64,000 nucleotides of DNA from the IMG/VR virus record IMGVR_UViG_651703099_000001, positions 8,333-72,332 of that record; one strand, given 5' to 3'. This stretch comes from a virus. Its lineage: Duplodnaviria; Caudoviricetes. The translations under genes and the position numbers were made by a program. How positions within the stretch are numbered: the stretch's first letter is position 1; each line of letters begins with the position of its first letter. Of the stretch, positions 1 through 64,000 are shown piece by piece. Below the pieces are notes generated by a model, which ran no database searches, was not told where the DNA came from, and was given only the letters and a program-made list of their open reading frames with translations.

Positions 1-2
1 CC

Positions 3-353
3 TCTGGGTCCAAGAAGATTCCCCTGGAAAGCCAGTTGGATGGTGCAATGCTGCCCGGTGCCTCGGGTGATTCGTTCTACTACAGGGGTTACGCCCTTGA
101 GTATGCCCTGGTGGCCTCTAACTTTGAACTAGGCGACAGCGAATCCGCGTTAAGTTGGTTGCAGGTCGCCGGGCAGCTTGCTTTCTTGCCTGCAGGACGA
201 GAGGTAGAGTTCGGCTTTGGAGACGAAAAGCCGCTTTACGGCAAGGTCGAAAGGTCTAGCGGCGTTTTTGGTGGGCAAGGCATCGATCAAATTCTCTACC
301 GTGAAATTGGCGGAGTTGAGCTTCAAATTACTGGCGCGGAGCTGCAAGGGTGA
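3..353 (+). CDS. 5'-truncated virion morphogenesis (neck/head-tail) protein
   Basis: Frame is open from the window edge; its stop overlaps the next start (GTGA); lies before the tail genes. Confidence 0.55.
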   Translation, partial: SGSKKIPLESQLDGAMLPGASGDSFYYRGYALEYALVASNFELGDSESALSWLQVAGQLAFLPAGREVEFGFGDEKPLYGKVERSSGVFGGQGIDQILYREIGGVELQITGAELQG

Positions 354-895
354 ACCAACCAGGCGTAAAAATAAACAATGACCCAAGCCAAGCAATGGCG
401 GCGAGGCTGAAGCAAGCTATTGCAGGGGTCAAAGAGCAATCAGTTACTGTTAGTAGCTCAGGTCTTTTGGGTCGTCTTGATATCAAATTTGTGCAGGGCG
501 ACACCAAAAATCTTTCAGCAGCATTCCGGGAGGGCACCGAATACGCGCTCTCCGTGGCCCAGGAGGCCCTCAGAGAGGCTTTGGATGCGGCCGTGGCCTC
601 TTCTGTCTGGCAATGGAATGAAGGCGGCTCCAGGGACATTGTCGACACCGGAGCTTTGCGTAGCAGTCTTTCGGTCTCAATAAATGGCCAGGAGATTGCG
701 ATTGACTACGGCGTCCCGTATGCCGCGTTTGTGCATTACGGTGGATATGTGAAGCCGTATGGCAACGCCAAGATTGAGGCCGTTTACATTCCCGGCCGGC
801 CATGGATTGATTCCGTCTTGTTTGGTACCGGGCCTGTTCCGGCGCTTAACCTGGATCAAATTATACTTGACGCAATCGATTCCAAGCTTAGGTAG
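350..895 (+). CDS. HK97 gp10-like tail completion/neck protein
   Basis: VDTGALRSSL and YAAFVHYG...PGRPW motifs typical of this family. Confidence 0.7.
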   Translation: MNQPGVKINNDPSQAMAARLKQAIAGVKEQSVTVSSSGLLGRLDIKFVQGDTKNLSAAFREGTEYALSVAQEALREALDAAVASSVWQWNEGGSRDIVDTGALRSSLSVSINGQEIAIDYGVPYAAFVHYGGYVKPYGNAKIEAVYIPGRPWIDSVLFGTGPVPALNLDQIILDAIDSKLR

Positions 896-900
896 ACTAG
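891..900 (+). promoter_or_regulatory. putative late promoter motif GGTAGACTAG
   Basis: Matches the recurrent GGHANNCTA motif, 18 nt before ATG 919. Confidence 0.5.
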
Positions 901-918
901 CTGGCTTTTAAGGCTGGT

Positions 919-1464
919 ATGAGCAAGCTTCCTTTTGTTGTAGAGCCTCGTCTGAAGCCAATCATTGAGATGGTTGGCAGCGACGAATCTGGCAAGATCG
1001 AGATTGAGCGTAAGGGGTTTCTCTCTACCGGAGAGAAGGCTTTTGTCTCAAACGGATCGGCGACCGATCGAACTTCCGAGTTAATGCTTGCGCTTGTTCG
1101 CAGGGCTGCTGGCAGGTTCAAGATTGACAGCCAAGAGGCCTATGATATCATTGCTGGGCTAGTAACCGGCTCTTCTGATCATAAGCTATCAGACAAGATC
1201 AGGGAGCAGTATACGACTGAGCTTGGCGAAATTGCAATGTCTGCTGTTTCAGCCCAGCCTCGAATTGCATTCATCAAAGCGTATTGTATGCTCCTCTACA
1301 GGGTCGACGCTTCAATTACGGCTGATGAGGCCATGAAGGTTCACCCCGACATTATGGAGGGGCTTGTAGCGCTTTACGACGACGAGGAGGCCAGGAGTGT
1401 TGAACGTCTTCTTGCCGATGTTCAGGAAGAAACCACCAATGTAGAGGATACCACAAAAAAGTAA
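919..1464 (+). CDS. tail assembly chaperone (gpG-like)
   Basis: Ends in slippery A AAA AAG directly before TAA; the -1 frame is open into the next ORF. Confidence 0.75.
   Translation: MSKLPFVVEPRLKPIIEMVGSDESGKIEIERKGFLSTGEKAFVSNGSATDRTSELMLALVRRAAGRFKIDSQEAYDIIAGLVTGSSDHKLSDKIREQYTTELGEIAMSAVSAQPRIAFIKAYCMLLYRVDASITADEAMKVHPDIMEGLVALYDDEEARSVERLLADVQEETTNVEDTTKK
1455..1461 (+). other. -1 programmed ribosomal frameshift site AAAAAAG
   Basis: X XXY YYZ heptamer in the correct phase; the -1 frame (VSSGEAVYDFDRYYWQLK...) has no stop until 2081. Confidence 0.8.
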
Positions 1465-2081
1465 GTTCGGGCGAAGCCGTATACGACTTTGATCGATACT
1501 ACTGGCAGCTTAAAAGATTCTTCCCCGGAGACCCAGAGTTTTCTTACGAGAACTTTTATAGGCTGCCTTTTGAGTACGTGATAGAAGCGTATAAGCAGTG
1601 CGTTCGCCTTCATCAATACGAGCTGTTTGCTTATGAGCGGCCAATCGCCGTGCAGACCGCACTGCACGCTAATCTGAATAGAGATCCTAAGAAACGCAAA
1701 AAACCGTTCTCGCCAGAGGACTATTATCTTTATCAACCTCGAGAAGACCAAGACTTGCCGGCGGGCCGCTGTGGCTCTGCTGCGCTTGCTCTTATTCAGG
1801 CTGGCAAGTTTCCTTCTTGGGGCTTGTTCTGTTACAAAGAGCTTGCCTCTGCTGCCACAGGCGATCCACCGCCATTCCTTGCCTTTATTTCGGAATGTGC
1901 TATACTGCTTGCCCCGGTTAAGACGGTTGATGGATACAAGGGCATGTTAATCGCTCAGGAAAGCGCATCAGACCGATGGATTTCGTTTATCGGAGACGGA
2001 GGGACGGAAGTGGAGCTTTATGTTCCCACCGTCCCAACCAAGACAATAGCGCAGGATAATGTTATGCTGCGTGCCCGATAG
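1461..2081 (+). CDS. gpT-like frameshift extension of the tail assembly chaperone
   Basis: ORF 1578..2081 extends upstream without a stop to the slippery site. Confidence 0.7.
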   Translation, partial: VSSGEAVYDFDRYYWQLKRFFPGDPEFSYENFYRLPFEYVIEAYKQCVRLHQYELFAYERPIAVQTALHANLNRDPKKRKKPFSPEDYYLYQPREDQDLPAGRCGSAALALIQAGKFPSWGLFCYKELASAATGDPPPFLAFISECAILLAPVKTVDGYKGMLIAQESASDRWISFIGDGGTEVELYVPTVPTKTIAQDNVMLRAR

Positions 2082-2544
2082 GCCAGTCTGAAGCCAGTAC
2101 TTCGTTGAGGTACTGGTCCACTTTTTTGGCGTCCTCTTCGTCGTAGGCGCCAAAATTGCGCGTGTCACCTGAAAGCCACTGGCGGATGCGCCATTCGGCC
2201 TCGATTGTATAGAAGGGCTGCATGCGGAACCAGGCCACCCACTCGGTGGATGACTTGGCACTGTTGCAGGCCGCACAAGCTGGGATCACATTGGTGGTAC
2301 GATCCTCACCACCGCGTGATTTGGGCTTGACGTGGTCCATGGTTAGCTCGGTCAGGCTCTCATCGTCGATGGGAGGCTTTCCGCAGTAGGCACAGCGGTT
2401 GTGCCAGGCCTTTTTGATGCTATCCCGCCATTGCTGACGGGCTTCTCGCCGAGTCAGAGCAGACATATTAAATAGGTAGTCGGAGATCCTCTCGTATAGG
2501 GGGAGGTTTGCCCTGTCGTAGCTCATCCGATCACCAAGTGACAA
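2062..2544 (-). CDS. HNH endonuclease
   Basis: CAYC, DHVKPKSRGG, NVIPACAACN motifs; start uncertain (2544 TTG, 2526 ATG, or 2581 ATG if one base is an insertion error). Confidence 0.85.
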   Translation of the reverse strand: MSLGDRMSYDRANLPLYERISDYLFNMSALTRREARQQWRDSIKKAWHNRCAYCGKPPIDDESLTELTMDHVKPKSRGGEDRTTNVIPACAACNSAKSSTEWVAWFRMQPFYTIEAEWRIRQWLSGDTRNFGAYDEEDAKKVDQYLNEVLASDWPIGHAA

Positions 2545-2619
2545 CGACGGAGAGGCTGAGGCGTTCGAGGAGCGGGGCCATAAGCGTCTTGCGTTGTCAC
2601 ATACAGTTTACCGACAAAA

Positions 2620-2629
2620 GGAACCCTAG
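2620..2629 (+). promoter_or_regulatory. putative late promoter GGAACCCTAG
   Basis: Recurrent motif about 21 nt before GTG 2651. Confidence 0.6.
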
Positions 2630-2650
2630 GACCGATAACTAGAGGGATCA

Positions 2651-3088
2651 GTGGCACAAAATTTCCCGACCTCGGCTCAGGTCATCTACGACACGCTGGC
2701 TGCCGACTCTAGCTTCCTGTCTCTGCTTGGCACTTACGCTTTTCGGTCTAACAACGGCGCTACTGTTCCAGCTATTAGCGTGGTTTCGCCCGGCGAAAGC
2801 CTGCCTGAGTTAAGAGGCGTTTCTGGCGTTGAATGCGTGATTCACGACGCAGCAAACGCAAGTCGCAAGGACTATCTCACCAACGCCTCGAGCCAAGTAT
2901 TTACCTGGCAAGTTTTTCTTATTTGCTGGGACGGCTCAAAAGGTGAAGACATGATGAATGCGCTTTCGGTTATCCTTAGCAAGTTTTCTGGGGCAACGTC
3001 GACTGAGACCGTTGCCGTTTCGGATGGGCTTGGTGCGTTGGCTCAAACCAGGATCTTTATTCCGTCCAACATGCCAATAATCGCTTGA
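2651..3088 (+). CDS. probable tail terminator/neck protein
   Basis: Size and position directly before the major tail protein. Confidence 0.5.
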   Translation: MAQNFPTSAQVIYDTLAADSSFLSLLGTYAFRSNNGATVPAISVVSPGESLPELRGVSGVECVIHDAANASRKDYLTNASSQVFTWQVFLICWDGSKGEDMMNALSVILSKFSGATSTETVAVSDGLGALAQTRIFIPSNMPIIA

Positions 3089-3090
3089 TT

Positions 3091-3100
3091 GGAAATCTAA
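3091..3100 (+). promoter_or_regulatory. putative late promoter GGAAATCTAA
   Basis: Recurrent motif; the leader carries hairpin GGGACTA..TAGTCCC. Confidence 0.55.
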
Positions 3101-3149
3101 GAGATGAGAGGGACTACCTCTCGAATAGTCCCTTTCGCGAAAACTGACT

Positions 3150-3764
3150 ATGGCCAACTATTCCGCTGCCTTCGGGTACGACTGCTACATCATTCCGCTG
3201 GCCTCGGCCTCTGTGGATACCACTTTCACAGGCGTTACTGGTGGCGTGGGCGATGGTGCGACCAACTTTATCGACACCACCACCGTTGTAGCCGCCGACG
3301 AGAAGGTTACCTACGCTGCTGGCGTGTTCTCCCTGGGCGCCACCCCCGTGGCTGAGCCGACCGACGGGACCATGAATCCCGTGAAGCTGTTTGGTCTGAC
3401 CAACGCTTCTCTGGAGACCGATACCAACTCCGAGGATGTGCTCACCTATGATGACACCACGAAGGGCTTCAACACCTCTATCGCTACCTCCAAATCCTGG
3501 AGCGTGAGCCTGGCTGGCGTTGCCGACTTCAAGGATGCCGGTTACCAGATCCTGCGTATTACCGAGCAGAACACCGTGGCTGACAGCCTCCGTGTCAAGT
3601 TCGCTCGCGTGGGCCCCACCGGTACCGTTGAGACTGTTTACGGTTACGGCACCCTGACCGGTTATACCGAGTCCATCGAGGCTGGCTCGATCGTGTCCTG
3701 GGAAAGCTCCATCGTCGGCTACGGCCCGTATGTGATTGAGATCGACGAGAACGCTGGTAATTAG
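3150..3764 (+). CDS. major tail (tube) protein
   Basis: About 200 aa, strongly biased codons, KSWSVSLAG and GYGTLTGYTES strand pattern; upstream of the tape measure gene. Confidence 0.8.
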   Translation: MANYSAAFGYDCYIIPLASASVDTTFTGVTGGVGDGATNFIDTTTVVAADEKVTYAAGVFSLGATPVAEPTDGTMNPVKLFGLTNASLETDTNSEDVLTYDDTTKGFNTSIATSKSWSVSLAGVADFKDAGYQILRITEQNTVADSLRVKFARVGPTGTVETVYGYGTLTGYTESIEAGSIVSWESSIVGYGPYVIEIDENAGN

Positions 3765-4022
3765 CTGACTGGAGGTATCGCCACGGTGGATACGTTAACA
3801 ACGTCTTCACCGTTTGCTACCTCTCAGAGCGCACTTGCCGTGACTTTGAGTGGTGGCTCTGGTTCTACCGCCGAAGGAACCGTCGATACCGACGGCTCTG
3901 GCAACATCTCCGCCTTCAATCTCGTCACGCCTGGTATCAATTACCAGGTTGGCGATATTATTACAGTCGACGAAGATGCTGGCACCGGCCTTGGAACCTT
4001 CCGCGTCGCTTCTATCGCCTAA
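3765..4022 (+). CDS. beta-rich decoration domain in frame after the tail tube amber stop (readthrough extension, or separate gene from GTG 3786)
   Basis: Same frame as 3150 with only one TAG between; resembles the GGSGTG...PGTGY module in 10153..10881. Confidence 0.6.
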   Translation: MTGGIATVDTLTTSSPFATSQSALAVTLSGGSGSTAEGTVDTDGSGNISAFNLVTPGINYQVGDIITVDEDAGTGLGTFRVASIA

Positions 4023-4062
4023 TTACTGCAACCGCGATACTTGCAGGTCAAACAAGGTTTAC

Positions 4063-4085
4063 GGGCCCCACAAGGGGCCTTTTTT
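4063..4085 (+). terminator. intrinsic terminator
   Basis: GGGCCCC-ACAA-GGGGCCT followed by a T-tract. Confidence 0.8.
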
Positions 4086-4088
4086 ATG

Positions 4089-4098
4089 GGAAGCCTAT
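4089..4098 (+). promoter_or_regulatory. putative late promoter GGAAGCCTAT
   Basis: Recurrent motif 19 nt before the tape measure ATG. Confidence 0.6.
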
Positions 4099-4117
4099 AC
4101 GCGAATCTGGGCTGAGC

Positions 4118-6988
4118 ATGGCAGACAAGCAGCTACGTTATTCCGTAAGTCTCGACAATGCTCAGGCTCTTGCCGAATTTGATGAACTGTTTCGCTACGC
4201 GCAAAACGGTAGCGTCGCTGCCGCCAGGGTCCTCAACCAGGAACTTGGAGGTACTGTAAAAACAGTTTTGGACTGGGAGGTACGTGTTGACGATACTGGC
4301 GTAAAACGCCTGCAGCCTGTCGTCAAAGAGGTGCTGACGGAATACGACAAGCTCAACAATAAAGCCTCTCAGCTTAACAAAACACAAGAGGGCTCTATTA
4401 CGAACTTAAGGCAGCAAGCAAATCAGGCTAAGCAGGTTCGAGATGGCATCGAAAAAATCGCGAGCAAAACTGATGTAGCCGCGAACACGGTAAAAGGTAA
4501 GCTGAACCCAGCCTGGGTTGAAGCTGATGCAAACGTCAAAAGAATCAACATTCAACTTGCAGAAGCGGAAGGCAACTTAATCAACATCGCAAAAGCAAGA
4601 TTCCCGGAATTTGCTCAATTCCTGTCGCTCGGCAATTCGTTGACGCAAATTGCGCAAGTTGCTAAAACAGTGGCGGACGTTTTTGTTCTGGTTAACCAAG
4701 CCGTTCAGCCTCTTATTCAACGTGAAAAACAAATTCAAGCCCTCAGTCTTGCATTGAGTGCCTTTATTACGGACCAAGGCGACGTAAACGCCGTACTGGC
4801 CTCATCAAAAGGCATTGCATTGGAGTATGGTGGCTCGCTGACACAAATCGAACGAGCCTACAAGCGAATTGCACCGGCTATTCTTGCGTCTGGCGGCACG
4901 CTTAATGACGTTGAGGCAGTCATTGAGTCGCTGACGGCTAAGACGACGCAACTTGGCCTTAACACAGAACAGGCCGGCAGGTACATTGAAGCATTTGCCC
5001 AGGTTATGGGTAAAGGAAAGTTGCAGTCCGAAGAATTGAACCAGCAATTCTCAGAACTTGATGGTGCGCTAAGGTCTCAAGTTGCCTTGTACCTCGAGAC
5101 ACGGTACGGAATTACCGACTTGAATGAGGCAATGAAAAACGGCGAGGTTACCGCTGGTCTATTCCGTGAAGCATTTATTGATGCCGCCCAAAGCGCACGA
5201 GATCAGTTGGCCGGCGCTCTTGGGGAGGTGCAGTCCAGGATTGACGAGTTGAACATTCAGCAAATTGAAAACATCCGAAGCACCCTTAATACCATTTCGC
5301 TGGAATCGCTAAACGAATCATTTGCTGGCTTTGGGATGTCTATGCAGGCGATTCAGACCGCGTTTGCTCAGTTTTTTGCAGCATTGACTACAAACCTTCC
5401 CGGCATCAAAAAAGGCTTTACGGATACTTTTACTGTTATTGGAAAGGTGCTAGAATTTGTTGTTATTGGATTCCTGAATGGACTGCAAGCTATACTTTTT
5501 GTTATTGACCAGCTTGTTCAAGGGTTCTACGCGCTAAGAGATGCTATTCTTTCGATTCCTGGTGTCGACACGATTGTTCAGTCATTTCAAAGTGCTGGTG
5601 TGGCTGTTAGTGAAAGCTTCAGGCAGGGTACTGATGCTATTCTTGGTCTTGGAGCGTCGGTAGATACAGCAAAAGGGCAGTTTAGCCAATTTGATACTAC
5701 GCTTGAGCAGTTGAATCAAAAATTTGAAGCCGGCGAAATTAGTCAACAGGATTACGACAAATCTCTTCGGCAGTTGTATCAAAATGCAACCGATGGATCT
5801 AAGGCACTGCTAGACGCCTACAATTCGGAGCAAGAGGCGATCAATACGCTTAAGGAGGCGGTCGATGCTAAATTCGAGCAGGAAAAAGAACGCATTAACG
5901 AGCTGATTGACGCCAAAAAAGAAGCGCTTTCGCAAGAGAAGGAGGATCTCAAGGGAACGCTTGATACGTTCAAGGATATCTACGACCAGCGAAAGCAGGC
6001 TATTGACGACGAAATTACCAAAGTAAAAGATCGCTATGCCGCCGAGCTTGATTTTATCAATGCTCAAACACCGGCCCAGCAAGAGCAGATCAAGCTGCGC
6101 AAGGAAAAGCTGCAGGCTACTATCAACAGTGCTGAAGCTTCGTATGAAGAGAAGGTCGCGGCTCAAGCTTCTTTGGATACAATGATCCAACAGGAGAAAT
6201 CTGCTGAGATTCGCAAAAAGCAAGCGGAAGAATTGAAAACCCTTGAAAAGCAAAAGGCAGAAGAGCAAAAGAAATACGAAGAAGCTAGAAAAGCCGCTGA
6301 AGAGGCTTCTCTTGAGCGCCAAAGGGGCCTGGAAGATGCAATCAAGAGCCTGACGGACGAACTCAAGTCAAACGAGCAAAAGCAGGCAGACTACAATAAG
6401 CAACTTGATGAGTCTGTTCGCCTTAATGACGACTTGATTGATACCGTAGACGACATCCCCGGACTCATAGCCCAACAGGTTCAACAAGCTCAAAATGCAA
6501 GGGACGCATACTGGGAAGCGGCGACTGCGGCAAACGCCGTAGCGGATGCAATCGAGCGAGCAAACAGAGCTCGAGCAAATGCTCCAACAACGACTCAGCA
6601 GCGCTTTGCTGGCGGCCCCGTTTCAGGTGGTCAAGTCTATACCGTTAACGAGCTTGGCAAGGAAGGCTTCCTCTCTGCGAGTGGCAAGCTTTCTGCAATC
6701 AACGCTCCTGCCTGGGGGCAGTGGAGAGCTCCCGGCGCTGGCACGGTTATCCCTGCGGATGTCTTTGCTACGGTAAACGCTACTGGATCTGTTGCAGGCG
6801 CCTCTATGGCCTCTGCTAACGTTTCTGGTTCGTCTGGAGTGGACAGGCTTGCATCTGTCATTCAAGCACTGGCCTCCTCGGGCGGGAACGTTCAAAACAA
6901 TGTCACTATTCAGTCGGCCAATACGACCAAGGCCGCTAGCGACATTCTGGTTGAGCTGACCAAGATTCGCCGCCGTCGGTATTCTTGA
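4118..6988 (+). CDS. tape measure protein
   Basis: 956 aa, helical/coiled coil, QVMGKGKLQSEELNQQ tape-measure motif, hydrophobic middle, C-terminal FAGGPV..VNELGKE. Confidence 0.92.
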   Translation: MADKQLRYSVSLDNAQALAEFDELFRYAQNGSVAAARVLNQELGGTVKTVLDWEVRVDDTGVKRLQPVVKEVLTEYDKLNNKASQLNKTQEGSITNLRQQANQAKQVRDGIEKIASKTDVAANTVKGKLNPAWVEADANVKRINIQLAEAEGNLINIAKARFPEFAQFLSLGNSLTQIAQVAKTVADVFVLVNQAVQPLIQREKQIQALSLALSAFITDQGDVNAVLASSKGIALEYGGSLTQIERAYKRIAPAILASGGTLNDVEAVIESLTAKTTQLGLNTEQAGRYIEAFAQVMGKGKLQSEELNQQFSELDGALRSQVALYLETRYGITDLNEAMKNGEVTAGLFREAFIDAAQSARDQLAGALGEVQSRIDELNIQQIENIRSTLNTISLESLNESFAGFGMSMQAIQTAFAQFFAALTTNLPGIKKGFTDTFTVIGKVLEFVVIGFLNGLQAILFVIDQLVQGFYALRDAILSIPGVDTIVQSFQSAGVAVSESFRQGTDAILGLGASVDTAKGQFSQFDTTLEQLNQKFEAGEISQQDYDKSLRQLYQNATDGSKALLDAYNSEQEAINTLKEAVDAKFEQEKERINELIDAKKEALSQEKEDLKGTLDTFKDIYDQRKQAIDDEITKVKDRYAAELDFINAQTPAQQEQIKLRKEKLQATINSAEASYEEKVAAQASLDTMIQQEKSAEIRKKQAEELKTLEKQKAEEQKKYEEARKAAEEASLERQRGLEDAIKSLTDELKSNEQKQADYNKQLDESVRLNDDLIDTVDDIPGLIAQQVQQAQNARDAYWEAATAANAVADAIERANRARANAPTTTQQRFAGGPVSGGQVYTVNELGKEGFLSASGKLSAINAPAWGQWRAPGAGTVIPADVFATVNATGSVAGASMASANVSGSSGVDRLASVIQALASSGGNVQNNVTIQSANTTKAASDILVELTKIRRRRYS

Positions 6989-7005
6989 TCAGCGACGCTA
7001 TCGGT

Positions 7006-7428
7006 ATGTTCTTCTTTGGCAATCCCGAAGACTCCGCGAGGATGTACTGGAACGAAGTCAAAGGGGTCACTGGGCCGGCTTTGCCCGAGATCCCTTTAGA
7101 CGAACAGACAGAGCAAGAGCTGAGGGTTTCGATAACCTATCAGCGTATGGCGATCAAAAAGGCTTGGCACGATGGCGCCTCCGATGAAATCCTTGGCGTT
7201 TTACTAGAGGAGTACGACAACACCTTTGCTCATCTGGCGGCCGTCAGTGAGAGTTTCCGTGACGACGTGGAGAAAGGGCGTCACAGGGTGATCGGTGGCT
7301 ACACCAGGGAGAATCTTGACAAATACAGGCGTCTAGCTGGCCTCGAGGTTATCTTTTACAAGCAAGAAACTAAAGAGGACAAAAACGGCGCGACAATCCA
7401 GACTACCATTAGCCATTCGGCAAACTAA
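7006..7428 (+). CDS. hypothetical protein
   Basis: ORF fills the gap between tape measure and tail tip genes (alternative TTG start at 6985). Confidence 0.55.
   Translation: MFFFGNPEDSARMYWNEVKGVTGPALPEIPLDEQTEQELRVSITYQRMAIKKAWHDGASDEILGVLLEEYDNTFAHLAAVSESFRDDVEKGRHRVIGGYTRENLDKYRRLAGLEVIFYKQETKEDKNGATIQTTISHSAN
7419..7428 (+). promoter_or_regulatory. putative late promoter GGCAAACTAA
   Basis: Recurrent motif 18 nt before ATG 7447. Confidence 0.6.
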
Positions 7429-7446
7429 CCCAGCTACGTCAGGCCG

Positions 7447-7848
7447 ATGTCCCAGATTGGAATATCCTACACGCCATCTGGAGGCACGCCTGTGTACAAC
7501 TTCATTTTTAACGAGTTTCTAAACCAGGAGCTCCCTAGGACATATATCAATAGCGCTAATTTTAACTTCTCGGCTGGCGGAGCTGCTACTATTAGCGGAT
7601 CGGCCAATACACAAAAAAGAATATGGGCAATTAGTTCGCCGATTCCAAAGACAAGTGCTGCCACATTTGACGCCATGTTCCAGGCATGGGATGCTGACCG
7701 CGCTTCTGGTTTAGCAGCAGCCGTCGGCATTACGGATACGACATTTGGCGCAACTGTAGACACGGATGCCGTATTCTCTACCGCGCCGACTTACTCTAAG
7801 TTCGGTCCAAACTACATGATCGTTTCGTTCGGCTTGACGGAGGTTTGA
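7447..7848 (+). CDS. probable distal tail protein
   Basis: About 130 aa, beta-rich, ends SFGLTEV; lies after the tape measure gene. Confidence 0.55.
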   Translation: MSQIGISYTPSGGTPVYNFIFNEFLNQELPRTYINSANFNFSAGGAATISGSANTQKRIWAISSPIPKTSAATFDAMFQAWDADRASGLAAAVGITDTTFGATVDTDAVFSTAPTYSKFGPNYMIVSFGLTEV

Positions 7849-7849
7849 G

Positions 7850-10120
7850 GTGGGATATCTTAACAACAATACTCGCGTCTCTTCAGTCAGAATCAACGGA
7901 GTCAATCAGACCAATTACCTGGTTCAATTTACTTGCAGCGACGCATCGGCCAATAAGAATGGCCTGGTCTCAACCGTTGGCCAGGTCCGCCTTGCCGGGT
8001 ACGGAGAGTCCCCCTCGATGGAGGATTACGACCGCGATAATTTCCGCCGTGGTCAACAGGTAATCATCGAGATCACACTGCCAAGCGGCAGCATCGTCAG
8101 ACACCCCCGTGGGCTTCTGTACGTGCTTTCAACCTCGTATGAGCCCGAGGCTGATGAACTGGTGGTGGAAGTGGGTTGCAGGCTCGCCCTGGCGGCTCTC
8201 ACGGAGGATGTGAGTGAGATCCTTTCTCTGGTTCCAGTCCCTCTTGATCCCGCCCAGCAGACGTACCAAAACATCTCTGCCAGCTTCGCAGCAGCAGGCA
8301 AATATCTATTCCAGGACAACCAGGGCAACCTGGTCGAAAACTATTTCTTTGGTACTGATTCAACAAACTCCATCGAGCCTGGTGAATGGGTCTCTGTCTA
8401 TGGCGTCACCACCCAGGCTGCTCAGCCACTTGCGGGAACCTCGCCGATTCCAGACCAGATTGAGCTTTCTTATCAAGTCCCGTCCGATGCACTAACCAGT
8501 AATCAAAGCGGCAAAGTCGAGATCACCGAGACTGAGTCACGGTATTTTTTGAGCTATCCTGCGACCATGTTTGTCAGGAAGCCAATCGAAAACGGACCTA
8601 AGCCGCCTGATCCATCACCTACTCGGAATGCCGGAGGAGGTGGCTGTGGAAATTCGCCGGATATCCCCGATACAGGACTTCCCGCCAGCGGTCCCTCCTC
8701 TTCGCCCACTCCTGGAGGCGGGCAAATTAACTCCTGCTCGGAGGGATACGAGACCAAGCAGCAAACTACCTACGTTCCAGCATACAGACAAGAAACTCAA
8801 CGCACAGAGTACACAGGCCCAGGTGGTCAGGTTGGTCGCGTCTATAGCGAAGTTCGCGGGCCGGCCTATGAAGTCAACGGCCAATACTATGCCGACAAGA
8901 TGGCGTTCTGTCGCGCTTCTCGTGGTACTGCATGCAACCCAAACGGCGGCTGCAGCATGGATGGGCTTGGCAACATTCTCCAGAGCTATAGTGAGCAGCT
9001 AAATTACTACGGAAGCGCCAATGAGCTAATCAAGACAGTAACCGATAATTACGAGACGACTTTGTCTGGTGCCGTTCCTTCCGATTATCGCTCTGGCGAG
9101 GTCAATGGAGAAGGTACTACCTGGAGAGACCTTTCGACAAGCGACATGTACCGAGTGTCTCGCGTCGAGGTTGTCTACAACTACAAGAAGAATCAGACAA
9201 TTCAGGACACCTATACCTGGACCAGTAGTACATCCAGAGGCTCTGGCATTCGCGCTGCAAGTATTGACGCTCTAAGTGGAATCAAGACAAGTCAGCGCCG
9301 CATCTCGACTACTATTACGGCTAATCCAATCAGTCCAGATATCGTAAACACCGTTACCACAAGTACAACAGAACGATCTACAAAAATCCTTTTGAGCGAT
9401 CAGTATATTACGCCGCCAGGAGTTGCTGGTCCGTATGTGCTAAAAGAACAGGTGCCAGTCCCCGTATTGTTTAACGACGAAACCCAGATCAAAGCAATCG
9501 TTGACTCGTATAGTTCGTATTTGAATCGTTTCGTAAGGGGCGATGCGTATGGCATCTCTTTGACGGAATCTATGCGAGAAGAGATTGTCTCTAACTGGCG
9601 TCCAGGGATGCCGTTCCGTTATCACGATCCAAGAAGTAATCGTATCCTTGCCATGCGCATGGACGCCTGCGCCTGGGGTCTTGATGCAGAGAACGCGGTA
9701 GTAGCAACAAATGGAATCTGGGTAGGCTTCTCAAATGGCACTATGAGCGTACCCAGTAACCTTGTTGGCAACTCCAGGCCAAACATGGGCAGCGGCGGCG
9801 GGCCTGCTCCTGGTGCGGGAACTCCTCCGTCCGTAAACAACGAAACCGCTGTAAACTCTGGCAATTACGCCTGGGATGTCAACGTCGACATTGGCCTGTC
9901 TTTGGATATGGCGTTTTGGGGCGAGACTGGTGTTCACCCCATCCTGCCGACGGACACCAATTACGAATTCTCTTCGACGCTTACGGTGTGGTGTGCTGGG
10001 CTCATCGTTAATGCTGGATTCTTGGTCGACACGGATGGTAATGGCGGCATCCCGCTCGAGTACGGTGGCAACTTGGTCATTAACGGTGCTACCATTATCG
10101 ATGGAGACGTATTCGCTTAA
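7850..10120 (+). CDS. tail tip/baseplate hub protein
   Basis: 756 aa beta-rich ORF in the hub position. Confidence 0.6.
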   Translation: MGYLNNNTRVSSVRINGVNQTNYLVQFTCSDASANKNGLVSTVGQVRLAGYGESPSMEDYDRDNFRRGQQVIIEITLPSGSIVRHPRGLLYVLSTSYEPEADELVVEVGCRLALAALTEDVSEILSLVPVPLDPAQQTYQNISASFAAAGKYLFQDNQGNLVENYFFGTDSTNSIEPGEWVSVYGVTTQAAQPLAGTSPIPDQIELSYQVPSDALTSNQSGKVEITETESRYFLSYPATMFVRKPIENGPKPPDPSPTRNAGGGGCGNSPDIPDTGLPASGPSSSPTPGGGQINSCSEGYETKQQTTYVPAYRQETQRTEYTGPGGQVGRVYSEVRGPAYEVNGQYYADKMAFCRASRGTACNPNGGCSMDGLGNILQSYSEQLNYYGSANELIKTVTDNYETTLSGAVPSDYRSGEVNGEGTTWRDLSTSDMYRVSRVEVVYNYKKNQTIQDTYTWTSSTSRGSGIRAASIDALSGIKTSQRRISTTITANPISPDIVNTVTTSTTERSTKILLSDQYITPPGVAGPYVLKEQVPVPVLFNDETQIKAIVDSYSSYLNRFVRGDAYGISLTESMREEIVSNWRPGMPFRYHDPRSNRILAMRMDACAWGLDAENAVVATNGIWVGFSNGTMSVPSNLVGNSRPNMGSGGGPAPGAGTPPSVNNETAVNSGNYAWDVNVDIGLSLDMAFWGETGVHPILPTDTNYEFSSTLTVWCAGLIVNAGFLVDTDGNGGIPLEYGGNLVINGATIIDGDVFA

Positions 10121-10122
10121 TA

Positions 10123-10132
10123 GGAATCCTAC
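10123..10132 (+). promoter_or_regulatory. putative late promoter GGAATCCTAC
   Basis: Recurrent motif 20 nt before ATG 10153. Confidence 0.6.
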
Positions 10133-10152
10133 GACGATTCTGATAACCTGAA

Positions 10153-10881
10153 ATGACGATCGCCGCAAAGATCTCGCCAGCCGAGCTTGTCGCCCAGGTG
10201 ACGAATCGTTATGTTGATCAGTATTACGAGGGCCGGCTTATCAACGCCCCTGGTACCGCCTACCAGCCTGGCGTTACTGACGACTCTACTTTTTTGGCAA
10301 ATGAAGTTGTTGCAGGTACCGGTGGCTACCAGCGTCAGGTTATCAAGTATATTGGCACTGACGTTGGCAACTACGCCGATGATGGCATTGCTCTTGCTAC
10401 CAAGGCGACTATATTTGCTCATGATGGAGGCGCCACTGCACTTCAGTTCTCCCATGTGGCGCTAGTAAAAGGCAACGGCAACGTCCAGACCCTTGGCGCT
10501 GTCACGGGAAAACCCACTGCTGGCGTCAATGGCACCTACACAAACATTCCAGTTACCACGGGCGGATCTGGGACTGGTTTAACGGTCGACCTAACCGTGG
10601 CCAATCTTGGAGCCGCAACTGGCGATTGGACTCTGACTATTGTCAAACCTGGCACTGGATACGTCGCTGCGGACGGACTTCAAATCGCGGAATCTGTGCT
10701 AGAAAGCCTTGGAGCTGTTGCCGCTGGCGCAGGCAACCTGACCTTCTCGGTAGGTACGGCAACGACTGGCGGTGGCGCTCTCCTTGCTGTTGCACAGACA
10801 GCTAACACAGTTTCTCTTACCGCTGGCAACGAAGCAGCTTTCTACTGGAATCTAAAGCAGTACGGTTACTTCTCTATTTGA
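10153..10881 (+). CDS. minor tail/baseplate protein with an inserted Gly/Thr beta domain
   Basis: NEVVAGTGGYQRQ motif; position in the tail tip cluster. Confidence 0.6.
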   Translation: MTIAAKISPAELVAQVTNRYVDQYYEGRLINAPGTAYQPGVTDDSTFLANEVVAGTGGYQRQVIKYIGTDVGNYADDGIALATKATIFAHDGGATALQFSHVALVKGNGNVQTLGAVTGKPTAGVNGTYTNIPVTTGGSGTGLTVDLTVANLGAATGDWTLTIVKPGTGYVAADGLQIAESVLESLGAVAAGAGNLTFSVGTATTGGGALLAVAQTANTVSLTAGNEAAFYWNLKQYGYFSI

Positions 10882-10883
10882 TC

Positions 10884-11147
10884 ATGGCGCTCCTTGATGA
10901 TGTTTTGCAAATCCAGGCTGCTGACAGAGTGGCTGACGTAGAGCGTCGGTCTACCCAGAAGGGCGTTAAGGGAGATTTCGAGGGAAGCGTGACTGGGTAC
11001 TGGGTCAGACTCAGGGAAGATGGAGCCGGAATCGTAAGTTACAACAACAAGCAGTACGTTACCAAGCCCATTGGGTTTACTTCTTTGCCCGCTGGTCAGG
11101 CGGTTGAACTTAGCCATGCAAATGGCGTCTACTACTCTTCCTGGTAA
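10884..11147 (+). CDS. small tail tip protein
   Basis: Coupled ORF with a beta-barrel-like pattern. Confidence 0.5.
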   Translation: MALLDDVLQIQAADRVADVERRSTQKGVKGDFEGSVTGYWVRLREDGAGIVSYNNKQYVTKPIGFTSLPAGQAVELSHANGVYYSSW

Positions 11148-11149
11148 CC

Positions 11150-11362
11150 ATGGCTATTAGTCCTTCTCATTTTAGCGCGGCATCAGTCAAGGACAACAAA
11201 GATGTTGTAATCGAAATGCTTGCCTCGAGGCCGACGGTTGACGGAATCTTTTCACCAGCGAGAACCCCTGGGCTGCTTTGTGGTTACTACAACGCAACTG
11301 GAGACTATGTAGAGCTATACATGGTTGCAGCTAGTGGAATTCGATTCTTGAGGATTGGCTGA
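11150..11362 (+). CDS. small virion protein
   Basis: Tightly packed ORF in the tail operon. Confidence 0.55.
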   Translation: MAISPSHFSAASVKDNKDVVIEMLASRPTVDGIFSPARTPGLLCGYYNATGDYVELYMVAASGIRFLRIG

Positions 11363-11676
11363 TGGCAATAGAAAGTAATCGCCTAGCGGTTCAGGCTACA
11401 CTAAAAAGGTCGCAGACTGCGGTATATTTGCCACTATATCTCTTCAACGAGACCCTTCAGCGATACGAAAAATACAACGAAGATACTCAACAATGGGACA
11501 CAGTTGCTTCCCTCGGAAGTGGAGTGGATGGTCAAATTATACTGTTTCAACCGTCCAGTAATGCTTTGCACGTTCTGAAGGTTTGGTTCAACGGCGACTG
11601 GAGAGAAACCAAAATAGCCGCCGTGTTTATCAATCCAGATACTGGCAAGCCATGGAACCCGCTGCAGAATTTCTAG
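11362..11676 (+). CDS. small virion protein
   Basis: TGATG overlap with the previous gene. Confidence 0.55.
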   Translation: MAIESNRLAVQATLKRSQTAVYLPLYLFNETLQRYEKYNEDTQQWDTVASLGSGVDGQIILFQPSSNALHVLKVWFNGDWRETKIAAVFINPDTGKPWNPLQNF

Positions 11677-11679
11677 GCT

Positions 11680-11689
11680 GGCATCCTAT
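11680..11689 (+). promoter_or_regulatory. putative late promoter GGCATCCTAT
   Basis: Recurrent motif 17 nt before ATG 11707. Confidence 0.65.
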
Positions 11690-11706
11690 TCCAGCTAGGT
11701 GCTACC

Positions 11707-13209
11707 ATGGGCTGGTCGTTAAACAACTGGGGGTCGTCAAGGGTTGAGGCGGCTAGTGAGTTTTTAAGGACTGGTGTTGTTGGCACGTCTTTTGGCGGAA
11801 CTGGCTGCTTTGGTAGCAATCAGTGCGCTGTTGGTTACGCCTGTATCGGTGGGCGTTGCGTAAAAACGGACGAAGCTGGCGGAGGAAGCGGCGGATCATA
11901 CAGCGGCAGTAGCAATGGCGCTGGGGGCTACTATCCCGGTGGCAGTTGCGGCTCGGGAACAGACGGTGGTGTCTCTGGTGATGGCTCTATTGGTACGGGA
12001 TCTTGCGCAAGTTCCTCTAGTAGCAGCGGCGGCCCTGTAGGATGCACTGTTCCTACATGTGGAGAGGGCAGCAACGGCTACGGTGGGTTTGACAGCGACT
12101 GTTGTGGTACAAGGTGCTGCAGGTATCAGGCCGGTGTTGGCGGGTACCCAACCGTCAACTGTTATTGTGGCGACTGTCCTGGACTAACTGGTGAACGGTG
12201 CTCGAGCGACACTGATTGCCTTTCGGGAGTGTGCATCAACGGCCGATGCGCTGATCCCAAGAAGTGTGTATCATTTTGCTACGAATACTACGAGGCAAAT
12301 GGCAGCTTTGCCGCTGGCTGTAATAGTAACGACGTTTGCGACGAGTGTACGGAGTGTGGAGGCACCTCTGCTGGTGGCGACTACTGCACTCAGAAAGCCG
12401 ACGCGCCGCCGTGCCATTGCGATCCAGATTCCGTTGGCGATTGTGATCTATGCGCGAACGACGGAAGTGTTATTCCTGGCGTATGCCTGGAGTGCGCTGA
12501 AGTCACAAACCAGCTCTGTACGTGTGGACTTGTAGCAAGCGCTAGGGTATGTGTCGAACAGGGGTCTAGCGGACTGTCTGTTGTCAATCTTGCTCAGGAT
12601 GCGGCCAATCAGGCCTGCTTGGACGCATGCAGCGGCCCGACATCTCCCCCTGACAAATGCGCACCCTATTGTGTCAGTAAAACGGTCTGCTCGGATGGTG
12701 GCTGTCCAGAAAACCCAGAAGATGGTGTTCCTGCGAATGAGGACGGTAAGGTAAACACTTGGAGTGGTTGCATTGAGGCGGATGGTCAAGCTTGCACTTT
12801 GTACTACGAGTGTGATTACTCCATGCTGCCAGACGAATGCAAGGCTTGCGACTGCAACTGTCACAACGACTGCCCTTCCTGCCAGCTATGCGGGGCGGAC
12901 GGAAAGTGCTATACAGACCCAGCTTGCGAGTTAAACTGCTGTAGCGAGGCAGATGTAGCAGCGGGCTATATATGCTCGCCTTTTGCCGATTACGTTATCA
13001 AGAATACATCCAACGGCTCGACCATAATAAGCTATAGAACCAATGGCTCAATCAGCTTTGAACCAAACTCAAATGGCTTTATGTATTATTCTTATACCAA
13101 CACATGTGGTGTGTATCAGTCCGGGTCAACCGGCGTTGGCGTTGACATCTGGGACAATTACACCGTAGAAGAAGTGAGTCGTAACATTAGCTGTTTCAAC
13201 TGCAGCTAG
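11707..13209 (+). CDS. very cysteine-rich virion-associated protein
   Basis: About 59 Cys in 500 aa by hand count, with C-x5-C-x4/5-C-x4-C modules; no signal peptide. Confidence 0.75.
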   Translation: MGWSLNNWGSSRVEAASEFLRTGVVGTSFGGTGCFGSNQCAVGYACIGGRCVKTDEAGGGSGGSYSGSSNGAGGYYPGGSCGSGTDGGVSGDGSIGTGSCASSSSSSGGPVGCTVPTCGEGSNGYGGFDSDCCGTRCCRYQAGVGGYPTVNCYCGDCPGLTGERCSSDTDCLSGVCINGRCADPKKCVSFCYEYYEANGSFAAGCNSNDVCDECTECGGTSAGGDYCTQKADAPPCHCDPDSVGDCDLCANDGSVIPGVCLECAEVTNQLCTCGLVASARVCVEQGSSGLSVVNLAQDAANQACLDACSGPTSPPDKCAPYCVSKTVCSDGGCPENPEDGVPANEDGKVNTWSGCIEADGQACTLYYECDYSMLPDECKACDCNCHNDCPSCQLCGADGKCYTDPACELNCCSEADVAAGYICSPFADYVIKNTSNGSTIISYRTNGSISFEPNSNGFMYYSYTNTCGVYQSGSTGVGVDIWDNYTVEEVSRNISCFNCS

Positions 13210-13218
13210 GCAACCTAG
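13209..13218 (+). promoter_or_regulatory. putative late promoter GGCAACCTAG
   Basis: Recurrent motif 18 nt before GTG 13237. Confidence 0.65.
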
Positions 13219-13236
13219 TCTAGCTTCTGTGCAGCC

Positions 13237-14649
13237 GTGGCGGTTTTTCCAGACAAAATAGTCCTAAAGAACTCCACGGACGCTCAGGCTACGATTGAAA
13301 GTCTAATCGGCTCTGGCGGAACGGACGAGATCGACCCTGGCGAACTGGTCGTTGGACGTGAGTCTGGTGCTGTAAAGCTTTATGCGGTTGACTCTGACGG
13401 CGCGATCCAGGTTATTAGCGGCGGCGGTGGGACGGGAGTTGGCTCAATAAATGATTTAAGCGACGTTGACACAGCTACCAATCCACCGTCTGTAAACCAG
13501 ATCCTCATCTGGGACGGGGCCAACTGGGTCCCGCAGGACATCGTATCCGAAGGCAGTATTGTAGAGCAGACTGGCAATCTGACAGCTTTTCCGCTTCATG
13601 GCATTGATGGTTTCTACGCTTCTCAGGCCGCACTGGAAGCGGATGGCTTTACCTATATCGCCAACAGCGCTAATGCAGATGATGTAGCCCTACCCTTCAG
13701 TCCTGGGAGTCAGTGGAATGGAATACAGTTCCTTCAGCACACCCCTACCAGTGCTAATTGGTTCATCAACACAAACGGCGGCGTTGGATTTGATCAGGGC
13801 AGCAATACGACCACCGGACGTGGCGGAAATGCCGTAAGCGATGCTGCTGTCATTGACCTCTACGTCTCGCTCTGGAGTCAAGACACTGAAACCCGCCTGG
13901 CTGGATATAAAACAATCCAGGAGGGTGCGCTTGACTGGCTTGTTGTTCGCATGGACCAAAAGGTTCCCTACAATAGCGAAACAAACGGATTTCCTGTCGA
14001 GGTTTGGTTCTCATCGGCTGGTACCATATCGGTCCGTTATGGCACTTCTGTTAACGGTGCAAGCTTTACAGTTGGAGCGACCAGGAATGCCATCATATCC
14101 AACGGAGGCGTTGTTCCCAGTACTTCTGCCCCGTACACTGGGCTAACGGGGAGCGGCGCCTATGGCATTTTGTATTCCTTCTCCCCTGGAACAGGTCTTC
14201 AGCTTGATTCACTTGGCGATGTAAGCGCTCCAGCCCCCACGAACGGGCAGGTGCTTACATGGGATAATGCGACTGGATTCTGGGTGCCTCAAACGCCAGC
14301 TCCTGGTGGCGTAACAAGTGTTGACGTTGCTGGCGGCACGGGTCTGACATCTTCTGGTGGCCCGGTCACAGCAAGCGGCACGATTACGATTGACCTAGAT
14401 GACACCGCTGTAACGCCTGGGTCTTACACCAACGCAAACATCACGGTCGACGCACAGGGTCGCATAACGGCCGCTGTTAACGGTTCCAGTGGCGAGTTTG
14501 GCCGTGGCGATGGTGGAGATCTGGACAGTGGCAGTGTTGCTAGTCCTTTTGCGTTTGGCGTGTACGGCGGTGGAGATCTGGATACTACCACTGAAGACAA
14601 ACCCGTTGAACTTGTGTCCTACAATGTAGACGGCGGAGAGATCACCTAG
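13237..14649 (+). CDS. tail fibre protein 1
   Basis: DLSDV..GQ.L.WDG.NWVP repeats, TAVTPGSYTNANITVDAQGRIT motif, C-terminal DGG motifs. Confidence 0.8.
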   Translation: MAVFPDKIVLKNSTDAQATIESLIGSGGTDEIDPGELVVGRESGAVKLYAVDSDGAIQVISGGGGTGVGSINDLSDVDTATNPPSVNQILIWDGANWVPQDIVSEGSIVEQTGNLTAFPLHGIDGFYASQAALEADGFTYIANSANADDVALPFSPGSQWNGIQFLQHTPTSANWFINTNGGVGFDQGSNTTTGRGGNAVSDAAVIDLYVSLWSQDTETRLAGYKTIQEGALDWLVVRMDQKVPYNSETNGFPVEVWFSSAGTISVRYGTSVNGASFTVGATRNAIISNGGVVPSTSAPYTGLTGSGAYGILYSFSPGTGLQLDSLGDVSAPAPTNGQVLTWDNATGFWVPQTPAPGGVTSVDVAGGTGLTSSGGPVTASGTITIDLDDTAVTPGSYTNANITVDAQGRITAAVNGSSGEFGRGDGGDLDSGSVASPFAFGVYGGGDLDTTTEDKPVELVSYNVDGGEIT

Positions 14650-14658
14650 GAATACTAG
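14649..14658 (+). promoter_or_regulatory. putative late promoter GGAATACTAG
   Basis: Recurrent motif 18 nt before GTG 14677. Confidence 0.7.
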
Positions 14659-14676
14659 CCTAGCTGATTTTGATCC

Positions 14677-16761
14677 GTGGCAGTACCTTCCAACCGCGTA
14701 CCAGTAAGAGTCGCCCGCGGCCTGAAGAGTGCGCTGACAGCGAATCTGGCGGATCTACTTGAGGGCGAACTTGTATACGCGAAGGACGAAGACAAGCTTT
14801 ACATGATAGAGGGCGGCACACTTGTCGCCATGGGTGCGGATTTGGCCGCGGCTTCTATCTTGGATCTGGGTGATGTCGAGCCGAACTCCCTGCCAGACGG
14901 CGCTCGCTACGCCCTTGGTGGTGTTCAATTCCCTGGGAATGGCCTATGGTACAGAAGTGGTAGCAGGATATCCTGGGGTGCTATTGACGCGGACAGTACT
15001 GACAGAACTTCTCAAATTACGGCAGCAAGTGGGTCCATCTTTTGGTCCACCGATGGTGCTACCTGGAATGAGATATTCTTTACTGGTTCCCCGCAAACGG
15101 TTGGTGATAGCTATTACATCGACATCACCTCTGGGAGCCTCCCGGCTTTAACGGGGGATTTGTATTTCTCCTTTTCGACTCCGGGAACACCGAGTCCTGC
15201 GCCGCTGGCTGACGGCGACTACTTGCGCTTTGATGGAACTGACTTTCGGCCTCAACAGCTTGCAACCGTAGCCGAGACGGGTGCATATTCCGATCTGTCT
15301 GGCACTCCCACCCTTGTCGAAAACATTGACGACCTGACCGATGTAGACACTAGCACTTCTGCTCCGACTACGGATCAAGTTCTGGCCTGGAACGGCACTA
15401 ACTGGGTGCCCTCTGACGTCAGCGCAGTTGGTGGCGGAGTTACTCGTATCCAAGATGCGACAGATTACGAGCCAAATACCACACCACCCGCTGGCACCAT
15501 TTACTATTTCTCCAAGGCTATCGCGAATTTTCCAGAGGATTGGACGTGCCCAGACCGAGGAACATATTCAACCGATCCCGGCGACGGAACGCAATATAAC
15601 TTAGCCCGCTACGATAGGGACGGCCGAGATACTCAGTCTGTTTTCCCCAGTAGTGGCTCTATCTGGTGGACTTTTGATCTGACCCAGCCTTGGACTCAGA
15701 TGACGTACACCGGCCTCGGCGCTCAGAGTATATGTACCGCCAATAGTAGGAAAGCCTACAACGGCACGGTCAATGGTTGGCCCCTAGATGGGTCGACAGA
15801 TAAGATACTCTACGTTGCTCTTAGCGACCTGGGCACTGGCATTCCTATCCCGCTGGCCGCTGGCGACTACCTGCGTTACGATGGCGGAGACTTCCGTCCA
15901 AAACAGCTAGCTACCGTTGCCGAAACTGGTGCATATTCCGACCTGTCTGGTGCCCCGACCCTTGGCACTGCAGCCGCTGCAGCCACTACCGACTTTGCTA
16001 CCGCAGCTCAGGGCACTCTAGCAGATAGCGCCGTCCAGCCCACGGATTCGATTGACACTCTTGCGGATGTCACAGTCACCACCCCATCCAACGGGGAAGC
16101 GCTTGTCTGGAACGGGTCGGCCTGGGTCAACAGCACTGTTAGCACTGTCGGCTCGATCGACGATCTGACCGATGTTGACACCACGACCTCTGCACCCACC
16201 AACGGCCAGGTCCTCGAGTGGAATGGTACCAACTGGGTTCCTGCAACTATTGCCGCTGGTGGTGTTACCAGCATCATTGCTGGCACTGGCATCTCTGTCG
16301 ACCAGGCCACTGGCGATGTGACGATTACGGCAACAGGTGGTGGTGTCTCTGGTATCGGCGTCGCTACTCGCGTTTCCGACAGCGGAACTGCCGCCTCCGG
16401 CGCACTGGCTCTGACCGGCCTCGGCTCTAGCGGCATGCTCCACACGCTGAGCACTGACCTGGATGCCTGGGTAGTCTTCTACGGCTCTGCAGCAGACCGC
16501 ACGGCCGACGCGGGCCGCGCATACAACACAGACCCCGCAGCGGGCTCAGGGGTCCTTGCAGAGGCTTATGTGACTACGGCTGGTGCCATCTTGTTCACGC
16601 CTGGTACTGGTTACATGAACAACGACACTACTGAGACTGCCGCCCTCTACCTTGCGGTGCGAGACCAGGCGGGTGCGGCTGTCAATGCAACTCTGACTGT
16701 TACCGCCTATGTCCAGGGTGGATATGATGGCGTCTCTGGCGGCACTTTTGGTAGCGGTTGA
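14677..16761 (+). CDS. tail fibre protein 2 (modular)
   Basis: N-terminal LLEGELVYAKDEDKLY domain, LATVAETGAYSDL repeats, two inserted variable domains. Confidence 0.85.
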   Translation: MAVPSNRVPVRVARGLKSALTANLADLLEGELVYAKDEDKLYMIEGGTLVAMGADLAAASILDLGDVEPNSLPDGARYALGGVQFPGNGLWYRSGSRISWGAIDADSTDRTSQITAASGSIFWSTDGATWNEIFFTGSPQTVGDSYYIDITSGSLPALTGDLYFSFSTPGTPSPAPLADGDYLRFDGTDFRPQQLATVAETGAYSDLSGTPTLVENIDDLTDVDTSTSAPTTDQVLAWNGTNWVPSDVSAVGGGVTRIQDATDYEPNTTPPAGTIYYFSKAIANFPEDWTCPDRGTYSTDPGDGTQYNLARYDRDGRDTQSVFPSSGSIWWTFDLTQPWTQMTYTGLGAQSICTANSRKAYNGTVNGWPLDGSTDKILYVALSDLGTGIPIPLAAGDYLRYDGGDFRPKQLATVAETGAYSDLSGAPTLGTAAAAATTDFATAAQGTLADSAVQPTDSIDTLADVTVTTPSNGEALVWNGSAWVNSTVSTVGSIDDLTDVDTTTSAPTNGQVLEWNGTNWVPATIAAGGVTSIIAGTGISVDQATGDVTITATGGGVSGIGVATRVSDSGTAASGALALTGLGSSGMLHTLSTDLDAWVVFYGSAADRTADAGRAYNTDPAAGSGVLAEAYVTTAGAILFTPGTGYMNNDTTETAALYLAVRDQAGAAVNATLTVTAYVQGGYDGVSGGTFGSG

Positions 16762-17514
16762 TCGGAATACTAGCCAAGACGATTCTTAGTTGAAATGGCT
16801 GACCTCACTGCTCGTATTAAGCCGAAGAAGAGCAGCACGACTGGTGAGGTGCCCCAGGCTTCGGATCTGGAAGTTGCAGAACTTGCTGTAAACACTGCAG
16901 ACGGCAAGCTGTTTGTTAAGCACACCGATAATTCGATCAAGGAGATCAGTGGTGGCGTTGACAGTGTTAATGGTGAAATAGGCGTCGTGTCCCTTGGTGT
17001 CGTGGACATGAACGACTATTCTCCTCGTTATGTGTCTGCAGATCCAGCCTGGTTAATGAGTACAACTTTCACTAACAGTACACAATTTACTGGTGACGGG
17101 CAAGGCTTCCTTACGGGAGGTGGTACTGTTTACGTGTATCTCAGAAAAGTAGACGCCGACGGTATTGACAGAACCTCTCAACTCATGGGGCTTCAGATCG
17201 GCGATAGCCTCACTTTCTCTTGGAACGGTGGGGCCAATACTAACGTCAAAGACGTTTTCGGAGAAGCGCCTACAGAGTATACTGATTTTGTAAGAATTAG
17301 GGTCAATAACTCTACGGAAAGTTGGAGCGATAATCAGCGGGTTGAGATTAGCGGCGGCACTTTATCGGCAACACCTACCGAGGTCCCGAAAGCTACTGGG
17401 GATTTGTTGACCTGGAATAGCGTCACAAGCAAATTTGAGCCAACGCCAAAGCTGCTAGCCACGGTAGCCACGACTGGCGCATATTCTGATCTGTCTGGTA
17501 CACCCACTCTTGTC
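15259..17514 (+). repeat. dispersed ~55-60 bp repeats encoding LATVA(E/T)TGAYSDLSG(T/A)PTL (about 15259, 15907, 17455)
   Basis: Near-identical DNA GCATATTC(C/T)GA(T/C)CTGTCTGG in three places across two fibre genes; 16961-17015 also resembles 17633-17690. Confidence 0.8.
16764..16773 (+). promoter_or_regulatory. putative late promoter GGAATACTAG
   Basis: Identical to the 14649 motif, 21 nt before ATG 16795. Confidence 0.7.
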
Positions 17515-18846
17515 ACGAGTATCAATGATTTAACAGACGTTGACACTACCACCGCTGCGCCTACTACTGGTCAGTTGCTCGAATGGGACGGCGCCAACTG
17601 GGTTCCTGGCGATGCGCCTGCTGGCGCTGTTAGCAGTGTTAATGGTGAAACAGGCGTCGTGTCCCTGGGCGTTCAGGACATGGATGACTTTAAGCTGAAC
17701 CAAGTTTTCGGAGGGCTTTCCTGGGCTGGTTACTCTTCTTCGGGAAATTCTGCTTTGACCAGCAACGAATGGTGGTCAAACCAATTCAATTTGATTGTCT
17801 CTCCAGTCACGACAGCAGGCGATCAGACTTCAGCCCTGCTGGGAATGACTGGCGAAATCATTTTGACCGACGCCTCTAACGCTACTTTTTCATTTACGCC
17901 AACAAACATAACTTCTGATAACAATGGATCTGGAGGAGCTCCTAGAATCCTGATAGCTGGTATTGGCGCGACTATCGATGGCGCTATTAACAAGTCGGGC
18001 GGGCTGACTATCTCGAATATAACCTTTGGCGCGCTTGACGTACCTCTTGCTGAAGGCGAGATTCTTCTGTGGAACAGCACTGAAAGCAAATTCAAGCCGC
18101 AAGCGATAGCCACGGTGGCAACAAGTGGCTCTTACAATGACCTGGCTAACTTGCCTACCCTTGTCACGAGCATTGATGGCCTGACAGACGTAGACACTTC
18201 CACGGCGGCGCCTACGGACGGCCAAGTCTTGACATGGGACAATGCCAACGGTCAGTGGGAGCCCGCAACCCCTTCTGGAAGCATCCAGACCGCAAGCGAC
18301 TTCGAGTTAAATCCTGCTGGTACCGATCTTACTTGGTCTACTTGTCTTGGCGCTACTACAATTTCAAATGATCCGCCTGGAAGTTGGGGGGCATTTGAAT
18401 CAGGTGGAGAGACGACTATTTCAATCGAAGAAGCATCAGACCAGGGTGATGTTACGGCAAAGCTTCAAGCGATTCAGGTCAATGACGTTATTGCGGTTAA
18501 CGGTACAAATAGGACAGTTGTTTCTAAATCTGATTTTCTTAGCCTACAAGGCGAGATGAGATTATCATTTGCCGGAGTTGGTTACATAGATAATACGGCT
18601 GGTGCTAATACGCTCACTCTTTCTGCTGCACAATTCGCTACTGGAACCACCCCCCTGGCTGATGGCGATATCCTGCAATATGTTGCAGCCGACTCCGCGT
18701 TCAAGCCCGCGCAGATCCCAGTTGACTCCAACATTGCCCAGGCTGGCACGGGTGCCAACGCCATCAACAACCTCGTAACCATCTCTCAGGTAGACTACGA
18801 CGCGCTCGGCACTCCTGACGCCAACACCGTTTACTTTATCGTCTAA
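16795..18846 (+). CDS. tail fibre protein 3 (modular)
   Basis: RIKPKKS..ELAVNTADGKLF N-terminus, SVNGETGVVSL repeats, three variable domains, C-terminal SQVDYDAL..DANTVYFI. Confidence 0.85.
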   Translation: MADLTARIKPKKSSTTGEVPQASDLEVAELAVNTADGKLFVKHTDNSIKEISGGVDSVNGEIGVVSLGVVDMNDYSPRYVSADPAWLMSTTFTNSTQFTGDGQGFLTGGGTVYVYLRKVDADGIDRTSQLMGLQIGDSLTFSWNGGANTNVKDVFGEAPTEYTDFVRIRVNNSTESWSDNQRVEISGGTLSATPTEVPKATGDLLTWNSVTSKFEPTPKLLATVATTGAYSDLSGTPTLVTSINDLTDVDTTTAAPTTGQLLEWDGANWVPGDAPAGAVSSVNGETGVVSLGVQDMDDFKLNQVFGGLSWAGYSSSGNSALTSNEWWSNQFNLIVSPVTTAGDQTSALLGMTGEIILTDASNATFSFTPTNITSDNNGSGGAPRILIAGIGATIDGAINKSGGLTISNITFGALDVPLAEGEILLWNSTESKFKPQAIATVATSGSYNDLANLPTLVTSIDGLTDVDTSTAAPTDGQVLTWDNANGQWEPATPSGSIQTASDFELNPAGTDLTWSTCLGATTISNDPPGSWGAFESGGETTISIEEASDQGDVTAKLQAIQVNDVIAVNGTNRTVVSKSDFLSLQGEMRLSFAGVGYIDNTAGANTLTLSAAQFATGTTPLADGDILQYVAADSAFKPAQIPVDSNIAQAGTGANAINNLVTISQVDYDALGTPDANTVYFIV

Positions 18847-19919
18847 TGGGATACCTCGGAAGTTCTGCATTTGCTGGGGTCAAGGCTGGCTCCAGCGACG
18901 TGTCCAAGATTTATGTAGGCAGCAGTCTGGCGTGGGAATCAAGCCCATCGTCCGCGTTTAAGCTTTTGACCTACACGGGTAATGGAGCTGCACGCTCTAT
19001 CACTGGTGCTGGGTTTGAGCCTGGACTGGTTTGGATAAACAAAACCAGTAGTTCCTCAAAGCGTGATATGATTTTTGACGTAACTAGGGGGCCTACAAAG
19101 CTTGTTACCCTTAACTATGCCAGTGCAGAAAACACTAACGTCAATTCATTAACCTCCTTCGACGCGGATGGATTTAGCCTAGGTACTGAATATGACACAA
19201 ACCAAAGCGGCGTAGTGTATCGCGCATTTTGCTGGGGAGGGCTTGGGCCGGCGGCCACAAACAATGACGGCACTACTGCTACAAACGTTAGAGTCAGCGC
19301 AGGGACTGGCTTTAGCGTATTCACTTATACTGGCAATTCGGTTTCTAATACCACAATCGGCCACGGCCTCGGAAGCACTCCAGACTTTGTTCTGATTCAA
19401 TATCGGTTTCCTAACCTTAGCTATCTTAACAGGGTTTACGCTCCTTCGGTCAGTACGGGAAACCAAGTCTGGACTATTGCGTATCAGTCTGCGCTGACAA
19501 CGGGCTCAAGCGCGATATTAGCCGTTGGACCAAACACAATTACCTTGTCAAGCAACGGTTCAGTGAACGGGACAAACGGCGGAGGGCTGTCGTATGTGGG
19601 TTACGCATTTAAGTCGGTTCCTGGTCTCAGTAAATTTGGCGTGGTTACGAACGATGGCAGCGGAGTCGTCAATGTTGACTGTGGATTTATGCCGCAATTT
19701 CTGCTGTTAAAAGCCTATAACGTTTTCCAAAACTGGTACGTGTGCACTCCTACCGGCGGCACTACTGGCTATGTTACTTTCACTACACCTCCCACCGACC
19801 AGGCCAGCAACGTTAGCTCAAACATTGCAATTACGGGCACGGGCTTCAGCCTTGACCCAGGCGCCCCTGGCAATGTCAGCGGGGGCACGAGCAGCTTGTT
19901 CTACATGGCCTACGGCTGA
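18846..19919 (+). CDS. fibre tip/receptor-binding protein
   Basis: SKIYVGSSLAW N-terminus, TYTGN repeats, HGLGSTPDFV; coupled to fibre 3. Confidence 0.7.
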   Translation: MGYLGSSAFAGVKAGSSDVSKIYVGSSLAWESSPSSAFKLLTYTGNGAARSITGAGFEPGLVWINKTSSSSKRDMIFDVTRGPTKLVTLNYASAENTNVNSLTSFDADGFSLGTEYDTNQSGVVYRAFCWGGLGPAATNNDGTTATNVRVSAGTGFSVFTYTGNSVSNTTIGHGLGSTPDFVLIQYRFPNLSYLNRVYAPSVSTGNQVWTIAYQSALTTGSSAILAVGPNTITLSSNGSVNGTNGGGLSYVGYAFKSVPGLSKFGVVTNDGSGVVNVDCGFMPQFLLLKAYNVFQNWYVCTPTGGTTGYVTFTTPPTDQASNVSSNIAITGTGFSLDPGAPGNVSGGTSSLFYMAYG

Positions 19920-19921
19920 TC

Positions 19922-19931
19922 GGCATACTAG
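19922..19931 (+). promoter_or_regulatory. putative late promoter GGCATACTAG
   Basis: Consensus-like copy 19 nt before ATG 19951. Confidence 0.7.
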
Positions 19932-19950
19932 CCCAGCGTTTTGATCCGTT

Positions 19951-20370
19951 ATGGACATCGTTGCCGAACTCAGTTACGATGGGAAGCAGCCTCTGGGGCC
20001 ATGTTCCGCTTGGCCGCGAGATAGGCACGAAAAGTTAATGGCGGGCCTGCCTTCGGTTGTCAATGCCGACGGCACTGTTGATACTTTTATGCCCGAATTG
20101 GCTAGCGGGGGGCGCGTTACACACGCTAAAAAAGTCAACGCTGGTATCGGCAAAATGGCTCGCGGACTGGTCCGCAACGCTGGGCAGGCTATTATGCACG
20201 GCAAGGTGTCGGAGGAAATCAGAAATGAGCGCTACGACACCTGCAAGGCGTGCCCTTTCTTTGTTGAGGGCAGCAAGCGCTGCTCTGAGTGCGGCTGTTT
20301 CATGGAGGCAAAGACTTGGATAGGTGGCGACCCGAACGCGCTGTGCCCCAAGCAGAAGTGGAGTCGTTGA
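19951..20370 (+). CDS. Cys-cluster protein (CxxC...CxxCGC...CP..KW)
   Basis: RYDTCKACP, RCSECGCFMEAK, CPKQKW. Confidence 0.7.
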   Translation: MDIVAELSYDGKQPLGPCSAWPRDRHEKLMAGLPSVVNADGTVDTFMPELASGGRVTHAKKVNAGIGKMARGLVRNAGQAIMHGKVSEEIRNERYDTCKACPFFVEGSKRCSECGCFMEAKTWIGGDPNALCPKQKWSR

Positions 20371-20371
20371 C

Positions 20372-21097
20372 ATGGCGCTTAAACCACCAGACATGGAAAG
20401 CTGCACCCCAAAGGTTGTTTGCCTAGGCGGTGTCAACAACGGAACGGCCTACGATCCATCAGATCCGTGTCCAGGCGGATTCAACTTTGATTCATCTGCC
20501 TGCGACTGCAAGACTGTTTTTCCTCAAACAGGCGGATACTGGAGATGGTCTGGTACGGTTACCTCCACTACTCCGAACGGCGACTACGCCAGAGCTGTTA
20601 TCGTTATTTCAGGCCCTACTGGCAATGAATCTATTGTTGGAGAAGGATACGGGTCTGCTCAGGCGACTGGCGTAACTCCCTGGAAATTTCTTCCAGTCAA
20701 CACGGATCCAGAAACTGGAGAAAAGATTCATTATCTTCCAGCAATGCTGGGCCAAGATGCTCCTCCAACTTTTGACACCGAACCAAACACTTGGTATGCC
20801 CTAAACGCCTCTGGCAGTTCTTACAAGCGAGGTAGTTGCAACGGCGGCTGGAGTACTGGTAGTCCCAGTGTGCGTCAAGTATCTGATGCTTATGACCCAA
20901 ACTTTCCGCCACCACCGTTGGCGCTTGGTGCCTACAGCATGGGATTCTCGATTTCAGGAAGTGGGTCTACTTGCTACGGCGCCCCGGTCGGATCCCTTAC
21001 GACCTATAGCGGTGCCTGGCAGTACAGTCCCAACGCAAGCGAAAGCAACATTACCTATGAATACGACAGCGACCCCTACACCCCACAAAACCCATAG
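20372..21097 (+). CDS. virion protein with a Cys-rich N-terminus
   Basis: ATG 2 nt after the previous stop; CTPKVVC..DPCPGG..ACDC. Confidence 0.6.
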   Translation: MALKPPDMESCTPKVVCLGGVNNGTAYDPSDPCPGGFNFDSSACDCKTVFPQTGGYWRWSGTVTSTTPNGDYARAVIVISGPTGNESIVGEGYGSAQATGVTPWKFLPVNTDPETGEKIHYLPAMLGQDAPPTFDTEPNTWYALNASGSSYKRGSCNGGWSTGSPSVRQVSDAYDPNFPPPPLALGAYSMGFSISGSGSTCYGAPVGSLTTYSGAWQYSPNASESNITYEYDSDPYTPQNP

Positions 21098-21106
21098 GCA
21101 TACTAC
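21097..21106 (+). promoter_or_regulatory. putative late promoter GGCATACTAC
   Basis: Recurrent motif upstream of the scaffold gene. Confidence 0.65.
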
Positions 21107-21144
21107 TGGCGTTACTTTCAACGGGTGAGACGCCCGATCACTAA

Positions 21145-21876
21145 ATGTCCGAAGAGAACCAAGCCACCGAGATGGCGGCAGAAGCTCCTCAATCCACCGC
21201 AGGCGCTCCGGCTGCCGATGAGATGATGCCTCGCTCTGAGGCTGAAAATCTCCTGAAGGCGCTTAAGGCAGAGCGCGAAGCCCGCAAACAGTACGAACGG
21301 GAACTCAAGGAGCAAAAGGCTCATCTTGAGAAGTTCGCGGAGATCAATCCCGACGAGTACACGAAGCTTCAGCAGGAAGCCGCGGAGGCTGCTCGACTGC
21401 AGGCACAATGGGGCGAAGCTCGTGATGCTATCGAGCAAAAGTATAGCGTGCAGGCAGAGGCTGCTCTAAAGGAGGCCCAGTCCGCCAAGGAGTCTCTGGC
21501 TGCCTACAAGAAGCGCTATGCTCTCGAGAAGGTCTTCAACGCTGCTGGTGGTCGCATTGACTCCGTAGATGGTATCTCCTTCTTCGACTTGATGGCCGAC
21601 CAAGTTGGCAATCGTTTCCGTCAGGAAGCCGATGGCTCTTTGACTGTAATCGATTCGCAAGGCGATCCGATCCTTGACAAAGAGAGCGGAAAACGCATCA
21701 GCCCGGAGGAGTACATGGCCTCGTTCAAGCTTCACCCCGTTTACGGCACCTTCTTTAAGGGGGCCAAGGGTTCTGGTGCTGGCATTGGCTACGGTGGCAC
21801 TGATGCCAACGGTATGGTCATCGAGGACCTGAGTGGGCTCTCTGCTGAAGAGATGTTCCAGCGTGCCTTTTCTTAG
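21145..21876 (+). CDS. capsid scaffolding protein
   Basis: Acidic coiled coil, KALKAEREARK, GSGAG near the C-terminus; upstream of the capsid gene. Confidence 0.8.
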   Translation: MSEENQATEMAAEAPQSTAGAPAADEMMPRSEAENLLKALKAEREARKQYERELKEQKAHLEKFAEINPDEYTKLQQEAAEAARLQAQWGEARDAIEQKYSVQAEAALKEAQSAKESLAAYKKRYALEKVFNAAGGRIDSVDGISFFDLMADQVGNRFRQEADGSLTVIDSQGDPILDKESGKRISPEEYMASFKLHPVYGTFFKGAKGSGAGIGYGGTDANGMVIEDLSGLSAEEMFQRAFS

Positions 21877-21887
21877 GCTGGTATGAC

Positions 21888-21897
21888 TGGTATACTG
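21888..21897 (+). promoter_or_regulatory. extended -10 promoter TGGTATACTG
   Basis: One of about 9 TGNTATACTG copies; precedes an HNH gene. Confidence 0.6.
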
Positions 21898-21918
21898 TAA
21901 GCAGTTACCCTGCTTGCG

Positions 21919-22437
21919 ATGAAACAGTCTCACCACCCCTTGTACCGCAGGTGGCGCAACATGATTGAAAGGTGCTACCTGCCCTGTCATAACTCCTACC
22001 ACAATTACGGTGGTAGGGGTATTTTTGTATGTGAGCGCTGGAGAGAGTCCAAGGGACGGGGAAGTCGTCAATGGGCGCCAGGCTTCCTTGCATTCCTTGA
22101 AGACATGGAGCCGACTTTCAAAAAGGGCCTACAGATAGAGCGCATCGATAACGATGGCCCCTACTCGCCCGAAAACTGTCGCTGGGCTACAGTCGAGGAG
22201 CAGCAGGCCAACAAGCGTCCCAAGCGCAAGTCGGGCACCTACAAGCCCTGTAAACTCAAAAAAGAACGAGATCTTCCTCGTTGGGTTTACAGGAACAGAA
22301 CTGGCGAGAAGTACTACGCAAAGGTCAAGCATGCAGACAAGTGGTACAGGACCCAATCTTACATCAACCCAGAAGACGCACACATTATGGCTTTAGCTCT
22401 TCGTCTAGAGCTTCGGGGTCGCGATATCTTTTCCTGA
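21919..22437 (+). CDS. HNH homing endonuclease with an AP2-like C-terminus
   Basis: [37 protein letters not shown]. Confidence 0.88.
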
Positions 22438-22468
22438 TGAACTTCTAACTTACTTCAAATTAGAAGGT

Positions 22469-22490
22469 GGGCCCGCGAGGGCCCTTTTTT
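22469..22490 (+). terminator. intrinsic terminator
   Basis: GGGCCC-GCGA-GGGCCC-T6. Confidence 0.85.
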
Positions 22491-22631
22491 GTGAATAGGT
22501 ATTATAGGTATAGATCACCCAGAAGGGAAGTTCCGAGATGGAATGGACTGGAGGGTGTCATGCCGACGCTTGCGCGAGGCTTGCGTAGGCAATTCACCCA
22601 ATCTTTGTTCATCCATCCTTAGGTAATTATC

Positions 22632-23534
22632 ATGGCATTGACACTGCTCGAAGCCCAGAAGCATGCTCGCACTCCCCAGGAACTGGCGGTTGTGACCGAG
22701 CTGGCTGCTGGCCCCCTGCTCCAGACCCTGCCTTTCCGTAACATCGAAGGCAACGGCCTTTTCTGGAAGCGTGAAGAAGCTCTGCCCGACGTGGGTTTCC
22801 GTAACTACAACGGCGCCCTGGCTGAGAGCTATGCTGAAGTGAGCCAGCAGTCTGAAAGTCTCAAGCTCTTCGGTGGCGACATCAAGGTTGATCGCGCTAT
22901 CGTGGACCTCGAGGGTGCTCAGGCCAAGGCTTACCAGATCCAGAGCCGCGTTCGCGCAATGCGTCTGGCTTGGGAAGCTCTGTTCATCAAGGGCGATTCC
23001 AACCAGTCCCCCTCCGAGTTCGACGGTCTGGCCGCTCGCATTAAGTCTGGCTCCAGCCAGTACTTCCAGAACGGCACCGCAGGCAACCAGGCACTGAACC
23101 TGGGCACCCTTGACGAAGCCATCGATGCTGTGGACGCCCAGGGCGGCCAAAAGTATCTGGTGATGTCGAAGTCCGCTCGTCGTGCCCTGAGCCGTCAAGC
23201 TCGTACCAACACTCAGATCGACATCGTTCGTAACGAGTTTGGCTACCAGCAGATGATTTATGCCGGCCTGCCCGTGCTCGAGCTGGATCGCGACCACAAG
23301 AACGTCGCTATCCTCGACGCTACCCCCACCAGCCAGGACCTGTATGTGGTGTCCTTCGGTAACGACCACCTGACCGGCATCCAGAACGGCGGCGTGTCCG
23401 TTCGTGAGCTGGGTGAAAGCCACAGCCAGCCTCAGCTCATCACTCGCGTTGAGTGGTACTGCGGCCTGGCTCTGATCAACGGCCGTGCAGCAGCTCGGGT
23501 TGCTGACTTCAACTCCAACCTCGACCCTTCCTGA
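22632..23534 (+). CDS. major capsid protein
   Basis: MALTLLEAQK, LPF, GGDIKVDRAI, EFDGL, TRVEWYCGLA; strong codon bias; follows the scaffold gene. Confidence 0.9.
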   Translation: MALTLLEAQKHARTPQELAVVTELAAGPLLQTLPFRNIEGNGLFWKREEALPDVGFRNYNGALAESYAEVSQQSESLKLFGGDIKVDRAIVDLEGAQAKAYQIQSRVRAMRLAWEALFIKGDSNQSPSEFDGLAARIKSGSSQYFQNGTAGNQALNLGTLDEAIDAVDAQGGQKYLVMSKSARRALSRQARTNTQIDIVRNEFGYQQMIYAGLPVLELDRDHKNVAILDATPTSQDLYVVSFGNDHLTGIQNGGVSVRELGESHSQPQLITRVEWYCGLALINGRAAARVADFNSNLDPS

Positions 23535-23555
23535 TCTAGTCTCCTAGATATCCTG

Positions 23556-23577
23556 GGGCCCTTCGGGGCCCTTTTTT
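23556..23577 (+). terminator. intrinsic terminator
   Basis: GGGCCC-TTCG-GGGCCC-T6. Confidence 0.9.
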
Positions 23578-23622
23578 CATGGCACAACCTTATTGGCACA
23601 ATACTTTATCCGCGAGCACCAA

Positions 23623-23937
23623 ATGCTAAGTCCTGCCATCAGGCAAAGGATCGAGTTTATCTGCAGCAGAATCAGGAACGGGGCTGATGTACCCTATGCA
23701 GATATGGTTTGGATTCAGAAATGGGCTGACCACAATCCAAGTGTTGCCACGTGGCTGAGACAGGCTCGGCGTTCAGCATTTCAGCAGGAGGCTGCCCCAG
23801 AGGGGATGGATTCATTTTGCCAGGCCATGGACATAGGAGAGCCGGATCCGTCTGACCACCTAATTGGACCACAGGATCCTGTAGAATTGGCGGAGTGGTT
23901 TCAGAACAAACAGAAATGGTTCAGGGGTCAGCAATGA
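23623..23937 (+). CDS. conserved cyanophage hypothetical protein
   Basis: MLS..R.R.EFIC..I..G..V...DM.W pattern recalled from cyanophages. Confidence 0.6.
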   Translation: MLSPAIRQRIEFICSRIRNGADVPYADMVWIQKWADHNPSVATWLRQARRSAFQQEAAPEGMDSFCQAMDIGEPDPSDHLIGPQDPVELAEWFQNKQKWFRGQQ

Positions 23938-23938
23938 T

Positions 23939-23948
23939 GGAAACCTAT
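23939..23948 (+). promoter_or_regulatory. putative late promoter GGAAACCTAT
   Basis: Recurrent motif 22 nt before the hli ATG. Confidence 0.6.
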
Positions 23949-23970
23949 AGCTTTCTTATTGCTTAAGATT

Positions 23971-24105
23971 ATGAATGAAGACAAAGCGCTCAAGCAGCAA
24001 CTTCGTATTGTTGAGCTTGTTAATGGTCGGGCTGCTATGCTTGGCGTCATTGCCGCCATCGGAGCTTACCTTGTTACCGGGCAGATTGTTCCCGGAATCT
24101 TTTAG
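23971..24105 (+). CDS. hli: high-light-inducible protein (HLIP), 44 aa, missing from the ORF track
   Basis: MNEDKALKQQLRIVELVNGRAAMLGVIAAIGAYLVTGQIVPGIF: ExxNGRxAMxG chlorophyll-binding motif and TGQIxPGIF tail. Confidence 0.95.
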   Translation: MNEDKALKQQLRIVELVNGRAAMLGVIAAIGAYLVTGQIVPGIF

Positions 24106-24217
24106 AGAGATTTTCTGGTGAGGCCCCGTCCGTTGATTCGGCATAATAAGGTAGCTAGCCGCGCCACTACTCTGCGGGGCGGGCTACCTCTCAACCTTAA
24201 CATCTGGAGTTTTTTCA

Positions 24218-24586
24218 ATGGCTGCACGTTCTTCTGGTCTTTTCCCTCGCGAAGGCTTTAACCTCGACGACGGCTGCAAGATCACCGCTACCGCTACCGG
24301 TACCGATGCTCCCATCACCCTGACCTCCGCTAAGACCATTCGCGTGGTCGTGATCGGCGCCAGCGGCATCGACGACGCTGGTACCAACAAGATCACCGTG
24401 ACCCTCGGCGGTCAGGCCGTGGTGTTCAACGCTGCTGACCTCGATGGCAACGGCGTGGGCATCGCTCATGTCCGTGGCGCTCTGTGTGACGCAGACGACA
24501 ACGATGCGTTCTACACCCTGGGTGGCACTGCTGCTATCGCTGGTGGCGTTTACCTGGAGCTGGTTGACGGCCCCGGCCGCGGCTGA
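24218..24586 (+). CDS. probable head decoration/cement protein
   Basis: Capsid-like codon bias, beta-rich 122 aa, late motif at 24140. Confidence 0.55.
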   Translation: MAARSSGLFPREGFNLDDGCKITATATGTDAPITLTSAKTIRVVVIGASGIDDAGTNKITVTLGGQAVVFNAADLDGNGVGIAHVRGALCDADDNDAFYTLGGTAAIAGGVYLELVDGPGRG

Positions 24587-24643
24587 TCTAGCTCTCTGAC
24601 AACTGAATAGGAAAGCTAAGGGGTCATTACGGCCCCTTTTTTT

Positions 24644-24991
24644 ATGGCGCACCTCAAGAAGATGCCGACCTACTTCGTCAAGGGCGAGGAGCGTCGTGCT
24701 GCATATTACACCGTCGATGCCCGCGAGTTGATCGAAGCAGGCTTCGTAGAAGAAGGCGCAGAGCCTGGTAAGAAGATCGAGGCTCACGAGCCCAAGCCTG
24801 TTCCCGAGACTCTGGTAGAGGCTGGTATTGATGCTTTCGATACTGAGGCCGTCAAGGATGAGGGCAGTGAGACCGACCTTGAGGAAATGACCAAGGCTGA
24901 GCTTCTGGAATTTGCCATGGAGCGCGGTCTGGATCTGCCAAACAATGAGCGCAAGGCTGACATTCTTGCCGAGTGCCGCAAACTTGTTTGA
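24644..24991 (+). CDS. head-associated protein with a C-terminal HeH/Rho-N-like domain
   Basis: LEEMTKAELLEFAMERGLDL...KADIL. Confidence 0.6.
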   Translation: MAHLKKMPTYFVKGEERRAAYYTVDARELIEAGFVEEGAEPGKKIEAHEPKPVPETLVEAGIDAFDTEAVKDEGSETDLEEMTKAELLEFAMERGLDLPNNERKADILAECRKLV

Positions 24992-25050
24992 GACTGACTA
25001 GGCTTTTAGGATAAGCTTAAGGAACCCTAGCTTGCTAGGGTTTTTTTGTT

Positions 25051-25224
25051 ATGGATGTAACATACACTACTGGTCCTCGATACATCAATGGTGTCAACAT
25101 CGATGCAGACGTGCTGGCCTCTGTTGCAGAAGAGCATGAAGTGAGCATTTCTGATCCAGTGACTGGGTTGAAGGGGCTTGGCTACGAACCAGGTCAAAAG
25201 AATTTAGACGGCGGTGATTTGTGA
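25051..25224 (+). CDS. 57-aa hypothetical protein ending LDGGDL (missing from the ORF track)
   Basis: ATG 20 nt after late motif GGAACCCTAG (25021); fills the gap. Confidence 0.6.
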   Translation: MDVTYTTGPRYINGVNIDADVLASVAEEHEVSISDPVTGLKGLGYEPGQKNLDGGDL

Positions 25225-25274
25225 CGTAAATTTGAGAAAAATTGCGGTACCCTAGTTGGTACGGATCACCGATT

Positions 25275-25586
25275 ATGATTCCTGAATTCGTAATCGGCTT
25301 GGTTGGTACGGTTGTACTTGGCTGGGGTACTTTTACGTGGCAGCGTTCGGAACGCGCAATTGAACTTGCCAAGGCTGCGCAAGATTCTACGGGGAAACTT
25401 GAATTGAAACTTGCAGAACAGTATCTTACTAAAGGCGAGTTTGAAGCGCAGATGGAACGCTTGTTCAGCACGCTAAATCGCTTTGAAGAGAAGCTTGATA
25501 ACTATGCGTTCAGCCAAGCCCAGACGATCAGTAATTTACAAGGCAAAGTTCAAGCCTTAGACGGGAGGAAGGATTTCAATGGCTAA
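25275..25586 (+). CDS. single-TM coiled-coil protein (possible lysis accessory)
   Basis: N-terminal hydrophobic helix, YLTKGEF, coiled coil; late motif at 25246. Confidence 0.55.
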   Translation: MIPEFVIGLVGTVVLGWGTFTWQRSERAIELAKAAQDSTGKLELKLAEQYLTKGEFEAQMERLFSTLNRFEEKLDNYAFSQAQTISNLQGKVQALDGRKDFNG

Positions 25587-25893
25587 GAAGCGTTCTACTG
25601 CTAACTTCTACAAAAGCAATCCAGAAGCCTATGCTAAGAAGCTTGCTTATGACAAGAAGCGTAACTCGAAGCCTAGCCGCAAGAAGTACCGTGCTGAACT
25701 TGCTCGTGAACGCCGGGCTCGTGGAATCATGGGCAAGGGCGGTCCTGACGTAAGCCATCAAGCCGGCGGCGGATTTAAGCTTGAGAATGCCAAGAAGAAC
25801 CGTGCCCGCAACGGGGCTGGTGGCAAGGCCAGGCTTGGCAATGGGACAGGTACCCGGAAGTCGTCGACAAAGTACACGCCGCGCAAGAAGTAA
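25579..25893 (+). CDS. Lys/Arg-rich protein with a degenerate HNH-like DVSH..NRARN motif
   Basis: Highly basic composition; motif. Confidence 0.6.
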   Translation: MAKKRSTANFYKSNPEAYAKKLAYDKKRNSKPSRKKYRAELARERRARGIMGKGGPDVSHQAGGGFKLENAKKNRARNGAGGKARLGNGTGTRKSSTKYTPRKK

Positions 25894-26003
25894 TGCCTTT
25901 TAAGTCACCCGAACAGCGCAAGTACTTGTACGCCGCTAAGCCAGCAGTGGCGAAGAAGTTTGCCGCTCACCAAAAAAGGAAACCTAAGAAAGGCAAAAAG
26001 TGA
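25893..26003 (+). CDS. 36-aa basic peptide MPFKSPEQRKYLYAAKP...
   Basis: TAATG coupling; MPFKS..Q pattern common in phage small proteins. Confidence 0.6.
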   Translation: MPFKSPEQRKYLYAAKPAVAKKFAAHQKRKPKKGKK

Positions 26004-26036
26004 TGCCGTTACCTCTTCTTACCGCACAGCAGGCCA

Positions 26037-26327
26037 ATGGCACCCAAAAAGGACGCAAGACTAACCAAAAACGGGCTAAGCGGATACAACAAGCCAAAGC
26101 GAACCCCAAGTCATCCAACAAAAAGTCACGTCGTTCTCGCTAAAGAAGGCAACAAGACCAAGCTGATCCGCTTCGGTGAGCAGGGCGCCAAGACTGCTGG
26201 CAAGCCCAAGGCTGACGAGTCTGATCGCATGAAGCAGAAGCGTGCAAGCTTTAAGGCCCGCCACGCCCGCAACATTGCCAAGGGCAAAATGAGCGCTGCC
26301 TGGTGGAGTAGCCGCGTGAAATGGTAG
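26037..26327 (+). CDS. basic conserved phage protein
   Basis: KLIRFG..G, RASFKARH, SAAWWS..W motifs. Confidence 0.7.
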   Translation: MAPKKDARLTKNGLSGYNKPKRTPSHPTKSHVVLAKEGNKTKLIRFGEQGAKTAGKPKADESDRMKQKRASFKARHARNIAKGKMSAAWWSSRVKW

Positions 26328-26372
26328 ACGGTGGTAAGTGGTATACTGGAGGGAGAGATCCCTCCTTTTTTC

Positions 26373-26822
26373 ATGGCCGCACATCACTCCTACTGGGACA
26401 AGCCGTGCCCCAGTTGCGGAATTGTCCGCACCATTCGGAAAGACAGACCCGTAACCCACTGCAGATCCTGTGCCAGCAAGGCCCGTGCTGCCCTCAGGAA
26501 AGAGCAGGGGCTATCGGTCGGTCTCGAGCCGAAATACGGCCTGGGTGTCAAGAAGGATCCCACCTACAAGGGCGCCTACAGCAGCTACACCAAGGCTAAG
26601 CAGCGGTGTAAGACCAACCACAAAGGTGCCTACGCCAACATCGAGTTCCGTTTCGAGTCGTTCGACCAGTGGTTTGCCGAGCTTGGCCCTCGCCCTGAAG
26701 GTATGACGGTCGACCGTATCGACAATAACGGCCACTACGAACCAGGCAATGTTCGCTGGGCCACCCATGAGCAGCAGTGCGTCAACAGGGGCCCCAGGGG
26801 CAGGCATACTAAGACATGGTAG
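26373..26822 (+). CDS. HNH homing endonuclease with an N-terminal zinc ribbon
   Basis: CPSC/CRSC, GPRPEGMTVDRIDNNGHYEPGNVRWAT; TGGTATACTG at 26339. Confidence 0.85.
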   Translation: MAAHHSYWDKPCPSCGIVRTIRKDRPVTHCRSCASKARAALRKEQGLSVGLEPKYGLGVKKDPTYKGAYSSYTKAKQRCKTNHKGAYANIEFRFESFDQWFAELGPRPEGMTVDRIDNNGHYEPGNVRWATHEQQCVNRGPRGRHTKTW

Positions 26823-27004
26823 CCCCCAAGCCCAGTAACCATACTGCCGTTCTCAGCCTGTTGGCAGTGCTGATGTGTTCACACCTGACATTCCTGGGTC
26901 TGAACGCAAAGAACAGTCCCGAGGGACCGCAGCTTTTCCAGCGTGCCTCCGAGACCTACGTTGCCATCCTGCTGGCTCTACTGACACCCCTCGCGCCTAA
27001 GTAG
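26816..27004 (+). CDS. small 2-TM protein (holin candidate)
   Basis: Two hydrophobic segments; late motif GGCATACTAA at 26803. Confidence 0.45.
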   Translation: MVAPKPSNHTAVLSLLAVLMCSHLTFLGLNAKNSPEGPQLFQRASETYVAILLALLTPLAPK

Positions 27005-27162
27005 TGGAACACCTGCGACCGATCCTTGACACGATGATCGGCCTGGCACTGATGGAGGTGATTGTTAAGCCTGTTGTCGTGCGCTACAGCAAGAAACTGC
27101 TTAAACTTGTCGACAACCACGTCAAGTGGATTCCTGACTGGCTATACAAAAGGCCAGGATAG
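27004..27162 (+). CDS. 52-aa hypothetical protein
   Basis: TAGTG coupling; open to TAG 27162. Confidence 0.45.
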   Translation: MEHLRPILDTMIGLALMEVIVKPVVVRYSKKLLKLVDNHVKWIPDWLYKRPG

Positions 27163-27333
27163 CTCAACATCCCCTTGCCAGGCATCGTCTGACAGGGGGA
27201 TTGCTTTTGCGTAAGTGCTAAACACCTCGAACATGGTCTCCGTGGTCAGGCCACACTGCTTGGCTGCATTTGGTACGTTGCTTTTACCGCGGAACAGCAG
27301 GTCACAGGCTTGTCTCGTCGTCAGCTTTGTCAT
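27142..27333 (-). CDS. small HTH-like hypothetical protein
   Basis: NVPNAAKQCGLT helix-turn-helix pattern. Confidence 0.5.
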   Translation of the reverse strand: MTKLTTRQACDLLFRGKSNVPNAAKQCGLTTETMFEVFSTYAKAIPLSDDAWQGDVELSWPFV

Positions 27334-27613
27334 ACCAGGGCGCTTTAATCTCTAGCATACCACCAAGCAGTTCCTGGGCCTTACTGCCGTCAGGTTCGTG
27401 CTCGATGATGATGGGCTTTGGTTCATCCTTGGCCCATTGTTCTTGAATCTCTTCGACCTGGCGATCCACGTCCTGCATGGTCGCGCCAGTCCTGTATTCG
27501 ACCCAGAAGTCGAACCAGTAGTCATGTACCTTCTGGAGCCACGGGTTTTGGCGATAGTACCCGTAACCCCATAAGATGCGAATGATCTCTACAGCGAGAC
27601 CGCGCCAGTTCAC
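27302..27613 (-). CDS. hypothetical protein
   Basis: Coupled to 27613..27753 by TAGTG. Confidence 0.55.
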   Translation of the reverse strand: MNWRGLAVEIIRILWGYGYYRQNPWLQKVHDYWFDFWVEYRTGATMQDVDRQVEEIQEQWAKDEPKPIIIEHEPDGSKAQELLGGMLEIKAPWYDKADDETSL

Positions 27614-27753
27614 TAGGGCTTCTCGGGGCGAGGGAATGCCTTCATTAGGGCGTTCAGGATGGCTTCCACGACACCGTTACCTTTCAGCGGTGTGTATGGG
27701 ATTATTTCTGAGGAGATGAACAGGATCAGACCTGCGAGAGCGGCGAATTCCAT
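27613..27753 (-). CDS. 46-aa membrane peptide (holin-like) MEFAALAGLILFISSEIIPYTPLKGNGVV...
   Basis: Hydrophobic N-terminus with an SE...LKxNG pattern; minus-strand late motif GGCAAACTAT at 27774-27783. Confidence 0.6.
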   Translation of the reverse strand: MEFAALAGLILFISSEIIPYTPLKGNGVVEAILNALMKAFPRPEKP

Positions 27754-27776
27754 GAGGCGAGCTATATTCGGCCATA

Positions 27777-27841
27777 GTTTGCCAATCGGCATCCTAGACC
27801 TGACGGCCCTGGTTTGCCAATCGGCATCCTAGACCTGACGG
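27777..27841 (+). repeat. perfect 30-bp direct repeat GTTTGCCAATCGGCATCCTAGACCTGACGG x2
   Basis: Copies at 27777-27806 and 27812-27841, each containing late motif GGCATCCTAG. Confidence 0.95.
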
Positions 27842-27854
27842 GTTAGTGGCCGCA

Positions 27855-29234
27855 ATGATTCTTAGCTCTGCCGATATCCTGCGCGTTCTCGGCGGCAGCG
27901 AGATCATCCGCCTGTCAGCCAAACTCAAAATTGTTGATGCCAAGCCTGCGCTAAGTGGCGCGGAGGGGCTGTTCATATATATTGGCAAGTTTCCCGAGCT
28001 TGAAGAGTTTGAGGCGACCTGGACGATCTGGATTGAGAGCGATGGCAGTGAGCCAGACGACTTGGTGATTGCCGAGATCAAGAAGCTCCTGCCCAGGGTG
28101 GAGGTGCGCTCCGGCCTGATGGCAGAGGTGACCACAACCGAGTTTCGCACAGAGGGCACTCAGGGCCCGCCAGAGGCGCCTCAGATTCAAAAAGTAGAAG
28201 TAGACCTGACTCAGTACGAAGAGCGCTTCCAGGCCCTCGTAGAGGACGTACAGGATCGAATGCTGCTCGTTAGCAGCGGAAGGGCTGGGAAGGACGGTCA
28301 GGACGGTCGCGATGGTGCCGACGGGCGAGATGGTCGCGACGGACGCGATCTGGTAGCTACCGAAGCCAACCTAGAAGATCTGCAGAACGTAGAGGAGGGA
28401 ATCTTCAAAAAAAAGGGCCAGGTGCTCACTTGGGACGGCTCCAGGTGGACCAACCTGTTCATCCCCCAGGTCTATTCCGCTGGCGGCGACAATGGCGGCA
28501 TCGCGAGCGGAAACGATGCCGTTAGCGCAACGGTTCAGTGGAGGTTTCACGAAGAGGGTATCGGCGCCGAGCCGCACTCGGGTGACTTCCACACCGATTC
28601 TCTGGACGGTGAACTTGTAACAAAGATCCACGTCAGCAAGGAGACTAATAGGGGCAACGACATCAGCCTACTGATTAACGACCTGCTCAGCCAAGGCTAC
28701 GACCGCCTGTATGTGGCGCAATCGGCCGATCTGTCGCAGGCGCACTTGTATCAGATCACCGGCTATCTGCCCACGGCCGCTGGTACGGAGCTGACCGTCC
28801 TGCACATCCAAACTGCTGGCACAGAGCCAGACTATGTGCCGAACGCGAACTACGAGTTCTATATTAGCAAGTCGTCCTCGGGTAATGGCATCCCAGAGGC
28901 CCCTGTTAATGGCCAGACCTATGTGCGTCAGGATAGCGCTTGGGTGCCAAGAACTATCATCCCAGAGGCCCCTGTTGATGGCCAGACCTATGTGCGTCAG
29001 GATAGTACCTGGGTGCCAAAAACTATCATCCCAGAGGCCCCTGTTGACGGCCAGGCTTATGTGCGCCAGAATAGCACCTGGGTGCCAACAACTACAGTTC
29101 CTGTCGACATCTCCAATAACGCCCTTGGAGAACTGAGCGACGTCAACGTGCCTACTCCGGACGCTGGCGAGGCCCTGATTTTCAATGGCACCGAGTGGGC
29201 TGCTGGTGGCGATTTCAGCGGCGGCAGCTTCTAG
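27855..29234 (+). CDS. fibre/adaptor protein with collagen-like and EAPxDG repeats
   Basis: GKDGQDGRDG triplets, PEAPVDGQTYVRQDSTW x3, LGELSDV, C-terminal SGGSF. Confidence 0.75.
   Translation: MILSSADILRVLGGSEIIRLSAKLKIVDAKPALSGAEGLFIYIGKFPELEEFEATWTIWIESDGSEPDDLVIAEIKKLLPRVEVRSGLMAEVTTTEFRTEGTQGPPEAPQIQKVEVDLTQYEERFQALVEDVQDRMLLVSSGRAGKDGQDGRDGADGRDGRDGRDLVATEANLEDLQNVEEGIFKKKGQVLTWDGSRWTNLFIPQVYSAGGDNGGIASGNDAVSATVQWRFHEEGIGAEPHSGDFHTDSLDGELVTKIHVSKETNRGNDISLLINDLLSQGYDRLYVAQSADLSQAHLYQITGYLPTAAGTELTVLHIQTAGTEPDYVPNANYEFYISKSSSGNGIPEAPVNGQTYVRQDSAWVPRTIIPEAPVDGQTYVRQDSTWVPKTIIPEAPVDGQAYVRQNSTWVPTTTVPVDISNNALGELSDVNVPTPDAGEALIFNGTEWAAGGDFSGGSF
28890..29093 (+). repeat. 3 x 69-bp tandem repeat (IPEAPV(N/D)GQ(T/A)YVRQ...)
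   Basis: Units start at 28890, 28959, 29028. Confidence 0.9.
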
Positions 29235-29241
29235 GGCTTTA

Positions 29242-29251
29242 GGCATACTAT
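29242..29251 (+). promoter_or_regulatory. putative late promoter GGCATACTAT
   Basis: Recurrent motif before ATG 29275. Confidence 0.7.
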
Positions 29252-29274
29252 GAAAGATCATTCCCTGAGTTGCT

Positions 29275-30399
29275 ATGTCCAACGCTATTCGCATTAAAAA
29301 AAGAGCGGCTGGCGGCGCTGCCGGAGCTCCATCAGCACTTCGCAGTTCTGAGCTAGCTTTTAACGAGCAGGATCTAACGCTTTATTACGGCTCTGGCGAC
29401 GACGGCAGCGCCAATGCCACGTCAATCATTGCAATCGCAGGCGCGGGGGCGTATGTCTCCCTGGGCACTACTCAGACCGTCTCTGGCGACAAGACATTTA
29501 CAGGCTCGGTTGACCTGACAGGCGCAACCGCCACCGCTGCAACTCAGGCCACTGGCACCAACAACACAACGATCGCCACAACGGCCTTCGTTGCTGACGC
29601 TATCTCCGGGGTCTATGTTGACCCCCTGACCACCGACGGTGACATCGTTGTCCGATCGGGTGGAAGCACGACTCGACTGGGTATTGGATCCGCTGGCCAG
29701 GTCCTGACCGTTGTTGGTGGCATTCCCGCATGGCAGGACACGGCAAATGCAGGGACCCTCAACATCGCAGCCGACGGCGCATTCTCTGGCTCTGTCGACC
29801 TTGATACCCAGACGCTGTCGATCGTCGGCGGGACTGGCCTGACTACATCTGGCTCAGGGCAAACGATCACCGTCGACCTAGACGACACCGCCGTTACTCC
29901 AAACTCCTACGGAGCGGCTGGCAGTGTTGCAACATTTACTGTTGACCAGCAAGGCCGTCTGACAGCGGCGGGAACCACCGCAATCTCTATCACCAGCTCA
30001 CAAGTTAGTGACCTGGGCACGACCCTCGGGGACTACGTCAGTAAGACCGCCACTGGCACCGAGTCAATGGTCGGCTCCCTGACCATCGGCGGGAACCTGA
30101 CCGTCAACGGCACTACAACCACCATCAACACTCAGGAAGTGTTGGTCGAGGACAAGAACATTGTCCTTGGCAACGTCACCACGCCGACAGACGTCACGGC
30201 AGACGGTGGTGGTATCACGCTTCTCGGCGCTACCAACAAGACCATTAACTGGGTTGATGCTACCGATGCCTGGACCCTTTCGGAGCATGTCAACATAGCG
30301 GCCACCAAAGAATACCGCATGAACGGTACAGCGGTTCTTGCCTACAACGGCGCAACTCGGGTCTTGGATAACGTAGAGATCGACGGCGGGACCTTCTGA
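29275..30399 (+). CDS. fibre protein
   Basis: IRIKKR..ELAFNE N-terminus, TTIATTAFV, GNLTVNGTTTTIN..VEDKNI, C-terminal IDGGTF. Confidence 0.85.
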   Translation: MSNAIRIKKRAAGGAAGAPSALRSSELAFNEQDLTLYYGSGDDGSANATSIIAIAGAGAYVSLGTTQTVSGDKTFTGSVDLTGATATAATQATGTNNTTIATTAFVADAISGVYVDPLTTDGDIVVRSGGSTTRLGIGSAGQVLTVVGGIPAWQDTANAGTLNIAADGAFSGSVDLDTQTLSIVGGTGLTTSGSGQTITVDLDDTAVTPNSYGAAGSVATFTVDQQGRLTAAGTTAISITSSQVSDLGTTLGDYVSKTATGTESMVGSLTIGGNLTVNGTTTTINTQEVLVEDKNIVLGNVTTPTDVTADGGGITLLGATNKTINWVDATDAWTLSEHVNIAATKEYRMNGTAVLAYNGATRVLDNVEIDGGTF

Positions 30400-30412
30400 T
30401 TTTCGCTAAAAC

Positions 30413-30422
30413 GGAATACTAC
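30413..30422 (+). promoter_or_regulatory. putative late promoter GGAATACTAC
   Basis: Recurrent motif before ATG 30466. Confidence 0.65.
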
Positions 30423-30465
30423 AGGGACCGTATATACGGACCTTTTTCATTGCTAGATAGCAGCC

Positions 30466-31584
30466 ATGGCTAACTTGATCAAACTGCGTCGCAGTGCCGT
30501 CCAAGGCAATATCCCTACGACGGCCCAGATCGCACTAGGCGAGCTTGCTTTGAACACATACGACGGCAAGTTGTATGCAAAGAAGTCGGTTGGCGGTGTT
30601 GAGTCAATCGTTGAGCTGAGCGGTGGCGGAGGAGGCGGCGGGACCACCGGTACGCCTCTGCGCTATTTGCACGTTGACGGCACAACTACTCAGAACCTGT
30701 CAACAACAGAAGTCACGCTCGACTTTGACACCACCATCACCTCCTCCGGCGCGGGTGACTTCACCGTAGGGAGCGGCGGCGAGATCACCGTACTCAACAA
30801 CGGTACTTACTACGTTGAGTACAGCGCCACAGGCGACCAGACATCAGGCAACAACCGTGTGATAGTGTTCGCGCACCTTGAGGTGAACGGAACCGTTGTC
30901 ACGGGCTCGCAGGCCAGTGTTTACTCCAGGAACATAGCTGATGGTGCGTTTAGCGCCGTTGGCTCATCCGTCGTCAACTTAAACGCAAACGATGTAATTA
31001 GGGTTAGGGCAAGCAGTGATATAAACTCGATTATTGCCACCATCGACAACAGCATTTCTGGCTTGTCGATATTCAGCCTTAGCGGCTCTGGGCCTCAGGG
31101 AGAGCAGGGAATTCAGGGCCCGCAAGGAATTCAAGGCGAGCCAGGAATTCAAGGTGAGCAAGGAATTCAAGGCCCGCAAGGAATTCAAGGCGAGCCAGGA
31201 ATTCAAGGTGAGCAAGGAATTCAAGGCGAGCAAGGAATTCAAGGCGAAACCGGTCCGGCCGGGCCAACCGGGCCAGCGGGTCCTAGTGATATTCCCCAGA
31301 ATGCAAAGACCACCTCTTACACGCTTATCAGTAGTGACAATGGCAAGCACATCAGCATTACCACTGGAGGCGTGACTGTACCCAGCGGGGTATTCAGCTC
31401 TGGCAACGTTATCTCTGTCTATAACAACAGCAGCACGGCGCAGACCGTCACACAGGGCACTGGGGTGACCTTGCGCACAGGGGGCACCGCCACCACAGGG
31501 AACGTGACGCTAAGCCAGAGGGGGTTATGCACGATCCTCTGTGTTTCGTCTAACGAGTTCGTCGTTACGGGGCATATTTCCTGA
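30466..31584 (+). CDS. fibre protein with a C1q/BclA-like domain and collagen repeat
   Basis: [27 protein letters not shown] jelly-roll pattern, (GxQ)n. Confidence 0.85.
31090..31283 (+). repeat. collagen-coding 18-bp-period repeats (GGAATTCAAGG..)
   Basis: [18 protein letters not shown] tandem units. Confidence 0.9.
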
Positions 31585-32996
31585 TGGGTATTCACCAGGC
31601 ACTGTTTGTATCCATCCCGGCTGGAGGCACCGGACCTGCACTTGGCTTATCCGATTCGCTATTGCAGGTGACTGGATTTGGGACCACTTACACCCAGCGG
31701 AGCGTAGACCTAAGCGCCTACGCGAACTCGACCGTCCGGTTGGTCTGGAGGGTTGTTCAAGGCTTTGACTCCGCTACTGAGATTCGGATAGACAGTATTG
31801 CAATATCAGCAGAGTCAATATCGTATACTTTTAGCGCTGACAACGAATCGTTTGAGACAAGTACAAGCAGCAATACAAACTATTCAAACATAACATTCTC
31901 CTCTGTGCAAAACACGAACACGCAGGGGAGATGGTATAGGAACGCCTTGTTTGGGGGGCAGAATGACAACAGCCGCGTAAGCACGGTTTCCCAGACCTTT
32001 GGATTTTTCGGGTATAACTTCTGGCTGAGAAGCCCAGAAATCACTTTAGGATCAAGCCCAGGAAGCGCCACCTTCTATGAGTTGAGGGATCACTCAGACG
32101 ATGGCACAACGATAGATTTCTACGTTGATGTGATCTCAACCTCCGGCGGCGGTGGCGGCGGTGGCGGCGGTGGTGGTGGAAGCGCCACACCGGATCACAG
32201 CATCTTCACGTCGTCTACATCTTGGACGGTGCCAACAAACGTCACCAGCGTTGCGATTCTGTGTGTCGGCGCTGGCGGCGGTGGTGGTGGCTGTGATGAC
32301 GATGATGAGACAGGTGGCGGCGGTGGTGGAGGCGCCCTGGCTTACGCCAACAGCATCTCCACGACTCCAGGGGAAACGCTCACGATCACGGTTGGAACCG
32401 GCGGAAGCGGTGGAGGTTCCGGGGGTGGCAACGGCGGTGCCGGCGGAAACAGCTCTGTTAGTCGTGGCGCCACCGTTCTTTGCTCAGCCGGCGGCGGTAG
32501 CGGCGGTCTAGGCGGGCGGTCGAGCTCAAACGCCGCTGGAGGCACGGTGATTACTGGCACCGGCGGTGCGGGGGGTGCTGGTGGCAGCGGTTCCAACAGA
32601 GACACCAATTTCGCTGGTGGCGGTGGTGGCGCCGGTGGCTACGCCGGATCGGGTGGTGCTGGTGGTAACCAGGGCGTCACGAACGGTGCCACCGCCGGCA
32701 GCGGTGGTGGCGGTGGTGGTGGTGGTCGCTCCACCGCTCGGGCAAGCATTGGCGCGGGCGGCGGTGTGGGGATCTACGGCCAGGGCACCAATGGAACAGC
32801 CGGACAAGATTTTCAGGATGGGGGCGGCGGTTCCGGCGGTTCCGGCGGCAACGGCATCGGCGGCCTCTATGGAGGTGGCGGTGGCGGTGGCCCTGACCAG
32901 CAGGCCGGCTACTCCGGCGCTAACGGTGCCGTCCGCATTTTGTGGGGCACCGGCCGCTCGTTCCCGTCCACCAACGTGAGCAGCGCTTCTGCGTAA
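31584..32996 (+). CDS. glycine-rich fibre tip/adhesin
   Basis: SWTVPTNVTSVAILCVGAGGGGG...GANGAVRILWG glycine-rich domain. Confidence 0.8.
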   Translation: MGIHQALFVSIPAGGTGPALGLSDSLLQVTGFGTTYTQRSVDLSAYANSTVRLVWRVVQGFDSATEIRIDSIAISAESISYTFSADNESFETSTSSNTNYSNITFSSVQNTNTQGRWYRNALFGGQNDNSRVSTVSQTFGFFGYNFWLRSPEITLGSSPGSATFYELRDHSDDGTTIDFYVDVISTSGGGGGGGGGGGGSATPDHSIFTSSTSWTVPTNVTSVAILCVGAGGGGGGCDDDDETGGGGGGGALAYANSISTTPGETLTITVGTGGSGGGSGGGNGGAGGNSSVSRGATVLCSAGGGSGGLGGRSSSNAAGGTVITGTGGAGGAGGSGSNRDTNFAGGGGGAGGYAGSGGAGGNQGVTNGATAGSGGGGGGGGRSTARASIGAGGGVGIYGQGTNGTAGQDFQDGGGGSGGSGGNGIGGLYGGGGGGGPDQQAGYSGANGAVRILWGTGRSFPSTNVSSASA

Positions 32997-33035
32997 AGGT
33001 GGCCGGCAACTTAGGCGGACGAACAACTGCAGCCG

Positions 33036-33162
33036 GTGACTGAGCACCCAGGTCAACGAAGTAGAAGAGGCCCCACTTGATGGCGAGTACTATGTTCGCC
33101 AAAATGGAGCCTGGGTAAACATTAAGACAGCACTTACTGCCCTTAATGTGACCTGGAGCTAA
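33036..33162 (+). pseudogene. small EAPxDG-repeat protein interrupted by one extra base
   Basis: EEAPLDGEYYVRQNGAWV is +1 to GTG 33036; deleting one C at 33047-33049 restores the frame; late motif GGCAACTTAG at 33005. Confidence 0.55.
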
Positions 33163-33164
33163 TC

Positions 33165-33174
33165 GGCATCCTAG
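33165..33174 (+). promoter_or_regulatory. putative late promoter GGCATCCTAG
   Basis: Recurrent motif 17 nt before the endolysin ATG. Confidence 0.7.
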
Positions 33175-33191
33175 CGCACTGCTTGCGTGTT

Positions 33192-34343
33192 ATGGAAACC
33201 TCCAAGGCTGGACTTGAGCTTATCAAGAGTTTCGAGGGACTTCGCCTGGAGGCGTACCCGGATCCTGGTACCGGCGGAGAGCCGTGGACCATTGGCTATG
33301 GCCATACTGGTGGCGTGAAGCCTGGTACCAAGATCACCAAGGAAAATGCTGAGCAACTACTGAAGCTGGGCCTGGACCGCTTTGAGCGGGCCGTGGACAA
33401 GCTGATCACGGTGCCCTTGACCCAGAATGAGTTCGACGCGCTCGTCAGTTTCACCTTTAACGTGGGCGAGGGCGCCCTGGAAGACAGCACACTTCGCAAA
33501 CGCTTAAATAAGGGCGAGCCTAAGGCCACTGTATTAAAGGAAGAGCTGCCTCGCTGGAATAAGGGCGGCAGTGGTGTAATGGAAGGCCTGGTACGCCGTC
33601 GGGCCGCGGAAGTCAAGCTGGCCACCGAGCAAGTCACCGAGCAAGTGTCATTCCTGGAGAAGGCCGCAATCCACTACAAGGGCGAGCCTCATCAGTTGGC
33701 CGCGTACCGCTGGCTGGAGTCCGTGCTGGACAAAGAAACCCTGGAGGGCTTCAAGGCCCGCTACAGGGGCGCACAGGCGCCTGTGGTGGAGCGTCCGCCG
33801 CTTATCGCTAAGTTCCCGTTAGATGTGCCGTATTTTCACCAGCGAGATAGCAAGACTGGCCACGGTGAGCGGATGTGCTTCTCCAGCTCCATGGCAATGG
33901 CCATTGAGTACCTGGACCCAGAGGCCATCGACGGTGACGACGATACCTACTTGCGTCAAGTATTTAAGTACGGCGACACTGTCTCCTCTGATGCTCAGAT
34001 CAAGGCCGCCAGGTCGCTGGGCGTTCCCGCAAAATTCAGGACCGATGGGACCGAAGAGGACCTGGAGCGTCTGCTCGACGAAGGCATCCCCGTGCCTATC
34101 GGCATCTTGCATAAAGGTCATGTTACAAAGCCGACAGGTGGTGGCCACTGGATCTGCCTGATTGGCTACGACAAGACCCACTTCTTTGTGCATGATCCGT
34201 TCGGGGAGCTAGACCTGGTCAACGGCGGCTATCCCAAGGCGGGTCCCACTGACGGCAAGAACCAGCGCTACAGCAAAAAGAATCTGCTAGGCCGCTGGCT
34301 GATTCGGAGTGATCATGATGGTTGGTTTGTCGAATTTGACTAA
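33192..34343 (+). CDS. endolysin: GH24 lysozyme plus C39-like peptidase domain
   Basis: FEGLRLEAYPD..WTIGYGHT, FDALVSFTFNVG, GLVRRRAAE; VPYFHQ..MCFSSS..GHWI..VHDP. Confidence 0.92.
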   Translation: METSKAGLELIKSFEGLRLEAYPDPGTGGEPWTIGYGHTGGVKPGTKITKENAEQLLKLGLDRFERAVDKLITVPLTQNEFDALVSFTFNVGEGALEDSTLRKRLNKGEPKATVLKEELPRWNKGGSGVMEGLVRRRAAEVKLATEQVTEQVSFLEKAAIHYKGEPHQLAAYRWLESVLDKETLEGFKARYRGAQAPVVERPPLIAKFPLDVPYFHQRDSKTGHGERMCFSSSMAMAIEYLDPEAIDGDDDTYLRQVFKYGDTVSSDAQIKAARSLGVPAKFRTDGTEEDLERLLDEGIPVPIGILHKGHVTKPTGGGHWICLIGYDKTHFFVHDPFGELDLVNGGYPKAGPTDGKNQRYSKKNLLGRWLIRSDHDGWFVEFD

Positions 34344-34377
34344 TTTTTAGGTAACCTTCTGGCGACGTAGTAAGATC

Positions 34378-34587
34378 ATGAAAGTCCTCGGTTTTCTACC
34401 TGGCTACTATTGGACAGGAAGCACGTTGAAAAGCACGGGTTCTGCCCTGTCTCCGACGCAGCACATGGACCCAGAGACTGGAGAAGTGTTTTATTACGTC
34501 AGACCTTACTTTGACTGCGGCCCTACTGTTGGCCTGTACATCAAGCGGTCTGGACTGATGCGAGCTATCGCTGAAGGGCGGGCATGA
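34378..34587 (+). CDS. hypothetical protein
   Basis: ORF before the convergent terminator. Confidence 0.5.
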   Translation: MKVLGFLPGYYWTGSTLKSTGSALSPTQHMDPETGEVFYYVRPYFDCGPTVGLYIKRSGLMRAIAEGRA

Positions 34588-34614
34588 AAAAAGGGAGCCG
34601 AAGCTCCCTCTTTT
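34587..34614. terminator. bidirectional terminator
   Basis: A-tract, AGGGAGC-CGAA-GCTCCCT, T-rich tail, between convergent units. Confidence 0.8.
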
Positions 34615-34658
34615 CTTTCCCCCTTGAACCCCCCACGGGCTCCTCTCCAGTATACTGG

Positions 34659-35105
34659 TCAGTCGTCGTCTTCGTCGGACTCACGGCCGTAGCTGAGTCC
34701 CGTACCTGATTCCACCACGTCCTTGAGGTACTGGTGGACGCTGTCCTCATCCCAGTCGCAGTCGTTGAGCAGTGCGTTGCCGATTGCGTTCAGGGCCTGG
34801 GTGTGCTGGTCGGTCCAGTCGCCGTTCTCGAGGGCGTGCTCCTTGAGCTTGGTTGCATTGGAGAGCAGTTCCAGTTCGGTGGCCTGCTGCTCGAGTTCGA
34901 GTTGGGCCGCCTCTTCTGCGAGCTGCTCCTCGAAGCGCTCCTCGTCAACCTTCTTCATCAGGTAGATCCCGAGCTTGGCGACACCAGTCCTGGTCAAGCT
35001 GCCCAGGAATGCCACCACCCAGAGAATGACCTGGACGCTTTTGTCGATCAGGAAGATCGTAGCAAAGCTGCCAACGGCGACAGCATCAAAAAGCAGCTTT
35101 TTCAT
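34659..35105 (-). CDS. membrane-anchored acidic protein
   Basis: Start MKKLLF overlaps the helicase end; hydrophobic N-terminus. Confidence 0.6.
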   Translation of the reverse strand: MKKLLFDAVAVGSFATIFLIDKSVQVILWVVAFLGSLTRTGVAKLGIYLMKKVDEERFEEQLAEEAAQLELEQQATELELLSNATKLKEHALENGDWTDQHTQALNAIGNALLNDCDWDEDSVHQYLKDVVESGTGLSYGRESDEDDD

Positions 35106-36807
35106 GGATCTGGCTGTAGGTGTCGTCGCCTTCGCGACCTTTGAGGATGGAAGAGGTTGGGTGGTTGATGCGGATGACAGACTTCTCGATGAAGCCCCTG
35201 ATCCCTTCAACTGACGAGGTCCGCTCGTTCCAGTAAGCCTGACGGCCACGGGTCTTGGCGTGCCACAGCTCAAGGTTACCAGTCGACACACGCTGGCCGT
35301 TGTCGTCATCGTTCTTCTCCTTGCGGAGAATCCAGACGGCGTGGGAGATATGGGCGATGGCATCGGTGCCCCGAATCTGGTCCAGGCCAGGGGCCTGCTT
35401 GGCGGACAATGAATCCATGCCTACACGGTTCATCTGGGCCAGGGCCACCAGGTCGATGTCCAGTTCCTTGGCGGCGGTCATCAGCTTATAGGCACGCTCC
35501 TCAAGCATGGTTGCCTCGTTGCTGGGCGCCCCCTTGTGGCGAGCCAGGCAGTGGAAGTGATCCAGGACTACCAGGCGCAGCTCGGGGTTGCGGGCCTTCA
35601 TGGATCGCATGGAGCTGACAACCGCGTCAACATCCGCACCCCAGGGAGCCTCCACGAGCAGCTTGCCTCCACTGGCTTGCAACTGTGCGGCGGCATTGGC
35701 AATACGGCCAGTGATCTCATCCTTCTTGGCTTCAGGCGGAGCCATGATCGAACCAGAGAAGATCATGTCCTGCTGGCAGGTTGCGGTTTGTGCTGTGACG
35801 GATGACCACAGGCGGGCGTAGATACTGCCTTCGTCAAGCTCCGCTGAGATGAAGCCAACTGTGACGCCACCCAGGGCGGCGGCTGCGGCGATCTGTACAC
35901 CTACCTGGGTCTTACCATCGCCAGTACGACCGCAGAGGGTGAATACTCGGCCGCCACCCAGATCGTCTGGACGCAACCCGCCTTCCATATCGATGTCTAG
36001 GGCAAGAATCCCAGTCGATACAGGCTTCACGCTGGCGTCGGTATTCCAGATCTTGTCGATAAAACCTGCGCGGCCCTCGCTGGCGTACAGATCATCGGTC
36101 ATATCTCGATAATTGCCCTGCTGGCCAACAGATCCGCGGAGCAGGCCCAGGCACTCCATGGAGCGCTGCTGGAGGAACTCAATGTTCTTCTCTAGCTTGG
36201 AGTCGGCGCGTGTCACCTGTTCGGCAACGTGCAGGGTCTCTTTGTACATCGCCTTTACACGCTGTTTGCGCAGGAGGTCCAGGGCGGTGTTCCACTCGGA
36301 CTCTTCGGCCCCGTAAGTCTTCATGGTCTCCTTGAGACCCAGCGTTGTGGCCGTCTTGCTCAGCTCTGACAAGGGCACCTGATTGAACTGGCTAGCCCCG
36401 ATGAGGTCGGTGTGCATCGAGATGATAGCCGCTACCGAAATCACCTCGAAGTCGGCATCGCCCAGGAAGATCTTGTCGACGTAACAACCGATGGAGCGAA
36501 ACACCCTGGTGGACCAGAAGTACTCTGGGAACGGCTGGCCATGACCGACGCCGATGGCAGCACGCAGCTCTGACCACAAGTGGCGAGCAACTCCACTGGG
36601 AGATGACAGGACACGGCAAAGAACGATCGCCTCCTGGTCTTTGGTGTCGTCCATTTTGGCCGTGGTGGTCGGCTGCAGCTTCTCGATCAGGCGGGCGGTG
36701 CCCATTGCCGTTTCGACGGCCTCCTTGTTGCAGCCCGTGATCTTGCCGCCTTCGGCCTGGAGTAGGCCCAGGTCGACGGCTTTCTGGATGTAGTGGGGGA
36801 AGTTCAT
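35086..36807 (-). CDS. dnaB: DnaB-like replicative helicase
   Basis: Walker A GRTGDGKT, FISAEL, LVVLDHFH, LAQMNR, IRGTDAI; ATGA overlap with the upstream gene. Confidence 0.88.
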   Translation of the reverse strand: MNFPHYIQKAVDLGLLQAEGGKITGCNKEAVETAMGTARLIEKLQPTTTAKMDDTKDQEAIVLCRVLSSPSGVARHLWSELRAAIGVGHGQPFPEYFWSTRVFRSIGCYVDKIFLGDADFEVISVAAIISMHTDLIGASQFNQVPLSELSKTATTLGLKETMKTYGAEESEWNTALDLLRKQRVKAMYKETLHVAEQVTRADSKLEKNIEFLQQRSMECLGLLRGSVGQQGNYRDMTDDLYASEGRAGFIDKIWNTDASVKPVSTGILALDIDMEGGLRPDDLGGGRVFTLCGRTGDGKTQVGVQIAAAAALGGVTVGFISAELDEGSIYARLWSSVTAQTATCQQDMIFSGSIMAPPEAKKDEITGRIANAAAQLQASGGKLLVEAPWGADVDAVVSSMRSMKARNPELRLVVLDHFHCLARHKGAPSNEATMLEERAYKLMTAAKELDIDLVALAQMNRVGMDSLSAKQAPGLDQIRGTDAIAHISHAVWILRKEKNDDDNGQRVSTGNLELWHAKTRGRQAYWNERTSSVEGIRGFIEKSVIRINHPTSSILKGREGDDTYSQIHEKAAF

Positions 36808-37883
36808 GCGTGCTCCTTCTGGTACCAAGTGTAAGAGTCGACGAGAGGGGTCTCGCGCCATTTGGGTGAGATCATGTTACGAGGATCGACAAAGTCACGA
36901 GGAGTGAGCTGCTGGCCAATATACCCCTCGAAGCACTTGCCAAGAAAGTCCTCGTAACTTTCCGCAACACCGAGCTTGGTTTTTGCCATCTGGATCATGC
37001 TGAGCACAACCCTGTCGGCCCTACAGGATGCCCATCCCTCCTTGCGCGTCTTGTCCCAGGCGTCCGCGATTTCGTTGAACTCTTCAGTCGTCCGCTTTGC
37101 CTCCTCGGCCTGGGCCGCCTCGACCTCGTCCATCTTGCGGAACTCCTCCTCTTGGCGGCGGCGGATCGCTTCCACGTTGGCAGCACCACGCTGTTCCTTG
37201 CGCTCGATGGTCAGGCCGCTCTTGTAGAGCTTCTCGACGTTGAAGAATTTCTTGTCATCGAGGTTCGCACCGAACCCGAATACCTTGGTGGCGTTCATGT
37301 CCTTACTGCTCCACCAGTCGTCAGCACCGGCACCGCGGAGCACTGCGCCGATGAAGGCGTCGTAGTCGTCGCGGTCAATGCCCAGGCGCTTGCTCTGGGT
37401 GTCGATGGCGATAAGGAGCGGCTTGTTCAGAGAGCCATCGAGCTGCAAGTAGCTCTCGGGCTTGTGCTTGTTCCATGCTTCCTTGATCCGCTCCCAGCGA
37501 TCCTTCTCGGTCAGGCCAGTGGGCTTGCGCTTTGGCTGCTCTTCAATCTCGGTCGCAATCAGCTTGGCCTTCGGCTGCTCTGGCACATACTCGACCAGCT
37601 CGGTGTCCTCATCGCCAGAGAACGGCCAAAGCTCGAAGTTGCCATCAGCAAGGCGGACGACACCCTGCTGCTCCCAAACCTTGATGTACTTTCGCCAGGT
37701 GCTGTAGGGGCGTCCAACCCTCTCGCAGTAGGCCTCTTGGCTCTTGAAGCTGAACCCTGCATACGAGTACAGCTCGATCAGGGCGTTCCAGGCGGCCGAG
37801 TGAGTGCGGCCAGCCTTGTGGCGGGCAACGTCGTTCGCCACCTGGGCGTAGTCGCCAGAGAGCTGGCGTCTGAGAATCTCCAT
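36804..37883 (-). CDS. putative replication initiator
   Basis: YAQVAN plus a winged-helix-like N-terminus; upstream of the helicase and next to the iterons; start MEILRR after TGATATACTG (37918-37909). Confidence 0.65.
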   Translation of the reverse strand: MEILRRQLSGDYAQVANDVARHKAGRTHSAAWNALIELYSYAGFSFKSQEAYCERVGRPYSTWRKYIKVWEQQGVVRLADGNFELWPFSGDEDTELVEYVPEQPKAKLIATEIEEQPKRKPTGLTEKDRWERIKEAWNKHKPESYLQLDGSLNKPLLIAIDTQSKRLGIDRDDYDAFIGAVLRGAGADDWWSSKDMNATKVFGFGANLDDKKFFNVEKLYKSGLTIERKEQRGAANVEAIRRRQEEEFRKMDEVEAAQAEEAKRTTEEFNEIADAWDKTRKEGWASCRADRVVLSMIQMAKTKLGVAESYEDFLGKCFEGYIGQQLTPRDFVDPRNMISPKWRETPLVDSYTWYQKEHA

Positions 37884-37923
37884 GATTGGAATCCTTGGGG
37901 GGCTTTTCCAGTATATCAGGTTA

Positions 37924-38040
37924 TGCCCAGCCAGTGGGCATGTCCACTCACTGGGCATGTCCAGCCAGTGGGCACCTCTTATGCCCACTCAGTGGACAGT
38001 CCCTCTATATATATTAAAAACATATCTTTGAAAACATACT
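37924..38040. repeat. putative replication origin: four 17-bp palindromic iterons plus an AT-rich tract
   Basis: TGYCCA-N5-TGGRCA at 37924, 37941, 37958, 37982, then TATATATATTAAAAACATAT. Confidence 0.8.
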
Positions 38041-38382
38041 ATGAGGCTCAGCCATCAGGAAGCAGAAGCCAGGAGGCAGCTCTACGAGGAGGGCGGGAAG
38101 GCCATTGGAGAGCTCCTGTGCACCTACCCCGAGAAGGAGCCGCAGATCTGGAAGCTGGTCGCAGGTGCTGGCCTGTGGACCCGCAAGGACCTGGCGGCCT
38201 TCAAGTCCCTGTGGAGGAGGGACCATCCAGTCGAGTACAGCAGGATCAAGCAGGCCAGGTACGACCGCAAGCAACTTGCCCGACGGCGGGCCGCTAAACT
38301 GGAAAAAACACGGGAGGCCAGCAAGCCGCAGGCCATGCCCACCGAACGCAGACCTCGGAAAGACCTGAGGGACCGAAAGTGA
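38041..38382 (+). CDS. basic hypothetical protein
   Basis: First rightward ORF after the origin. Confidence 0.55.
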   Translation: MRLSHQEAEARRQLYEEGGKAIGELLCTYPEKEPQIWKLVAGAGLWTRKDLAAFKSLWRRDHPVEYSRIKQARYDRKQLARRRAAKLEKTREASKPQAMPTERRPRKDLRDRK

Positions 38383-38600
38383 GCCAACGACACACGAACA
38401 TCCTGCGCATGCTGGGCTCTGCTGGCCTTTGCGGTGCGTACCTGCTGATCACCTCGGGGTTGGTATGGCAAGGGGTGGTGCTGAACTCGATTTGCCAGTT
38501 CCTGCTCATGCCCTTTGCGATCCGCACGCGGTCGTGGGACTTCCTGGGCCTGTCTGGTTTCTTCCTCGGTTACAACCTGAAGTTCTTGCTCGGGTTCTGA
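38379..38600 (+). CDS. small membrane protein
   Basis: Hydrophobic; GTGA overlap. Confidence 0.55.
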   Translation: MSQRHTNILRMLGSAGLCGAYLLITSGLVWQGVVLNSICQFLLMPFAIRTRSWDFLGLSGFFLGYNLKFLLGF

Positions 38601-38637
38601 CCTGCTATACTGGGTGAGTACCTCTACGAGGAATCGT

Positions 38638-39342
38638 ATGGCTGACATCCCCCAACTGAAAGGTCTGGTCACCAAGGACATGGTGAAAACCATTGGCACG
38701 GGCCGTTACGCGGCCGAGTACGTGCCCTGGAGCAAGATTGCTGAGCTGATGCAAAAGCACGCGCCTGGCTGGATGCCTGAGTGTGTGCCGAACGCGGACG
38801 GAGACGTTCTGCACCGTGCACCTGTCGGCGGCTACTTGCAGATCCGCTTTGTGCACCTCGACGGAACCGCAACCCCTGCTTACCCGCAGGCAGTTCAGGA
38901 CAATCGCCACGCTGCCATCCCGTATGAGAAGATCACCGCTCGAGATCTGACCGATACCCAGCGTCGTGGCTGGTGCCTGGCTGCAGCCGCAGTTTTCGGT
39001 ATTGGCGTTGAACTCTGGACTCGCGACGCCCTCGAACAGGGCTACAGCAATGCTGAGTTCGCCGCAGAGACCCTCGAGGCTCCCAAGGCCCCTGCAGCGG
39101 CCCCAAAGGCTGCTCCTGCGGCCAAGAAGGCTGCACCGGAGACTACTGGTGGCACTTCTGAGGCGACTGAGGCCGCATTTCGCGAAGCCGCCCTTGCCAA
39201 GGGAGTCGACACCCGCGCCATCGACGCAATCGTCGCCAAGCTCGGCGGTAAGTGGGAGGCAGGTCTCAAGACCCTCGCAGCCAAGAGCGCAGAGGAGCTC
39301 AACGCCAAGTACGCCCCCGCAGAGGACGGCGAGCAGTGGTGA
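38638..39342 (+). CDS. Sak3/DUF1071-like ssDNA annealing protein
   Basis: YVPWS, VQDNRHAAI, DTQRRGWCLAAA..FGIGVELW; TGCTATACTG at 38603. Confidence 0.7.
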   Translation: MADIPQLKGLVTKDMVKTIGTGRYAAEYVPWSKIAELMQKHAPGWMPECVPNADGDVLHRAPVGGYLQIRFVHLDGTATPAYPQAVQDNRHAAIPYEKITARDLTDTQRRGWCLAAAAVFGIGVELWTRDALEQGYSNAEFAAETLEAPKAPAAAPKAAPAAKKAAPETTGGTSEATEAAFREAALAKGVDTRAIDAIVAKLGGKWEAGLKTLAAKSAEELNAKYAPAEDGEQW

Positions 39343-39408
39343 CCCATTAGAGAGCTTTATCCAGTTCTTCCAGGGCATAGAAATTGATTATCAGGAGGGT
39401 TCTGTCGC

Positions 39409-39438
39409 TTGACAGGCCCTCTTTTTTATTGGTATACT
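39409..39438 (+). promoter_or_regulatory. sigma70-type promoter TTGACA-18-TATACT embedded in a terminator hairpin
   Basis: TTGACA 39409-39414, TGG-TATACT 39430-39438; RBS GGAGGT 39460. Confidence 0.75.
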
Positions 39439-39471
39439 CGCAGAGTAATCAAACCTCATGGAGGTAACGCA

Positions 39472-40257
39472 ATGACCGATCCCATCACCGCCTGGCTCAA
39501 TAACGCTGCTCGCTACGAGCTTCTGACAGCAGAGCAGACCATTGAACTGGGCCGCAAGATTCAAGCCGCTGAGGAAGGCTCCCCTGAGCGCATCAAGCTG
39601 GTCAACAAGCTTTGTCAGCACAACCTGCGCCTGGTGGCCAAATTCACCCGCGCCTACATGAAGGGCGGCACCCGCAAGCTCACCTGGGGTGGCGACGAGA
39701 CCATGGACCTCCTGCAAGAGGGCTACTTCGGCCTCCGTCGTGCCGCCAACAAGTTTGACCCCGAGCGCGGCTACACCTTTGCTACCTATGCCAACGCCTG
39801 GGTTCGCCAGGCCCTCGGCAAGTATCATGTTGACAAGCTGAGCCTGATCCGAGTTCCCGAGTCGTCGGCCCGTGAGATCTTCTACTACGACGCTCATGGC
39901 AAGCCCCGCAACAGCAAAACCTCAGCATGGGTAGCAGACGCAGCCCGCGCTGCTCGAGCCGCTTATGGCCTGGTGTCTTATGACAACAAACTGGCCGACG
40001 AGGAGCATTCGGTAATCGACCTGCTCTCTGACGAAAACCGCGTCCATGACGGTAAGTGTGAGATTTCTTATGATCGCTACGACCAGCTCATGGAGGATGT
40101 CGGCATTGACGAAGCTACCCGTCGGGTGATCATCTCATACTGCAAGCGCGGTAATCTCGACACTGCGATGGCCAAGCACAAGGTCCCCCAGACCAGCAAG
40201 GCCCGCGCCCATATCCGCGGCGCTATTGCCCAGATCAAAGCCCACTGCGGCCAGTAA
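39472..40257 (+). CDS. RpoD-like sigma factor (regions 1.2 and 2 intact, 3 and 4 degenerate)
   Basis: LLTAEQTIEL, HNLRLVAK, DLLQEGYFGL, KFDPERGYTFATYANAWVRQAL, IRVP. Confidence 0.9.
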   Translation: MTDPITAWLNNAARYELLTAEQTIELGRKIQAAEEGSPERIKLVNKLCQHNLRLVAKFTRAYMKGGTRKLTWGGDETMDLLQEGYFGLRRAANKFDPERGYTFATYANAWVRQALGKYHVDKLSLIRVPESSAREIFYYDAHGKPRNSKTSAWVADAARAARAAYGLVSYDNKLADEEHSVIDLLSDENRVHDGKCEISYDRYDQLMEDVGIDEATRRVIISYCKRGNLDTAMAKHKVPQTSKARAHIRGAIAQIKAHCGQ

Positions 40258-40289
40258 ACTGTAAGTACACCTTTTCAAGGAACCGAACA

Positions 40290-40640
40290 ATGGCATCAAT
40301 TTCCCTCGCAGGAACCGTCACTGGCAAGCAGGGCGAAGCCCCTGTCTCTGTTAAGACTTTTGACAGCGGCGACTCCGTAGCCACCTTTTCTGTGGTCGAC
40401 CGTGAGTACGTCTACGCCAAGAAAGGCGAAGAAAGCCTCGGCCAGTTTTACAGGGTGGAGGTTCGCGGTAAAGCCGCCCAGATTGCCGCAGACCGCCTGG
40501 AGCGTGGTGACAAGGTGGCCGTACATGGCCAGCTCGTCCAACGTGAGTACAACGGCAAGATCTACCTCGACGTGAAGGGGGCCCGACTGACTTACCTCGA
40601 AGCACGAAAAGATACAGGTGGTGGCGACGAGCCCTTCTGA
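40290..40640 (+). CDS. ssb: single-stranded DNA-binding protein
   Basis: OB-fold pattern LERGDKVAVHGQL, acidic tail DEPF. Confidence 0.85.
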   Translation: MASISLAGTVTGKQGEAPVSVKTFDSGDSVATFSVVDREYVYAKKGEESLGQFYRVEVRGKAAQIAADRLERGDKVAVHGQLVQREYNGKIYLDVKGARLTYLEARKDTGGGDEPF

Positions 40641-40680
40641 TCTGCTATGCTAAGGGGGTCCCACGAGGCCCCCTTTTCTT

Positions 40681-41088
40681 ATGAAAACATGCAACTTTTG
40701 CGGACAAAGCAAAGCTCTGGATCTGTTCGCTGTCGACAAGCAGGCTAGGAGTGGAACCAAGTCATACTGCAAGTCCTGCGCGTCCGAAAAAAGCAAGGAG
40801 TGGAGGACAAGAAACCGTGCCAACGCACGCAAGCACAAGTGCGGCCAGCTTCGTCGGGATTACGGCATAACGCTTGAACAGTACGAAGAGATGGACCAAA
40901 AGCAGGGTGGCGTATGCTCGATCTGTTCCTCCCGCCCTGGGAGCCGCAGACTCTCCGTGGACCACTGCCATTCGACTGGAAAGGTTCGCGGTCTCTTGTG
41001 CAGCAACTGCAACACCGCCATTGGCCTGCTGGGCGATAACCGTGCTATACTGCAGGCTGCCATCACCTACCTGGAGGCACACTCATGA
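40681..41088 (+). CDS. endonuclease VII-like (homing) nuclease
   Basis: YGITLEQY, QGGVCSIC, VDHCHSTGKVRGLLCSNCN. Confidence 0.9.
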   Translation: MKTCNFCGQSKALDLFAVDKQARSGTKSYCKSCASEKSKEWRTRNRANARKHKCGQLRRDYGITLEQYEEMDQKQGGVCSICSSRPGSRRLSVDHCHSTGKVRGLLCSNCNTAIGLLGDNRAILQAAITYLEAHS

Positions 41089-41534
41089 ACCTACAAGAAG
41101 CCGAAATGGCTCCTGGCTACTGCGGTCTTCTTTTTGACGAGACCCCATTACTGACTCATGCGAATGTACGGGCTTTTGTTTGGCCGATCCTCCTTTATCG
41201 CGGGGCTGTACGGCCCACTGAGGTGGTTGCCTCCCTCACGTCGGTCTGCTCGGTCGAAGACCTTAAGACGGGCGCCTGGGACCCGTTCCTGGGTGATTAC
41301 GGTGACCGTAGCCGTGCGGAGCTCCTGGTTGATGAGGTTCTTGGCGAGATGGTTGGCGAGGGTCTTTGCCGCTACAACGAGGATCAGGACATCTGGGTTC
41401 TGACCCTGGGGGCCAACCGCCAGAACGTCCCTCACGTCATCAACGTGGTGACCGCGCTGGATGCTATGATGCCCCAGCACCTGCTGGCCGACCTTGCCAA
41501 GGAGGAGCGCGACCGTCTGCCTGTCCCTTTTTGA
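41085..41534 (+). CDS. hypothetical protein
   Basis: ATGA overlap; TGCTATACTG at 41043. Confidence 0.6.
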   Translation: MNLQEAEMAPGYCGLLFDETPLLTHANVRAFVWPILLYRGAVRPTEVVASLTSVCSVEDLKTGAWDPFLGDYGDRSRAELLVDEVLGEMVGEGLCRYNEDQDIWVLTLGANRQNVPHVINVVTALDAMMPQHLLADLAKEERDRLPVPF

Positions 41535-41542
41535 TTTCTTCC

Positions 41543-41848
41543 ATGACACAACAACACCCCACCACCCCACCGCCTGAGCTAGTGCAGCAGTGGATTGAGG
41601 AAGGGCCACCCCTGAGCCAACCCAAGCACGTAGCTCACTTCATTGCTGACCGCGCCGCCCAATGGGGCGCTGATCAGGAGCTGGAGGCTTGTTGCGAATG
41701 GATCCCGAAGGCGACACCTTGGGATGCTGAGCAACTCCGCGCCGCCCGCCGCCCCAAGCCCCCGAGCTTGAAGGAAAAACTGACAGAGGCGCTTTACAAC
41801 GAGAATATCGGTGAAGCGCTCAGACTTGTGGAGCAACTCGATGACTGA
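41543..41848 (+). CDS. conserved cyanophage hypothetical protein
   Basis: HP.TPPPELVQQW..AAQWGADQELEACCEW..RPKPPSLKE. Confidence 0.7.
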   Translation: MTQQHPTTPPPELVQQWIEEGPPLSQPKHVAHFIADRAAQWGADQELEACCEWIPKATPWDAEQLRAARRPKPPSLKEKLTEALYNENIGEALRLVEQLDD

Positions 41849-42044
41849 ACTTTCACCCGCCGCAATCGCAGTTGATGACGCCTTGGCTGCTTGCATTCAG
41901 CTTCAAGGCGAAATAGTACGGGCTCGCCCTCTCGCCGCCGCCGCCTTGCGGGCTGCTGCGGATCACGTTGACCACGACTGGTCAGGCTTTAACTGCGTTG
42001 ATGCTTTGTGCGAAATCGCCGCCGAGCTTGAAGCCAATGACTGA
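41841..42044 (+). CDS. conserved cyanophage hypothetical protein
   Basis: MTELSPAA..AAALRAAAD..IAAELE. Confidence 0.65.
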   Translation: MTELSPAAIAVDDALAACIQLQGEIVRARPLAAAALRAAADHVDHDWSGFNCVDALCEIAAELEAND

Positions 42045-42264
42045 TCGAAGCAACAAGCGTGTTCGTCGGGAGCGCTACCAGCGCAACCTCGAGCGCGACA
42101 TCCAGGACCATCAGGATCCGCCCTCTGGCGGCATGTACTGTGTGGTCGACAAGAAGACCAAGGAAAAGCACAAGGGCCTGAGCTTCAAGCAGGCTACGGC
42201 CCTGTGGAACACGCTGGAGAGTGCCATCATCCTCCAGGATGAGCATGTGAGGCGCAATGGGTAG
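42037..42264 (+). CDS. hypothetical protein
   Basis: Overlap-coupled ORF. Confidence 0.55.
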   Translation: MTDRSNKRVRRERYQRNLERDIQDHQDPPSGGMYCVVDKKTKEKHKGLSFKQATALWNTLESAIILQDEHVRRNG

Positions 42265-42520
42265 GTTTCTGAAGGACGGTGAGTTTAAGCCCAAGCCTTC
42301 GACCCTGAAGGCCAGCGAGCGCATGCAGCAATCGCCAACCCCATTGCCAATCTTCCGCCGTAACACCAACGTGGAGGTGTTTCTTGGCGCTGGCTGGGGC
42401 AAAGGCACCGTTGAGCATAGTGATAAGGTTCGTTGCGTGGTCTTCCTCAAGATTGGCCAACGGCGAGTAACCTGTTATGATGCTCGTAATATCCGCGAGT
42501 ACACCCCGAACAAAAAATGA
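42257..42520 (+). CDS. hypothetical protein (SH3-like pattern)
   Basis: Overlap-coupled ORF. Confidence 0.55.
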   Translation: MGRFLKDGEFKPKPSTLKASERMQQSPTPLPIFRRNTNVEVFLGAGWGKGTVEHSDKVRCVVFLKIGQRRVTCYDARNIREYTPNKK

Positions 42521-43128
42521 CCTACGACAGCATCAACCCCAATCACTACCGTGGTGACCGCAAGCACGAGCCCATCGACGTAATCGAGGACTGGGGCCTG
42601 AACTACCGCCTCGGCAACGCTGTGAAGTACGTCTCTCGCAACGGCCGCAAGCCTGGCGAGGATCCCATTGAGGGGCTCAAGAAAGCTATCTGGTACCTGG
42701 AGCGCGAGATCGAGGCTATCGAGGCCCAGAAGGTCCCCTACGCCGTTACCTACGAGGATGTACTGCAGGACTATGCCGCTTGCGCAGCCGAGGGCTACGA
42801 GTTCAATGCAGAGCGCTCCCTGGACAACCAGTACGCACTGTGGGACGACAGCGTGGGCCCCATAGAGCCCAATGCCGAGCTGGAGCAGATCCTATTTGGA
42901 TACCCAACCCCTGTGGTCCATGACTACATTGGGCAATCAGAGTGGGACGAGCCAGACCCTGAAGAGGCAGCCCTGCGCTATCCCTCCTGTGAGTTCGACG
43001 TAGACGAGCTGCACAAGGACCTCGATCAGTTCGAGAAGGACGAGATTGTCAGTACCTTTGAGCGTCGTGGCATCATCTTTGGCGTCGACAAGGAAGGCCG
43101 CACCTACATCCTCGGAGTAGCACAGTGA
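42517..43128 (+). CDS. DUF3310-family protein with an acidic extension
   Basis: INPNHY..EPIDVIE..GNAVKYVSR..LKKAIWYL. Confidence 0.85.
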   Translation: MTYDSINPNHYRGDRKHEPIDVIEDWGLNYRLGNAVKYVSRNGRKPGEDPIEGLKKAIWYLEREIEAIEAQKVPYAVTYEDVLQDYAACAAEGYEFNAERSLDNQYALWDDSVGPIEPNAELEQILFGYPTPVVHDYIGQSEWDEPDPEEAALRYPSCEFDVDELHKDLDQFEKDEIVSTFERRGIIFGVDKEGRTYILGVAQ

Positions 43129-43670
43129 GCACCGTAGCGATGTTCGGTTCCGCCAGGCCCAAGCCTGAAACGGAACTATACTACAACACCGTTCAAGCGG
43201 CTCGCCTGCTGGCTTCCAATGGCTGGACAATCGCCACAGGTGGTGGCCCTGGACTCATGGAGGCGGCTAACGTCGGAGCCAAGCTTGGGTGCGAGGGAAG
43301 CACCTGTTCGCTCGGATACTCAATTTACCTGCCATTCGAGTCCGAGACAAACGCAGCGGTGCAGCGTGACTCTCACCACGACAATTTCTTTACCAGACTC
43401 AAGCAGTTTACTGATGAGTGCGACGCTTTCATTGCTCTTCCTGGTGGCTATGGCACTATGCTGGAAATCCTGACGGTAATCCAGTTGCTACAGGTCCGTC
43501 ACATGGAGAAGAAGCCTCTGATCCTGGTCGGGAACATGTGGCACGACATCATGAACTACGCCTCGAATCGAATGTGGCGCGACCGCTTTATCAGTGACGA
43601 CGAACAGTTCTTCCATTGGAACGCTATGACACCAATGGACGCAGCCGAACGGCTGCTCAGGGCGACATGA
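43125..43670 (+). CDS. LOG/SLOG-family nucleotide phosphoribohydrolase-like protein
   Basis: FGSAR, TGGGPGLMEAAN, PGGYGTMLE. Confidence 0.9.
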   Translation: MSTVAMFGSARPKPETELYYNTVQAARLLASNGWTIATGGGPGLMEAANVGAKLGCEGSTCSLGYSIYLPFESETNAAVQRDSHHDNFFTRLKQFTDECDAFIALPGGYGTMLEILTVIQLLQVRHMEKKPLILVGNMWHDIMNYASNRMWRDRFISDDEQFFHWNAMTPMDAAERLLRAT

Positions 43671-43774
43671 CCTTCCTAGCTTTCACTGGCTTGACTCTGG
43701 GTACCGCTATTCTTAGTGGTGCCCTTTTTAGTGGCATCGTGCTGTTCATCACTTACTGGGAGACTCGCAAGTGA
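43667..43774 (+). CDS. 35-aa single-TM peptide
   Basis: ATGA/GTGA overlaps at both ends. Confidence 0.5.
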   Translation: MTFLAFTGLTLGTAILSGALFSGIVLFITYWETRK

Positions 43775-44142
43775 TCAGCCTGACCATTCACATGGTCCTG
43801 TTCTCGAAGGCTCGCCCCAGGGTCACCTCGAGGGGGACCTTCATGCCAAAGGACTACCAGGACAAGCGCAAGGAAATGTTGCGCCAGATCAAGGAGCAGT
43901 ACCAGGGCGAGCCGCTCGAGGGGCCCATCCGCTTGGAGTTGGACGTTTACGGCGAGGGCAGGGCCGATGCCGACAACATCATCGGCGCCTTCATGGACAC
44001 TGCCAACAAGGTGCTCTGGGTGGACGATCGCGTGTCGATCATTCCCGAGATCCAGGTGCGCTGGAAGAAGGCCGCCAGGGGCTCCTCTCGCTGGGAAGTT
44101 CGGATCTACCCACTAAACTGTGAGCAGGAACCGCTGTTCTAA
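43771..44142 (+). CDS. rusA: RusA-like Holliday junction resolvase
   Basis: KARPR, DADN..AFMD..LWVDD. Confidence 0.75.
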   Translation: MISLTIHMVLFSKARPRVTSRGTFMPKDYQDKRKEMLRQIKEQYQGEPLEGPIRLELDVYGEGRADADNIIGAFMDTANKVLWVDDRVSIIPEIQVRWKKAARGSSRWEVRIYPLNCEQEPLF

Positions 44143-44143
44143 C

Positions 44144-53885: not shown

Positions 53886-54118
53886 CCCACCTTTACATCT
53901 ACCTGTTCCTGGGGGCCCTGGTGGTCCTCTTCCCGAAGGATGCTCTGCTGCTTCCTCATTGGGTCGAGGCCCAGGTTAAACTTCATTACATCAACGCCAA
54001 GATGTTCTGGTGCGCCTGGACCATGCACCGTAAACTAAAGAAGGACTTCGGCGCCCAAGGGTGGCCAGTCCCGCCTTTCAAGTTCATCCCCATCTGGGAC
54101 CGCGAGGAATTCAAATGA
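53882..54118 (+). CDS. hypothetical membrane-anchored protein
   Basis: ATGA overlap. Confidence 0.55.
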   Translation: MTHLYIYLFLGALVVLFPKDALLLPHWVEAQVKLHYINAKMFWCAWTMHRKLKKDFGAQGWPVPPFKFIPIWDREEFK

Positions 54119-54267
54119 GCTACAACGCCATCCGCAAAAACGGCAAGTCCTACGCCCGCGACGGCCACACCCTTGGAGATTTCGCCAAGCGCACCTCCAT
54201 CGGCAACGGTAAGCGCAAGCGGGGCTCCTTTAACGGCAAGAAGAAGTATCGCGGTCAGGGCCGTTAA
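54115..54267 (+). CDS. small basic cyanophage protein ending KKYRGQGR
   Basis: KRTSIGNG..KYRGQG motif. Confidence 0.65.
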   Translation: MSYNAIRKNGKSYARDGHTLGDFAKRTSIGNGKRKRGSFNGKKKYRGQGR

Positions 54268-54440
54268 TGCTTCCCACTTTTTCTAACCTTTACCGCCTGA
54301 ACCTCATGGCTTGTAATAAACCAGACCACCTGCGCTGCCCCAAGTGCAAAAAGCAGGAGGAAGACCAATCCACTGAGGCCTTCCGTAAGGCCAACGAAGA
54401 AAACCCATCTCGTCTCGAGGCCCGTATCTACGATGTTTAA
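54267..54440 (+). CDS. CP12-like peptide lacking the C-terminal Cys pair (alternative start 54306)
   Basis: C-terminus ANEENPSRLEARIYDV versus CP12-type YC.ENP.A.ECRIYD; missing from the ORF track. Confidence 0.6.
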   Translation: MLPTFSNLYRLNLMACNKPDHLRCPKCKKQEEDQSTEAFRKANEENPSRLEARIYDV

Positions 54441-54624
54441 GTTTCTTTTTGGCCGTACACGTGGCCGCCAACTGTATCGGGTGCTCTACGTCTTGAAAGG
54501 TAGTGACTTTTTCCTGACCGCTGTCGTGGCCGCAACTAGCGAATACGAGGCTCAGAGGGAGTTTGACCGCCTGTATCCTACGGACTACGTCCGCATTCCT
54601 TACAGCACAAAGTTAGTTTCATGA
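54433..54624 (+). CDS. hypothetical protein
   Basis: Overlap-coupled. Confidence 0.55.
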   Translation: MFKFLFGRTRGRQLYRVLYVLKGSDFFLTAVVAATSEYEAQREFDRLYPTDYVRIPYSTKLVS

Positions 54625-54926
54625 TCCCAGTAGTAGGGCCAGTGGTGCAAAACCCTTCCATCCGTCATCCCGCGGTGGACATAGCCTGCATCCCAGGTTC
54701 CGAAGTTCGTGCTATGGCCAATGGTCATGGCACTTTTCACTGGGACCATGACATGGGCTGGGTGTTCACTCAGGGCAACATCTCGATCAGCCACCTTGAT
54801 CACAAGGGAGTCGATCGGTTCTATACTGTTGGCGAGGTCATCTCAGCCTGCGGATCCACGGGTCGCCTGTCGGCTGGGCCGCACGTCCACATCGAAGGGC
54901 CACCTGAAGTCCTATCACGTTTCTAA
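54621..54926 (+). CDS. minimal M23-family peptidase
   Basis: HPAVD (HxxxD), GSTGRLSAGPHVH (HxH). Confidence 0.75.
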   Translation: MIPVVGPVVQNPSIRHPAVDIACIPGSEVRAMANGHGTFHWDHDMGWVFTQGNISISHLDHKGVDRFYTVGEVISACGSTGRLSAGPHVHIEGPPEVLSRF

Positions 54927-55013
54927 ATGTTTCACAGGGGGCCACGAGCCCCCTTTTTGCTGCTATACTGGTAGAGCCGAAAGGCATCCTAACCCTGCGT
55001 CCTTAAACCAGAT

Positions 55014-57314
55014 ATGACCGAATTCCGTCCAACGGCTCCCTCCGCTGAAACCGTGTTTCTTCGGACCTACAGCCGCCGCAAGGCAGACGGTACTCGGGAG
55101 AATTTTGAAGAGGCGATGCTCCGCACGGTCAACGACATTGCGGAGATTGGCAAGCTCACCCAGGAGGAATACGCCCTGGTCCGTGAGCAGGCCCTCGCCC
55201 AGCACTCCTTCCCCTCTGGCCGCGCCTTCTGGGTAGCGGGCACCGAGTGGGGGAAGAAGCCTGAGAATTTCTCCGGGTACTACAACTGCACATCCACCCA
55301 CATGACCGATACCACTGCCTTCGGGCTGCTGGTGGACCTGGCCATGCAGGGCTCTGGTACTGGCGCCGTCCTCGAGCAGGACGTGATCGACAAGCTTCCG
55401 CCCGTAGTGCGCAACCTGGAGATCAAGCACGTCTCCGAGGTTGGCAAGGTGGTACCAGGCCGCGAAGATACCAAGTGCCTGTGGGACCACGAGGATCTGT
55501 TCATCATGGTGGGCGACTCCCGCAAGGGCTGGCGCGATGCCTACATGTCCCTGATCCATGAGGCCACCAGGAAGGAGGAGGGCACCACCCGCGTGTACGT
55601 GCTCCTGGACAACGTGCGTTCCTCGGGGGAAAAGCTCAAGGGCTTCGGCGGCACTGCCAACCCCGTGAAGCTGGGTGACATGTTCTACAAGGTCGCCGAC
55701 ATCCTGAACGGTGCCGTGGGCCGCAAGCTCAACACCATCGAGGCTTGCCTGTTGATCGACGAGGCTGCTACCTGCATCGTGGCTGGCAACATCCGCCGCT
55801 CTGCTGGCATGCGTCAATTCTCCCAGGATGACGAGCTGGCCGCTACCGCCAAGCTTGGCCTGTACACACAGGACGAGGAAGGCAACTGGCGTGTGGATCC
55901 CAAGAAGGAGGCCCTGCGCATGGCCAACCATACCCGCTGCTACCACACCAAGCCCACCTACGAGGAGGTTGAGGCCGCCGTGCGGATGCAGTTCCAGTCT
56001 GGTGAGGGCGCCATCCAGTACGTCCCCGAGGCCGTAGCCCGTGCCAATGCCGACCTGCTAATCAACGACCTGACCAAGCAGCGCTTCCTGCGTGAGTACA
56101 CCACCAGGGGGCGCAAGGCTGCACAAAGCTACCTGCTGACCTGTGCTCAGTCCCTGGGCCTGAAGCTCACCACTCGCGAGCTTGAGCACCGCATGGATCG
56201 CTACGGCCTGAACCCCTGTGGCGAGATCATCGGCCGCGACTTCCACTGCAACCTGGCCGAGGTGCACCTGAACACCATCGATCCGAGTGACTACCAGGCT
56301 CTGTACGATGCGTTCTACGCCGCTGGCCTACAGGTAGCATCCCTGCTGCAGCACGAGTTTGTCCACGAGCGGTACCAGTACAGCCGCAACATCGACCCCA
56401 TCGTCGGTGTCAGCTTCACTGGCCTGTTCGATTTCTACGTGCATGCCTTCGGGTCTGAGTGGTTGAAGTGGAACATGAAGGGCCGCAAGGCTGGCCGCGC
56501 TGCAACTATTTTTGAAGCTGCAGAGCGTGACTACCTGACCAAATTCCGCGAAGCTGCCCACGAGGGTGTGAAGGCCTACTGTGCCAAGCACCTGAAGCGC
56601 CTGCCCAACCGCATCACCACCGTGCAACCTGCAGGCACCAAGAGCCTGCTCACAGGCGCCTCTAGCGGCTGGCACCCGCCCAAGGCCCAGCGCTTCATCC
56701 GTCGCATCACCCTGGGTGTACAGGACCCCCTGGTGCCCGCACTGATCGAGTACGGCTACAAGGTAATCCCTGCCCAGTCTGCCCGTGATGAGCATGGCAA
56801 CCTGCTGGACGACATCACCGATCCCCGTGTCCACGAGGTGCTGGTGGAGATCCCGACCGCCGTGTCCTGGGCTGACATGCCCGGCTGTGATGAGTTCGAC
56901 CTGAACAAGTTGCCCGTGGAGGCCCAGTGGGGTATCTACATGAATGTGCAGCGCTACTACACCGATCACAACACGTCGGCCACCATTGAGCTGCGTGAGA
57001 AGGAGATCCCCAAGCTGGCCAAGCTCATCTACGATGATATCCAGGCCGACGGTGGCTACATCTCCGCTGCCCTCCTGGCCCGCTTCGACGCCAACGCCAC
57101 CTTCCCGCGTCTGCCGTTCGAGCCGATCACCAAGGAGGAGTACGACAAGCAGATCCTGCCCCGTCAGGTGGTAGAGATGACCGACGACCGCTCGCTGCTG
57201 GACATCCTCCAGAAGTACGACAGCTCTGAGTGGACTATTGAGTCGGTGGCTGGCTGCGCCAACGCTGCCTGTCTGGCTAAGGCCGAGAAGGATGAGCAGG
57301 AGGGTAAAGCGTGA
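55014..57314 (+). CDS. nrdJ: class II (B12-dependent) ribonucleotide reductase
   Basis: RTYSR, FPSGR, YNC, GNIRRSA, NPCGEI, CNLAEVH, TTVQPAGT, C-terminal Cys pair; TGCTATACTG at 54961. Confidence 0.95.
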   Translation: MTEFRPTAPSAETVFLRTYSRRKADGTRENFEEAMLRTVNDIAEIGKLTQEEYALVREQALAQHSFPSGRAFWVAGTEWGKKPENFSGYYNCTSTHMTDTTAFGLLVDLAMQGSGTGAVLEQDVIDKLPPVVRNLEIKHVSEVGKVVPGREDTKCLWDHEDLFIMVGDSRKGWRDAYMSLIHEATRKEEGTTRVYVLLDNVRSSGEKLKGFGGTANPVKLGDMFYKVADILNGAVGRKLNTIEACLLIDEAATCIVAGNIRRSAGMRQFSQDDELAATAKLGLYTQDEEGNWRVDPKKEALRMANHTRCYHTKPTYEEVEAAVRMQFQSGEGAIQYVPEAVARANADLLINDLTKQRFLREYTTRGRKAAQSYLLTCAQSLGLKLTTRELEHRMDRYGLNPCGEIIGRDFHCNLAEVHLNTIDPSDYQALYDAFYAAGLQVASLLQHEFVHERYQYSRNIDPIVGVSFTGLFDFYVHAFGSEWLKWNMKGRKAGRAATIFEAAERDYLTKFREAAHEGVKAYCAKHLKRLPNRITTVQPAGTKSLLTGASSGWHPPKAQRFIRRITLGVQDPLVPALIEYGYKVIPAQSARDEHGNLLDDITDPRVHEVLVEIPTAVSWADMPGCDEFDLNKLPVEAQWGIYMNVQRYYTDHNTSATIELREKEIPKLAKLIYDDIQADGGYISAALLARFDANATFPRLPFEPITKEEYDKQILPRQVVEMTDDRSLLDILQKYDSSEWTIESVAGCANAACLAKAEKDEQEGKA

Positions 57315-57487
57315 CGCCTCAAGAAGAGGTGAGGGAGGCTTACGCCTCCTTTGCCAACGCCTACAGGGTGTACGAAATGAAAGTAGGCAAGGGCTACCGC
57401 TTCAACGGTGACCTTGACTGCGACCTGGTCCAGGGCGCCTGGAACAAGTACCTACGACTACGCAAACAATACGGAGACCACCGGTGA
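57311..57487 (+). CDS. 58-aa hypothetical protein
   Basis: GTGA overlaps at both ends. Confidence 0.55.
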   Translation: MTPQEEVREAYASFANAYRVYEMKVGKGYRFNGDLDCDLVQGAWNKYLRLRKQYGDHR

Positions 57488-57993
57488 GTACTATTTCCGA
57501 CTGGCAAATTGCCCAACTGGCCCAGCATCAAGATCTGATCCTGCCTTACAACCCCGAGCAGGTGAACCCTGCCAGCTACGACGTGACCCTAGGCCCCAAG
57601 ATCCTCATCGAGGAACAGGAAGGCTGGAGGGAGGTTGACATCTCCATTCCTGGCTTCCACATGGGTCCTGGGTGCTTCGTACTGGCCCACACGGTCGAGG
57701 TCGTCAAGATCCCGCCGTACCTGGAATGCACCTTCCAGCTCAAGAGCAGCCGTGGCCGAGAAGGCTACGAGCACGCTCTCGCTGGCTACATCGACCCAGG
57801 CTTCGAGGGGCAGGTCACCCTCGAGCTGACCAACCTCAACAAGTACCACTGGCTACCCCTGCAGGCTGGTATACGGATTGGTCAGTTACGGTTCATGAAG
57901 ATGGACCAGCCACCTGCTAGGCCGTACAACCTAACAGGCCGCTACAACAGGGACCTGGGGGGCAGTGCCCAGCAAGGGTTGACGGAACCCTAA
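57484..57993 (+). CDS. dcd: dCTP deaminase (true end probably TGA 57982 if G6 at 57957-57962 is G5)
   Basis: NPASYDVTL, KSSRGREG, AGYIDPGFEGQVTLEL, IGQL. Confidence 0.92.
   Translation: MSTISDWQIAQLAQHQDLILPYNPEQVNPASYDVTLGPKILIEEQEGWREVDISIPGFHMGPGCFVLAHTVEVVKIPPYLECTFQLKSSRGREGYEHALAGYIDPGFEGQVTLELTNLNKYHWLPLQAGIRIGQLRFMKMDQPPARPYNLTGRYNRDLGGSAQQGLTEP
57984..57993 (+). promoter_or_regulatory. putative late promoter GGAACCCTAA for the portal gene
   Basis: Late motif isolated in the middle region, directly before the structured portal leader. Confidence 0.65.
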
Positions 57994-58065
57994 CTAATGA
58001 GCGGTGGCGTGATGCGCCGATCAGCAAACCTTTTTGGCGCGACGCCACCATTCGCAGCGACTGCA

Positions 58066-59670
58066 ATGCACGGAATCAACCACCCTACCAACGATCCCGC
58101 GTTGGTCTCGTACCACCGTCCCGAGTTGGTACGCATGCTCCCGCAGCTTGAGCTGGCCCACGACTGCTGGACCCTGCTCAACGGTGAGGGGCGAGGCGAG
58201 GCTAAGGGCAAGTACCTGTCCAAAGAGCCCGCTGAGCCTAATGCGGCCTACAAGGCCCGTTTGGACCGTGCAACCTATGCGCCTATCTACCGCGATTCGA
58301 TCCGCTCCTACGCTGGTCTGCTGAGCCGCTTTCAGCTAATCGAAGCGCCCCAGAGCATGATGGATGCCGAGGGCGACATCGACCTGCAGGGCTCGAGCAT
58401 TCAGAGCTTCATGACCCTGTGTGATGAGCATGCCCTGCGTGATGGCGGCACCTTCATTATGGTTGACATGATGCCCGAATCGGGTGCCGACAACTTCTTT
58501 GATCAGATGAACGACGGCCGCAAGCCGTACCTGATCAACATCCAGCGCGGTGATGTGATCAACTGGTCTGTTCGCTACGACCGTGGCCGCGAGATCGTTG
58601 AGCGTGTCACTGTGCGCCAGCTTCGCTCCATGCCCGACCCCGAAGGCGGCTTTGGTGCGCTGGTGGAGCCCATCTACTACGTGCTGACGCCTGGCAAGGT
58701 CGAAAGCTACCGCCTCGCGAAAACGGCCGCCAGTCGCTACGAGAACGTCAAGATTGACGAGATCTCCACCACCCTGCCCGTGGTGCCGCTGGTCTGGTAT
58801 GGCGCTACATCCAGCCGTTTTGCCCAGGGCGACCTTCCCCTGGCTGGCCTTGCTGACCTGAGTATTCAGCACTTCCAAATGCGCTCTGATCTGGCTGAGT
58901 TGCTGCACAAGTGCGCTATGCCGGTACCCGTGCGCAAGGGCGCCCCGATTGGTCCTGACGGCAAGCCCGCTCCCCTGGTGCTGGGCCCCAACACCGCGGT
59001 GGACCTATCTGGTGAGACTGGTAGTGGCTTCGATTTCGCGGAGCCTTCTGGTAAGAGCCTGGAGCGCCACCAGAGCGAGATCAATCACGTTGAGATGCTG
59101 ATGGATCGCAGCTCTCTCAACTTCCTCTATGGCGCCAACATCAAGACAGCAACGGAGGCGTCCCTGCGTGCCTCTCAGGTGGCTTCCAGCGTAGCCGCCT
59201 TGGTCCGTAACAAATCCAGCATGTTCGGCATGCTCATGCGCCTCTGGGCCTGGTATGCGGGCGAGGTGGGGCAGATCACCAAGGAGTCTGGTATCGCCCT
59301 CAACGACTCCCTGATCAACAAGCCTCTGGGAGCTAGCGAGATGGCTCAGCTTGTCAACCTGTACTCCGAGGGACTCCTCTCGAAGCGCACGGTCCTGGAT
59401 GAATTGCAGCGTGGCGGTGTGCTTGATCCCGATATGGTCATAGACGAGGAGCTGGGACGGATCGAGGAGGACCGTCAGGAGACAATGGACAAGACCATGG
59501 AAGAAGCGGAAGCAAAGCTCGAGCAAGACCTGGTCCGTGCCAAGGAGTTCCAGGCTGCAGCTCCTAGCCAGCCAGGCCAGGCGGAGATTCCAGCCACTGG
59601 CCAGAGCAGCGAGAGAAAGGGCAAGAGCGAACAAGAGAAAACAGCCCAGGCGGCCAAAGTCGCTCAATAA
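58066..59670 (+). CDS. portal protein (DUF4055-like)
   Basis: KYLSKEPAE..AYKARL, DIDLQG, PLAGLADLSIQHFQ..SD, KTATE, GLLSKRTVL.ELQRG. Confidence 0.85.
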   Translation: MHGINHPTNDPALVSYHRPELVRMLPQLELAHDCWTLLNGEGRGEAKGKYLSKEPAEPNAAYKARLDRATYAPIYRDSIRSYAGLLSRFQLIEAPQSMMDAEGDIDLQGSSIQSFMTLCDEHALRDGGTFIMVDMMPESGADNFFDQMNDGRKPYLINIQRGDVINWSVRYDRGREIVERVTVRQLRSMPDPEGGFGALVEPIYYVLTPGKVESYRLAKTAASRYENVKIDEISTTLPVVPLVWYGATSSRFAQGDLPLAGLADLSIQHFQMRSDLAELLHKCAMPVPVRKGAPIGPDGKPAPLVLGPNTAVDLSGETGSGFDFAEPSGKSLERHQSEINHVEMLMDRSSLNFLYGANIKTATEASLRASQVASSVAALVRNKSSMFGMLMRLWAWYAGEVGQITKESGIALNDSLINKPLGASEMAQLVNLYSEGLLSKRTVLDELQRGGVLDPDMVIDEELGRIEEDRQETMDKTMEEAEAKLEQDLVRAKEFQAAAPSQPGQAEIPATGQSSERKGKSEQEKTAQAAKVAQ

Positions 59671-59678
59671 TCACCATG

Positions 59679-59712
59679 GCCCTTGACAAGGGCCTTTTTT
59701 GTGCCCTATACT
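59679..59712 (+). promoter_or_regulatory. terminator hairpin overlapping a TTGACA-18-TATACT promoter
   Basis: GGCCCT-TGACA-AGGGCC-T6; TTGACA 59683, TATACT 59707. Confidence 0.75.
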
Positions 59713-59737
59713 CAGGGGGTACCCAGCAGGAGATCCT

Positions 59738-59953
59738 ATGGCCACTGCCGCACCCCAGCCCGTCATCGCTCGCTTCCAGTTCTTCCCTGACCGCGTGGAG
59801 GAGTTCTCCTTCGGCGGCGAGTTCGTGGAAATGCAGTTTGACAATGTCGACGAGGTCATCGAGTTCTGTCAGGAATTTGAAGATGCCCTGGTTGACGTGA
59901 CTGCCAACGTCAATGGCCGTATCGTCAGCCTGGCTTCCCAACCCGAGGAATGA
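59738..59953 (+). CDS. acidic hypothetical protein
   Basis: AGGAG RBS; promoter upstream. Confidence 0.65.
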   Translation: MATAAPQPVIARFQFFPDRVEEFSFGGEFVEMQFDNVDEVIEFCQEFEDALVDVTANVNGRIVSLASQPEE

Positions 59954-59956
59954 TCC

Positions 59957-60088
59957 ATGACCCAACTCGAGTACTACACCACCATTCTGAAGTCCATCGT
60001 CCTGCTCCTCGCCTGGACAGGTGGCGTCACCGCTATCGGCATCTTCGGAGTGCTAACCTACTACTTCTATCCCTGGGTTAAGAAATGA
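59957..60088 (+). CDS. 43-aa TM peptide
   Basis: GAGGA RBS; ATGA overlap downstream. Confidence 0.5.
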   Translation: MTQLEYYTTILKSIVLLLAWTGGVTAIGIFGVLTYYFYPWVKK

Positions 60089-60435
60089 CTACAGAGGTCC
60101 TGCGCCACGGCAAGAAAATCCGTTCCCCTGGTGGCAGCTATGTCTACCAGGTGCAGGGCCCCTGCTGCGTCCTGTACGATCGAGAGCAACTGCCCTGGCC
60201 TTCCTGCTCACTGGCATGGAAAGGCAAGCAGCCATCCTGGAATCGCATTGGCCGCCGCTTTGTACCAGACCTTGCCTGCTCTCGCTGCCCTTCCTACTCC
60301 GTCTATGGGGCGGACCAGTGGGGTAATACCTGGGAGCAGGTGCTAACGTTGTACCATGATCGCCTTCGTGGTGATCTGGCCAAGTCCTGGTACGCTAAAG
60401 TCCCTCAGGGCCACGACTATCCACTCTTTGCATGA
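60085..60435 (+). CDS. conserved cyanobacterial-type hypothetical protein
   Basis: GPCC.LYDREQLPWP..KQPSWNRIGRRFVPDLA..CPSYSV recalled from cyanobacterial proteins. Confidence 0.65.
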   Translation: MTTEVLRHGKKIRSPGGSYVYQVQGPCCVLYDREQLPWPSCSLAWKGKQPSWNRIGRRFVPDLACSRCPSYSVYGADQWGNTWEQVLTLYHDRLRGDLAKSWYAKVPQGHDYPLFA

Positions 60436-60578
60436 AGACACGTAAACAAGTCACTACGGCCCCCGACTGGGCTGCTATATTCGAGAGACGACCAGACCTC
60501 AAGCCCCCTGGCTACGAGGAGACGGTCGCATCCATGAAAACCCAACCAAAGGAGACTCATGACAATCTCAAAGACTGA
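60432..60578 (+). CDS. small cyanophage protein (W..IF..RPDL.PPGY.E)
   Basis: ATGA overlap; motif. Confidence 0.5.
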   Translation: MKTRKQVTTAPDWAAIFERRPDLKPPGYEETVASMKTQPKETHDNLKD

Positions 60579-60831
60579 GCGGGCCGCTGGCTATCTGGCT
60601 GCCTACATCCGCACCAATGGTCGCTTTGACCTTCAAGACGTAGCCGACAGAGCTGGCGTGGGCAAGGAATTGGCTTTTGTCACCCAGGACATCCTGGAGC
60701 TGCTCGAGGACAAAGGCTATCTGTTTGACCTAGAGGATTTGTACCTAGAGCAGGAGGCAAAGGAAACAGTAAAGCTTCCCCTTGTCAGCGACTGGCTCAA
60801 GGAGTTGACAAACCGCTACTTCTGCCGATAG
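60559..60831 (+). CDS. hypothetical protein
   Basis: AAGGAG RBS. Confidence 0.6.
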   Translation: MTISKTERAAGYLAAYIRTNGRFDLQDVADRAGVGKELAFVTQDILELLEDKGYLFDLEDLYLEQEAKETVKLPLVSDWLKELTNRYFCR

Positions 60832-60834
60832 AAT
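60805..60834 (+). promoter_or_regulatory. sigma70-type early promoter TTGACA-18-TAGAAT
   Basis: Near consensus; followed by AAGGAG and ATG 60860. Confidence 0.7.
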
Positions 60835-60859
60835 CCAAAGACACCAAAGGAGAGATCCC

Positions 60860-61315
60860 ATGACCCGATCTAATCGCCCCCTCACACAGTTCGCCGTCGG
60901 CAAGATCCAGGAGTTTCTGGGTCTCGGCCCTCGTCGATTCCAGCCTGCTGGCGCAGCCAACACCAGCGTCACCCTCAACCAAGAAGGTGACATATACACG
61001 CTCGGCATCTGGCTCTTTGACCAGCCCATCCTCGAGCTTTATTTTGTGGGTGACCGCTTTGATTGTCTTGCTATCTCTGATGGCAATTTCTATGACAAGG
61101 CCGGTAATCCATCCCGTACTACCAGGGAGCGCTTGAATGGAATCCTTGATCAGCTTGGCGAGATGTGCCTGATTCCAGAGGGCGTTCGCGTCTTCTTGAC
61201 AGACCAGGGCACCAAGTGCTACGTCGGCCGCGGTGAAGTCCGTGAGCCGTTCGGCAAGGGTCATCCTGACGTGGTCATCAATGCCCACCCCATCATCCTG
61301 GAGTTCAACAAATGA
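60860..61315 (+). CDS. early hypothetical protein (TTRERLNGIL family)
   Basis: Promoter, RBS and a recurrent phage motif. Confidence 0.65.
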   Translation: MTRSNRPLTQFAVGKIQEFLGLGPRRFQPAGAANTSVTLNQEGDIYTLGIWLFDQPILELYFVGDRFDCLAISDGNFYDKAGNPSRTTRERLNGILDQLGEMCLIPEGVRVFLTDQGTKCYVGRGEVREPFGKGHPDVVINAHPIILEFNK

Positions 61316-61590
61316 ATGATCAATTCGCTCAGCGGTCCCGCGACTACAACATCCTCACCATCTTGGCTGAGGTCCAGCAACCCGCCGCCTGCGAGAAGGT
61401 GCAACTGGCAGCGCTTCTTATGCGTTATCAGGACGATGGTTTTGTCAGTGAGATCGACAAGGTCCTGAGCCGCTGGGGCCTGTCACGCAAAGAGCTGTTC
61501 TCTCAATCGAGGGAGATCTGGCTCAACGGCTACAGGCCAGAACACCTCTACGGAGAAGGCAGCGCATGGGACGGAAAACCTGGCGAATAG
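61312..61590 (+). CDS. DUF3288-like cyanobacterial protein
   Basis: LAALLMRY..IDKVLSRWGLSRKELFSQSREIW..GSAWD. Confidence 0.65.
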   Translation: MNDQFAQRSRDYNILTILAEVQQPAACEKVQLAALLMRYQDDGFVSEIDKVLSRWGLSRKELFSQSREIWLNGYRPEHLYGEGSAWDGKPGE

Positions 61591-61799
61591 TCGCCAAGGC
61601 CCTAGGGGAAAAAGCCTCTCCCCACAACGGCGAAGCTGATCTCGTCGCTGTTGTACGGCTGGCCATCCTGGCTGGCTACATGATCACCAACACTGTAATT
61701 TGCGCTGGTGTCATCAGGCACTGGAATGACAATGAACAAACTCCCCAAAGGCTTCAGCTTCTACAAGACTCGCGGCGGCCTGGTGGCCATCAAGGATGA
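61566..61799 (+). CDS. conserved cyanophage membrane protein
   Basis: WRI.AKALGEKA..EAD..ITN....AGVIRHWN. Confidence 0.6.
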   Translation: MGRKTWRIVAKALGEKASPHNGEADLVAVVRLAILAGYMITNTVICAGVIRHWNDNEQTPQRLQLLQDSRRPGGHQG

Positions 61800-61923
61800 A
61801 AACGGCAACCCATTGCTGTATTCCATCAGTGAAGAGCGTGCCCTGCAGGCCCTCCCCTGCCTCGAGCGTTTTGGTGGTGTGATCACAAGCCAGCGTCAAA
61901 CCGAAAAGCACGTGGACCTATGA
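61732..61923 (+). CDS. hypothetical protein
   Basis: ATGA overlap with the next gene. Confidence 0.45.
   Translation: MNKLPKGFSFYKTRGGLVAIKDENGNPLLYSISEERALQALPCLERFGGVITSQRQTEKHVDL

Positions 61924-64000: not shown

Follow-up and report, generated by a model that had tools for sequence, protein, structure and literature searches.

Head genes and their leaders in the cyanosiphovirus genome

The window, i.e. the complete stretch of 64,000 nucleotides that was analysed, derives from a cyanosiphovirus with a 72-kb genome, related to Synechococcus phages S-CRES1 and S-CRES3 as well as to Prochlorococcus phage P-SS2. Scaffold, major capsid and portal genes, which an earlier reading of the DNA (hereafter the sequence-only reading) had named as such, were confirmed by matches to PHROG profiles:

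21145–21876: scaffold gene (phrog_206)
22632–23534: major capsid gene (phrog_212)
ORF open from 57997, start taken as ATG 58066: portal gene (phrog_145)

The portal profile match begins at residue 31, and the start in the relatives is the ATG equivalent to 58066; with this start the portal leader is 72 nt long and contains all three portal hairpins described below. Tailed phages usually coordinate their head genes within one operon. Here, the terminase, portal and scaffold-capsid genes are located tens of kilobases apart, amid replication and tail genes, which makes an RNA tag shared between them notable. One RNA run yielded contigs of relatives only, which span coding parts.

Each of the four leaders considered here is preceded by a promoter-like box, and a phage sigma factor as well as intrinsic terminators were identified:

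21095–21105, + strand: promoter-like box TAGGCATACTA ahead of the scaffold leader; conserved across 50 leaders of this gene
22469–22490, + strand: intrinsic terminator at the end of the scaffold-HNH unit, immediately upstream of the capsid box; same terminator-box arrangement in relatives
22496–22506, + strand: promoter-like box TAGGTATTATA before the capsid leader
46127–46135, + strand: promoter-like box GGTAAACTA before the small-terminase gene
48500–49120, + strand: phage sigma factor (phrog_36098), adjoining the large terminase
57983–57994, + strand: degenerate form of the promoter-like box, CGGAACCCTAAC, which overlaps the stop codon of the dCTP deaminase gene and aligns with GGCAAACTAAC of S-CRES1/3
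59678–59700, + strand: intrinsic terminator closing the portal unit, 8 nt past the portal stop codon

A terminator stands directly behind each of three units (portal, capsid and scaffold-HNH), and the next genes have promoter boxes of their own; in S-CRES1/3 a terminator also precedes the portal box. Overall, the box (consensus T[A/C]GGCAT[A/C]CTA) stands before 16 genes in the window. Five of these leaders carry a hairpin of the type described below, namely those of the four head genes and one with a weak A/U-G.U match of three pairs inside ORF 919–1464. The other 11, tail-fibre genes among them, are devoid of it, in line with the earlier remark that such loops are lacking from tail gene leaders, and 10 of the 11 are only 9–24 nt long. 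The long head-gene leaders, likewise pointed out before, carry one to three inserted hairpins. The box is a putative promoter, probably read by the phage sigma factor, the P-SS2 orthologue of which is described in the P-SS2 paper as a group 3 sigma factor, likely regulon-specific.

Structure, conservation and specificity of the hairpins

All six hairpins listed in the sequence-only reading are present at their positions, and two further ones were found (capsid hairpin 2 and that of the small terminase):

21122–21136, + strand: scaffold hairpin 1, CGGGT-GAGAC-GCCCG, five pairs including one G.U, ending 8 nt before ATG 21145
21163–21179, + strand: scaffold hairpin 2, in codons 7–12, GCCACC-GAGAT-GGCGGC, one A.C mismatch
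22530–22544, + strand: capsid hairpin 1, GTTCC-GAGAT-GGAAT
22553–22557, + strand: GGGTG, pairing with CACCC 22595–22599 and enclosing capsid hairpin 2
22567–22585, + strand: capsid hairpin 2, imperfect here, loop GCGAG at 22574–22578 (base 5 is G, not Y)
22595–22599, + strand: CACCC, partner of GGGTG
46144–46154, + strand: small-terminase hairpin, GGA-GTGAT-TCC, weak 3-pair stem, ending 4 nt before ATG 46159
58002–58019, + strand: portal hairpin A, CGGTgGC-GTGAT-GCGCCG, one-base bulge needed
58035–58047, + strand: portal hairpin B, TGGC-GCGAC-GCCA
58054–58064, + strand: portal hairpin C, GCA-GCGAC-TGC, 1 nt before ATG 58066

The element consists of a stem of 3–7 bp of any sequence, capped by the loop G-H-G-A-Y. 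Among distinct leaders of relatives (50 scaffold, 57 capsid, 9 portal; related contigs represent non-independent lineages, which inflates such counts), stems covary freely while loop bases G1, G3 and A4 are fixed, as the earlier view of variable stems under conserved loops had it; these three bases are invariant in 110 of 110 pooled hairpins. Base 2 is never G (116 distinct instances), a point previously missed, and base 5 is U or C in 104 and A in 8 of the 116 distinct hairpins. The loop comprises 5 nt, the pooled hairpins share no conserved bulge, and G.U pairs are frequent on the + strand of the scaffold and capsid leader alignments. Compensatory changes that preserve the helices, conservation of the unpaired bases and a fixed place with respect to the same genes, i.e. 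the general features of a conserved structured cis-regulatory RNA, are all observed. Most of the head genes have two or three copies, and the same hairpins are found in P-SS2.

A covariance model was trained on the relatives alone and then scanned over the 72-kb genome. Its two best matches are the scaffold and capsid leader hairpins, single matches having E values of 0.1–10. Scaffold hairpin 1 (top match of the whole genome, 17.1 bits) has an equivalent in 67 of 69 related loci; its stem is 93 % paired with double changes at 6/6 pairs, a score reached by none of 500 shuffles, and its 3' end is separated from the ATG by 5–8 nt in 49 of the 50 distinct leaders. Scaffold hairpin 2 (rank 7; 72 % paired, double changes at 5/6 pairs) is seen with a stem of at least three pairs in 31 of the 69 loci. 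The N-terminus of the scaffold protein is acidic.

In the 57 capsid leaders, hairpin 1 (17.1 bits) is 93 % paired with double changes at 5/5 pairs, and loop bases G1, G3 and A4 are invariant in all 57. The GGGTG segment is likewise invariant (57/57), and its helix with CACCC is 99.6 % paired and devoid of covariation; CACCC at 22516–22520 upstream provides an alternative partner. Hairpin 2, absent from the sequence-only reading, is 96 % paired with double changes at 4/4 pairs when column-aligned in the 57 leaders; in the window, an alternative 8-pair stem can form in this region (22568–22575 with 22583–22590). At least two hairpins are present in 53 of the 57, and two hairpins together with the GGGUG:CACCC helix form a larger structure, 50–100 nt upstream of a Shine-Dalgarno-like site.

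All nine distinct portal leaders possess at least two hairpins. Hairpin B (rank 6) is nearly invariant in relatives, and hairpin C (rank 14) has its loop start 9–15 nt upstream of the start codon. Hairpin A was not recovered by the covariance model in the scan of the 72-kb genome; relatives have covarying equivalents (TGGC/GCCA, GGAAGT/GCTTCT and TGGAGGC/GCTTCTA).

The small-terminase gene is a new member of the hairpin-bearing set, so that the three procapsid genes recognized before stand as part of a set of four. Its hairpin is kept in S-CRES3 (GGA-GAGAT-TCC) and S-CRES1 (AGA-GAGAT-TCT), and occurs in 12 of 14 distinct leaders with the loop beginning 3–14 nt before the start codon. Stem variants include GAC/GTC and ATGAC/GTCAT, the latter placing the start codon in loop and 3' arm; a start codon inside the hairpin is confined to two terminase leaders. 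The stem covaries little and overlaps GGAG, possibly just a Shine-Dalgarno sequence.

Within the window alone the motif is weak evidence, and its significance comes from conservation in relatives. The + strand of the window contains 37 GNGAY hairpins with stems of at least three pairs and 20 with at least four (about 10 expected), the minus strand 20 and 4, respectively. Across 46 related loci, 137 hairpins fall into 8,970 nt of leader windows versus 19 into the remaining 230,618 nt, corresponding to 15.3 versus 0.08 per kb (about 185-fold), and the minus strand shows background density (0.09 per kb). In three complete genomes, the hairpin is kept in four genes only, i.e. scaffold, capsid, portal and small terminase, and the loop pattern GNGAN is kept in the orthologous leaders of these four genes, whereas none of the 63 remaining loop patterns is kept for more than one gene. 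The element is real, selected as sense-strand RNA and specific to the four head genes.

Searches of the whole window against Rfam 15 at gathering scores, the level of search that applies to the portal and terminase leaders, gave no match at the hairpins and only a Glutamine-II riboswitch at 62466–62524; for region 20900–22700, matches with E up to 10 were only weak, unrelated and well below gathering scores. A survey of more than ten thousand candidate structured RNAs from viruses and phages (PMC10690425) includes unnamed candidates that precede capsid, portal, terminase and scaffold genes; its supplement table 5 lists these by domain names only. The hairpin would represent a new RNA family, simply defined by a stem of any sequence and the loop G-H-G-A-Y; it is present in dozens of relatives within an abundant group of cyanophages from marine and estuarine waters, to which P-SS2 of Prochlorococcus belongs.

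A proposed shared signal on head-gene messages and its candidate readers

A single control acting after transcription is probably common to these scattered head-building genes. More specifically, we see an even chance that the hairpins constitute one cis-acting RNA signal on the four head-gene messages, through which a putative trans-acting reader alters translation. Each message would start at the phage-type promoter box, probably via the phage sigma factor; the head-gene leaders are the longer ones carrying one to three hairpins, and the other late box genes have short leaders. The putative factor would recognize the fixed loop, and its binding would cause the message to be translated better or worse, i.e. 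activation or repression. The reader may be a protein, and an action on translation is suggested by the positions of the hairpins: in the leaders of scaffold, terminase and portal they end 1–8 nt upstream of the start codon, where the 30S subunit must bind, the second scaffold copy sits in codons 7–12, and in some terminase leaders the AUG lies within the hairpin. For capsid, a simple block of the ribosome site fails, since the hairpins are 50–100 nt from the start codon. The sequence-only reading had proposed an RNA operator regulon, probably bound by free scaffold, that sets the portal:scaffold:capsid stoichiometry. From this proposal, the selected RNA-level element common to dispersed head genes and missing from tail leaders stands and fits a common trans-acting reader; a single control would not obviously set a ratio, since a head requires 12 copies of portal but hundreds of capsid.

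Two adjacent genes encode candidate readers:

42037–42264, + strand: 75-aa protein with conserved arginine-rich N-terminus NKRxRRERYQRNLER, putative reader
42257–42520, + strand: 87-aa SH3/Tudor/KOW-like beta-barrel protein, second candidate, gene overlapping that of the 75-aa protein

Homologues of the 75-aa protein are encoded in S-CRES1, S-CRES3, P-SS2 and both near-complete related contigs searched; its sequence gave no Pfam match even at E values up to 10, and none in the PDB, N peptides included. The 87-aa protein belongs to the core of the group (6/6 genomes compared), and its structural model (pLDDT 87) gave weak fold matches (E about 7e-3) to Tudor/Agenet domains, Spt5 and NusG. Pfam and PHROGs screens of the window's proteins detected no RNA-binding domain in any phage protein. 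A dedicated head-assembly regulon, in which a small phage RNA-binding protein, the 75-aa protein being the best candidate, gates translation of the four messages together, perhaps with its SH3/KOW-like neighbour and separately from tail genes with the same promoter type, is a tentative and rather doubtful extension. If true, it would add a layer of timing or checkpoint control after transcription that is not known from tailed phages, and if one reader acts on all four messages, this would be a compact, experimentally tractable case of post-transcriptional coordination of virus assembly.

Translational operators read by phage proteins include the MS2/R17 coat protein-replicase hairpin, the T4 RegA sites and Mu Com-mom, and RegA illustrates that one reader can serve several messages. 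Like the present element, these are small hairpins at or adjoining the start codon, theirs being read through the loop; unlike them, the targets here are head-assembly genes of a tailed dsDNA cyanophage. An operator of the MS2 type, i.e. a hairpin that contains the start codon and has a bulged purine and a 4-nt loop, was rejected, the loop here having 5 nt and the element having no conserved bulge, no bulged A and no AUUA loop, and general Pfam and PHROGs screens revealed no homologues of the MS2, RegA or Com readers among the window's proteins. Translational autoregulation of P22 scaffolding protein is similar in that the scaffold message is under post-transcriptional control tied to assembly, and differs in that here four genes share the signal. 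To our knowledge, no RNA operator has been defined for it, and P22 may serve as a precedent for hairpin control by analogy only.

Alternative explanations

An effect on message stability or processing is unlikely. The 5'-proximal hairpins would shield the message from 5'-end-dependent decay by host RNase E or J, or mark a cleavage site, with the fixed loop kept for fold stability or for the nuclease. Their location 10–16 nt past the promoter-like box, hence near the probable 5' end, would agree with this, as would the GNRA-type sequence of G-N-G-A and an RNase III gene annotated in the S-CRES1/3 records. It leaves unexplained, however, the invariant G, G and A, the exclusion of G from base 2, the copies in coding regions and the 5–8 nt spacing to the start codon; portal and terminase, besides, are not made in large amounts. 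P-SS2 gave no match to the ORF that occupies the RNase III position in the window, so this enzyme cannot be the common reader.

Sites resembling boxB, at which an arginine-rich antiterminator or elongation factor would bind the nascent hairpin and modify RNA polymerase in the manner of lambda N at nut sites, are more unlikely still. The boxB hairpins of lambda and P22 nut sites are read by the arginine-rich motif of N protein, their G-N-R-N-A pentaloop adopting a GNRA-tetraloop-like fold with one base flipped out. Likenesses exist: a short hairpin with free stem and fixed purine-rich pentaloop beginning with G, located directly after promoters in several units per phage, and a core 75-aa protein whose arginine-rich N-terminus resembles N in composition only and whose gene overlaps that of the SH3/KOW-like protein with Spt5/NusG fold matches. 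The loop is, however, G-H-G-A-Y and not G-N-R-N-A (last base Y in 104/116), and no homology to N was detected for the 75-aa protein in Pfam or PDB, so that two features of the boxB/nut class are absent. In addition, every head unit ends in a terminator of its own and the following unit starts from a separate promoter, which would leave read-through without an obvious target; one copy lies within the scaffold coding region, and the constrained, tight spacing to start codons would not be required of a nut site. Start-codon closeness and the terminator of each head unit would thus favour translational control over antitermination.

An element acting as DNA, i.e. a composite promoter part or a hairpin of single-stranded DNA that the phage sigma-polymerase holoenzyme would recognize, or else a protein that binds DNA (small terminase, for example), is improbable: the fixed distance of 10–16 nt from the promoter-like box and the hairpin promoters of phage N4 would be compatible with it, but the frequent sense-strand G.U pairs correspond to A.C mismatches on the other strand, further copies lie 40–50 nt downstream and some within coding sequence, and the minus strand is at background.

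An origin of the motif by chance, or as a side effect of base composition or coding constraints, has a negligible probability: despite the commonness of the motif within the window and the modest E values of single covariance-model matches, it is contradicted by the 185-fold enrichment, covariation above all 500 shuffles, uniqueness among 64 loop patterns and the non-coding location of most copies.

Gene context and background frequency of the hairpins

The 64-kb window belongs to a virus record of 72,332 bp, the nearest named relatives of which by DNA similarity are the Synechococcus phages S-CRES1, 2 and 3 (72–80 % identity over the head genes); the Prochlorococcus siphovirus P-SS2 is a more distant relative. 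Gene identities were derived from PHROG profiles, by which tail, fibre, lysis and replication genes were likewise identified.

Genes assigned from PHROG profiles
21145–21876: scaffold
21919–22437 (+ strand): HNH endonuclease, homing-type, inserted between scaffold and capsid
22632–23534: major capsid protein
39409–40257 and 48500–49120: two sigma factors
46159–46785: small terminase
46787–48310: large terminase
ORF open from 57997, start ATG 58066: portal

The HNH gene is not found at the scaffold-capsid junction of S-CRES1 or S-CRES3. The portal profile match starts at residue 31 and the annotated starts of relatives align with ATG 58066, which places the three portal hairpins (A, 58002–58019; B, 58035–58047; C, 58054–58064) within the 72-nt leader that follows the stop codon of dCTP deaminase (57993).

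All six hairpins with GNGAY loops that the sequence-only reading had reported for the scaffold, capsid and portal genes were found as described, the one in the scaffold coding region (21163–21179, codons 7–12) containing an A·C mismatch and portal hairpin A pairing only with a bulge. Overall, 37 GNGAY hairpins with a stem of at least 3 pairs were counted on the + strand of the window and 20 on the − strand; with a stem of at least 4, there were 20 on the + strand, where about 10.5 would be expected at the rate at which pentamers in general are flanked by paired arms, and 4 on the − strand. The motif is not rare inside the window, and a single genome is insufficient as proof; at the level of sequence, conservation across relatives settles that the hairpins are real.

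Conservation, loop rule and specificity for head genes

Alignments with S-CRES1 and S-CRES3 revealed every hairpin to be retained with altered stems (scaffold, CGGGT/GCCCG vs. CAGGG/CCCTG; capsid, GTTCC/GGAAT vs. TTGGCC/GGCTGA vs. CGTTTC/GAGGCG). A capsid-protein scan of viral contigs yielded 80 loci, most of which also contain the scaffold gene. Together with the window, S-CRES1 and S-CRES3, and leaving out exact duplicates and loci with too little upstream sequence, they provided 57 distinct capsid leaders for alignment. All of them share G, G and A in the loops of both hairpins as well as a central GGGTG. Capsid hairpins 1 (22530–22544) and 2 (22567–22585) are paired in 93 and 96 %, respectively, with 9 of 9 stem pairs changed on both sides; the covariation score was reached by none of 500 shuffles, and sliding the stem partner by 1–3 columns reduced pairing to 39–49 %. 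The scaffold leader hairpin (21122–21136) is 93 % paired in 50 distinct leaders, with double changes in all six pairs and a closing pair seen as GC, CG, AU, UA and UG. For the second scaffold hairpin, 72 % pairing and double changes in five of six pairs were observed.

Occurrence of the hairpins in related leaders
Scaffold, stem of at least 4 at −45 to −5: 67 of 69 loci
Capsid: one or more hairpins in all 57 leaders, two or more in 53 of the 57
Portal: two or more hairpins in all 9 distinct leaders

P-SS2 carries GGGC-GTGAT-GCCC 11 nt before the scaffold ATG and, for capsid, GGC-GTGAT-GCC followed by GGGTG and AGGGC-GAGAG-GCTCT. Of 116 distinct hairpins, 46 have U as second loop base, 46 have A, 24 have C and none has G; the fifth is U or C in 104, so that the loop reads G-H-G-A-Y. 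RNAalifold pairs loop G1 with Y5, leaving an N-G-A triloop; the data fit a pentaloop and a triloop equally.

In the window phage, capsid hairpin 2 is imperfect and has G as fifth loop base. It is enclosed by a helix of GGGTG (22553–22557) with CACCC (22595–22599), paired in 99.6 % of cells and without covariation. An upstream CACCC/CCC (22516–22520) could instead pair with GGGTG or a nearby GGG (small helix, 75 % paired), and a switch of the capsid leader between two GGGTG pairings is possible. Portal hairpins A and B lie in regions that, in this phage, are mutually complementary (57994–58052, + strand) and alone fold as a single long helix (single-sequence folding; −34.8 kcal/mol, z of −3.3). 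This is the best single-sequence fold of the window's portal leader but is not clearly kept by relatives, and the local portal hairpins are therefore preferred.

Specificity was assessed at 46 loci with both scaffold and capsid gene starts in hand. The leader windows of these two genes harbour 137 hairpins in 8,970 nt, compared with 19 in 230,618 nt of the remainder (+ strand) and a total of 22 for the − strand; leader density is ~185-fold that of the rest, for related loci whose counts are not independent. A covariance model from 110 hairpins of relatives (none from the window) was run on the whole genome without filters, and the scaffold and capsid leader hairpins ranked first and second (17.1 bits each). 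Among the 22 matches with E up to 10, portal B ranked 6th, the scaffold coding hairpin 7th and portal C 14th, and portal A was missed; single-match E values are weak (0.1–10), as is to be expected with 17 positions. The third-best match is a hairpin with 7 pairs and loop GAGAA (57752–57768, + strand) that lies within the dCTP deaminase gene, ~300 nt upstream of where portal starts, with an equivalent in S-CRES3 and none in S-CRES1.

BLAST mapping of the window hairpins onto S-CRES1 and S-CRES3 proved too insensitive for short divergent leaders, leaving the capsid hairpin unaligned, and was replaced by an ortholog-leader test covering −150 to +100 around orthologous gene starts of the window's genome, S-CRES3 and S-CRES1 (capsid gene entered by hand). 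Hairpins with loop GNGAN are kept in all three genomes for exactly four genes, as compared to a maximum of one gene for any of the remaining 63 loop patterns built alike (mean over all 64, 0.12). The proposed set of scaffold, capsid and portal is thereby upheld but was incomplete, the small terminase being the fourth gene. Its hairpin GGA-GTGAT-TCC (46144–46154) ends 4 nt before ATG 46159 and occurs in 12 of 14 distinct terminase leaders, with stem variants AGA/TCT, GAC/GTC and ATGAC/GTCAT, the latter having the start codon inside the loop and 3' arm. The small terminase is the weakest of the four members, since the stem has 3 bp and GGAG could double as ribosome-binding site.

Promoter-like box and transcription units

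A promoter-like box, T[A/C]GGCAT[A/C]CTA, has 22 + strand matches with one mismatch versus 10.7 expected, a number never reached in shuffles. Ahead of the terminase, portal and capsid genes of relatives, it stands immediately behind intrinsic terminators. The box is probably a promoter element, presumably for the phage sigma factor adjoining the terminase, the orthologue of which in P-SS2 is classed by the genome paper of that phage as a group 3 sigma factor, likely regulon-specific. From box to start codon, the distance is 39 nt for scaffold, 125 nt for capsid, 21 nt for terminase and 74 nt for portal, in agreement with the long leaders ascribed earlier to scaffold, capsid and portal.

In total, 16 box-bearing leaders were detected in the window. 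Hairpins are present in those of the four head genes (scaffold, capsid, portal and small terminase); one more gene has a weak 3-pair A/U-G·U match 45 nt into its coding region. The other 11 are free of hairpins and include tail-fibre genes, consistent with the earlier failure to see such loops in tail gene leaders, as well as other virion genes, endolysin and ribonucleotide reductase; ten of these leaders measure 9–24 nt and one 69 nt. The latter (24138–24218, + strand; before ORF 24218–24586; no G-H-G-A-Y hairpin) is the only long box-bearing leader outside the head genes. As box leaders elsewhere are mostly short and hairpin-free, the head genes resemble ordinary late units into which a hairpin module has been placed, behind the point where the transcript begins and ahead of the start codon.

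Intrinsic terminators close the scaffold-HNH, capsid and portal units, that of the scaffold unit standing after the HNH gene in the window phage due to the insertion. The portal terminator overlaps a near-consensus sigma-70-type promoter, TTGACA-18-TATACT (59678–59712, + strand), and genes past the portal thus seem to use another promoter class than the box-bearing units. A 35-nt stretch with the box is tandemly duplicated (27786–27796 and 27821–27831, + strand; TTTGCCAATCGGCATCCTAGACCTGACGG twice) ahead of a fibre gene at 27846, where small minus-strand ORFs diverge. One metatranscriptome run provided 8 short contigs, 85–95 % alike, over coding parts of scaffold and capsid and none on leaders; such contigs cannot show transcript starts, and the leaders were left without inference.

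Possible function and candidate readers

The scaffold leader hairpin lies 10–16 nt after the box, and in 49 of 50 distinct leaders its 3' end is separated from the ATG by 5–8 nt; the terminase hairpin and the last portal hairpin stop 1–5 nt upstream of the start, and the second copy in scaffold spans roughly +18 to +35. Leaders with start-proximal hairpins carry no Shine-Dalgarno sequence. Sense-strand G·U pairs, free stems and fixed loops speak for recognition at the RNA level by a partner that reads sequence, and the position by the start codon argues for translation. Where such a sequence is lacking, an accessible start region should be needed for initiation; the hairpin would close this region if stabilised and open it if unfolded. 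A translational operator common to the four messages, acting by either repression or activation, is accordingly the favoured reading, with roughly even chances. The regulon envisaged in the sequence-only reading is supported as a shared, selected RNA signal; the data speak neither for nor against the scaffold protein as its binder, and the setting of portal:scaffold:capsid stoichiometry is a possible purpose. Pairing of the loop with the 16S rRNA 3' tail was dropped, since the second loop base varies freely. A signal for stability or processing of the transcripts is rather unlikely, and a boxB-like elongation or antitermination site even less probable, considering the loop form unlike boxB, the closure of the units by terminators and the spacing to the start codon. 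An element acting in DNA is very improbable, and chance is virtually dismissed by the conservation.

By sequence comparison, the observation is confirmed and extended. Rfam 15 contains no family for these hairpin leaders, no description of the motif was found in the literature searched, and the accessible part of the P-SS2 genome paper mentions neither 'stem-loop' nor 'regulatory motif'. In a 2023 survey (PMC10690425), unnamed candidate RNAs are listed by the thousand; some of them precede genes for capsid, portal, terminase or scaffold, and the motif may already be among them. The RNA element is new; its general kind, the loop-specific hairpin operator, for which it is a candidate, is known. 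A Glutamine-II riboswitch aptamer (RF01704; 62466–62524, + strand; 66 bits vs. gathering score 33) adjoins the 5' side of a 62-aa ORF (62530–62718) weakly matching DUF4278.

No RNA-binding domain was found among the window's proteins (Pfam, PHROGs). Proteins shared by six genomes (the window's genome, S-CRES1, S-CRES3, P-SS2 and two near-complete related contigs) include four small ones of no assigned function, which are candidate readers, i.e., trans-acting partners binding the loop; co-occurrence cannot separate them because all core genes co-occur.

Candidate readers
41085–41534: 149 aa, small core protein
42037–42264 (+ strand): 75 aa, conserved arginine-rich N-terminus NKRxRRERYQRNLER
42257–42520 (+ strand): 87 aa, SH3/Tudor/KOW-like barrel (predicted fold, pLDDT 87)
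60085–60435: 116 aa, large, highly conserved family (predicted fold poor, pLDDT 67)

The 116-aa family comprises 160 matches at E up to 0.001, the best 120 of 160 at ≥54 % identity, and has no atlas match. The N-terminus of the 75-aa protein resembles the arginine-rich motifs with which lambdoid N proteins bind RNA, with no Pfam or PDB sequence match supporting homology. The predicted 87-aa fold has weak generic beta-barrel matches (E about 7e-3), Spt5 and NusG among them, and atlas look-alikes (DUF3104, PSHCP) that serve only as leads. The 75-aa and 87-aa genes overlap by 8 nt (42037–42520), as also in S-CRES1 and S-CRES3; their P-SS2 homologues are ~72 kb apart.
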